Positions 1 to 64,000 of a stretch of DNA of 64,000 nucleotides are shown piece after piece. The stretch comes from Phoronis australis (lineage: Eukaryota > Animalia > Phoronida), in the NCBI GenBank assembly GCA_002633005.1, contig NMRA01000428.1:83335-147334 (forward strand), in the 5' to 3' direction. Below the pieces are notes generated by a model. That model saw nothing but the letters and a program-made list of their open reading frames with translations, did no database searches and was not told the DNA's origin. Each line of letters opens with the position of its first letter. Position 1 is the first letter of the stretch. A program made the position numbers and the translations under genes.

Positions 1-424
1 TTTATTAAATTTAGTAATTGTATTGATGTGAAGCTAACAACAGACGACGACGTTTTTCAGGCAGATCCTATGAATGCTGTGCCCCATAGTGGCAATTTTA
101 TTTTTTTTTGTTTCTCTGAAGTTCGTTGACGGATTTTTATGAAATTTGGTAAATAGCGTTGAGGCATTATCCCGTTTTCAGGTGATTGGATGTTTTTTGT
201 GCCATCTAGTGGTGGTGCATTCGTGGGCGCATTTCAACGCTCCGTGTTGCTCTTGTTTCCAATCTCAATAGCTGCTTCCTGAAATAAAATTCCACGCAGC
301 ACATCCTCTGATTCTGCGTTATTTACCCTTAATGCATTGGTACACTCGTGCCCTGCTTATTACCAATCTATTTTTAATTAAGGTTTTGTAATTAAGCATC
401 TTGATGCCTAAAGCTTTTGTGTTG

Positions 425-616
425 CATACTATGTAGCAATACGGACATACTATGTAGCAATACGGACATACTATGTTGCAATACGGACATACTATGTAGC
501 AATACGAACATACTATGTAGCAATACGAACATACTATGTAGCAATACGGACATACTATGTAGCAATACGGACATACTATGTAGCAATACGGACATACTAT
601 GTAGTAATATGGACAT
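425..616. repeat. 21-bp minisatellite, ~9 copies
   Basis: CATACTATGTAGCAATACGGA. Confidence 0.95.
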
Positions 617-980
617 CAAAAAATGAAAAGCTGTGGAGGCACAATGACACGACTAAGCTTTGAAGTGTTTCAGGTGTTTTAACTGCTTAATTGAAAATTA
701 GGCTTCACATTAAATGCAGATTTCTATCTCGTCCATAGATAAGGAGAGCCAAACCTGGGATGCGGGAATAGTTAACAGACCCATGGGCTAATACTCAGAT
801 GGAGGCCCTAACAATAACATATTATAGTAATAATGGTAATAATTCTAACAATTAAAAAATAACTGTTAACATAGTGAAGATTAACTTGCTAGTGGCTGTG
901 TAACATGATTGGCCCATCGAAATATACAATACTGGAATTGCTTATAAAAAATAAAAAATAAAATTTCCGCTGCTTTTCAG

Positions 981-1172
981 AATCGACTTGTGACCAGAAG
1001 TTATCTGACCTTAAGAAGAAAACAACCTCCGACGCCGATGCTGTGGCCAAGAATAAGTTCGGCTCCAATAAGATGAAATTGGAGCCAGGCTCGTGTATGA
1101 AGGTGAAACTAGAAGTGGAGGGACAGAACCATCTGCGTGCCAACCTTGAAGAGAGGGAGCTGTGCGTAAAAC
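981..1172 (+). CDS. Gene 1 exon (STCDQKLSDLKK...RELCVK)
   Basis: ttttcag acceptor, gtaag donor, open frame, phase 1-1. Confidence 0.75.
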
Positions 1173-4100
1173 GTAAGACATAGCCTTGTGAATTCTTTGA
1201 CCAGACCCGGGGTTTAATCTTTTTACTCAAAATTGCAGATTTCTAACCTCTGTGCTTGAAACTCGACTGTAGGGGCCAGGTTTAATCTTTGTACTCAGAA
1301 TTGAACTCTAATTTTTTTGGCATTTTCTTTTCTGCTTTTGTTCGAACTCAAAATAAATGTTCTGTGCTTGAGTTCATGTCGTTTTCATTCTAGTTTGCAC
1401 TCATATTTCTAAGACCATAATGTACCTGAGCACAGAATAATAATTATTTTGAGTTTGCAAATGCAAAAAATAATTTCAAGTTCGATTTCAAGTACAAAGA
1501 TTAGTCCCTGGAACCAGACGTAGATGTCTGTTATTGACATTTGCCTATTTTGAGTTGGATCCACTTAAAATTACGCTGCCTAGCAGCATTTTAACCTTTC
1601 CTTCTGCCTATCTTTCTTTGAAACACTTCAATGATTTTAATAGATGAAACACAGTTTTGATGCTTTGGCAATAGGTTGGTATCTATCAATTTCCAGAGCA
1701 TTTGATGCAACCCCAGGGGCAGATCCAGGATTTTTATTTAGGGGGGGGNNNNNNNNNNNNNNNNNNNNNNNNNNNNNNNNNNNNNNNNNNNNNNNNNNNN
1801 NNNNNNNNNNNNNNNNNNNNNNNNNNNNNNNNNNNNNNNNNNNNNNNNNNNNNNNNNNNNNNNNNNNNNNNNNNNNNNNNNNNNNNNNNNNNNNNNNNNN
1901 NNNNNNNNNNNNNNNNNNNNNNNNNNNNNNNNNNNNNNNNNNNNNNNNNNNNNNNNNNNNNNNNNNNNNNNNNNNNNNNNNNNNNNNNNNNNNNNNNNNN
2001 NNNNNNNNNNNNNNNNNNNNNNNNNNNNNNNNNNNNNNNNNNNNNNNNNNNNNNNNNNNNNNNNNNNNNNNNNNNNNNNNNNNNNNNNNNNNNNNNNNNN
2101 NNNNNNNNNNNNNNNNNNNNNNNNNNNNNNNNNNNNNNNNNNNNNNNNNNNNNNNNNNNNNNNNNNNNNNNNNNNNNNNNNNNNNNNNNNNNNNNNNNNN
2201 NNNNNNNNNNNNNNNNNNNNNNNNNNNNNNNNNNNNNNNNNNNNNNNNNNNNNNNNNNNNNNNNNNNNNNNNNNNNNNNNNNNNNNNNNNNNNNNNNNNN
2301 NNNNNNNNNNNNNNNNNNNNNNNNNNNNNNNNNNNNNNNNNNNNNNNNNNNNNNNNNNNNNNNNNNNNNNNNNNNNNNNNNNNNNNNNNNNNNNNNNNNN
2401 NNNNNNNNNNNNNNNNNNNNNNNNNNNNNNNNNNNNNNNNNNNNNNNNNNNNNNNNNNNNNNNNNNNNNNNNNNNNNNNNNNNNNNNNNNNNNNNNNNNN
2501 NNNNNNNNNNNNNNNNNNNNNNNNNNNNNNNNNNNNNNNNNNNNNNNNNNNNNNNNNNNNNNNNNNNNNNNNNNNNNNNNNNNNNNNNNNNNNNNNNNNN
2601 NNNNNNNNNNNNNNNNNNNNNNNNNNNNNNNNNNNNNNNNNNNNNNNNNNNNNNNNNNNNNNNNNNNNNNNNNNNNNNNNNNNNNNNNNNNNNNNNNNNN
2701 NNNNNNNNNNNNNNNNNNNNNTGTAGTAAGAGATATTAATTAAGTGTTACCATGGTATAGGCTGTAGTAAGAGATATTAATTAAGTGTTACCATGGTATA
2801 GGCTGTAGTAAGAGATATTAATTAAGTGTTACCATGGTATAGGCTGTAGTAAGAGATATTAATTAAGTGTTACCATGGTATAGGATGTAGTAAGAGATAT
2901 TAATTAAGTGTTACCATGGTATAGGCTGTAGTAAGAGATATTAATTATTAAGTGTTACCATGGTATAGGATGTAGTAAGAGATATTAATTAAGTGTTACC
3001 ATGGTATAGGATGTAGTAAGAGATATTAATTAAGTGTTACCTTGGTATATGATGTAGTAAGAGATATTAATTAAGTGTTACCTTGGTATATGATGTAGTA
3101 AGAGATATTAATTAAACTGATTTAATTTGTAAACTCAATTAATTAGAAATTATCAAATACTGAGGAAACGCAATTTCAAACATTTAGTTATGGTTTGAAT
3201 TTCTATTAAAAGTTTGTTGTATGACAACAATTGAAGCATATTTCAGAGATTGTTGTTTTTTCAGGAGCTTCAGACAAGTCTGCTTCTCTTGGTTCATCCA
3301 AGAAGACATTCAACATAGCTGGTGGACAAATAACAGGCTCAGGTAATTTGCTGAAGATACAGTGACTGTCATAGTTTCTTCCAACCAATGGATTCGTGCG
3401 AATTTCCCGGTTCCAACGACTTGCACAGTAGCTAACGTGAAGTTTGTAACACGTTTGCGCTGCCGCCGTGCATTCATGGGGTTAGGGAAAGCAATCTTAG
3501 AGATCTACAAAACCATTGATATGGTTGTGGGCTTGCTTTGCTAAATGGCTTACAACTGGTGCATTCCTGATTTGCTGCCTTGAGAAGCCCATTGGTCAAA
3601 AAATCATATCTACGTTGTCCGCAGTGGTTTGTAAGGACATCTGTGGTCAAGTCTTTATAAAGTGAACCACAATTAGTCAAACTTAATTATTAAATAAATG
3701 CATCACCTTATTGGAAATTTAATTCTAAGCTTGAATTTTGTTGCTTTCTTGTAAACTATTTCTCAATTCTTAATGAATACTGAATGAATGCCATATTTCA
3801 CGTGAATGGCCTTCAGCCCTCATTACTCCTATATAATACTTACAAGTAAGATATCTCTGACTTGTTAAATATTTTGAAAATTAAGCTTTTTGGGCTTCAC
3901 ACATTTCTCATTTCTGAATTCTAAGCTTGGAAAACACTCATTGCAAGCTTTGCTTCTGCAAGATTAAGAAAGATGTCTGGTCAGAAAGTATATGCTGAAT
4001 GTCTCTTGAAATCTATCACCAAGCAAGACTAATTGTGCGGGTCAGTAGGTATATACAAACTGAATGTCTGTTGAAATCCATCACCAAACAAAACTTATTT

Positions 4101-7100
4101 ACGTGATAACCAAATATCTAAATAAACATATCATTAATTGTTGAGACAATGTGACAAAGTACAAGTGCACTTTTGTTTCCTGGGTGTTTATGTAATTGCA
4201 GTGAATTAGCGGTTTGCTTATGAGCGCATGAACCCGACCTTCTCTTGCACTCACTGTCAAGAAGTTCTTGTTTTTGAACCCGTCTTAAATTAAGCATTTT
4301 TCATGCTTGTGCTCGTTCTGCATCAAGTTGAAACATGTTATCATCTACTATATTATAGCGTAGAAATCAAGATGCTTTTAAAATATTATTCTTGGATTCA
4401 CACATGAAGACAGTCATGTGTTTCTCACATATATACACCCAATTCTTTCCATGGTCACAGTTTCACATAATGGTATAACACCAAATCCAAAATTGGAGAA
4501 AGTGTTCCACAGAACATTAAAATTTGAATCATTACAAATTCCTCATTCTCAGAATGACTGACTGTCAGTCATGCTGTCAACAATTTTTAAAGTGACAATA
4601 ATCTGCACAAAGACCTTCTCATACATGCACTGGCTACATAACAAAATTGATTCTACCAAATAAAATATAGTTTGCACATGGAGTCAAGCTGTAGTATAAG
4701 AGAATATTTGGCTGGTGGTAGCTAACACATCCAGTTTCAGACATTGAAATGCTATTATTTAGTGTTAAGCAATGACATTGCCCCAAAGGCACATTTAACC
4801 ATTAATTAAAGTTAGTCCCTTTGAAGATTAACACTTATTGCCTGTATTTCTAGAGGTTCTTTAATAATAATAATTATTATTATTATTATCATCTTTGTTG
4901 CTGTTTTCGTGAATTTCAAGTTGGTCCTCCACTATAATTGTTTTTCCTTAATTCCATCTGCAGGGAGTGGTGGTTTGCTGTATGGTGAGTTGTCAAAGGA
5001 TGACCTTGCTGCTGAATATGGTTCAGCGGCCACCGACGCCCCCAGTTATATTTATGACATGGAGAGTAACAAGAAGAATCGCGGTACACAGTCACGAAGG
5101 ATTATGTTCCGGTAAGTCAAAGAAATGGCCGCACACGTGTAATGGGTCGTACTCAAATGGTGGATGATATTGCAAAGCTGGGTGAGAGGATTAGATTACT
5201 GTCTGTTTTAGGGTCTCACTTTGGGTTGAGTGAAAAGTGTCTTGTTTTCTTGTAACGCTATACAAACCTATTTTGGTTGATATGAATTCAAAGTTTCAAG
5301 CTGGTGGTAGATGAGTATCGGTCTGATATCATTTAGATCATCGTTCATAGCAACAATCATGGAAATATTCTCTTGGATATTTATCATGATTGTTCAGTGA
5401 TAAGAAATCATTTTCAATGGATGGTCAACCTTGGATGAGAAATAATTTGAACCATTTATGTCATGCCTTTCCATATGATTTCATTGAAACCAGTCCATAT
5501 ACAAGAAATAAATCATGATCCCCCAAAATTCATACTGAACCCTGATCATGCATTGTTTAATTGGCTCGTGCTCATATAAAGTTTAGAAGGTGTTTCCCTA
5601 TGAATGGGACAACAGATGGCGTATTTCAAACTTATCCAACTACCAACTGACTGTGCCTCAAACTGATACATTTGCCACCTTGCATCAAACTTATGTACCA
5701 CTGTGCCTCTTAATGGCAATTTCATTTTTTATGATATAATGCGTTTGTGTCTTCGGAGTTCCTTGAGGGATTTTCGCGAAATTAGGACAAAAGGTTTCTA
5801 TTAAGGAGATGATGGCATCTTCCGATGTTTGGATGGGCTCAACATATTCAGCGCCACCTAGAGCCCACTTTTATGAAAGTAATAAAGACCCCTTCAAGCT
5901 TACTGTTTGCAGTGCTGTTGTGGGCATGTTTCAAGGCTTAGCGTAGCTTTTCTTGCCAAAAGTGTCAACAAAGACGGTATAATTGCTTTCCATATTAAAT
6001 TAACCAATTCAGCATCATATTTATATTTATACATATGCATGCACCCTTCGGTGAAAGAGCAAAGAATTGTGTTGATGAATGACATATAAAGATAATTAAC
6101 TATTACTTAAAATACGCTGCCTTCTGGCAGGGCAAGTACTTTTTTGAATGGTACAACTTACTGATTGTGGTCATTCAATCTGGTTTCCAAAGAATCACTT
6201 AAAAGTTAGACTCTGATCTCCATCAGATTTCCAAGCCGTTTTTATTTAAATCAACAGGATTTCTGACTGATACTTTTAAAATTCTCATTACAAAGCCAGA
6301 GTAGTTTTCAACGTAAACTTGACAGTGTTGAAATTCAACAAAGTTTTGCCTCACAAAAGCATGACTTAATATCCACAAGTTTCCTTTTAACTAAAGCCTA
6401 TTTCTTAAACGTCTTGATAAACTGTGGAAAAATTCCATACTTGGTATTGAAATTACGACAACTTATTGTGTTTGTCAATTCGCAAATAAGCAGTGAGCGG
6501 CTTTGTGCAATAACTTAACAATAAATTATGGCGAAATTGTGAGAGAGATGCTGCGTTATTGCCAAATGAATCTGGCAAGAAGATCGTAATAGATTGTCTA
6601 AATCAGGCAGAGTTCTGTCGAAGACTTCGACAGAACTCTGCCTTGTTTATTTTGAAAACTATATCATGATAAGTGACCAGAAACTTGACCTCTTGACTTT
6701 CCAATAACTAAAACAGCCCAAGGGTGTGTCCTTCACAAGTCAATGAGATTCGCCTTCTTAATACTGCCAATCAGTGTTGCATTGTTAGTCTTTTCTAAAG
6801 TTGTTTAGAATCACACAAAATGTCCAAATTTGGCTTAACTTGAACCATCATATCTCAGCAATGGCTGATTTGGCTAAACTTGAACCATCACATCTCAGCA
6901 ATGGCAGATTGGATTCATATGAAACTTTCATTTATCATGTTTTTGTGTCTTGTTCGCAAAATGCTTTTAGGGATTGTTCATGAAATTTTACAGTTTTGCA
7001 TGAGAGGCTGTCAAAAATTGGTCTTTTATGAAAACTTGTATAAATGGCAACGGAAGGTTTCAGGAACAGCGTGCATTAATCAGATGAAATTTGTTTGTGT

Positions 7101-10100
7101 TATTGATACTGCTGTTTTGTTGTGAATGTATCTCGAGCATTTTATTTTTTCCTAAATTTTACCATAATAACACTGTCACATTGCCCAATTAATGGCAGAT
7201 TAGTATAAGGGAAAAATCATGTTCTGCAGGTTTTCACTTTTCAGAAATTATACTGTACTTTTACTGAGTTTGTTGATAGTTTTCAAAATACACTAGCTTG
7301 TAAAAAATGTCCTATTACCTGAATTGAGACGAGTATTCTGCTGACAAGCTGTTAATTCAGTGGAATCGTATCGTATCTATTTTTTAATATTCCTCTTTTA
7401 TTGTTTATTTCAGTTTGAATACTGCTGTAAAGTCTATCTTTGTTGCTGGAACATCGGTGACTACGACAGACTTTTTGGAAGTTACCCTGCCTTTTGACAA
7501 CTCCACCTTGGCCCATGATGAGATACCAGCCATCCTTTATTATGATCCAGGTACTATTCTTAGTGTTTGCTGCATAACTCAAATATTCCAGTTGTTCCAA
7601 GTGGTAACATTTCCATTTGGACATTTCACATATTTCAAACCTAGAGAAACTGCACACAGTACTTACTACCACCAAAACCAATGATGAGTTATATCGCAAT
7701 GTTTTCACTGTGATTTTCTATTTTTACCTTTAGTTGCTGGAATGTTCAAGGAGTTGTGTGAGTCTTGCAACTCTTGCAGCAGGAATTACGTGACGCATGT
7801 TGACTGGCAGAAGAAAACAGTTTCAGACAGGGTATGTTATTTATTTGGAGGAGTACTTCATTTTTCAAAAGAATCAAGAAATTTTTTTCCTCAAAATTTG
7901 GTGAATTTTGTATGTAAGAATTTCCGAGTCAATATTCAAATGATTCTGTTCATTTTCCTTCTGGCTTTCCCCTCACCTTTTGCCATAATGATTACAAAAC
8001 CAGCTGGTAATTTTGACAAATTTTCTTCTTGTCCAAGCATAAAGCAAATTTGCCTGAATATATCTCGAACCATATGCACATTCCTAGGATGGCTCGTTGT
8101 CCTGCCACAGATCTGCCTTCTTACCCATAAGGCCACTTTCCCATGACTTATCTTCCTGCTTTCTTACAGTCTTGGTCATTATTTTTGTTTGAATGAGGAA
8201 ACTTTACTGTACACAAGATGAAGCTGAAGAGCTAGAGACCTGACTCAAGTGTCTAGCATTGAGGTCCAGTCGGATTTGATGTTACGACCTTGTGAACAGG
8301 AGGCAGACATTCAACACACTAGCCCACACACTTGCTTCTTGTGTTTGTGCTCATAGAAGTCAGCTAGTCAGCCAAATATCCTCAGATCCTGTATACTCCA
8401 GTTTAGACCAATATCCCAGTCTCAGACAGACAAATATACATAATACATGTATTGTAGGATCAATAAGGCCAAATGCATGCTATTATGTGGTGACATGGGT
8501 GTCATTACAGCGTTTTCCCCGTTGCTCCCAACTTGTTCGATTCTATAGCCTAACAACAAGTTTGGAAGAGCACCCCTGTAGCCAATATCTTACATGATTG
8601 ATTAAGTCCATTCTGGCATTTATGGTTGGAGGGCCAGCTCTCTTTTGTTCGATAATTGCTCTAATCTCCAGTAAGATCATATCTAGCCTGAATGGGATGT
8701 GCTGCTAAAAATAAAAGTTTAATAAGTTACAACATATTTGAACATAAACCAATAGCATTTCTGAAATCCTCGTCAAATGGTGATGATGTTTAGTTTTTGA
8801 ATTGCCAAAATTACCCAACTACAACCGAAGTTACAACAATCTGTTCTTTCCGAATGCACCAAAGAATTCGCTCTGGGTTTGACTGTGTTCACAAGTGGTC
8901 TGGTAGATAATTGTCCTGCCTGTTGTCATACCAGACAAAAGACTGTGCTTGGCAGTTAACAAAGAAGCTAGATGTTATCACACCATCACAACCTTCTACG
9001 TCTGGAAAAGTCACTGAATCAAAAAACGCCGTCATGTCATGAACTTGTGATGACAGGAACAGGTTCAAAGGTTCCCACAAAATTCAAGCTGATGGCCGGG
9101 AAGCTGTGAATCTTTGGCGTATGAGCTAGTTGGCGGGTCGCTTGGCAGTCGTTTTCATTAAATTTTCTTACACGGTGTAACATGTGAATGATTTGCGATT
9201 TCCTCAGCAGGAACTGAAGGAAATTCAAAGTTGGGTCATTTGTAGTCAATAAAAGCTGATATTAAATATGGGTCATGTGTAGTCAATGATAGGTTAATAA
9301 AACTAAATTTTGTCACATTTCAAGTAGTCTAATTATGAATAAAAAGGTCCAGTAAGCTGAAGTAGGAAATGTTGTGTAAACAAATGGTTGAGTAAGTTGA
9401 AAGAATAATTGGCACTGACATCAACTTGTGATTTGGCTCCTACTGTGAATTGGGCATCTTGGAAACTTGGTTTGGGCTGTCTTGCGTGTTTGCTATCAGT
9501 TGTTGATCTCTGCTTTCATCATTATTTGAATTGTCTATGTCTGCTTCAATTGAAGATAACCCTTATAACAAAACTGGAAATCCCAGAAGTGTTACACATG
9601 GTAAAGACAACAATGGAACAGTGAAGCAGTTATGTGTGGAACTTGTGGATCTTGAAGCATTATTTTAAATGTGCTTCTGTACCTTGACCTTACATACCTG
9701 TCAATTATCAGTTAACTGAGAAGCAAAGAGAATATACCCTACAGAGCTATGCAGGGGGTCATGCAACTCTTAAAAGTGAAGTTGTGTGAAAAATGAAACT
9801 GGTCACCATTTGGATGAGGGAGAAAACAAACACTGATGGAAAATCAAAACAAGTAAATTTTCAATGCTAATCAATCTGTTATGTCTGAAATAGTTCGAGG
9901 AGGGATGTCAGTGTCCAATCAGAAAACAGTCGAAAATGCCATCAATTTCGGACAAAAATAATTACCAAAATTGGACTTTAATTTTTTTTTAAAAAATTTC
10001 TATCAAAGAAGGAAACAATATTTTAAACGTGTGCAATCTCTCACAAACGTTGTCTGTAGGTACATGTAGGCAGGTATGTCATAGACCTTTAAGATAGTAA

Positions 10101-13100
10101 TACAAAAAATTAATGAAAACATAAAATGTTCACTTGTTGGTCATATTGTGTCCTAAGTTGATGAGACTTTACCATAAATGTTGAACGAACAAGTTGGTTT
10201 GGCTGAGAGACGGGTTGTTTGGTGAATGTACAACAGCGTATTTGCTCCTAATAGATGCTAGTAAGGTTACTTGTGGAAAGAAAAGGTTAGTTTTGAAAAA
10301 CAGATAATTTGAAAACCGGATGAGTGTTGAGGAGTGTTTTCCTATTTGAACCCCTTTCCTGCCCATAGGTGCAACGTAGTCTTAAGGGGTGCATCTTATA
10401 CTTCTAAGGTTTTAAAAAATATAGGTCACATGAAAAAACTCGTTTGATTTTTGTAATTGAACTTGGAACCTTTTCTAGAATTTCAGTTTGGTTCCTTTTC
10501 CATTGAATTTCCACAAGAAAGGATGTTGCTCCTGGTTTCATTCCCCACCAACTTTATTATGGAATTTCATCATAAAGGGAACCAAAGTAAAACTGGTCAT
10601 GAAAATCACGTCTGAACAGCATGTCTCATATTCCTGTGCTAAGGGAGTACACCCCCCCTAAGTGATTGATCCACTACCTCCTTCTAATATTGAGGGGTTG
10701 GTAGTGTTAAGGGTATTTTGCGTAATCATGAGAGAATAATGATGTTTTGAATGTTGATGGTAAAGCCTTGATCATGCCTGTCTTGAGTTGCTAACTGATA
10801 ATTATAATAACTGCCTTGTCTTCCTGCAACCTACGTGTACTGTCTTGTTACAAAGTTAAGGCAATTCATGTACCAAGTTCACTCGATGAAGTGTTTGGAA
10901 TTCATACCAAATGTTATTTTGTAGTCTGTGATGTGAAAATTTCAAATTACATAAAATTTTGCAATTAATAATTATTATGCCAATTTCTAATAGCTTGCCT
11001 GTTAATAACAACAATACAACCAGAGATTACTAATAAATAATGATAATCATAATCATTACGATGACAATAAAGCTAATTTTAATAACGACAATAATAATAG
11101 CCACTATGTTACTGAGTATTAGTGTTGTATGGTAAAAATTGTTACCAATTTAGAACACTCTGACATATTCAATTTTTAAAATTATTACATAACATAATCT
11201 GGCACTGAATAAATGTGTTGCCAGTTTAAGTTGTGTACTCTTAACTACTGCCAGACAATATGTTGAATACTTGTGGGAAAACAAGAAGGACGTATCTGGC
11301 CATTGCGCTTGTAGGATAGAATTATTGAGACTTTAATAACCATGAGCAATGTACTTTCTATGTAACACTGCTAAGGACAAAAATCTTAGTTAGTCTGTGG
11401 TGTGAGTCATTATGAAACATTGGTCTCACATATTGAGTCATTATGAAACATTGGTCTCACATATTGAGTCATTATGAAACATTGGTCTCACATATTGAGT
11501 CATTATGAAACATTGGTCTCACATATTGAAGAAAAAGAACACCACCTGCCTGCATCACTTTTAGTAAGTTCTCAACTTTTTTGTAAATACGGCAACAAAC
11601 AACTTTCTAAGCACATGCTGCCAGCCCCCCATTTTGGCCTTATTAATGTTTGTAATTTACCTTTCTCACTGAACTAACCTTGCTTTGTAAATGGAGGTGA
11701 ATAATGGATTATAAACTTGTCGAATTGTTTTATGTTTGACTGGTTCTTTTATGATGGAAAAGACAGTGGACCAGGTAGGTCAACGCCGCTGATCATTACC
11801 AAGAAAACAAGGCTCTTGCATGTGGTGAAAGGTCACTTATTATGACTACCAATAAGAAAAGGTATAACAATTTAGGATGTTAGTTTCATGTGTAAACCCC
11901 CTGAGGGAGAAGCCAGTTTTCATTCTGAATAAAACAGTTGAAGCATACTTTACTGAAAGACACAGTCTTAGTCTGAATAGAATTCTTACTTTGGAGGGTT
12001 GAGTACACTCTACACTTCAAACAACTGAATAGATGATAAGGGCTTGAATTGAATAAACTATTCACTTCAAACAATTGAATTGAAGATAAGGTCTTGTGCT
12101 CTTTTCTGTAGACCTTTCACTGAATTTCTATGGTCGCCTATTATACCTATTGTTAGCATGACTGTACATAAAAGCCCAGGCCAGGTTAGCATGCATAGCC
12201 ATTAGTGTCTAGGTGCAGGGGCTACAAGCTAGCTGGGAGTGGTAATGTAGGACTATGTGGAAGGCACAAGTTGCCCTTATACTAAGGGTTCTGCTGGTTG
12301 GTTTTATTGTATGCTGTGTGTAAATGATGTTATGAGTCTTGTCGTTCAGTTGTTTTTGTTATTTGGACATTTCGGGATAGTTAATACCAGTTTGACCNAG
12401 AAAAAGTATAACAATTTAGGATGTTAGTTTCATGTGTAAACCCCCTGAGGGAGATGCCAGTTTTCATTCTGAATAAAACAGTTGAAGCATACTTTACTGA
12501 AAGACACAGTCTTAGTCTGAATAGAATTCTTACTTCCCAGGGTTGAGTACACTCTACACTTCAAACAACTGAATAGATGATAAAGGCTTGAATTGAATAA
12601 ACTATTTACTTCAAACAATTGAATTGAAGATAAGGTCTTGTGCTCTTTTCTGTAGCCCTTTCACTGAATTTCTATGGTTGCCTATTATACCTATTGTTAG
12701 CATGACTGTACATAAAAGCCCAGGCCAGGTTAGCATGCATAGCCATTAGTGTCTAGGTGCAGGGGCTACAAGCTAGCTGGGAGTGGTAATGTAGGACTAT
12801 GTGGAAGGCACAAGTTGCCCTTATACTAAGGGTTCTGCTGGTTGGTTTTATTGTATGCTGTGTGTAAATGATGTTATGAGTCTTGTCGTTCAGTTGTTTT
12901 TGTTATTTGGACATTTCGGGATAGTTAATACCAGTTTGACCTCACTATGTTATGTGCTTGACTTGATTCGATCAGGTGATCAGCTATTCAAAATTAATTG
13001 TAACAGTGTAGTCAGTAGCAGCCCTCCAGTATAACACAAACTTGATGTAAAACACTTGGACCTCATGATATATACAATCTCTCATATTCTGTACAATGCA

Positions 13101-16100
13101 TGCTGGGACATGTGATATTGAAATAGTAGCTACTATAGGCTTGTTTGTTTGTAATGTGTATTGACTGTTTGTAGTGTGTATTGACTGTTTGCTTCACAGC
13201 CAAACACAGGAACATCAGAAATTGTACAAGAATGTGAGCGAGAGTACAGCAAGGTGTTTAACAGAAAGTCCAATAGTGTTTTCAATTAAGTTTGAATAAA
13301 TTCTGATAGAACAAAACCATTCCCAGATGCCTTTCACGGACATGAATTTTGTGTTGTCTGAATTTAGACATCCAAAATTTGCCTTAAGTTTTCACTGTTG
13401 TCCAAATATGGTCACCTATAGAAATTTATTGAAAAGTTTTCGTGAGTAGCCATGAGGAAAGGACTAGAACATTGTTTGTTGGTCTAGAAGCGTTACATGT
13501 TTACATCACCTGGGAAAGAGAAAAGCATAATTAGATATGTTCACTTGCGGTGAAATTGACGATTTTCTGACGGCCTGCCATTTTAGGACAAGCATAAATA
13601 TTTCCAAAAAGCGTTTTCCATGCATGGTCCAAAACTATTTTTCAATGATCCATGAATTTTGGTCAATGTCATTGTTTTTGTGTAGCAATAGACAGCAACG
13701 TGTCTGAGTTCGTCTGACTCTGTCTCATGTTTATTCAGATATTCGCTTGAGAAGTGCATTGATGTTCAAACTCAGTTCTAGCATGACGGGTATTCAACTG
13801 TTCATCTCATTCATAAAAGCAAAGGGTTGTGGTCATTAAAAATAACGATAGTTTGACCAGATAGGTTCATGCTGCAATGCCAAAACCAAAGCCAGTCTGC
13901 CTGCTGAGCATATTGGTGTCACTCAAGCCTGGGGGTGTAAATGATAATTAAGGAAGAATATCGGGTTGATGGTGTTGAGGTACAAATAGTTTTTCATTTC
14001 GATTTAAGACAGGATGTTAGACGCATAACAGTATGTTAGACGCATAACAGTACGTTAGACGCATAACAGTACGTTAGACGCATAACAGTACGTTAGACGC
14101 ATAACAGTACGTTAGACGCATAACAGTACGTTAGACGCATAACAGTACGTTAGACGCATAACAGTATGTTAGACGCATAACAGTATGTTAGCTGTTTCAA
14201 CAATATGCACTGCACAATTGTTATGGACAAACATGGCAGGACAGAAATCAGATCATATTATACAAAATTTTCTGATTATGGAAAAATGCTTTTGGACTTT
14301 GTACACATTTTGTGGACCTCCAAAAAGATATTGTGGATAAATGTTGTTGCTATTATTCTTGTCCCAAAATCGCTCCAGTCCAAACAATATGATAGATTTT
14401 ATTGTAGAATATGTTATATATTGGCTTTTTGTGAGCTCACATATTTATATTTGGTTCATTTGTCCGGTGTCTGCTTTGTTCTATTTCCAAAACCCTTTGA
14501 TGTATGTTCGTGAACTTTTGCAGGAGATGGAACGACTGGAGCCAATTTTCGGACAGGCCCCCTAGTGACATTTTTTTTTCTTAGTTAACCTCTGCAGCTT
14601 GAATTAGGTCTTCAATTATTTTCATAAAATTTATCATTTGGTACTGATACTTGTAAGCTTCTAGTACCTGAGTTCACATTTTCTGTTATAGATCTGTTCA
14701 ACTTGGACACAGGTAAACAGTAGTTCATCATCGTCAACTCGCCGCAAGAGAAGTGCTCCTGCTGGAAACCTTGACCCAACTCAGTTAACTCAAGGAAATG
14801 TGAAGCGCCAACCATTCAATGCTAAACCATACTTGACGAATGTACAGGTAGAAGAAATTGCTTTTTAGCTATATCATAAATAGCCTATCTAGATTAATTG
14901 TTGAAAATTTTAACAAAATTTTACTTGCTAGTGTAACGGTGCAGACTCCTTCAAACCATCTTCCCTTTCACCCATGATTAACTCATCTAATTGTGCGTAA
15001 CTGCCATCTGTGGAATTATTGAGACATTGCATGTGAGAACATTTTGGACAGATACGTGTGTCTTTACGCATCTCCACACTGTGTACCAGTTAGCAGTTGA
15101 ACATTTCTAAAATTTCATGCAAGTACCTTGAGAGAAAAATGAAATGTTCCACTCTCCCTAACTTAAAAATTTTTTGCATTTTCTTTTGGCTGCGGACATG
15201 TTAAATGTTGTGGTCTTCCTGGTGTTTCTTGAATATCGGACTGGCATTTTATTCCATATTTCCAAAATATGACAAGCTCTGGCCTTGAGCAAAGTAGGAT
15301 TTCTGTCACTAATTGAAAACTTTTTTCTGGAGTCGTTTTTTAAATCGATTGCTTTACAATGTGAATTGAACTCATGACTATTTTAATATACAGAGTTATT
15401 TTCTCAAAACAGGCCCCAAACTTCTGCTAAGAGTATTTTCCTGCTTGACCTTGTTTGCGTTTTTTCAGAAGTGTGACAATTAAGAGTTTAAAGCGTAAAT
15501 CAGTGCATTTTACTTGATTTGGAACGGTGCATCAAGCTTTGCTTTGATGTGATGGCAGAAATTTCCAGCACCACAATAAAAGTGCTTGGAATTGTAATTA
15601 TGTCTCAATTTAACTTGGCCGTTTGTATACATTATTTTACGCCCCCTGGTGCTTTATCAGGCTAAACATGTACGTGTAGATTACTGTCGGGAAAATCACT
15701 GGGACCCCTCCACTAACATTAGCTGTGGAAATGCTCAGCATCAGCCTGAGCTCAACATCCATAAAATTTGGCGTCTGCAATTTTGCGTCTGTTGGAAAAA
15801 ACAGCAAAAGTTTTGGTCTTGTTTCTGGATAGTCACTCTGTATCACTCAGTCGGTTACTCCCACAGAACCCGTTCAAAGTGTTCGAAGACTTCCCTGCCA
15901 CATTCACACTGCTCTACGATGACACCGAGGGGGACCGTATCCAGGTCAACATCACCAACCAGCCACCCCATGGCAAGGCTTCAGTGTCAGGCTGCTGCAC
16001 TATTCACTACACTCCATACAAGGACTTTGCTTCCAATGACATAATCAACGTAACACTGACTGAGATCAACTTGCCAGATGGTAAGCTACCTGGCAATAAT

Positions 16101-19100
16101 TTGAAGAAATTGAGTCTCAAGAGAAATCATAAAAAAATAATTAAATGCTGCCTCCCCACTGTTCATCTAGACGGATTAGTTGTGTTTTGCTTATTGTTTT
16201 TTCTCAGGTGTTTCATAATTATATTTATACTTAGGTGCATTTGCTTATAGGTGCAGCTTCACATATTGGCAAGTGGAATTAGATACACACATTTGTGGTT
16301 ATCAGCTGTAAAGCATAATTTGGAATGATGGATTTTTGACAAAACTACCGGTAAAATCCAGCATTAACTTCACTAGACTTGTAGTTCCTGAGTATAAGAT
16401 TTAAATAGAGTGTAGAACGAGTTATTTGTATCTTGTTCTGAAGTGACAAATAACCCCAGTTTTGGGGTGGGTACAAGTTGTTTTTAATATTAACAAGTTC
16501 ATGTGTTGTTTGTATTAAAAGTTATTAAATAATGAACACTTTATATTCTTGCAATTGTTTTGGTGTGGTAAGGGCTGTCTGTATTTTTCTTGTGTTACCT
16601 GCCAATCAGTCAATGGCACTATTGACGAGTGCTGTCAAAATTTGTAAAATGTTAGAAAAAATGACTCTGTTTAATACTGTTCTATGAAATATTGAAAACA
16701 TGATAAAGCAAAACAGAACATGTTATAAAGCTCAAAATGCAGACATAACGAAAAATGTTATTTATTTCCAGGGAAAATTTGAAAAATTGTTGTACATGGT
16801 CAATGTAAAAGGTCATACTCAAATACCAGCTGTCAATCTTGTTTGCATGATTGTTAATCCCTGTGTATTGTCAATGTTTTTATTGTGGTCATGGTGTTTG
16901 CAGACATTGTACCTAACGTGGTCTACACCAACATATCCATACAACTGACCAATGACAACGATGAACCAATCCTCTACTTTGCACCGCATGACTTTGCCGA
17001 ACACTTCAATTATACGACAGAAGGCGGGAAAGACTCTAAATATGACGTGAGTCAACAGCAGACGGCATTGTTGACAGGAACATCCTCTGTATTGTTGACA
17101 GGAACATCCTCTGTATTGTTGACAGGAAAATCCTCTATATTGTTGACAGGAAAAGCCTCTGTATTGTTGACAGGAAAATCCTCTGTATTGTTGACAGGAA
17201 AATCCTCTGTATTGTTGACAGGAACATCCTCTGTGTATTGCAAAGTTGTGGTCAGAATAAACATGGCGAGAAATGGGGGAATTCTATTTTTTCTCAAAAC
17301 ATACGATTTATCAAATATACAATCAGATGTCATATTCTATAAGTGTATGAATCTTTATTTTACAATATGTAATAATGAAATTTTCTATTTGAGCAAGCTA
17401 TGGAATATTACCTTAATTAAGTTTTTGTTTAAAAATGAAAAATTCGGGAAGCAAAAATTATTTTGTATACTGATACTGCCAACTATTAACTGCTGACCTC
17501 AAACTGCTGACCTCAAACTGCTGACCTCAAACTGCTGACCTCAAACTGCGCCTATGGTTATAATGATGGTAAAGAAATTAGACCCAGTATCCACATTTTA
17601 GTTTTCGGCTCAGCATTCTTCAGAGTTCAAGTGAGGTCAAATGACCTACTGTGACTCAAGGATTAAGTAGTTAATACATCTACCTGGAGGTGTTGAGGAG
17701 TTGTGTGACGCCTGTTATTCAGTAGAGAAAACTGGTTTCCTCGTCCACTTGCAGGTTGTTGTGGAGAATGTGGTGACGTCCGTCACCTTTGGCACGGTGC
17801 TAGTCTACGATGTTGACGCTCTCAACACATTCACTATCACAATAGATGAGACTGGCCTCAATGAGACACAGTTCAAACTGGAGACTAAAGAAGTGAAAGA
17901 CTTCGAGAGCATCAAAAAACATATCGTGGTCCCATTCACCATGTCTTACGTGACCACATGGTACGCCATCCAGGTCAAGGTGAACTTCCCAAAGGGTTAC
18001 TACGGTAACCTTACCATGGGTTTGATGGCGAAAGATCAGGACGGTGTCTTCTCAGGAGGTGAGTGCAAACACTAGCATAATCTACAATACTGTGGTCTCA
18101 TTTGATAATATTAAATAAAGATCCCTTTCGGAGCTGAAAAGCCAGGGATCTTTATAACCAAAGGAAGCCAAGAATATACTTGACTCGTCTGTTGACTGGT
18201 AAGCCATGTTGGGTTCATTTTGAGTGGAGAAACCTATCATGTAGTAAATGTTCACACATAGATGGTTACTTTTGGAAACAGCTAAACAAAAATTTTGAGT
18301 GAATCTGTCAACTATTTGAAAAGTACCGAAGTGAATAAGTCATGCGAAACTGCACAACAGAAATGAAAATCATTTATTAAATGAGCAATGCAAAAGCCAT
18401 GCTTCTAAGGGCGTTTCTTGTCATCATGCAATATATGAAGTAAAAACGCCACTTAGGGATTTAAATGGAATGAAATTCATTTGCCAAATATTGTGAACAT
18501 CCATCAAAGAACATATCTCTAAATTTTAGAGCAGCCAATGCCACATGTAATTAAAATATAATTTGTCAATTCTAATTTGCGTCTCTTTTTTCAGGTATTT
18601 ACTTGAATGTCTATGTTCGTGACAACCCTTGTGTCCATGGCAACTGCAGCGGTCCACCAATAGTCAAACTTCCCTGTGTCCAAGGCAATTGCAGTCTTTC
18701 ATGCAACCCTGGCAACTGCTCAGCCTCCTGTGTAAGGGGTAACTGTTCTGACAACTGTGACTTTGGTAACTGTACTGGTTGTAGTCCAGGAAATTGTCAT
18801 GCTAACTGCACGGTGTTACCAGAATGTGCGCCGTGTTTCAACGCCAGCTTGAACGCCAGTTGTCCCAGCCAATGCACTGTTCTTGGCTGCCACAACTGTA
18901 CACTGGGAACGTGTGGCGACTGTTACCCTGGCAACTGCACTGACTGTGTTCGCAGCAACTGCTCCAACTGTGACTTTGGAAACTGCACAGAGCACTACGC
19001 CACCTGTGTGAAAGGCTACTGCCCGCCAACGACTGGGGATCCTTTCTGTACAACCAAAGATCGTGCATATGGCTTCCATAATATGGGGTATTCCTGCAAG

Positions 19101-22100
19101 TGTGAATTAGGTTACACAGGTAAGTGGGGCTCTCTATTACGGGGGGTTATATGACGTTCAAAATATAAATTTTTCTTTAATGCTGTATTGATTGATGCAA
19201 TACCTTGAGTGTAGTACTTATCTATGTTTTGCTTTCACTGAAAGTGGAGGACATACACTGTGCACCACTACTGGTCTGAAAGTGAAGAACATACACTGTG
19301 CACCACTACTGGTCTGAAAGTGAAGAACATACACTGTGCACCAATACTGGTCTGAAGGTGGAGAACATACACTGTGCACCAATACTGGTCTGAAAGTGGA
19401 GAACATACACTGTGCACCACTACTGGTCTGAAAGTGGAGAACATACACTGTGCACCAATACTGGTCTGAAAGTGGAGGACATACACTGTGCACCAATACT
19501 GGTCTGAAAGTGGAGGACATACACTGTGCACCAATACTGGTCTGAAAGTGGAGGACATACACTGTGCACCAATACTGGTCTGAAAGTGGAGAACATACAC
19601 TGTGCACCAATACTGGTGTGATTGGTGTTGAATTGTCCAACAGGCAGCTTTACCCATCCTGATGGTCAAGTACAAAATTAAATAATGCAATCCACCTTCA
19701 AGTAGCAGCAATGGTGACACGGAATTCTGTCAAGTTATTTTTTTTGGTTTACTATGGAATGAGTTTCATCAATGAAAAGATATCACTGAAAGAAGATTTA
19801 TAGTAATTAACATTTCGGTAAAACCAACTAATTGTATTAATTTGCATTTTTATTGTCAAATTGTTCTCAGCTCATAGTTATGAGGAAGTGAAGTTAAATG
19901 CTGCCATACCACTGTGGTGGCCATTTTTAGATGAACCACAAGGATTTGAAATATTCAAGTTAACACTTTTGAAAATTCTGTTTGTTATGAGTATCATTTG
20001 GGAAAAAGACTTGCACGCTTGGTTTATTATTAAATTCCTTTTGACAAAGATTTTTATCTCATGGAAGTTTTAAGAGTATCTTTGAAGATGTCATGGCAGT
20101 ACTGTCTGTGGTGCTGAACAGACTGAGCTTTACAAAGTAAAAACTGATGGCTGCAGACAAGCAAAACAGTTTTGTTGTCAGGATTTAAAGAAAATGATGC
20201 AAAGTACTTTGAACCACCTGACTGTCAAGATATTTATGCTATACTTATATAACTCATAAGACTTGAAAAGAATGCGCAAAAAATGTAGGTGACTTTTGAC
20301 AGTATTAAATGAGCGTGGTGACATTTATCACTCCAGGTAAAGACTGTGAAATCGAAATCGACGAGTGCACGTCCAACCCTTGTCCGAACTACCACTTATG
20401 TGTTAATCACGTGGCGTACTACGATTGCGTGTTTGATCGTCAGGCCGTGGACGCCACCATCTCCGCCATGTTAACTGGTGTTGGTGCTGGTGTTGGTGTC
20501 CTCGCATTTATCCTCCTGGTGGCCATTGCTGCTGTTGCAGTTTTCTTCTGCCGTAGACGGTAAGTACGAGAGGATAACATAAAACAGGAATTTTGAATAG
20601 AGTATCACGCACTTAATGTTTGACGGCTTTTATTTTTTTCCAAAAAGGATAATATGAGGTAAGAAGAAAGTTTGGTTGAAGGTCAGACATAATTTTCCCA
20701 CCTGCAAATTACCTAATTATCTACATAGGCCTTAGTCAATACTGATCCTGTTTGTGAAAGTACACAATCTTCGGCAATTTTTAAAAGTGCTATAAACGTA
20801 GTTTCTTTGTTTGACAACACAACATGGCAGGGTAGTGAAATTTTGAATTTTCAAACGATGTCCTCGTTATTGACCCTGTACTGCTGTTGTCAACACATGA
20901 TGAACTCCCTCATTATTGACCCAGTACTGCTGTTGTCAACACATGATGAACTCCCTCATTATTGACCCAGTACTGCTGTTGTCAACACATGATGAACTCC
21001 CTCATTATTGACCCAGTACTGCTGTTGTCAACACATGATGAACTCCCTCATTATTGACCCAGTACTGCTGTTGTCAACACATGATGAACTCCCTCATTAT
21101 TGACCCAGTACTGCTGTTGTCAACACATGATGAACTCCCTCATTATTGACCCAGTACTGCTGTTGTCAACACATGATGAACTCCCTCATTATTGACCCAG
21201 TACTGCTGTTGTCAACACATGATGAACTCCCTCATTATTGACCCAGTACTGCTGTTGTCAACACATGATGAACTCCCTCATTATTGACCCAGTACTGCTG
21301 TTGTCAACACATGATGAACTCCCTCATTATTGACCCAGCACTGCTGTTGTCAACACATGATGAACTCCCTCATTATTGACCCAGTACTGCTGTTGTCAAC
21401 ACATGATGAACTCCCTCATTATTGACCCTGCACTGCTGTCATCAACACATGATGAACTTTTGGGCATTACCAACAATACAGTCAGCTTTTGGAAATTTTG
21501 ATGTTATTATTTTTGTTTGAATTTTTACAAATATTGCTGTAACAACCTCACTCTGTTGTGTTCGTAATTATGCTTTTGTCAGTTCAGTAGGTGGACCCTT
21601 GATACTGCAGATATTGTGTTCTGTAAAAGTTGAGTGATGTTACAACACATGGTAGTAACAGAATGACTTGCAATATCCTGTTATGACTACTGACTACAGG
21701 TGGCGCTATAACTATGATGTGATTTGGACTTGGAAATGCATTCACATGACATCAATAGTTCATACTGACTACAGGTGGCACTATAACTGTGATGTGATTT
21801 GGACTTGGAAATAGAAATAGAATGCATTCAAATGACATTATCAAATTAGTTCCCAAAGTTTTCAAGGTATTTTTCAGCTTCACGTTGCCATGGGGCCATT
21901 AGGTACCTGAAAATGCAGTGTTTCATTGCTCGGTAATAATTTTCAAAGTGCTCAATACTTACCTAGTCAATGAATGCGCTGGATAAATAATGACCTAATT
22001 AATTGTTAGAACTTAATAGGAATTTTGGTCCTAAACGTTAGAATGATGCCATATGAAATGTGGAAATAATACAAAATTTATGGGTTGTTTTAGATATGCC

Positions 22101-25100
22101 CACAAGGCTCTCAGCGAATCATCGTCTGAGTCGAATGAAAAGGATGTGTCCGAACCGTCAACAAGCAAATTTAGTGAAGAGGAGTCTCACGGTTCCGTTT
22201 TCACTGGTCAGTTGAACTCTCGCTTTGTGATGCCCAAGTTCAAGAACACATTCTCTAAGTACACCAAGTACTTTGGAGGCTCGCGACGCAAGAAAAGGGA
22301 ACCAACCAATGACTTGTGAGTAGTGTGCGCCTTTATCCATGGTGTAGGTAAACCTCTGTGCATCATTAAGCCAGTGACACCCCAGGGGGTCGACTTGAAA
22401 TTGTTAAGATATAGAAGAGCGTTGTTTCTGCGGGCTATTATGTAATAACGCCCATGTTCGATTGAAATCTCACTCCCAAAGCTTTCAAGTTTTCTCTTTT
22501 AATTCCCTAATTTGATTTTTCTTTAAAACTGATTTGTCTGTGAACAACCATCTCGTGAAAGCTTCAGCTCTCAAAATGTACCAACCTTCGCCATGTTCAT
22601 GCTGGAAAAACACCGTGATGTGAAATGGTTCTTTTCGGTTCATGCTCATTTTTAATATTATGATCATGCTTGTGTGTACTGGAAAATGATGGAAGTCAAT
22701 CACTTTGTCTCAGCAAATTGTTTTGATATTGGGTAAGCACTCATAGCTGAAGGCTCACCCTCTGCTCAAAGCCCACCCTCTGATTTTGTGATTCCTTATT
22801 TAACTCGTACAAGTACGGTATATTTGTACACAACTGGGCTGAGTTGCATAAAGCTTAAAAAGTTATCAGGGCTGAGTTGCATAAAGCTTCAAAACATATA
22901 AGTTTGATTGTTGCACGACGTCAGGTTCATTGTTTAACAATAACAACGTGACACGTGATAATGCGACATCATTGTTGCTATATGGCGTATAAATTTTATG
23001 CAACTGAGCCCAGCTGGATAAGTTGTCCAACAATGACAATGTGACGCGTGAATATGCGACTTCATTGTTGCTATATGGCATATAACTTTTATGCAGCTGG
23101 GCCCTGGTTTTGGATTTGCTTCAATTTGTCTGTAGCACGAACTTCTTCGTCAATTCAATGGCACTTAAACCAGCCTAGAATAGCCTATTGTGGTTTCTAT
23201 TATGTGTGCACATATATTAACGTTATATGTGGGTATTTTGTGTCGTAATCTCCCCGTCCATTTGTCCACTGTTTCCTCAGCTTACACTGCTGTATACATT
23301 CAAATCCACTTGTTGTATGTTCATTAAGTTTAGAAGAGATGTTCTATCAGGGGTGGAGTGGCGTAAGCAGATTTTGAGATGTATTTGACGGCCGCCGAGT
23401 CCCCCTAGTGGCAATTTTAATTTTTTACATTGCTCAGTTCCTTCTGAGATCCTTAACATATTCCTGCGCTATCTAGTGGTAATATTTATTTATTTATTCA
23501 TCAGTCTTTTTCTTGACATCTATCTCTCTATTTGCCAATTATTAACTACTTTTGTCATAATCATGAAATCCTGCTGCTAAGTCCATGATTTTCAAAAAGT
23601 TTTGCTATGGTGCCTCCTAGTGGCAATTTTTTGCCTGTGTATATATGTTCCAGATCGTGAAATTCGGTATCTTTTTCTATTGTGTTCGCCTTGATCATTT
23701 TCAAGTACCGTCATGGATGTTAGTGAAATTGTAGATGGCAGCACTTGCCTGGTTGCACGCAGATTTGACCTACATTGTGTACCATAATAGTTTCATTGTG
23801 AACCACAATAGCGTTGTTTTACACTATAATAGCCTTGTTGCGCACCATAATAGCACCGTGGTGCCCACTAGTGGCCTCTTATGTTTACTTGTTCTTTGTT
23901 GTCCTACTCCCATTCTCTAAAATGTGTCAACAATCATGATAAAAGTGGTAGGTGCGTTCACATTGAGGAGAGCATTGCTAATTTGCTTTGCTTTCATAAG
24001 ATATTGTAAAAGAGTGTTTTCAGTAAGTGGGAATGTTTCAAATTATGGTCATCCCTTGTATCTTCACTGCATGTGATGGGCATGGTGCGTGTGTGTCAAC
24101 TCATTGCATTGAGCCAACAGAACTATAATAGGTAATACATACTCATTGCCTACTTTGTTTTAGCCCTGGGCCTGTAGAACCGATGCCCGACTATCACATC
24201 AATCCGAGCTATGAACTTTATGGAGACGACGATGACGATAGCATGAGGAACGGCAATGGTCGAAAAGGTCGTCATGGCAAGGAACCAACACAGGGTCACC
24301 CTCGAGATACCAATGTGCCTGAGGGTAACATGTACGACTACCCCGCTCTTGGGGTAGGACATCGCTCCAGGTCAGTACTGACCAAAGATTGTTAGGACAG
24401 TCACTATAATTACCTGTACTAGGAAACATGACTGTCCTTAAGTTCAGTTCCGTTCTGTTGTTGACATGTTTTTTATTTTTTTGTCGAATTGATCTCTGCA
24501 TTTCACACTGCATGGTTAACACAAGTCTGAATTCGCACATCAATAACCTCATTAAATTCAGAAGCAGTTTGTTGTGTCTACGACCGTTTCGATGTTGGTA
24601 ACAGCCTATTACAGTAACTGAGATATATGATATTGTTTTTGCAAAAGTGAACCTTACAATTTCATTTTTGTTTTTTAGGAGGTTAAACAATTTCTTTTTA
24701 AGTGTCACTTAACGCTCACAGGATACGGATCACATTTTGGCTTAATTTCAGGCTGGAACAAATCGACAGTGGCATCCTACTGCCGAGAGTTCGTAGAGAG
24801 GAGATAAAGAAATCTTTCAACAGGTATCATGGTGTAGCTCTTGCTTGATAAGGGATTGTGTCACCTTGGTGTAAAGATGGGAAAAAAGTTATGACTACTT
24901 ACTATGGTCACATCTCACCAATTTCATACAAAAGTAATAAATAGTCAAAATTACATTTTACCATTTTTCAAAGGCTTTAAACATTGTTACGATGTTTCAA
25001 ACCGTTGTCTGGTAGTAACATAAAGTATCATTTCACTGACACAACTTTCATAACCAAAACACAGACCAGGTGCAGAACCAATTAAATTGCTTTCTTAGTC

Positions 25101-25242
25101 AAAAAACTTGTTTTAACAATTTCACTCATCCTAGTAAGCAGCAGAGAATGTGTTCTTCTGCTTTGTGCTGTGTTTAATCTTTATTTGTGCTGTTACAAAA
25201 CCTAGAATTTCATCCGCATGTTTTCATAATTGCAGGGTTTAA
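981..25242 (+). CDS. Gene 1 (5'-partial, multi-exon): type I transmembrane protein with furin site, two cadherin/Big_9-like domains, EGF domains, TM helix and NPxY tail; join(981..1172,3265..3342,4964..5111,7414..7550,7734..7831,14692..14847,15867..16080,16904..17046,17755..18058,18595..19119,20337..20559,22094..22315,24164..24370,24752..24823,25236..25242)
   Basis: 14 exons bounded by AG/GT join in consistent phase into one open frame of ~900 aa; recognisable EGF, TM and cadherin-like motifs. The start lies upstream of the window and the terminal exon is uncertain. Confidence 0.85.
1277..1511. mobile_element. MITE-like element
   Basis: Imperfect TIRs CAGGTTTAATCTTTGTACT / AGTACAAAGATTAGTCCCTG. 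Confidence 0.5.
1749..2721. other. Assembly gap
   Basis: Run of N, flanked by a CAGGGGCAGATCCAGG MITE-like end and a minisatellite. Confidence 1.
2722..3115. repeat. 41-bp minisatellite, ~9.5 copies
   Basis: TGTAGTAAGAGATATTAATTAAGTGTTACCATGGTATAGGC. Confidence 0.95.
3265..3342 (+). CDS. Gene 1 exon (ASDKSASLGSSKKTFNIAGGQITGS)
   Basis: tttttcag / gtaatt, phase 1-1. Confidence 0.75.
4964..5111 (+). CDS. Gene 1 exon (GSGGLLYGELSKDD...SRRIMF)
   Basis: ctgcag / gtaagt, phase 1-2. Confidence 0.8.
7414..7550 (+). CDS. Gene 1 exon (LNTAVKSIFVAG...IPAILYYDP)
   Basis: tttcag / gtact, phase 2-1. Confidence 0.8.
7734..7831 (+). CDS. Gene 1 exon (VAGMFKELCESC...KKTVSDR)
   Basis: ctttag / gtatgt, phase 1-0. 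Confidence 0.8.
11403..11528. repeat. 31-bp minisatellite, 4 copies
   Basis: TGAGTCATTATGAAACATTGGTCTCACATAT. Confidence 0.95.
11855..12941. repeat. ~543-bp tandem duplication joined at a single N (12398)
   Basis: 11855-12397 vs 12399-12941 are nearly identical. Confidence 0.9.
14014..14191. repeat. 19-bp minisatellite, ~9 copies
   Basis: GTTAGACGCATAACAGTA(C/T). Confidence 0.95.
14692..14847 (+). CDS. Gene 1 exon with furin site (ICSTWTQVNSSSSSSTRRKRSA...YLTNVQ)
   Basis: ttatag / gtagaa, phase 0-0, RRKR motif. Confidence 0.8.
15867..16080 (+). CDS. Gene 1 exon, cadherin/Big_9-like domain (FEDF...DTEGD...PPHG...IHYTPYKDF)
   Basis: ccacag / gtaagc, phase 0-1. Confidence 0.85.
16904..17046 (+). 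CDS. Gene 1 exon (DIVPN...NDNDEP...DSKYD)
   Basis: ttgcag / gtgagt, phase 1-0; cadherin-like xNDxP linker. Confidence 0.85.
17067..17234. repeat. 24-bp minisatellite, 7 copies
   Basis: ATTGTTGACAGGAA(C/A)ATCCTCTGT. Confidence 0.95.
17489..17549. repeat. 14-bp tandem repeat, ~4 copies
   Basis: AACTGCTGACCTCA. Confidence 0.9.
17755..18058 (+). CDS. Gene 1 exon, cadherin-like domain (VVVEN...VYDVD...AKDQDGVFSG)
   Basis: ttgcag / gtgagt, phase 0-1. Confidence 0.9.
18595..19119 (+). CDS. Gene 1 exon, EGF-like domain with Cys-rich CxxGNC insertion
   Basis: ttttcag / gtaagt, phase 1-1; NPCVHGNC...YSCKCELGYTG. Confidence 0.9.
19238..19617. repeat. 38-bp minisatellite, ~10 copies
   Basis: ACTGTGCACCAATACTGGTCTGAAAGTGGAGAACATAC. 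Confidence 0.95.
20337..20559 (+). CDS. Gene 1 exon, Ca-binding-type EGF (EIDECTSNPC) plus transmembrane helix and RRR stop-transfer
   Basis: ctccag / gtaagt, phase 1-2; hydrophobic GVGVLAFILLVAIAAVAVFFC. Confidence 0.9.
20867..21458. repeat. 46-bp minisatellite, ~13 copies
   Basis: TTATTGACCCAGTACTGCTGTTGTCAACACATGATGAACTCCCTCA. Confidence 0.95.
22094..22315 (+). CDS. Gene 1 cytoplasmic exon (YAHKALSES...KREPTND)
   Basis: ttttag / gtgagt, phase 2-2. Confidence 0.8.
22837..23103. mobile_element. Nested pair of Harbinger-like MITEs (inner copy 22870-23010)
   Basis: TIR GGCTGAGTTGCATAAA; outer TSD CTG, inner TSD CAG. Confidence 0.75.
24164..24370 (+). CDS. Gene 1 cytoplasmic exon with NPxY (HINPSY) and YDYP motifs
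   Basis: ttttag / gtcagt, phase 2-2. Confidence 0.8.
24752..24823 (+). CDS. Gene 1 cytoplasmic exon (LEQIDSGILLPRVRREEIKKSFN)
   Basis: tttcag / gtatca, phase 2-2; the only open frame. Confidence 0.65.
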
Positions 25243-27170
25243 AGGTGCAGAGAGATAACACTCCAGACAGAGATGGGTGAAGTTAGGCTGATGATATGGA
25301 ATTTCATGACGCTGAACCAGACTAATGTCAAATTTATTGCTTATGTTATCAAGATATTTACTAATTTTACTAACCACAGTATTTTAAGAAACTGTCTATT
25401 CTTGTGCAATTTAGTCCAAGTTAGTTTTGACCCTACAGAAATGTCCAAAATTGTCCAACTTTGGAATATCACATTTCACAAATGATTGTTAGATTATTCA
25501 GATTCTGTGGTTTGTGTGCCGTTCTCCAAAAAACTGTTAGGAATTTTTTAGAACGTCTGACTTATGCATAAGGTGCATCAACTAAGGTCTATTATAGTTT
25601 TATCCTGCTTTGCGCATAATATGATGTGCAAATGAAATTTATTTTTTCATTTTTTTGTACCTGATTTCCGATGGCCTGTCTTTAATGTTCCTGGTCGTCT
25701 TCAAATTTAACCATTCAGTCATGCTTATATTGGGGTATGTACTCTGATTTAAATGTTTCCATTTGTTATTAACCTTGAAGATGGGTCTTACATTCAAATC
25801 ATTCTGTATTTTGAATTTAATTTTATCACTTACTGTTTTAGCTGTGCTGGTCAGCCTAATTTTCAATAGACCAAGTTTGTATAAAGCCCCCTCTGTTGGT
25901 CACACACTATTGCTTGTTCACGAAACACATCTACTATGTCAGTGATATCAACTAGTCACCAGATTGGGACGATTTGTTTTAGATAAAGACAAACAATTGT
26001 GTATAACCAACAGAGGGCACTACATGAACCTTCTCTATTCAGTGCTGTGAATGTTCATTTTATTCTTCTGACATTAACTTGTTGACAGTTTTATTAATAT
26101 ACGGTAATGTCATAGTTATGTGTTACCCTATAATAATCTCAAATGTATGGTCAGACCCAATGAAAGTTTTTCAAATGAAATTCTTTTATACTTTGTTTTA
26201 TTGGGTGTCCTTCAAAATTCTGTTATGAATTGTTTTTAATCTTTTACATGAACTGCTATCAAATGTTGGACTTTTAGGATGTTTGTGTATGTCCAACAGA
26301 GGGCACTACATGATGTTTGTGAAAAAATGAACATGCATAAGTAAAACTAAACTGAAAATGTACTCTTACGATTTGCCGGTATTTGGCTAAAGCACAGACT
26401 TGTCAACAAGGTTTTTCATATAATCTTGAATTTGGTACTCTTACTGCTTACATTTTTTAATTTTTGCAAAAATCTGGCATGCTTTTGTATTTGTGTAATC
26501 AGTGAATTAAATTTGTTAAGCAAACCACCAGGCAGTGTAGTCTCTGACTCGAGCCATTTAGGAAGACTTGCTTCAGTCATCCATTAGTTTTAACAAACAC
26601 CAAGTTCTTGTCCAGGACAGTTGGAACATATCCTCCACTGCTTTCTGTACACCCAAGAACTATGAGAAAAAGCAAGAACACCCGAAGTCTAATATTGCGA
26701 GATATCAACATACATTATTAGCAAAACATGTTGTCTCCAGCCTTTCAATCATCTTTAGTCCAGGCCGGTAACCCAGCCCTGCTCAATGTGCAATGCAACA
26801 ACCTCATACACAGGGTGTTTGTGAAATAATAACTAACAAACTGCTTTGGTCACCTCTGGTGTACTAAACCACTCCTGGTTACATACCTACACGTCGACCC
26901 AGATGCAACTTTTAGAAGTAATCCGCAGATTAATCTGGACTTGTTTTGAGGGCGCAACGACTTGAGATTTGCGAGGTTCCCCAAACTGGTTCCCCGACAG
27001 ACGATTTGTGAAGGCGAAGTGTGGTTGTGTAAATCGCCATTAGGTTTTTTGGAGGTTTGAAGGACAAGTCTCGGTCAATTTGTTTATTGTCGTATGACTA
27101 CGCTTCAGCCATAAAATTGGCAAATCTGGACTCAACACACATGTATCTGAACGAAAGTTTCTTGAAAACA

Positions 27171-27392
27171 CTTGCACGCACCCAGTCTAAAATATAGGGG
27201 GGGCTCGATTTTTTGACAATGTGGACCTTTTACTAACAAAAAACGGGGGACTAAAAACATGGTACCACGTTTAGAATTGTCATTGCGCCTTTTAAGTGGA
27301 CTTTTGTCTCGGGTTATTGGAATTTTTGTTTCTTAGTGAGACCTTTTTGGTCACTTCGACCAAACTCCTCCCTTCCCCTGGGTGCGCGCCTG
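27171..27392. mobile_element. Non-autonomous hAT-like MITE
   Basis: Ends GCACGCACCCAG / CTGGGTGCGCGCCTG; GGGGGGCTC...GGACCTTTT subterminal sequence resembles the left end of the hAT at 56758. Confidence 0.5.
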
Positions 27393-28029
27393 GGTCAGTG
27401 CGCGTATGGAACGTGAAAGTACAAAAATCCTTTTTTGATACTCGGCCCTACTTTTGTCAAATCCGTATACCATATTTTGATGGAACTCAAGATCATGACT
27501 TATTGGCCACATAACTATTTTCTGGTGTTTTCGGTTCCATTGATTTTTATGGCGGGGAGGGATATTTTAACGATTTTTTATGCTAAGCCCTACACTAGAT
27601 CCATCTCGCTGTGGTCACGTACACACAAACCATGTGACTTCCTCAAAACGTCAACGTGGACACAAATTTCAGAGTTCCTTATTGCCAACCGACTTCTGCC
27701 CCCTAGTCGTCGTCCATTTAGTCTAGCTAGCCTCCCCTACCACCCAGCATAGGCGTACAGACTTTCTTCAGTGTTTGCGGCTTAACCAAATGAGGCAGCC
27801 TCCGGCAGAAATTTGCGTTTCCGCGAATACAAACAGATTTGCGTAGCTTTAAACGCGAAACCTGTGGCCCAGCCCTTTTTAACCCTAATTGGCAAAACAT
27901 CGAAATGGTTTTTATTTTGATAGGGTTCTCAATCTTTCTTCTTTCCTTCACTATAAAATGAACACGATTCATTTGTCTATAAATGTTTTTAAAGTTTATT
28001 TTGCAAGTAAGCATTTTAGCCAGTCTCCT

Positions 28030-28155
28030 GTTCAGTAACACTAGGACCTCGCTAAAAAGCAAGACTTTGTGAGATAACGTGAGATGTGGCCGTGTATTTT
28101 TAATGAGAGCACGTGACTTTGGCTAGCTTTTAGCTAGGTGCTAGCGTTACGGAAC
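28030..28155. mobile_element. ~126-bp MITE-like element with ~30-bp imperfect TIRs
   Basis: GTTCAGTAACACTAGGACCTCGCTAAAA ... TTTTAGCTAGGTGCTAGCGTTACGGAAC; homolog at 59340-59466. Confidence 0.7.
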
Positions 28156-28236
28156 GCACCCCGGGATTCTTCAGTATTCTGCCGGGGTTCGCCGGATATG
28201 CCGGTATGGGTGATAATTCACGTTCATGTCGCTTTG

Positions 28237-28351
28237 CGAAACTCCCCTAATAGCTAAACCCGCCATCTGTTGTCTGCATCAATGACCTATTGTAAGCAAT
28301 GACAGAAACGAAACTTCAGGAAAAACCAATGAGCTATATTTATCTCATTGG
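28237..28351 (+). promoter_or_regulatory. Putative promoter of gene 2: kB-like site, ISRE-like GAAACGAAACT, inverted CCAAT pair around TATATTTA
   Basis: Motifs at 28237-28247, 28305-28315 and 28326-28351, about 90-200 nt upstream of the predicted ATG; motif matches only. Confidence 0.4.
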
Positions 28352-28438
28352 GCAAAACCCATCGTGTATTTTTCCACTACGCAATTATCTACTCGGCACA
28401 GATCACGTCCGGAGACATTTTCATGTCCAGACTTAGAT

Positions 28439-28495
28439 ATGGCGTCTATCAAAAAATGGGGTAGTAAACTTCTCAGTAAGGCAGAATTGAGAAAG
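28439..28495 (+). CDS. Gene 2 putative first coding exon (MASIKKWGSKLLSKAELRK)
   Basis: ATG in Kozak context; aag|gtgaga donor in phase 0; joins the ANK N-cap exon; promoter-like motifs upstream. Confidence 0.6.
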
Positions 28496-31400
28496 GTGAG
28501 AGTTTAAATTTTAGAAATCATTTCGTCATCTGTTTGGGGACTCGTCCGTCACTTGTTTAGGCTGTTTATCCAAGTTTTGTTGTTGACCGCATCAGCGTTA
28601 TGGCGTCCACAACCAGCGTGACGTTATTATTAAATTCATGTTAAGTTGGACGTTTTGACATCAACGCACATGTCACTACTATTTTATACGTTTACAAAAA
28701 ACATTTAAACTAGACAGCCGTCAAAATGGCTTCACTCTAGAAATTTCCCAACGTCACAGCACCTNNNAGCTAGAGGGGTGAACACCACTATATCGAAAAT
28801 GGTGTAGATCCACCTTTGCAAGTTTGCAACGGATTCGTGCGTCCTTTCAGACATTGTTGAACATTATAACACTATACCAGTCTACTAGAGAATAAGAAAG
28901 TTTCAAGCATTATGCGCATGTCGCCGATATTGAACGGTTAGTAAGTTCCAGAGTCCACGCTCAATTCTGAGAAGACTGTCGTCAACGTTCCCAGTTAGAC
29001 CTGGTACATGTTGTAAACAAGACTATATATAGATGGGAGGGCATAAATGCAGATTTGCCAAAATTGAGCACTTTGTGACAAGTTTTTGTGGTCGATTTTT
29101 ATCAATTCCCTCTCCGCAATACAGTGATAGGCAAGTCCGTCTGTATTGTCCCTAAGGTCAACTTCCATAGGTTTGTCGCCGAACACCTTTTGTCAGCCAC
29201 TGCAAGTCAAGAAAAGCACTGTGAATGTAAGCACACTAACGATCGTCGGTGCATGGCAACTGTGAGCTGTACCAACGCGCGGTCCCGGAGCGATCATATC
29301 AAATGTTTTCTTTTTTCATGACTCATTGTGCGTAGGTTATCCAGGGGTTAGTGGGTTGAAAAGGCTCCAGGGTCATATTTTATGAAGTAGTAGCACAGGC
29401 GGCATGTCTGTGCTATTGCGTTGGAGCTGTTGAAGTTTTTTAATGTAAAGCCAATGCACGNCACAATCAGCGTGACGTTATTATTAAATTAATGTTTTTT
29501 GATGTCAAGTTGGACGTTTTGACATCAAGGCACATGTCACTACTATTTTATACGTTGACAAAAAGACATTTAAACTAGACAGCCGTCAAAATGGCGTCAC
29601 TCTAGAAATTCCCCAACGTCAAAGCACCTACGGGGGGAGGGGCGGGGGCGAAAATAGTGTAGATCCACCTTTTCAAGTTTGCAAAGGATTCGTGCGTCCT
29701 TTCAGACATTGAACATTATAACACTATACCAGTCTACCAGAGAATAAGAAAGTTTCAAGCATATATGCGCATGTCGCGGTATTGAACGGTTAGTAAGTTC
29801 AGTTCACGCTCACTTCTGAGAAGACTGTCGTCAACGTTCCCAACGTTTAACCTGGTTCATGTTGTAAACAAGACTATATATAGATGGGAGGGCATAAGTG
29901 CAGATTTGCCAAAATTGAGCACTTTTTGACAAGTTTTTGTGCTCGATTTTTATCAATTCCCTCTCCGCGAAACAGTGACAGGCAAGTCGGTCTGTATTGT
30001 CCCTAAGGTCAACTTCCATAGGTTTGTCGCCGAACACCTTTTGTCAGCCACTGCAAGCCAAGAAAAGCACTGTGAATGTAAGCGCACAAACGATCGATCG
30101 GTGCATGGCAACTGTGAGCTGTACCAACGCGCGGTCCCGGAGCGATCATATCAAATGTTTTCTTTTTTCATGACTCATTGTGCGTAGGTTATCCAGGGGT
30201 TAGTGGGTTGAAAAGGCTCCAGGGTCATATTTTATGAAGTAGTAGCACAGGCGGCATGTCTGTGCTATTGCGTTGGAGCTGTTGAAGTTTTTTAATGTAA
30301 AGCCAATGCACGTCACATTTTGACATCATCAAACACACGAAGCTGTTCTTCTACTATAAGCCTACCCGTGTACGTACATGCATAAGTCTATACATTCAGT
30401 GCCTATCGATCATGCACACATCAGTCTTTGAAGGTTAGTGTACAATAACGGTGCAGACGCTGTAACCGGACTTCACGGTGTGTCTTACCCTCTAGTGACC
30501 AATGAACTCACAGTTCCAATTCGACGACGACACCGAGCACTACATGTCATCAATGTCCACCCAACCTCAGCTCTCTGGTTCTTTTAAACGGGCATTAGAG
30601 GCCGTTCGTTTTTTCAACAGTGTTTGAGCTTCTAAATAAATTTAATTGTATTTCTGAACTCTGATTGTTTGCAAAATAGTGAAACGGCTTTGTTTGTCAA
30701 TACACGGTAAAAATTTAGTCATCCGTCTAGTGACGAAAACATATTAGTGTATAAGAGTCCTCTACTGGCTTGCATGTAGGCCTAGTAATCGATACTATCG
30801 TTATTTCTGAAACTCGTATGAATTCGACCAGACTGGTTCCTCGATTCTTTCACCCGTTTGTTCATCAGTCACAATTGAGAGAGGCCGGGTGATTTACTGA
30901 TAACGTATGATGGGATACCACTCGACTAAAGGGGATGGATTTACAGGGCAGCGGCTTCCATGGAAAGGTCTCATATTTCGGAGCCTAGCCTTTTGTAAGA
31001 ATTTACTTAGAATTGTGTTTTTATCCCTAAAACAGCTCAATTAATGAGTTATCATATTGCAACAATTTAACAATATAACGTTTCTATAAATGTTTGAAAT
31101 TGGATATAGGAGCCAATTTTTTCAGTTGTTTCGAGTTATCTTTTTCATAGAAAAGGCGGCGCTTATTTTAGTTTCTATGTTCTTCCACTTCAGAAACTGT
31201 CGAGTTGTTGAACTTTATCATTTTGTTGAAACGGATTTTAAAATAATTTCTGTTGAGTGTATTATTACATGTATCGATTCTAATTCTTAAATATTTTTTA
31301 TTTTGATGAATAATAACACCGAAAACAAAATTAATTCAGAAAAGTGAGACTATGCAGGAAACTTTATAAACATTGAAGTATTCCTCGGGGAAAATATTCT

Positions 31401-34400
31401 CGTGAACATACTATGTCTTTACTGGCCGAATATCTGCGTCACAGATTTTTACAGCGACGTAGATAAACTTATTTCCGAATTTAATTGAGAAAGGATAATT
31501 ATTTGAGGGACTGGAATTTGTCTCAAATCTATGGATTAGATTGCTTCAAATATATATATCAGAATAACCCGAGGGCCAGGGATATACAATTTTAAAGCTA
31601 ACGAATAAGATTGAACGACAACATTGACCTAATAGTTTGGAAAATAAAATGAACTTATTCCCGACTTACTTTTCTCCGGATCACTCTGACATGGACGTAG
31701 AAGTAATAAATTGATCGCAACAAACTGGTGGAAATGGAAAAATAGGTCCAGTACGAATTTAACTCTTTTGTAAGAATCACTGTCGTTATAAGAGTCCCTC
31801 TTTTTAACTTGAGTTTATTTATTCGTCACACTTCCTACCTCTACAGAGCAATCTGCATTTTGTTACAACATTATTTGGCTCGGGAATGACTGTGTTGATA
31901 CAGGATTATAGTAAAGTTGTGTGTAAAATTGTCTGCTTTGACTAACTTGTTAAACAAGCTCAGTCACTTTACACTTAACCTTCTAGTATTCCTAAGATTG
32001 TGAATGGTTTGCCTTTGTACCTGAAACTTGTTGTGATATTTCAGGCAGGAACACTATCACTCATGTCAACATTGTTCTGATGAGTAGATTTATTCTTTAT
32101 CTGATTGTGTTGGCCGGTGAGTGTAAACCACTGTTCTCCCTGGGACGTAGGACATTGAAGTCTTTTGACATACTTTACAGCGTAGCTTTCGCAAAAAAAC
32201 TGTTTACAAGTAACATTATTTTAATGGAGCATAACAATTACCAACCCACTGTCTCGTTCAGGAGTTCTTGTTTCGCTACGTCAGTGGAGTACAACATGGG
32301 TATCCGTTCACATAATTTATAATAGCGATTAGATGTCTTGAGGCATTCCCGATTTCCCACCGATTTAGTAAATTTTAAAGATATTGAAAGCAGGGAATAT
32401 AGGACAAGGAAGTCATTTTAAGTTAAAAATTAACTTTAATTTATGCCACAGAAGTCTTCGTACGGCCGCGGGGTGGGTTGCATGTCGTTGTGATTAATAA
32501 TCCAAAACGTTATTTCCTGTCAAGTGACATTTCGTATTAATTATTATACAGATATGGAGGCCAATTAAGGAATTTTATGCATTAGGAACTAGACTGTGTC
32601 AGTTTAAGCAATAAATGACCCCGTTATGAAATTGAAACGACATAACGTTTTCGAATAGAGTCATGTTATTAGTGGAATCACGTCTGTTGTACTTGTTAAG
32701 AAAAAAGTTGAAACCATAAAAAACTCAAGGGAATTCGGGAAAAGCCCTGTGATTTTCGTGGTATTGTTCGGGTGACTGGTAAAGCTCTGTTCTATTATGA
32801 GGGTGCAGACAAAGAAAGTATGAGCAAAATGACTGGAAGTTTCCATGGGCACAAAATAGTGTAGTGTTCCTAAAATTGCATCTATATTTGCCACTGTTAA
32901 GAAAAAGTTGAAAGAATGTTAAGAGCACTGGCAAATGTGGACCAGTGTTTGACCCTATAATGATTGTACATGTACACTGTGTGATGTATAATCCACATTT
33001 ATTTGTTATTATTTTCAGGTTCTCGAAGCCGTGAATGATAACGATTATGAAACTATACGACAATTTATGGACGCCGGTTGGGACATCAACCAACAATTGG
33101 ATAAAGTAAGTATGCACACCTGAACACTCCACAGATCCGAAGCGAAGTTCGGAAAGGTCGTTTCTCTGTAATCATGATTTTTTTGTTGAATAATGTAAAA
33201 TGTTAACCATTTCATTGTCATTGCAGGTAAGATTAGTCAATTTCGTATATTCGTTTCTTGTCAATTACAATCAAAAATTGTCAAATTCCAACACCTTCCT
33301 AGCTATTTGGATTTACACAATATGCCTTTTTATTTATTTCTTGAATTGCGGCGGCATTAAATAAAAATTGATCGTTCAGAGAAAGCAAGTCATAAATATT
33401 CCTCTCCCGCACCAGGAGCTACTGAAACAAACTTTTGTTGCTTTTTGATCAAAAAAACAAAATACGATTAAACACTAAACCGTACTTTTAAGACATAATC
33501 AACGAGTTCAAAAAAGGTTGGGGTTTTAAACGTCGGATTTTGGCTCAGAGTTCTATCGCAACACGAGGTTTTTTACCAAGACAAGATTTGCGAGAAACAT
33601 ATCTCCCTCCACCTACCTTGGCCAAATATATCATAATTGATGTAGGTGTGCGGTATACTAAGTAAGTAATGGAAAATGTTCGATATCAAAACTTGATTTT
33701 GACTTGATTCAAGAATTTAATGCCTCTTTAATGTGTCCCCCTTGACAGTCTCGGTCACACCTCCCGTTGACCCCTCCACCCCCTTTGACTTGCATAACGA
33801 TAGTGTTGAGGCTTGTAAAGAAAATACAACGTCAGTGCATCACCTTATTATGTATCAGTTGACGTTTGAGTGAATGTACTACAACAAAAATACTAAATAG
33901 AACGTTGTTTTTTTCAAGAGCCCAGACTAGAATCTACAGTGTTATTTCCTCTAAGCGTAGTTAGCGGCAAGTACTCTCCATTCAAGTTGATATTTTGTGG
34001 TTTCCGAGATTTCAGAGTTTTTGAAATCGCGGACTCAAAAATCAGGCCCGAGTCATTGTACTTTCACCTTATTTTGATATTACTCGTCGTGTTTTGTAGG
34101 TATATTAATTGTGTTACTCTTCATTTTTATTAACGATCAGTTCAAGTAGAAGTGGTCTAGTCGTGAAATTTTATATTGATACAACTTTGTAGAGAGGTTA
34201 ATGTTCAACAAGTTTGTATCTAGTGAAAGTGATCAGACCATTGCAAGGGGAATTATTTGTCTCCCTTATTTTTGACATCGCCTCTTTTGCACACCGTCTA
34301 AAATAGTTTGTTCGACAAGGTAAATTAATTTCATTTCACTAAATTAGGTAAATGCATTAGATACCCAATTACCTGAGCAACAGGTAAAAAGTGCAGGAGT

Positions 34401-37400
34401 GACTTATAGAAACAATGTAAAACAGATATGTACCCATTCAGCTATCCAAGTTATCGATATTGACGTACTTTTTGTAATTTACATTATTAGTATACACAGA
34501 TATGTTGGTAAGAAAAACACAATGAAACTTTGACGGTGTGATTTGATTAGCAGATCTATTGTACTTCTGTATAAAGTCATGCACACATGGAGGAAATTGG
34601 CAACTTCATTGATTGACACCATTCGGATAGTTATGAGCAGATTCAAAGCTTAGAAACATATATTGATCAGTCTCCCTTGGACAATTATGGTATTATTTTA
34701 CCTTTCATGTCTTCGACAGCGTCTAGGGTCCAAAACAACGACCAGGCAAACGACCCATGACACTGAAAACCGTGGCTGAATTATTCAGAGTTCAACAATA
34801 ATATTGATCAAAATTTGTCCAGAAAAATCCTTTTGTACGGTGTGTATGGCTGAATGTAAGTCGAGGAATAATATATTTTTTGCAAAAGATTGAGGAAAAT
34901 TTGGCTTTATTAATGATATTAATGCTATTTACCATTTGTGTTGGAAGGGTGTTCCATCTATCCAAAAAAATATTGTTGGTTTAAGAATGACTCGACAGTG
35001 AGACGGTTGAACTAAGACAGATGTAATCGAACGTCGACCTGATTTAGTGTTTTGAGCTCTGTCATTTTCAAAAGTTTTTTAATTGGATATATTATTTACT
35101 TTGGTTAGAGCTTTATGTGTTTAAACAGTTCAATGACATGGCATTAACGGTTTGGACCAGTTTAGATTTTTGATTGCATTCCAACTTTTTACGACATCAG
35201 TGGTGGTTATAACAGCCTGTTATTGCAGTCTGTCCAGCTGTACCAAACGTTCTGCACCATCTGTTTGGTAAATTATGTCAGCAAAGTCAAAATGAGGGAG
35301 TACAAAGTAATACAAAATGCGCTCAAAGATTTCAATTTACTAGATTTAATTTTAAATCAATAGGTTGATTAAAATTTGATTTTTGCCCACAGTGTGGTAA
35401 AAACGAAAGTTAATTGTGTATTATATTGACTGAATTTTTGTGTGAATGTTTTTGGAGAATAATTTCATCATTCAGGCTCATAGGAAAATGGGTCCCTGTG
35501 TAATTCGGGTATCTGTGACCGGTACGTAATACCCTTCAAACACCTTGAATGTCCATCGCAATGGCGCAACAGTCAATCGCCGTTTGAGCGCAAGAGGAAT
35601 GTACTAAAATAACTACTTTTAACTAATGTATGCACTCACTCAGTTTTTAGCACCTACTTAATCTCTTTCCATTCCTTTAGGTGACGTGATTTGAAGTAAC
35701 CGTCTCTAGCACGAATAATATTTTACTGCAAATTTCAGCAGCACATTTTTCAACCGCCTTCGCATGTAGGCAGTGCCATCTATTTTTACGCATACGAATT
35801 AAGGCCTGCGCAGTAGAACGCGCCATCTATTTTTACGCGTGAGAATTAGGGCCTGTGCAGTAGAACGCATTGCAAAATTCTAAAGTGTATCACTTAACAG
35901 AAACGACGTAACTTTGGTCTTGAAATGGGAACATTTTTATCATGGCCATGCCTCCGGTCTTAGCTAAGACGTTCTTAAGATTTTCACGGGCACTCGGTTG
36001 ATGAAAGTCGAGTGATCACTTGTAGTAAACATCCCACTACGTCACTGATTGGAAGGACAGTCTTGTCTGTGAATTGCTACCAATGACAGTTGCAAAGTAA
36101 GGGAGAGCGACGTAAACTTGAAGTTGTTACATTTTATGCTCTCGTCAATATTATGCGGTAAATGCTTTCAGTCATCCAGTTGAGTAAATAATATGTCCAA
36201 AATCGACCTCAATCCTTAAGTCCAGTAATTGATTTCATTTTGTACATATTACGTCACTGTTATGTTGCCAACTAAATATTCATTTCTCAAAGCGAACGCA
36301 ATGACGTTTGCTTGATCTTCATCAGGCGGAGTTATTATTTCAGTGTGAATGTAAAATGTCGAATTTCCAGACTTTTCTATGATTAGACGTACGCGCGACT
36401 TTTGTACGAGGGTAATAAAGGTTTGAAGATTTTGTCTAGATAGTTTTCAAACAAACACATGTTTTGCGGAACAATATGTTATTATTATTTTAGGCATCGA
36501 TGCTGTTATTCTATTATGAAATTGTTCATTATTTTAATACTACTCGTCGTATTTTGTACTTATCAAATATTTTTCTATTTTTTGACAAAGTAACCGTCAG
36601 GTCCGCTAGTCGTGACGGAAAATCAAATTGAAGCTAATACTCAAGATGTTCTAATTTTTGCTCCTTAGTTGCTTGCCATAAAAACTGGAGTAATCATACC
36701 GTTACATAAGTACGGTGACTGTAAAAGGACGGCACGGAACCTTTTTTCTCCGTTGCTAGCTCTGTCGACAGGCTTTACTTACTCTAGCGATATATTTATT
36801 AATTCTATTGATAGACTTACTAACTCTATCGATAGACTTACTAACTCTATCGATAGACTTACAAACTCTATCGATAGGCTTAGTTTCTCTGTCTATAGAC
36901 TTACTAATCTCTATTGCTCGATAGCTAACAACTCTATCGATATAGATATTAAGTCTACACATGTAAATAGAGTTGCTTTGCAGTCCTTTTACAGCCACCG
37001 TATTAACCAGTATCTTCCGATAAGGAAATGTTTCTTTAAAATATTCAAGGACAGGCAAGTGTATCAATTTATCGCGTGTACACGTGGAAACTTGCCGGCA
37101 AAGCGCTCTTTTTAAAAGCAACGCTTCGTCTTAGTCTAGACGCATTTCCTGCAAATAGCCCTGTATAAGGTTCTAGAAGCATTTTTTAGTAAAAGTTGGG
37201 AACAAGACTTTTTCACACAATCAAGGTATGGCGAATTCAACTAACCCTGTTCCCAAGCCGAATTTTGCATTTTTGACCATCTAATTTGCATAAACAAAAT
37301 GGCGGCCAAATAGTCAAGTTCAGTTGTATTTTTGTAATAGAAATCACCATATACCATTTAAAATGGTGAAATGTCTCACCTGTATACTTCTTATAAATAC

Positions 37401-40400
37401 TTCTTGAGCAATAAATCACTTATGAATACTAAAAAATGCAACTCTGAAAACTAATTATGCAAATTAGGTGCCGCTTTTACCATACAATGTAATTTGCGTC
37501 TTAAGTTTGTGTTCCTGCAGGCTAACTTGAAAAATGAGTTGTTTATACTTATATTTTCATGGTCAACAAACATGCTAAAGACATTTTTGGAGCAATTTAT
37601 TTCATATTTATTGGGTTATAGATGTATACTTACAGAATGTGGAAAAAATAGTCTTTAAGCTGCAATGCTCGTCAAGCAAGGTGTCACTATTTTGATGGAA
37701 AATAGGACAAATGTTCACACTATCCCGTTATCTTCCATTCTTAAAAAANNNNNNNNNNNNNNNNNNNNNNNNNNNNNNNNNNNNNNNNNNNNNNNNNNNN
37801 NNNNCAAAAAAGGTTGGGGTTTTAAACGTCGGATTTTGGCTCAGAGTTATATCGCAACACGAGGTTTTTTACCAAGACAAGATTTGCGAGAAACATATCT
37901 CCCTCCACCTACCTTGGCCAAATATATCATAATTGATGTAGGTGTGCGGTATACTAAGTAAGTAATGGAAAATGTTCGATATCAAAACTTGATTTTGACT
38001 TTATTCAAGGATTTAATGCCTCTTTAATGTGTCCCCCTTGAAAGTCTCGGTCACACCTCCCGTTGACCCCTCCACCCCCTTTGACTTGCATAACGATAGT
38101 GTTGAGGCTTGTAAAGAAAATCCGGCGTCAGTGCATCACCTTATTATGTATGAGTTGACGTTTGAGTGAATGTACTACTACAAAAATACTAAATAGAACG
38201 TTGTTTTTTTCAAGAGCCCAGACTAGACTCTACAGTGTTATTTCCCCTAAGCGTAGTTAGCGGCAAGTACTCGAAGTTTGGTATAACTCTCCATTCAAGT
38301 TGATATTTTGTGGTTTCCGAGATTTCAGAGTTTTTGAAATCGTGGACTCAAAAATAAGGCCCGAGTCATTGTACTTTCACCTTATTTTGATATTATCCGT
38401 CGTGTTTTGTAGATATATTAATTGTGTTACTCCTAATTTTTATTAACGATCAGCTCAAGTAGAAGTGGTCTAGTCGTGAAATTTTATATCGATACAACTT
38501 TGTAGAGAGGTTAATGTTCAACAAGTTTGTATCTAGTAAAAGTGATCAGACCATTGCAAGGGGAATTATTTGTCTCCCCTTATTTTTGACATCGCCTCTT
38601 TTGCACACCGTCTAAAATAGTTTGTTCGACAAGGTAAATTAATTTCATTTCACTAAATTAGGTAAATGCATTAGATACCCACTTACCTGAGCAACAGGTA
38701 AAATGTGCAGGAGTGACTTATAGAAACAATGTAAAACAGTAATAATGATATGTACCCATTCAGCTATCCAAGTTATCGACATTGACGTACTTTTTTTGTA
38801 ATTTACATTATTAGTATACACAGATATGTTGATAAGAAAAACACAACCAAACTTTGACGGAGTGATTTGATTAGCAGATCTATTGTACTTCTGTATAAAG
38901 CCATGCTCACATGGAGGAAATTGGCAACTTCATTGATTGACACCATTCGGATAGTTATGAGCAGATTCAAAGGTTAGAAACATATATTTATCAATCTCCC
39001 ATGGACAATTATGGTATTATTTTGCCTTTCGTGTCTTCGACAGCCTCTAGGGTCCACAACAACGACCAAGCAAACGACCCATGACACTGAAAACCGTGGC
39101 TGAATTATTCAGCGTTCAACAATAATATTGATCAAAATTTGTCCAAAAAATCCTTTTGTACGGTGTGTATAACTGAATGTAAGTCGAGGAATAATACATT
39201 TTTGCAAAATATTGAGGAAAATTTGGCTTTATTAATGATACAAAACTGCTATTTACCATTTGTGTTGGAAGGGTGTTCCATCTACTCAAAAAATTATTGT
39301 GGATTTAAGAATGACTTGACTGTGAGACGGTTGAACTAAGACAAATGTCTTCGAACGTCGACCAGATTTAGTGTTTTGAGCTCTGTCATTTTCAAAAGTT
39401 TTTTAATTGAATACATTATTTACTTTAGTTAGAGCTTTATGTGTTTACACAGTTCAACGACATGGCATTAACAGTTTGGACCAGTTTAGATTTCCAACTT
39501 TGTACGGCATCAGTGATGGTTATAACAGCCTGTTATTGCAGTCTGTCCAGTTGTACCAAACGTTCTGCACCTTCTGTTTGGTAAATTATGTCAGCAAAGT
39601 CAAAATGAGGGAGTACAAAGTAATACAAAATGCGCTAAAAAAGTTCAGTTTACTAGATTTAATTTCAATCAATAAGTTGGTTAAAATTTGATTTTTGCCC
39701 ACATTGTGGTAAAAACGAAAGTTAATCGTATATTATAGTGACTAAATTTTTGTGTGAATGTTTTTGGAGAATAATTTCATCATTCAGGCTCATAGGAAAA
39801 TGGGCCCCTGTGTAATTTGGGTATCTGGAATGAAATAGATAAAGGTTTTCGAGCTGATGTCTGAATGAAAGGCACTGATGTAGAGCAGAAACAACACTGG
39901 CCAATATTACACTAGCTTGCCTATTTCTACGTCGACAAACCCGTGAAAACACACCGTCTAGTAGTACTACCCGTTTGGAACGATATGATGTTAAGAGTGT
40001 GTGCAGAGTGAACGATATTCCATAAGAAAAAAGTTTGTACAAGAGGAGTTCATGGTGGTCATGTGGAACCATGTCAAACGCGCATGTCACATCTAGAAAT
40101 TAAATGTAAACAAAAAATCCATTTTCAAATTGTTCGTAAAGTTTTGTTGAATAAATGAGTAGTTGTAGGAGATATATCTTTTATATTTACAGATGTAGTT
40201 TAATTATTTCATTTGTTATATGGTCGGTACTGTCATTTTAGACTGTGTTTTTTAACAAAGTCTGATTTGTGCAAAGGAGTCTTGGAAATTTGTCAGTTGA
40301 TGTGGACTGTTCGTATTCATATGGCATATGCTATATTTTTGAAGTTATCCAAGAACAGAGCACAGAGGCTGCGCTTTGTGATTCCTAGCTGGTGTTTTAA

Positions 40401-43400
40401 TAACATTCTGTTCGTTGGTGTAATTTTGTTTATACACAGGCGAATTTATGGGGGCCCGCCACCCCCCTTAGCTGCCGCAAGCAAAAAATGAAACAGCAAC
40501 AGCGTAAAACGTGAGGAAATGTTGAGTAACGAGGACTGGTAGCGGAGAAGGAAGGGGGGGCAGACCGCAGCGTTCCTGTTTTTTCTTTAGTCCAAAGGCA
40601 AACACAATAACACTTTGCCCAATTCCCCGAGACAACATCTTCGGATGTTGGGGTCCCGCCTTATGGTATCCTAGATCCGCCACTGTTATAAATACCCAAT
40701 ATTCCTTTGTGTTTTGAAAACAGTATTTATATCTGGAAAGTGTTAATGCTGTTTTCGTGTTTATCTTGAATTACAAATTACTAGCTGTACAGTTACATGT
40801 ACATACAGTTTTTATATCGTTGAAAAATCAGCGGATTTTATTTTGTTTTCTGGTTTGATCTTTGTAATCGAACTGATTTGTTTTGCTTATCTATCATTTG
40901 ACGTTGTTATTGAACCAAAGTTTGTTTTTAGGTTGATTATTTTAGCAACCCTGTCCATGTGGCAAATTTGTCAGTTGATCTGGACTGTTCGTATTCAGAC
41001 GGCATACGGTATATTTTTGTGTTATCTCTTGTAATTAAGGTACCCATCTGGTACCTTCTGTGAAATAATTATTTGTAGAGTTGTGACCCTTAAATTCCCA
41101 GTACAACTTAAAATATTTTTTATTCTTGTGTTGTTTTATTTGTCCCCAATAATAATATTCTCCGGACTTACATTAATGTATTCATTCAGCGTGGTAGACA
41201 ATTGACGTCTGTGTCGTGACATCAGACGAAAGACTCGGTCCGGCGATTAATATGTGACCCAAAGTGTCCCAGGTGCCAAAAATCGACACACTATTTTGAC
41301 GGTTGTGACAGTTACGTAATACCCTTCAAACACCTTGAATGTCCGTCGCAATGGCGCAACGGTCAATCGCCGTTTGAGCGCAAGAAATAGCAACTTTTAA
41401 CTAATGTATGCACTCACTCAGTTTTTACTTAATCTCTTTCCATTCCTTTAAGTGACGTGATTTGAAGTAACCGTCTCCAGCACGAATAATATTTTATTGC
41501 AAATTCCAGCAGCACATTTTTCAGCCGCCTTCACATGTAGGCAGCGCCATCTATTTTTACGCATGAGAACTAAGGCCTGTGCAGTAGAACGCGCCATCTA
41601 TTTTTAAGCGTGAGAACCAGGGCCTGTGCAGTAGAACGCATTGCAAGATTCTAAAGTGTATCACTTAACAGAAACGACGTAACTTTGGTCTTGAAATGGG
41701 AACATTTTTATCATGGCCATGCGACCGGTCTTAGCTAAGACGTTCTTAAGATTTTCACGGGCACTCGGTTGATGAAAGTCGAGTGATCACTTGTAGTGAA
41801 TATCCCAGTAGGTCATTGACTGGAAGGACAGTCTTGTCTGTGAATTGCTACCAATGACAGTTGCAAAGTAAGGGAGAGCGACGTAAACTTGAAGTTGTTA
41901 CATTTTATGCTCTCGTCAATGATATGCGATGAATGCTTTCAGTCATCCAGTTGAGTAAATAATATGTCCAAAATCGACCTCAATCCTTAAAAGTCCAATA
42001 ATTGATTTCATTTTGTACATATTACGTCACTGTTATGTTGCCAACTAAATATTCATTTCTCAAAGCGAACGCAACGACGTTTGCTTGATCTTCATCAGGC
42101 GGAGTTGTTATTTCAGTGTGAATGTAAAATGTCAAATTTCCAGACTTTTCTATGATTATACGTACACGCGACTTTTGTACGAGGGTAATAAAGGTTTGAA
42201 GATTTTATCTAGATAGTTTTCAAACAAACACATGTTTTGCGGAACAATATGTTATTATTATTTTAGGCATCGATGCTGTTATTCTATCATGAAATTGTTC
42301 ATTATTTTAATACTACTCGTCGTATTTTGTACTTATCAAATATTTTTCTATTTTTTGACCAAGTAACCGTCAGGTCCGCTAGTCGTGACGGAAAATCAAA
42401 TTGAAGCTAATACTCAAGATGTTCTAATTTTTGCTCCTTAGTTGCTTGCCATAAAAACTGGAGTAATCATACCGTTACATAAGTACGGTGGCTGTAAAAG
42501 GACGGCACGGAACCTTTTTTCTCCGTTGCTAGCTCTGTCGACAGGCTTTACTTACTCTAGCGATATATTTATTAATTCTATTGATAGACTTACTAACTCT
42601 ATCGATAGACTTACTAACTCTATCGATAGACTTACAAACTCTATCGATAGACTTAGTTTCTCTGTCTATAGACTTACTAATCTCTATTGCTCGATAGCTA
42701 ACAACTCTATCGATATAGATATTAAGTCTACACATGTAAATAGAGTTGCTTTGCAGTCCTTTTACAGCCACCGTATTAACCAGTATCTTCCGATAAGGAA
42801 ATGTTTCTTTAAAATATTCAAGGACAGGCAAGTGTATCAATTTATCGCGTGTACACGTGGAAACTTGCCGGCAAAGCGCTCTTTTTAAAAGCAACGCTTC
42901 GTCTGGCCAGACCACTGTCTCGTCGTTTCAAGTCTCATTAAGCCTACAACAGAGCAATTGGCTGTTTGGATTTGTATCGAAATGGAAACTATATGATTGA
43001 TCGATTTACAGGGATCTTGATCAGAAAAAAGGTTTTGGTAAAATGTGTTTCAACATGTGTTAATTTTGTAGTGTTTATACCGTGGCTGTGATCCTAGTCA
43101 TTATTGCACCCAAAACCAAACATTGCCCAACCGATTTTCTCCTGACATATTTTGATATCCTATTCTGATATATTAACCCTGTATTGATGTTCTCTCTATT
43201 CCAGTTTGTTCCTGAGATTCGTTAGAAATTATTTTGGAACTCGGAAAAAAGTGGCATAAATTTCCAGTTGCTTGAGACTGGACGTCATGAGCTAGTTTGA
43301 CCATGGTTTTCAATTGATGCCCCCGGCATGGATTGGTCTTGAGTAGATTTACTGATAAAAATAGGTTTAATCGATATAATCGCATCTTTCATGTATAGCC

Positions 43401-46400
43401 TACACAGTACATGTACTGAGCATATCAACAAAGTCGCTTATTACCTCATATTATTACCAAAAATGATTTTCTGACAAACTGCATTTCGAACTGTTTAGGT
43501 GGCTAAAATCCAAAATTGAATTTATTAAACCTTTTACTCTTATGAAATCGTCCTCGTAAAGTTGATTATTAAGTGTGAATATCAAGGTCACGTTTTCGTC
43601 AATAACAGTCAGCTCGTTTTGGCTACAACCAGTCGTCCGGACTTTGATAAAAGTTTTCATATTATAAAAGAACATGCTGCGTCTTCACTCTGAGAATTAC
43701 TACTGACATTAACAAAGGTACTACCAGTACGACGTAACCTCGTTCTTTAAAAATGATGATCTATTCCAACCACGTCTGTTATATTACCTCTTAAACACTG
43801 AGTAGATTTGGTAATTTCATTTGCAAATTTGTTATTTAAAAGTTTCGGTGATGAGTAATTAAGATGCACGGTGAAGTTACTGATTGTGAAGCTTGTTATA
43901 ACTTGTTCATTGTTTCTGCAGGACCGCGAGACCCCACTACACCAAGCAGCATGTCGGGGCAGCACAGAGGTGGCGAGGGTATTGTTACAGTGTGGGGCCC
44001 ATGTAGACATGCCAGACAAGGTAATAGAAACTACTTGATACAATTTTGATATTAAGACCATGTTATCTTCATTACAAAAGCTGTAGGGTATATGAAGTTA
44101 AACTAATTATGTTGTGCATAAATACACATTTTATTTTTCCTGATTTCGACATGTATTTTCAATCTGTACCCGGTACATGCATGTTAAGAAACAGTGAGGT
44201 TTGAATCGTGTCAACAATATATATGTCAACTTAACGTTGATACTTTTTTATTCTTCATGGCAATCGGCCATTCAACATTACAACTTTATATTAAACAGGA
44301 AGCCACTAAACCGGTGTATCAACACCACATGGAGGGGTCACTGTCAAGTTATGGAGGCGCTCAGTAATTTCTGGCAGTCCACGTCTGCACCATGTTATTA
44401 TTGCAACGTTTTAAAATCACCTGTAAAACTTGACTGTTGAAATCGTTACAAGTATTATAGCCTTCTTAGAGGGGTCAGTAATGTTTCATTTATGTCACCT
44501 TACAAGTTCACTTTCTCCCGTGTATGTTAATTAGCTCTAAACGTTGATCGTCCATTCACACATCTCCATTATATATTACATAGGAGGGCTGGACACCGCT
44601 GCACTGTGCAGCACTGTATGGTTATACACAGACAGTGAAGTGTCTAGTTGAACACAGCGCCACAGTGAATGTCACTAGTAAGGTAATTAATGACACACAG
44701 GTTGTTTGGTTGATCTAGTTGATTGCACAAACGATGTTTAAAACTGAAGAAGAACAAATTTTGTTTGTATTTTTGCAATTTAATGCCCCTAAACAATGTC
44801 AAATTAAATGTCGTCTGCTTTCCGTTCATGAACCACCAAAGCTTGGTAGACTGAGTATGACTTACCTGTGTTACCTGTTGTTTGGTTGTAAAACTTAACA
44901 TTGTCATGCTGATATCATTACAAGTATTATAGCCTTCTTAGAGGGGTCAGCAATGTTTCATTTATGTCACCTTACAAGTTTACTTTCCCCCGTGTATGTT
45001 AATTAGCTCTAAACGTTGATCGTCCATTCACACATCTCCATTATATATTACATAGGAGGGCGTGACACCGCTGCACTGTGCAGCAGGGTGTGGTTATACA
45101 CAGACAGTGGAGTGTCTAGTTGAACACAGCGCCACAGTGAATGTCCGTGATGAGGTAATTAATGACACACCGGTTGTTTGGTTGATCTAGTTGATTACAC
45201 AAACGATGTTTAAAACTGAAGAAGAACAAATTTTGTTCGTATTTTTCCAATTTAATGCCCCTAAACAATGTCAAATTAAATGTCGTCTGCTTTCCGTTCA
45301 TGAACCACCAAAGCTGCGTAGACTGGTAGAGACAATGCATGACTTACCTGTGTTACCTGTTGTTTGGTTGTAAAACTTAACATATTCTTGTTGACATCAA
45401 TACAAGTATTAGCACCTTAGAGGGGTCAGTGATGTTTCATTTATGTCACCTTACAAGTTCACTTTCTCCCGTGTATGTTAATTAGCTCTAAACGTTGATC
45501 GTCCATTCACACATCTCCATTATATATTACATAGGATGGCCGGACACCGCTGCACCGGGCAGCACAGTGGGGTCATACAGCCGTCGTACAGTGTCTCCTC
45601 CAACACGGGGCCAACGTGAATGTCCGCAACAAGGTAATTAATGACACACAGGGTGTTTGTTTGAACTAGTTGTTTACACAACGATGACTAAGCAGAATCA
45701 TTCGGTGATTTAATTAATCAATCACCATTTATAATTTCGTTGTAAATTTGATATTTCTCCTTGCACTCCACGTGACGTGCACGTGAAGTAACGTGCACGC
45801 GATTTTAACTAATTAGAAACAGTTTTCAGGTCACATGGCGTTGTACAATGAGTTTGTTATTTACTTGCATTTTCATAGCACTCACTAAATGAATGTCGCT
45901 CTGTTGTATAACATCAAGTTGTCATACTTTAAATTATCTTTTCAATGCGCGGCTACAACACATCAGACGAACATTTAAGGAATGTCGCTCAAATTGTGTG
46001 CAGTTTAAATGTCAGGTTGTAGTCACACTCTGTTGATCCACCCACGTCAAGAATATGCAAATGATGGTGAAGTTTTGAATTTGAAAAATATAAAACGTGA
46101 CGCCCTGTTGAGCCACCCATTTCGCTATATATAATTCTGATCAACTTGCTGTAGTGGGGTGACACACCGCTACACACGGCGTCAGAGGGAGGACACGCAG
46201 CGGTGGTGAAGCTTCTAATCATTAAAGGCAGCTGTGACGTGACTGCCGTAAAGAGAGTTGTACTCCGTGTTTGATTCATACTGCAATAAATGTGTTTCAC
46301 ATGAACTACGAGTTCGAGGAATTATTCATTGAACATAAATATCTCATCAATAATGATCTACCTCTTGGGTGAACCTATACATGAAGTTGTTTCTTTACTG

Positions 46401-49400
46401 CAGGTACCTTCCCATAATTCTCGGTAATTAAAAAAGTCACTGGTCTGATCCTAACATTGCGACGCCAACTAAAAACAGACCAGGAACGCCATGAGTCGCC
46501 TACACTGGGCACAAATTTAAATTTTCTCATCATATTGATTATAAAATATTCAGGTTTTAATCAGAACTGTGCAAGGAATTAGAAGTGCATTTAGGAAATC
46601 TCCCTAAAGGTTTTCTAGTCCTGTTTTCTTTAATACAGCGGTTATTTAACAATTCATTTTGAAAGTTTTGTTACCCATTTAATCCGACTGTATAACTATG
46701 TATGTTCCTGCCATGGGTTGATTTATATATTCTGTGACGGGGTAATCTAGGGCTAAATTGGTCAAAGTTCAACCCTTCAGAAGGAAAAGTCGTTTTTTCA
46801 CTATACAAGAAGCCTGCGCGTTCTAAACCCTTAGAAAAGCGTTGTAAAACTATTTTACGAGCGGTAATCTTCTTTTCTGGTTCACTGCAAATCCAAGATA
46901 TGTGTGTAGGTTATTTTAAATGGTGTTTAGAAGCTAATTTGTTAATGATTATTGCGTGAATTTAGTTGTCACATCTTCTTGTAATGTTAAACAGTTTGAT
47001 CCGTTAGTTGCGAACACTTCTAAAGTTATAAAATTGTATTTCACCTGTTTGATTGAAAACAAAGACCGTCGATGTCCTTTTGTCGTACAAGGTGTTTTTT
47101 TGGCAAATCTTGTTTTTGTCTGGACTAAATGTGTGTGGACGGCCACGTTCTCAGAAATTACCTGTGTCGATCATATCACTCCAAATATTTCATTTATATA
47201 TATCACATACGATATGACCAAAAAGAAGTTCAAGTTATTTAGGAACGTTTCCAAAGTTGCCAACATTGGAGAATGAAAAGACGGGGCACATGGAAATGAA
47301 TATACAGTTTTGTGAGCAGTAGTCACAAGATACATTGAGTTAGAGGAAGTATTCATTCAACCGAAATATTTCATCAAAGATGTCCTACTTTTTTAGAAAC
47401 CACTTCGAGTCACTTTTATTTTCACCTAATTACTGGACAAGTCATTTCGGCCTAAAAATGTTATTCATGAAATGGGTTGGTTAACGCAGGTTTCATTGTG
47501 ACTGATGTTTCTGTACCATACACTGTTCTCGATGTTAATTTCGCAAAAGTGACACTAGATGTATTGACTTGGGACCCGTTCACTATCAACCGCTACACTG
47601 ACAGATGGTTATATGCTGGCTGGTTTATGTGAAGTCATATACTTACACCAGATTTATAAAACAAGTTCTGTTTTTGTGAATTTTTGACACACTGTCAATT
47701 CTTGATAGTACTGATATACAAACCAGCCTCATCAGATCACCTGTCAATTGTACGACTGAAGCTTCATCCAAACGCAGGAAAAAATAACTATGATCTACCG
47801 CGCCGGTGCCTGTTGCGCGCTCCCAATGCGCCGCCCCTCGATCATGCCCTAGCTGTTGGTGACATGAACATGACCCAGATTGTGATTTTTTTGAAAATAT
47901 TATCGATTTAAAAAAGCTGCCCCATTACCACAAGTACAGTTGTTGATCTTTACTGTTTCGGTTGCTGCCTATGCGGGCATTTAGGCGCACGTGACTTTGT
48001 GTAAAGTTCACTTTTCCGCAACAAAGTGGAAGACGTTGAGGTGTATTCAATTAAAAGACTATCAAATGGAAAGTACTGAGCGAACTAAGAACATCAAGTT
48101 TAAGAAGGGATAAGCACCCGCACCTACCAGTTAAACTATTAAGCGCATGCACCTAGAGTGTATGTGCGAAACATTTCAATAAACGCAATATTCCACGGCT
48201 TAGGATGCATGGGAATAATTTTGCGCATGTTATTTTTGATGTGAGAATCAAAGAAATTGCACCAGCAGAGGGTAAGATAGCGACCACGTGTGTTGAAAGT
48301 TCAATGGTTCCAAGCAGAGACTTATCTAAGAAAATCTCTTTTCTCATCGATAGTGTATCTTTAAAGTCGCTTTTAAACTCGGTGCTGCGGTTTTTGAGAT
48401 GTTGGAAGTGAACTAGAACTACAGAGTACAATTATTCCTATTCCGATGCTAATTTTGTTGATTTTTACTATCAAAAGAACAATGTTAGTATTACAGAACT
48501 ATTATTTGATTGGACAGACGTCATTAGCTTTGACCTGAATTATAAAACAACTAGATCCGTTATGTTTGGGGTTTTTGAAATCAATTCTAAGTCTAAATTT
48601 ATGTGTTTGCGATTTTATTACAAATCGTGAATTTCGCCGTTGTCTGGCTAACATTCGCTTAAAATATTCTGACAAGGTGTGGTTTAAATCGCCTGCAAAA
48701 CACTTGGCTGCTAACACCATGGTGCTAGGCAGTCTGGAGCGTATCTCAGAAAATCACATTTCTCACCAATAACGGTTCAAATACCACACCACGAATGCAC
48801 GAACAGTAACTTGTGTTAGTTATAGTACAGTGATTGTAAAACAGTGTGGATTTTTTAAATTCACCACTGTGATGAATGAATTATCTCTAAATAAGTTAGG
48901 TATATCTGCTTGAACAAAGGGAGGGTAGGATCATATCCGATGACAAGTTTATCGATATTTTGCGCCAAACACCGATTTAAAGAATAATTTAATTTCATCA
49001 GGCGAAGTTGTTGGGAAAGCAACATGAGTGGACGAGGTTAAAACCGCATCATAGCGTTGACAGGAATGGGAAAGTTTGGCAAACTTGAAGACTATGTGTG
49101 AGGTAGATGTAGACGATATACCTGGTGAGAAAATTAATGATCAAAAGATCAAACAATGGTATTAGTATAGTTTATTTAAGATTTGGTTCAACGCAAAGCG
49201 TTCTACTTTTCACAACAAAGGTAGTCACAGGATTACAACGTGTGTGTCCAATGAACTGCTAATTGGATCATTAAGGGTCGTGACATTCCTAATGTCTCGA
49301 ATGCGTGTTTGATTAGAAGCTCGAGCATTTATTTCCAAAACACCCTCATATTCTCGCAAATCAGTTAAGGGCAAGCCTTTTGTGCCTGGAGTAGAACACA

Positions 49401-52400
49401 GGACTCCATACTCATCTGGGCGATGACAATGTATTCCGCGAATAAATTTGCTGGTTTGGCAACTGCCAGTGAAATACGAAATAATCCTCACACCAAATGT
49501 GTTGATCAGGATCAGTCGAAATGGTTTTTTCGAATATTTGACTATTTAAGTATTCCGTTGAAATGTCAATTCCTATTCACAACTTCAATGGATGATGATT
49601 TCCAAGAACTACCAATTGTAGATTTTCGTCTTAAAATTTGGATGCAACCGTTGTCAATAAAATGAAACTTATGCAATGAACGTTTTGGTCAAAGCACACC
49701 TCTAGTCGTGCCTTTCCATCGGAATAGGAATAGAAAACAAAAAAGCCAAACGCATAAACAAAAATATTCATATCTTCAAAAAGGACGATTCAATGTCATG
49801 GTTCTCAACATTAATCCATGTTACATAAAAATCGAATCGTAAGGATTTTGGCACGTTTGGTGTAATTCAATGATGTGGTGAATAGTACAGTTTTGGGGTT
49901 TCAAAGTGTGAGATTTTGAATTATTGAAAATAACATTTTCCAGCATATTTGCAGTGAATTTATTCTACAAAGGATGTGGACGTTCTAAATCATTTTCGGT
50001 AAACAATAAAACATGCACACTGACAATCACGTTTGGGAGATGTCTTGTTATAAATCATTTTTACTTGCGTTACATTTTATAATCTCTAATGTATGATCTT
50101 AATAGACGGACAACCCTTTTGGTATTTGTCACTTCCTTTATACTGTTTTTAATTTAGCTAGTTTTCTTTCCTACAGCAACGTGGTTTAGGGGGAACGTGT
50201 ACTGGGGGGGGGGCTACTTAGTTTTAATTTCAAGGTGATTATGTAGTGGTCAAGATGTTCACAAGATGACAAAGGACTGAACAAATTACTTGGAATTTCA
50301 ATTACTTCTCTCGAAGTGTTGTAACCCGGTGGCTTATTTTTAATCCGACTGCACGACTGTGTATGTTCTTGTCGTGCTTTGATTTATATATTCTGCGAGG
50401 GTCTAATCTCGTGCGTAAATTATTTTTCGCTGTTGGCAAGGGAAATTCCACTGAAAATTATAGTCGTCCTATTCATTCAGCAGTAAACACCATTGAGCCT
50501 GTTCATTCTTCTTTATGCACAGTAAGTCTCGTCGTAATAATGCCACGAGAGTGTGCAGGGAAATTGTCATTCTGCGTCCAAAGTATGCACACGAATTTGA
50601 GTTTTATTTTTCATGTCAAACTTGCAATGAATGGTAGCGTGAAGGACAATTCCCACAAATTGCGTCACTTCGGACTGCTTTACCTCAAAGATGGTAGATC
50701 AGGTTTCGGTGGAGCAGCATCACAAACGTTATGAATATTGATAAATTTGGACAATTTTCTAGGGTCTCTCAGAATCCATTGTGTTTTTTGTGATTTTGTT
50801 ACAAGTCCCAAAGTCTCTCAGTGGTGTCCAGAGATTCGCTGAAGTCAGAGACAGTGGCTTTTTTCAGTAAAAGCGAAATTGGGATTATAGCTGTTCGCTT
50901 TCATCATAGCTGTATAACAACAAAAGGCTGTTCTGTGATTTTATTACAAATCTCGAATTCTCGTTGTTTTCTGGCAGACATTCGCTGAAATTGTGACACT
51001 CTTAAAATACTAACTAAATTTAGCTAGTGGGACTTAGCTCAATGGCAGAGCGTTGAACTGCGACTGACGAGCAATTGCTTTCGATTTCTTGCTGCGACTA
51101 TCGTCAAAAAATACCTTACTCCCCGGTAATGTCTCTTTTAATATTCTTAACGTAGTCCACCATTCACGGAGAATATTTTTTTCCGACAACATTGTTGGAC
51201 TGCAACCGCGGGGTTTGAAGGTTGATTCCACTCTGAGGCTCAAATCAGATATTTTTGCACGAAACAGCGATTTAAAGAAAATGTGACTTGCAACCCAACA
51301 TTATTGCAAAATATTGCCACATTATGTTTCTCGTTAATTCTGCTCGATGTGCAACATGACTGAGTCAACTACTCAACCACCAGGTGGCAGTGTTGGCATG
51401 TTTATAAAGACTTTGTTGGCAAACTATGCTATCTGTAAGATTTACAACAATAAAAGAAATCGGAAAGCTAAAGGTTTTTTGTGAAGTACATAATATAAGT
51501 TTATTGATTAATGTTACTCAGCAAGTTTTATTTACACTCTAGTGTGAAAAACTAAAGACAAAGGCCGCAGTGCATTTTTCAATGTAACTGCTCTTTAAGA
51601 CTCATGCGTGCAATACAAAGCTGTAGGAAACCGTGAGTTCAACTCTCCTTGACAGAGTGTTCACTACATGTATCCTCTACACGCAGATGAGTTGAGTCTA
51701 CTGAAAACATTGTTAACCATAACGGATAGAGCTGTTGAGCGTGTGTTGGCTCCAGTTGATGATATCACACTATGGGATCCATACGCTTACAATTCATCGA
51801 AATGTGTGACATGAACAAAAAGTTGTTCACACCCTGGTCTCTCCAATAAACTGACTTAAGTCTCAGATTTGTCTCAACTCCCAAACTTGCAGAAACGGCG
51901 AAAGGTATGCACTTTGCTTGTATCCATGAATATGGAGGTCACGTGTTTTGTGTAGTGCAGGTTTGACTTAAAATTAATACCCATTTTAATTTTAATTTTT
52001 AATCTGAATTAAAACACGTATTTTACAGGATGGAAAAACTGCTTACGATGTCTGTGGGAAAGAAGCAATAAAGAACCTCCTTAAGGTACAAAGTAATGAA
52101 CCAGTTTATGAGTGTTGTTATACGCAGACGATATCATCGTTGTTAATAACTTGGTTGTTTTTGTTATTGATATCACGACCACATTGTCAATATTAGTCCT
52201 CATTACTACTAGTACTGCTATTATCAGACCACCCAAAGAAACATGTCTCACGTGCAGAGGTAAGAATAAGCGTTTTAGGAAACCATACCACATCTAAAAC
52301 AATATCCACAGGGTCCAGGAGTTTCGTTTCGTAACTTAAACAATGCTCGTTGTTCTAGTTGGCGGGGTAGTAGGGCAGATAGTCTTGCCATATTCAAATT

Positions 52401-55400
52401 GATTGTAATCAGAGCAATCAATAGATCATGATGATCGGTAGAGGTTTCCGAATTGTGCTTGAATGTCACTTACATGCATTTGTATTTCAAGAGACGAAAA
52501 AACAATATCGTTTCCGTTTCATGACGGTCAATTGCGTTTGCATCTCTAGTACTTCCTGTTGAAATGACGCGCCCTAACGTTTGTAACATCTAACACAATT
52601 TCACGACGTCATTGCAACAGTCCAACAGGTACAGTAATCGAGAATGTTGACCTAATTTCCAATCTACACTTATGGAGCACCGAAAGATTCTTAAACGAGC
52701 ATGTTTATGCGCGTTGAATTAAGCTTAATCAACGCGTCAACGTTTGGTTTTGCTTAATCAACGCGTACATTTATTTCGTAAACCACCATTGTTCTGCCGT
52801 TTTTCAACGCGCATTTTAGCTTAACCAACGCTTAGTTTTCTTATATCAACGCACATTTTGATTATTCAACGATACTTCTAGTCAATTCATATAGTCCAAT
52901 CAAACCCCAACTCACAAAATCTCAAATTGACGGACGTAAGACTTTCTGCACGGCGCAAAGCAACTTTTGAAGAATGTACGTTGCAGACTTCTACCAAATG
53001 ACCACGTAAATGTTAGGAACAGGTATATTTCAATATAAACTTGTCTTTGATTGCATGTGACGAACTACTAATTCACTCGCTGGTTCCCTGCGTGTCCCCT
53101 AGGGGGAAGAGGACACGTAGGTATAATTCAGCTGCACGTGATTTATCACTGGTTGATGTACTTGCCACCTCGGCAGTCTTTGTTTAGCTTTACAACATTG
53201 AAGAAAGATAACGATAACGGCGAATTGTGACCGATTTTTAGCTTTGCGTACATCTTCATGAACCAGGTTTTCTCTATACAGTGTCAATAACGTCTTGAAC
53301 AAATCTCCATTAAGCACCGATTTATCTACAGCAGACTATATCCACATTTATATTTCCTCCATCATGCCGGTTTGTTTGCGCATGAAGCGCTTACTGCTGA
53401 CAATTAGACCAGCTAATCAGAATCGCCGGTGTAAAAAATTTCCCGGGGAATATTAAATGATACCTGTGGCGCTCATCCCCTAGGGGACACGCAGTAAACA
53501 GTGAGAATCAACCCAGTCCCTTAACTTTCGAGGTGAAAGTTATCTGAGGGCGCTGTTAACGCTCAAACCTACTTGCACCACTAGGCATATGTGTCCTTGA
53601 AACCCCTTCCCCTTTCGATAATCAAAGTTGACGAGGTTTCATCTGAAACCCTTACTTCAGTCCTGAGGTAATGATTGGGAATGCTCGTTGTTTGAAACTT
53701 TTGAAATGTAGTGGTTACAATCCATGAGAAATATCCAATTACTTACATTTAACAATGTCACTTGCAGAAACACATGAAACAGACTCCACGATCCAAAAAA
53801 ATGAACCGAAGTGTCGAGTGTGCTGAAGAAATGCGACCCCGTGTGCCTGAAGGAGCGACTGCGGGTTCACCCGATCAACGTCTGGGAGCGAGTGCTACCC
53901 CGTCTGAGAAGCAGTTTAGTTCAATGCTCGAACGTTATGCCTACTCAAAAGGCAAAACCATCCCCGACAGCGAGGCGGAAGTCAGCTTTACAGTAAAAAG
54001 GAGAAACGACAGTGACTTGGACATATTGAAGTTGGTTATCAGGCAGTCAGGTAATTGTAAAGTTCAAGGAAGGAGTCAAATTTCATAAACGAATTCCTGT
54101 TCCTATTCCAGTTTCCACGTAAGAGTTTCTACATGAACCAACTCTATATTTTCCAGATTACTTCCCACTCATACAGTCTCCTACACAATTAACTGGTTCA
54201 ACGACACAATTCCATGCTCCTGGTAAGAACGTGATGTCGGCGGAGTTACACAAGTCTCTTGCTGTTGAGCTCCAATCAGTTGTGTTATTGGCAAAAGCAG
54301 ACGGCACAGGAGTGGGATCTGGGTTCCGTGTTGGTCCAACTTACGTCATGACAAACTGTCACGTATTAAAAGGACTTAGTCATGAACGTAAGTACGAACT
54401 TGCAAGTGTTTGAACTGAGGCATTTTGTTTATAAATAAGCATGTATAGCGATCTGGTGGTTTGAAACTTTTAGGGCTGAGGCTTGAATTATGTTGTTACT
54501 TCTCTGGCTAGTGAGAGACCAGTGTAGTCAGCATCAAGACACTCGGTGACTGTTGCCGTACATAAAAGCTGGGTTATTTTAAAGTACCATCATTCCAGGT
54601 TTGTAATCTAAAATATTTTTGCACAAGAATCACCGAATAAAATTTTGTGGCCTAATGCATCACAGTTGTATAAAAGGCTACGTACACTACAACTTGTGGT
54701 CACAGCCTACTTCTACCATGCAAAAATTCATAAGGTAGCTGTTAATAAGTTCTTGATCAAATTGAAGAAGTATAACAAACTAAAGTAAGAAAATTCATTA
54801 CCGTGCTGATCAAGTTGTTCTAGATGATGATACATTGCATATGTTAACACAGTATGATGAGAATTTCTTGCAATGTGATTCTTACAAAAAGAAAATGACA
54901 AGTAACTACTTTTTTCAAAAACTTTATTGGTGCTATTTGCTTAGTTTTCAATACATTCATCAGTTGGTCAAAATAGCTAAAGCAATGCTAGGACCAGTGT
55001 TCCACTTGTAAACAGTAAAAAATGGTACTGGTTGGGGGGTACGTACACTACGCACAGTAAATCAACGTCAAATTTTAACTAATTTACAAATGTATGGGGT
55101 GGTCTTGAGTTTTGTGCTGCCGCTACTTGTTGGTTTGTTGCAAGTTGTCTTGAGAGATAGAGAACCTGCCTCTGCAACATCAGTTGTCACGTGACATGTC
55201 TTCTAGGATTTTAAGTACAAGTTCTGATCCCCAGCCATTTTGTTTTGAAGTCCAGCCGACTGGTTTTCAAGTCCGCCTAGTCCAACCAATTGTTCAAGGC
55301 CAAAAAGTTTTTACATGTTAAAGTGGAGTCATTTATTGTGTTAAATACTCCATGAGTGGGTTGATACACGGTATCACATCACATTCTAATCCAACGAAAA

Positions 55401-55903
55401 GGTTTTGTTATGTAAGGACACAGTATATTTACGCTTAGAACTAAGCTATAGTACAGAAAATTGCGGCCTTATATTGAGTATGCGTTTTTTGATCGACACA
55501 GTCGTGTGGTCGCAGCGTTCCTCGGCTCTCCTGGTATTCTGAAATGTACTTTTTGCGGTCCAATCCTACTGCCTCGAACACAGCACAGTTTTCACCGTTA
55601 TTTTCCGGTGCTGTCATCAACAGGAGCTAAAGCAACACACTGTATTTTCTATATTCCTGGATGGATTCTTTTTAAGTTCCCGAAGAACTTTTATTATTAA
55701 TGAATTGTTCATCGTGAGATATTCACAAACTGAAATTTCAATATGAAATGAAACTTTACAAGTTATTAAACATAACGGATTATCTTATCACTTTTCTGGC
55801 GCCTGTATGCTTGATATAGATATGACGTCACACGACAACAAGCCAATGCACATAACAATAAGGTACATGTATAGCCGCGAAGCAAATATGTTCATATATA
55901 TAG

Positions 55904-55992
<89 letters not shown>

Positions 55993-55997
55993 TGAAG

Positions 55998-56034
<37 letters not shown>

Positions 56035-59000
56035 TTGTGTGTATTTATCCTATATACATTAGAATACTACTATAATACCTTCTCTTCTTGAATTCATTTC
56101 ATCCGGGACATCCCCAGATGACATTATTATACCCATGTATGTGGGGTAATCTATATAGCACGTCAAGTGGAGTCATTTAGTGCATTCTATGATGCATTAA
56201 TACATTAATAAGCTGATACACTTTATTATTGACAGCCATCAGAGACTAAGAGACGAGAAAACATGTTTCAATTTGTATGTTCAGCTTCCGTTGTCAGGCA
56301 TTATAACCACGCCCAGTGCAAGTGAAACTGTGTTGCACTACACAATATCAGCTTCTGTCAATTATTATCAGGAAACAAACTGTTGATCATTTCCAATTAT
56401 GTACTTTACAGCCAAGGATAACGTGGCAGTGTTCAATTTTGACAAGCCTCGTCGCATGGACGGTGTCGGAGCAGCGCCTATCCGCGCCATATTGGCTCAT
56501 TGCGAGGACCTCGATGTGGCCGTCCTAGACCTTGATTTCGACGCAGTACTTCCAATAGCCTTTAACGAGTGTCAAAGGATCAACAAGTTCTCGCTTCCAT
56601 CGCCTGTTACTGATTTTGCCACTATCGATGCGCAGGAATATATTCATTTTGTTGGACATCCAACTGGTGACGGGAAAGTTTTGGATACTCAGTGTACAAT
56701 TGACCGTACTTGTACATCGCCACACAATAGAGAAAAGGTGCTATAATATTCTCAATGCAGGCCCGTAGCCAGGATTATACGAGGGGGGGCTCCGAATTTC
56801 TAAAAGGTTGGACCTTTTGACGGCATTTCGCTAGAAGTAGCGTCGACCCTCTCTACTTTTCTGGTTAGCGCCCTTCAGAAGCTGACGCATAATAAGCGAC
56901 GCAATAAGTTTTCAAAGCTTTAATGTCAAGAACATTAATAGTTGAACAAAAACTTAATACACTTGATTCAATGTACATGTAAGTTCCACAGAAGATACAC
57001 ATCAGGTTAGTACGCTATCAAATTTCATCTTCCTGGGATTTATTTGCTCAAAACGCTGGACAACTCTGTCAATTTCTATCACTTTGTTGTAATTAACGTG
57101 CATCAGCGCTAGGGATGACATTCTGTCACCACTCATACTTGCTCGCATGAACGTGTTGAGTCTGCGTAATGTGCTAGCTGATCTCTCGCGTTCACACGAC
57201 GTCACCGGTAGTGTAGCCAAAATTTTTAGCCTTACACAGACGTTCGGATACAAAATTTGGCCACAGTCTTGTATAGTCTGGGAACATGTCGACAGCGCAT
57301 TCTGCTGGGATTTCCAATTGTGCCTCCATTGCATCATTTCCTGTTGAAGTAACTCGGGTCATCGAAGACTTCATCCACAGTCTCGTGAAGTTCCTGGTAC
57401 AGGGTTTGAATCTCATTCACCATTCCGTAAGCTTGTACAATATCAACTGTTGTACTCTGCAATTTGATTGTAATGCCTTCTAGATGAGAAAGTAAGTTAT
57501 ATACTATGCAGAATGTCACTATAAAATCAAAGGAAGTGATACCAGCTAGCAACCCACTTGCTTCGGATTTGTACTTCCCTGTCCAGCCTGAGGTCACGTC
57601 GGTGCTGTACTCGTGCTTGTGTTGGTCATATGCTATAACTTCTAGCGAAATTACAATACACCCGTACGACTGAAAAAAACCTCGAATAAGCATCGTGACG
57701 AGCCGCCCAGCGAGTGCGGCAAACATCAATGAGGGGCTTTTTAGCGATTCGGGGTCTTTCTTTTTATGCATTTCATTCAGGAGGTGTTCTGACTTTGGAC
57801 GGCTCATAAAAAAGTAAACAACGCATTCTAATTTATTCAAAGTATTTCTGATTTCCTGTATCGAACATGAACAGGCTATCACTAAGTTTAGACAATGACT
57901 GCAGCAATGTGTGTATAAGGCTAAAGGGGAGTGTTCACGCAGGATTGCCATGACGCCAACGTTGTCACTACTCATATTTGCTGCGCCATCATATCCCTGG
58001 CCTCTGCAGTTGGCAATGTCGATCCCGAGCCTATCTAAGGTGCCCATTATGCATTCCGCTACGTGTTTGCCGGTTATCCGCGCAAGACTACAGATTACCA
58101 GCAACTCCTCTCGAATGTTGTCATCGGCGTCTACAAATCGTATACACAAGGGCATGAGTTCTTCATTGTTGGACGTAACCTCATCAGCCATAACGGAACA
58201 AAACTTGGCATCTTTTATTTCCTTTACAATATCGGCTTGTATGAGGTGTTTTCCAATAATCTCGATAATTTCATTCTGTATTTGAGGCGAAGTGCACATG
58301 GCGTTCTTCATTTTTGGGTGCTGTAAGTGTTTCTTTAGAGTTTCATCACAGGTACTCGACAGTTTCAAAAGAGCAAGAAAACTTCCCGGGTTACCGTTAT
58401 CTTCTGTCAAACTTTCAGAATCTCCTCTAAGTGCAATACACTGGCGACCGCAATAAGGAATCGCTTTAGTTATTGCCAGGAGATTGTGCCTGTTTTCCTT
58501 TATTTGGTCTTTGACTTTACTGTCTAAGACAGCGTCAACACCTTTCTGCGGATTTTCCATCATGCTAACAAATGTATTAGCATCATTTAATGCCTCCATG
58601 TCATATCTTTTTTTGAAATGCTCAGACAGTATTTTCGTTTTATGATGCCATTGCGTGAATTGCCTGTTCACTAACTTGGTTGGTTGCCTTTTTACGTCAC
58701 CTTTCGAAAATAAAGCACAAGAAACGCAGAACGCACCATCAATTTTTGAGCTATACACCAATGAATTCCCAAACTCTTTAAACCAAGCGTGTCTGAATGA
58801 GCGGTTACACCCCGCTGCATACTCTGTTGGAAAAATGTAGTCAGGAGATGGTTTGTCGTGATTTTTGATAAGATTGTATTTTTGCACGTCACTTAATTTG
58901 CTTAAGGCGTAGGAAACCTCTTCTATCGAATCTGTTGCTCGGACGCATGGAACTCTGCGAGGTGGTGTACCATTGCCACTGATTTGCTGTCAACACCACG

Positions 59001-60687
59001 CTTTTCTTCATTGACTGAAGATTGGTTAGTGGACCTAGGCGTACATGTATATATTCCTGCCTGTGAACAGGCACCTGTGTCCATATCTGAGTTTTCTGTC
59101 AAAAACACGGTAATTAAACGTCTGTTTTTAGGAGCAGGGGCTATACGTAAGCTGAATTTAAAGAATGGAAACGCGTTCAATTATGCGCATCATTATGCAT
59201 GTCAATCAAACGATCCACAAGTACAGTGTACATTGTAAGTCGCAACAGAATCCGCGATAGCTTTCGATATGGAATTTCGAAAAGCGTGCTATACATTGTC
59301 ACTAGCAACAACCGAATGCATGCGACAAACCTGGCTCCCGTTCAGTAACACTAGGTCCTCGCTAAAAAACAAAATTGCGCGAGATTACGTGAGATATTGC
59401 TGTGTATTTTAAATACAAACACGTGACTTATGTTAGATTTTAGCTAGGTCCTAGCGTCTACTGAACGCACACCTGTTTTCTGCTTCTTCGCCCATTGGTT
59501 GATTTTAAGACACCCACTCGCTGCTTTTTTGAGAGCTCTCTCTCTCTCTCGATGCTGTTTACCACCAGGCATGTTCGCTAATTTAGAATGACCCTCGTAC
59601 CTCATGGTGTAGTCATCACGAGAGCACGTGCGTTTGTGGTTAGTCGGTGTCTTTGAAACTGTCAATGTCTTGAAGCGTCCTGTGGTCGTCTGTAGGCCTA
59701 AGATGCCGTTACCTACAAGAACTATCAGGCGAAGTTCTTGCGGTCTGATGTCGCTATGCAAAGCGGTTTGAATCAGATGAGCAGTGAAGATTCGAAATCA
59801 TCACTAGTTTTTTGATCATTTTAATTAATAGTGGCTGTAGTAATTTCTGTTGGTGTCCTGCTACATCCTTATCGTAGCCCGAGCTGGAGGTTTTCGGCGG
59901 GGAGGGGGTTCGATCGAACCCCCCGAACCCCCCCTGGCTATGGGCCTGCAATGTCACTCAGAATGAGTTTGATATGAACTAGAATGTACCTTTGTTCAGT
60001 TTTAAATACAACCAATTAAGCGAGTTCTACAGTTCAATGTAGGATGAAAGATGTTTTACATACCTAGAAGTTATATCAGTAGGATTACTAGACATTTGCC
60101 AGCTGGCCTTAAACATATGATTTGTTTTATTGAGTGAAGAGAAAAGATGGCATTTAGGCGAATGGCTGAAATTCTTCCAGTTTCTTTAGAAACAAGGTTG
60201 AGATTTTTATGCCCTTCAACATATTCTTAAAATTAAACCGTACTTCATAGGTAGAGTGTTGTTTTATTTCAATAGTCAGCAGTCATACATGTAGTTTGCT
60301 TACATCAGTGACCAACACGTTATGTGTTCTTAACCTGTTTACGAAATCACGTTGTTATACTTACAGCTCCTTGGGCTACACAGGAAATATAACAATGACG
60401 TGTTCAAGAAAATAGCAGACAGACGGCGAGCACTTTACCAATCCAGCGAAAAATTCGGCAACGGCAGCTCAGGAAGTCCAGGCTTTGTAGCTGACCATCA
60501 AAAACGGGCGTGCGTGGCCGTCATGCACTCGTGCGGACATTTCATAAGGGTGGCGCCTGGGGAATTTCATCTCGATGCTATTGAGCAGGGAGTGAGGATG
60601 GAGTGTGTCTACGAGTTCTTGTTACATAATTATGCTGAGTTGTGTACGGACATTTTCCGTGGAAGAAAGCCAGCTCGTGTAGTGTGA
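28439..60687 (+). CDS. Gene 2: ankyrin-repeat + FAM111-like trypsin-fold serine protease, ~619 aa; join(28439..28495,33019..33105,43922..44020,44584..44682,45056..45154,45535..45633,46155..46256,52029..52085,53768..54050,54157..54387,56412..56737,60367..60687)
   Basis: 12 exons give a 1860-nt in-frame CDS from ATG (good Kozak, gatATGG) to TGA. It has an ANK N-cap, five TPLH repeats and a C-cap, then protease motifs GSGFRVG, TNCHV (His), LDVAVL (Asp), GHP and GSSGSP (Ser). The ANK-protease linkage is inferred from phase and continuity, with no transcript evidence. Confidence 0.8.
28608..30312. repeat. ~850-bp tandem duplication joined at a single N (29461)
   Basis: 28608-29460 vs 29462-30312. 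Confidence 0.9.
33019..33105 (+). CDS. Gene 2 ankyrin N-cap exon (VLEAVNDNDYETIRQFMDAGWDINQQLDK)
   Basis: ttttcag / gtaagt, phase 0-0; G-x-D-I-N ankyrin tail. Confidence 0.8.
33509..42904. repeat. Large tandem duplication across the gap (33509-37131 vs 37805-42904)
   Basis: Colinear, few-percent divergence; the second copy has ~1.5 kb extra (39827-41304); gap at 37749-37804. Confidence 0.9.
39722..40160 (-). mobile_element. Degenerate CR1/L2-type LINE reverse-transcriptase fragment
   Basis: AFDMVPH..LLLYKLFSYGI..LLTSY..RVVLLDGVFS resembles AFDxVxH..LLxKL..YGI. Confidence 0.65.
43173..43385 (-). mobile_element. Degenerate LINE ORF2 C-terminal fragment
   Basis: RGHQLK...HFFP resembles the CR1/L2 TRGH...FF tail; weak. 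Confidence 0.35.
43922..44020 (+). CDS. Gene 2 ankyrin exon (DRETPLHQAACRGSTEVARVLLQCGAHVDMPDK)
   Basis: 99-nt phase 0-0 exon, ctgcag / gtaata, ANK consensus. Confidence 0.9.
44299..44395 (+). pseudogene. Decayed ankyrin pseudo-exon
   Basis: After taaacag: EATKPVYQ, +1 frameshift, then TTWRGHCQVMEAL; no intact in-frame donor. Confidence 0.5.
44584..44682 (+). CDS. Gene 2 ankyrin exon (EGWTPLHCAALYGYTQTVKCLVEHSATVNVTSK)
   Basis: 99-nt phase 0-0 exon, catag / gtaatt. Confidence 0.9.
45056..45154 (+). CDS. Gene 2 ankyrin exon (EGVTPLHCAAGCGYTQTVECLVEHSATVNVRDE)
   Basis: 99-nt phase 0-0 exon, catag / gtaatt. Confidence 0.9.
45535..45633 (+). CDS. Gene 2 ankyrin exon (DGRTPLHRAAQWGHTAVVQCLLQHGANVNVRNK)
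   Basis: 99-nt phase 0-0 exon, catag / gtaatt. Confidence 0.92.
46155..46256 (+). CDS. Gene 2 ankyrin exon (WGDTPLHTASEGGHAAVVKLLIIKGSCDVTAVKR)
   Basis: ctgtag acceptor; the donor gttgta is weak and there is an alternative in-frame donor gtaaag after 46247. Confidence 0.8.
52029..52085 (+). CDS. Gene 2 ankyrin C-cap exon (DGKTAYDVCGKEAIKNLLK)
   Basis: ttttacag / gtacaa, phase 0-0; typical terminal GKTAxD repeat. Confidence 0.8.
53088..53494. mobile_element. ~400-bp MITE-like element
   Basis: Perfect 18-bp inverted repeat CTGCGTGTCCCCTAGGGG. Confidence 0.6.
53768..54050 (+). CDS. Gene 2 linker exon (KHMKQTPRSKK...LVIRQS)
   Basis: ttgcag / gtaatt, phase 0-1. Confidence 0.8.
54157..54387 (+). 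CDS. Gene 2 protease exon with catalytic His (GSGFRVGPTYVMTNCHV)
   Basis: ttccag / gtaagt, phase 1-1. Confidence 0.9.
55905..56033. repeat. (TG)n and (TCTG)n microsatellites
   Basis: Seen directly. Confidence 0.98.
56412..56737 (+). CDS. Gene 2 protease exon with catalytic Asp (DLDVAVLDL; FVGHPTGDGKVLD)
   Basis: ttacag / gtgcta, phase 1-0. Confidence 0.9.
57002..58887 (-). pseudogene. hAT transposase (ZMYM1/PRKRIR-like: TTF-type zinc finger, DUF4371, hAT dimerisation domain), frameshifted and internally deleted
   Basis: Motifs FCVSCALF, ALRG, SPQIQNE, MADE, GQGYDGAANMS, HCCSHCLNL, LPVTSCERERSAS, LALMHVN; TRW motif out of frame; C-terminus in a different frame. Confidence 0.9.
59340..59466. 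mobile_element. Second copy of the ~126-bp MITE-like element, nested in the hAT transposon
   Basis: Aligns end to end with 28030-28155. Confidence 0.7.
60367..60687 (+). CDS. Gene 2 terminal protease exon with catalytic Ser (GNGSSGSPGF...VAVMHSCG)
   Basis: ttacag acceptor in phase 0; TGA stop at 60685-60687. Confidence 0.9.
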   Translation, partial: LLGLHRKYNNDVFKKIADRRRALYQSSEKFGNGSSGSPGFVADHQKRACVAVMHSCGHFIRVAPGEFHLDAIEQGVRMECVYEFLLHNYAELCTDIFRGRKPARVV

Positions 60688-62864
60688 TCTATGATGATCT
60701 TGGTCAAGCCACCTCGTGTAGTGATCTGTGATAGTCTTGGTCATCAACTCACTTCATCTGGGTACACTCACAGAGTTGGTATAAACAGGTTACATGTATT
60801 TGTTATTCTGTGTAATGGTTAACCTAGATTATTGAGAATGACAATCCATTTGTTGTACAAAGTCATAGTGTTCAAGGCAGTCGAAGTGATCAGTGTTGGG
60901 AGTTTGTGGTGGGGTGGTCGTGTTTCTGCATGGTCGGTTACATGGTCTAGTGAACTTTCCATGTTTCTAGGTCAACAGCGAACACCAGTTGGTAACTTGT
61001 CCTATCAGGTTCTCACGGAGTTACGTCATTAGGACGCAACAGTTAAGTGAAAGGGGTTCCATAAGCCAATTTGCAAGTCTTGGCAGTGAATTGGCTTTAG
61101 TGTACGCGGACCAGAACCCTCTTGACATTTCACTGCAGTACTGGGGTGGTTATACTGTTTTTTTTTTGTTTTTTGTAAACTTTACGTAAACTTTGATCTC
61201 TTCAAGTTGACCATCAAACCAAAAGGTCATATTTTCAACAACAGGGGCCTGTCTTTGGCCATGTGTGTGTTGGGGTGGGTTGCCGGGAAACTATGCTGTA
61301 GTACCCACGTTCCTAAAGAGTCGGTATGATGAATACCGTGCGTCGAGAAAGAACGAGAATGAGCTTCTATCAGTGAACAAGTGTTCCTTTTGTCGATTTT
61401 TATTTCATGAGATTCGTTTTGCAGGTGTTTTAAGCTCAACAATGTCATTATTTAATCCATACAAAACCTTTCGGTCTGTATACTTTTAAGACAATAAAAC
61501 TCAAAGAAATATAAAACCTTCTCTTAGTTCGGTTGCAAGGAATCTGTCCTTTAGAATGACAATCCAGATTTGAGACATAAGAATCCATTAGGCAAGTTAA
61601 CATTAATCACACATTCATGTTTGGAATGTCATTGTGCAATGCAGTTTAGTGTTTCTGTATTGGCGCGACAGCAGCGAATCAACGGTAGCCAATGAATGTA
61701 AAGTGTCCGAATGCCGAGTTCAACACAATGTAGACTTACTGTGTGCTTCTGAACAGGTTTTACTTAAATGTTTTATAGTTAATTTATTATTACGATATAT
61801 ATTTGTGTAAACAATATGGTATCTGCAATGTTGGGATATCCATCAAACGACAGCTGGCGTCTCACTCTAGTGGGCGAGTTTAGCACCAGATCTACTATTT
61901 CTATTTGTTCTCAGCAGTGCCACCATTGGGAATTGTAGGACATCAAATGTATGTCATTGTACATATGTAATAACTGTCTACACATCACGTGATTATATAG
62001 TTACCCTCTTGCCACATTTCCTGTGCTTTAACACTAAACGTTTCTTTAATTTTCTTCATTCCATCTTCGTTGTTAATGTCGTATCATATTTGCTTACATT
62101 TATACAACTTACAATTGTTCAGTTTTGTTCCAGGGTCCAACAGTGTAGTCATGTAGACCAGGCACCCTCCCGAAAATTGTCAAACTAGCGTAACTTGTCA
62201 CAACTTGTTCTCGCAATTTTATGAATATAAGATGTCGCAAAATATTGCCAGGCTCAACTATTAAAACAACACAGTCGCAATAAATGTCTATAATATGCAT
62301 GATTTGCAAGGCGTAATCATAAACCCTATTTTAATCTGTATAAACTCTTATTTTATTGTTGTGGAAATAATCAAACCGTTACTATTACTCGTTAAGCCAC
62401 TGTCTACTGAGAGATATAAACACTGCGGTCTCAAAGCACATAATTCACCTGTATGCATGTGGATCGTGCCACCATCGTCATCATATATGTGTTGGCAAGT
62501 CGTAAAATGTTTGTAACAATAAAAGCGTTTGATCAAATCTCTTGCGTTTACAGCCATAACAGAGCTTGAGTTTCGTGCACACATGTACGTACGTGCACAG
62601 ATAATGTTATCATTATTATAACCATGTATGCGCGTATTTAGGCCCATTGCGCCTATATCTTAAGCTGTGCCTTTATCGGTAACTCTGCCCATGCGAACCA
62701 TGTGTGAAACCATGCTTAGGATATGGGTGTACCCTTTCTATTGTCAAGGCAACTGTATAAGAAACCAACTTGTTATTCACACCATTAACATCGGCACTAG
62801 AATACTGGTGTCTATTTATTCCTGGTTCAAACCTAAAGAGAGAAAAACTGTCTCCGTTGGTTCC

Positions 62865-62967
62865 TGACTGAAATAGGGACTAGTTTATGTGACTGAAATA
62901 GGGACTAGTTTATGTGACTGAAATAGGGACTAGTTTATGTGACTGAAATAGGGACTAGTTTATGTGA
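62865..62967. repeat. 25-bp minisatellite, 4 copies
   Basis: TGACTGAAATAGGGACTAGTTTATG. Confidence 0.95.
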
Positions 62968-63868
62968 TTGATAAGAACTGACAGTGCATTATTGTTGAGC
63001 GAATATATTCGGCCCTTAACAAAGTTTAAAGTTAGGGTCGAGTTTCACAGAAGCAAGATATCGGGCGAGGGGATTAGCTTTGGTGCCAAATTGTGTTTTG
63101 CTTGTAGTGGTGATATTTGGCTTGATCTTGTGTTTTCGCGAGCTGCTTGCGTCTCCGGGACGCTCATCTGTTCGGCTGTGGTAGATCTCCCTTTTCATGG
63201 TGGTGGCGGTTACACGGAAGGACCGTAAACGTCACACGAGTATCATACAACATGAAATCTAATTGAAACCAATATGGAAACGCCAAAGGAAGTTAGTTTT
63301 ATTTTACAACCACTGGTAAATACACAAGTGCAGAATCAAATGTGAGGGAATAACAAGACATCGACCGTAAAAATGTGGATTAATCAAGTTGTTGTGAGAA
63401 TAGTTCAGAATGACACAACTATGTCAAGTGGGGACATCGGTGGTGTTTTAAACTGCCTCTTTAGATGGCGCTGCTCAGTTAACGCTTCCCTTTGCCTATG
63501 GGTCCATTTACGCGAAAGTGACGTACCAACTACTTGTACATCAACATCGTAATCTCTAATAGAAACAAATCTCCAAAGGCAAGAGACAATTATGTTTACT
63601 GTTGCTGTCGTCACAGAATATAATGTGATAAAACCGAAGAGTAAGAACTATCAGCTGTTCACAATGTCCAATGTCTTCTATTGGAGTCTAAAACAAGTTG
63701 ATTCTGAGAAGAATGCCGAAACATTATGACAAGTATTGATGCGGAAGTTATTTCAAAATTCCCAGTTAGTTGCACTGATAGCCGGAATCAAAATTGACAG
63801 ACACAAGTTTAACACCAGAATCAACGGTAGCACCAACGCTTAAAAACTATGGCCGAAAGAACATATAA

Positions 63869-64000
63869 ACACTCACACTTCACTAACAGCGAACTCCATC
63901 CTTTAGGTGCATGCAAACCCACACACTTCACTAACGGCGAACTCTACCCTTTAGGTGCATGCAAACACACACACCTCACCAACAGTGAACTCCACCCTTG
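63869..64000. repeat. ~48-bp tandem repeat running to the window edge
   Basis: ACACTTCACTAACAGCGAACTCCATCCTTTAGGTGCATGCAAAC-like units. Confidence 0.85.

Follow-up and report, generated by a model that had tools for sequence, protein, structure and literature searches.

On the + strand of the window, by which we mean the whole 64,000-nucleotide stretch of Phoronis australis DNA that was analysed (GC 38.2%, CpG observed/expected 0.72), 12 exons can be placed that lead from ankyrin repeats into a predicted trypsin-type protease. A splice and frame check of the window gave all of them GT/AG ends and a single open frame of 619 aa. The exons, and a transposon that lies in the last intron, are as follows.

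28439..28495, + strand: exon 1, predicted; ATG and start of the N-cap, with a strong donor
33019..33105, + strand: exon 2, predicted; N-cap-like degenerate ankyrin repeat, AG/GT ends, phase 0, no Pfam Ank match
43922..44020, + strand: exon 3; ankyrin repeat 1, 33 codons (Pfam Ank 6e-09)
44584..44682, + strand: exon 4; ankyrin repeat 2, in a tandem unit that includes introns (Pfam Ank 1.3e-09; units of 472-479 nt)
45056..45154, + strand: exon 5; ankyrin repeat 3, a near copy of exon 4 (Pfam Ank 8.5e-09)
45535..45633, + strand: exon 6; ankyrin repeat 4, joined directly to exon 8 (Pfam Ank 1.6e-13; 23 reads)
46155..46290, + strand: exon 7; carries ankyrin repeat 5 and probably serves as an alternative last exon (Pfam Ank 2.9e-08; donor 46256 weak)
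52029..52085, + strand: exon 8; C-cap with the GKTAYD motif, reads at both joins
53768..54050, + strand: exon 9; linker, 94 codons (52085>53768 in 22 reads, 54050>54157 in 54)
54157..54387, + strand: exon 10; N-terminal protease part with GSGF, TNCHV and the catalytic His (weak Trypsin_2 match; expressed)
56412..56737, + strand: exon 11, joins predicted; protease middle with the putative catalytic Asp and the GHP motif (from frame and ESM Atlas)
60367..60687, + strand: exon 12, join predicted; C-terminal protease part with GSSGSP and the stop TGA (from frame and ESM Atlas)
56758..59948, - strand: hAT-type DNA transposon in the last intron (terminal inverted repeats; DUF4371)

Exons 1 to 8, which are absent from the track of open reading frames, were proposed by an earlier sequence-only reading; all eight are in phase 0 with GT/AG boundaries and together span 28439 to 52085. 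Exon 9 (283 nt) and the three protease exons keep the same frame without a stop. Five of the exons match Pfam Ank above its curated cut-off (E-values from 1.6e-13 to 2.9e-08), and a profile built from these five repeat exons found no sixth ankyrin repeat in the 64-kb window. When exon 7 is skipped, the predicted product is 585 aa over 11 exons, again without an internal stop: a cap, four TPLH repeats and a C-cap up to residue 199, followed by a 121-aa linker and the protease. Under a simple weight matrix the donor at 46256 scored -7.9, the lowest of 11, and the donor at 56737 was also poor at -0.2. Intron 2 contains duplicated blocks that adjoin a gap.

RNA provides an independent check on these joins. 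We used three raw RNA-seq runs (three samples from one study), chosen by species label and derived from individuals other than the one sequenced. We mapped some 18-19% of each raw run to 45400-55850 at 88% likeness, a level that includes reads from paralogues; joins upstream of 45535, as well as 54387>56412 and 56737>60367, fall outside this range. The join 45633>52029, from exon 6 to exon 8, was found in 2, 3 and 18 reads of the three runs (23 in total), with a further 9, 4 and 3 reads showing a variant form of it. The join from exon 8 to the linker, 52085>53768, was found in 6, 4 and 12 reads (22 in total), and the join from the linker to the first protease exon, 54050>54157, in 19, 13 and 22 (54 in total). 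All three joins have GT..AG ends, and in each the first mate maps to the minus strand, the pattern that most stranded libraries give for a + strand RNA. At each of the two joins of exon 8, the best reads extend over the full 57 bases of that exon. The gene is thus expressed, with the ankyrin array and protease exons in one fused mRNA that holds four TPLH repeats, not five; for the protein, we infer a complete chain of 585 aa.

The mapped reads are mostly 90-95% alike to the window, and variant joins and loose ends among them reveal paralogues; many of the exon 6 reads derive from related ankyrin genes. A diverged C-cap is likewise spliced to the linker (4, 1 and 0 reads), which, with the variant join, indicates that the same fusion is present in more than one allele or paralogue. 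No exon joins were seen in the contig set of run X1, which contains 0.08 of the words and says nothing about absence.

These reads bear on several of the earlier proposals. An in-frame splice through a linker of about 95 aa into the protease had been predicted, and it is found in the 94-codon exon 9 with reads at both of its joins, including 52085>53768 (6+4+12), one of two junctions put forward for checking. The other, 46256>52029, would have made exon 7 part of the main route. We rejected it as the main route: its donor is the weakest, the 15 joins listed out of 18 do not include it, and the reads take 45633>52029 instead. The capped five-repeat array holds as far as its five Pfam Ank exons and its GKTAYD C-cap are concerned, but the fused mRNA, with exon 7 skipped, carries four repeats. 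A separate protease gene starting at ATG 53774 was also rejected as the main reading, because reads splice exon 8 to exon 9 and no site where many transcripts begin is listed there; a minor start at this ATG may exist.

Exon 7 itself is transcribed, with a read depth at 46232 of 3, 2 and 19 in the three runs. It is entered by 1+0+6 reads from a repeat exon that partly matches exon 6, and 1+0+11 reads continue from 46252 to 46310 across unknown letters. The repeat is followed by a TGA (46272-46274) and an AATAAA (46285-46290). The very weak donor, this stop and the AATAAA make it likely that transcripts can also end in exon 7, an alternative last exon that in this haplotype would yield a 219-aa ankyrin-only protein. 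The same TGA had been named beforehand as a place where the ankyrin gene might end on its own; the stop does exist, but the fusion stands, and the TGA likely terminates only the ankyrin-only isoform.

The repeat exons differ from one another in an uneven way. Exons 4, 5 and 6 sit in tandem units of 472-479 nt, intron sequence included, and exons 4 and 5 are alike at 89% of DNA and 79% of protein positions (26 of 33), the remaining repeats being more divergent. Between exons 4 and 5, 11 of 99 bases differ and none of the changes is synonymous, an outcome with a chance of 0.047. Eight of the differences fall within the 18 bases of codons 1, 3, 11, 12, 31 and 33, the predicted binding face, which we take from DARPin design to be the six randomised positions. 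By comparison, 3 of the 81 framework bases and 8 of the 240 bases in the flanking introns (3%) differ. The excess on the binding face has a Fisher p of 3e-05 against the framework and 1e-06 against the introns, with a permutation p of 0.0007, for a signal that comes from one exon pair and was spotted before the test was set up; exon 6 against exon 4 or 5 reached a p of only 0.053. DARPin libraries are described as randomised at six positions (PMC9611651), termed the paratope in PMC8683736, and our exon numbering agrees with the ankyrin consensus G2, T4, P5, H7 as it appears in PMC9611651. Judged by eye, about five further repeat variants in the loose ends of reads keep the framework and differ at the hairpin residues. 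Such a focus of change suggests a diversifying sensor, and one-repeat, phase-0 exons in tandem units would allow repeats to be gained, lost or exchanged. The idea of a sensor, already present in the sequence-only reading, gains independent support from this concentration of changes on the predicted face.

In the protease half, the catalytic His is encoded at 54360-54362 (His362 of the 585-aa model), the predicted catalytic Asp, assigned from its motif, at 56513-56515 (Asp405), and the catalytic Ser at 60469-60471 (Ser514), followed in exon 12 by a His at 60526 and a Glu at 60583. By motif, a Trypsin_2/S1 domain with its His-Asp-Ser triad is present, in order and in frame, so that the triad is as intact as had been claimed. 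The patterns GSGF..TNCHV, GHP.G and GSSGSP each have a single occurrence on the + strand and follow one another in that order; the three appeared together in 0 of 200 shuffles, for patterns picked after the sequence was seen. Exon 10 alone matched Trypsin_2 with an E-value of 0.0024 and 19.1 bits, under the 27.6 cut-off, and gave weak matches to MarP/HtrA profiles far under theirs. In the ESM Atlas, exon 11 has trypsin-family neighbours (best 0.91) and exon 12 retrieves trypsin-fold fragments (best 0.92) in a search under the recognition threshold. AlphaFold models of single exons had pLDDT values of 39 and 42, too poor for use, and Foldseek with one such low-pLDDT model was uninformative. Linker exon 9 has no match in Pfam, NCBIfam or PADLOC, and the PADLOC search returned nothing meaningful. 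No signal peptide or membrane segment was found (hydropathy at most 0.42 in the first 40 aa and 1.27 over any 19 aa, with exon 1 a predicted exon). The N-terminus is non-hydrophobic, as the earlier reading had it, and the protease is likely intracellular.

The closest known candidate for a relative is FAM111A, whose catalytic residues are His385, Asp439 and Ser541 and whose S1 pocket is lined by His556 and Glu573 (PMC10920703). The distance from His to Asp is 43 residues here and 54 in FAM111A, and that from Asp to Ser 109 and 102, a loose fit made without an alignment; beyond the Ser, the His lies at +19 against +15 and the Glu at +38 against +32. From this motif spacing, the protease is probably akin to FAM111. 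Protein searches seeded from words of exons 11, 10 and 12 in turn and run against longer proteins, a weak test, found no relative among 126, 73 and 37 candidates; two metagenome scans and one viral scan found none either. PDB searches with the three exons singly, at E-values up to 10, did not return FAM111A and gave only weak MarP/MucD matches to exon 10. We dismissed the 139 HMMER matches of exon 11 as chance, since six of the seven examined are leucine-rich-repeat proteins matched over a short stretch.

FAM111A is described as an intracellular protease that must dimerise, is held in check by its own N-terminal region, and restricts poxviruses through degradation of a viral protein (PMC10920703, PMC11949059 and PMC13245274). 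Dimerisation-dependent, chymotrypsin-like activity and autocleavage define FAM111 proteases in the first of these, and FAM111A also has a role in replication (PMC10920703 and PMC9798293). FAM111-like proteins lacking UBL domains are reported from a soft coral and a lancelet (A0A7D9LSX1 and A0A6P4ZC58; PMC9798293). The job of FAM111 proteases before they acquired UBL domains and the PIP box is treated as open in sections 10 and 13 of that paper, with the suggestion that antiviral defence was the earlier role, and the word ankyrin has 0 occurrences in the available portion of its account of FAM111 evolution.

We give about an even chance to the reading that the gene acts as an intracellular immune sensor-protease, with the ankyrin-only form competing for ligand. 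On this view, the rapidly varying face of the ankyrin repeats would capture a foreign protein; binding would free or dimerise the probably FAM111-type protease; and the released protease would cut the bound target or host proteins. The ankyrin-only form would compete for the ligand as a decoy or damper. This mechanism draws on FAM111A biology, fungal NLR repeats and the repeat exons of brown-algal ROCO genes, with N-terminal autoinhibition and activation by dimerisation proposed by analogy with FAM111A; the immune role is inferred as well.

The fusion could also be real and have no immune function, the ankyrin repeats being a fixed targeting or substrate module on a housekeeping or developmental protease. 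Ankyrin repeats serve quite generally as binding modules, all three raw-read runs, for which no challenge is recorded, show expression of the gene, and FAM111A has its replication role; the UBL and PIP modules of FAM111A, or the PDZ of HtrA, would be parallels. We nevertheless consider this unlikely, given that exons 4 and 5 differ by 11 replacements and no silent change, with eight of the replacements in six binding-face codons, and that the reads contain, by eye, several more repeat variants on the same framework.

Two further explanations concern the integrity of the locus. The transposon in the last intron has terminal inverted repeats of 16 nt (15 of 16 matching) and a frameshifted transposase at about 57005-58989 that matches DUF4371 at 7e-19, and it begins 20 nt past the weak donor at 56737. 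With a donor score of -0.2 and an insertion starting at 56758, the last splice might be blocked, so that translation would stop at the in-frame TAA at 56744-56746, short of the catalytic Ser, and the allele would be decaying or non-catalytic. This seems quite improbable: exon 12 is intact, with 106 codons, a strong acceptor in the required phase and all of the expected motifs, and because the TAA precedes the insertion point, donor 56737 was already needed before the transposon arrived. Alternatively, the junction reads might come from a fused paralogue, with the locus in the window mosaic or mis-assembled and its halves separate or silent. Mapping at 88% likeness of reads that mostly reach 90-95%, the loose ends and variant joins among them, and the duplicated blocks beside the gap in intron 2 would all fit. 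The joins fall exactly on GT..AG sites of the window, however, exon 8 is fully covered, the frame is intact and no site of many transcript starts is listed around ATG 53774, which makes this very improbable; even then, the fused architecture would still exist in the species.

Returning to the sensor-protease, we raise tentatively, as somewhat unlikely, a broader claim: that the gene represents an undescribed animal family of one-chain, NTPase-less immune receptors, in which reshuffled, hypervariable, exon-encoded ankyrins direct a FAM111-type protease against foreign proteins and an ankyrin-only decoy, made by splicing, serves as the brake. If so, the ankyrins would form a natural DARPin-like library, and the use of FAM111 against pathogens would be ancestral. 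A FAM111-like protease on a diversifying ankyrin array would offer a direct test case for the function that preceded the UBL domains and PIP box. It would add a class with protease output to the repeat-based immune receptors of animals, and would be a natural, re-targetable intracellular protease.

A full-text literature search that covered main texts, mostly from outside subscription journals, gave no match for an ankyrin-trypsin fusion. The available portions of PMC11788884 and PMC8195603 contain no such fusion, and that of a poxvirus review no ankyrin-protease fusion; an unstudied automatic annotation of the ankyrin and trypsin layout may exist. The protein resembles FAM111A and FAM111B (MEROPS S1; PDB 8S9K, 8S9L) in its C-terminal Trypsin_2-type His/Asp/Ser domain and its lack of an export signal, and FAM111A in similar triad spacing and in the His and Glu landmarks past the Ser. 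The two UBL domains of vertebrate FAM111 and the PIP box of placental mammals are absent here; the ankyrin array and 121-aa linker replace them as the N-terminal half of a protein whose homology to FAM111 is putative. With HtrA, DegP and MarP (MEROPS S1C and relatives) it shares the GSGF and TNxHV motifs and a regulatory binding module attached to the protease, and exon 10, whose His-side motif resembles HtrA and MarP too, gave the weak profile matches. In HtrA, however, the regulatory PDZ follows the protease, whereas here the regulatory module would be the N-terminal ankyrin array; there is no PDZ, as the frame ends 71 codons past the Ser, and no signal or membrane anchor.

In RNase L, an N-terminal ankyrin sensor governs a C-terminal enzyme through dimerisation and binds one fixed second messenger. 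Its pseudokinase and RNase domains are absent here (no Pfam match) and a protease follows the ankyrin array instead; its ligand is fixed, whereas the ankyrin face here varies. Fungal NLRs with ANK, WD40 or TPR repeats (the HNWD family) likewise fuse near-identical repeats to an enzymatic effector, and their specificity is set by a few hypervariable positions in those repeats (PMC13449251). In the phoronid gene the effector is C-terminal, the repeats are separate exons, and the central NACHT or NB-ARC of NLR/STAND proteins is absent, the 121-aa linker being too short and without a match. High internal conservation is taken as repeats at least 80% alike that vary strongly at a few positions, and exons 4 and 5, a single pair, stand at 89% in DNA and 79% in protein, their changes lying mainly on the predicted binding face. 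Brown-algal LRR-ROCO candidate receptors are alike in their one-repeat exons, which are described as shuffled, alternatively spliced and under diversifying selection (PMC11378527); they join leucine-rich repeats to a ROC-COR GTPase, where the phoronid gene joins ankyrin repeats to a protease.

The cap and protease modules of the ankyrin-protease fusion gene seem to be reused in other genes, because RNA contigs that match the gene in part before diverging from the window represent additional ankyrin genes in which the first part of this gene's C-cap exon (52029-52058) recurs, followed by unrelated sequence, as well as a paralogue of the protease exon at 54309.

Two blocks in intron 2, of 2.0 and 1.6 kb, are each present on both sides of an N gap near 37750-37804 (33509-37131 versus 37805-42904), with copies that are 94-96% alike. 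Possibly the assembly contains a duplicated haplotype here. Neither block holds a copy of an exon, and the gap could hide a missing exon coding one ankyrin repeat. Intron 1 contains an 850-nt tandem duplication (28696-29465 and 29499-30317) adjoining small N runs, possibly also an assembly duplication.

The window also holds the following features:

about 14700-22320, + strand: gene upstream of the fusion gene, including Ig/cadherin-like exons
28020-28147: 128-nt element, copy 1, about 300 nt upstream of the fusion gene ATG
39725-40099, - strand: decayed reading frame that we take to resemble a LINE reverse-transcriptase fragment
56758-59948: hAT-type transposon in the last intron, recognized by its terminal inverted repeats and transposase
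59330-59457: 128-nt element, copy 2, within the hAT-type transposon

The Ig/cadherin-like exons of the upstream gene match Big_9 (E 4.7e-07), and EGF-like and membrane-like segments were judged by eye. Its Cys-rich exon near 18600-19120 carries approximately 12 N-x-S/T sequons and had no match in a Pfam search.

The two copies of the 128-nt element are 81% alike. The transposon that contains copy 2 has 16-nt terminal inverted repeats, complementary at 15 of the 16 positions, and a frameshift in its transposase. While the target duplication of hAT elements is usually 8 nt long, the duplication on both flanks of this element is 5 nt.
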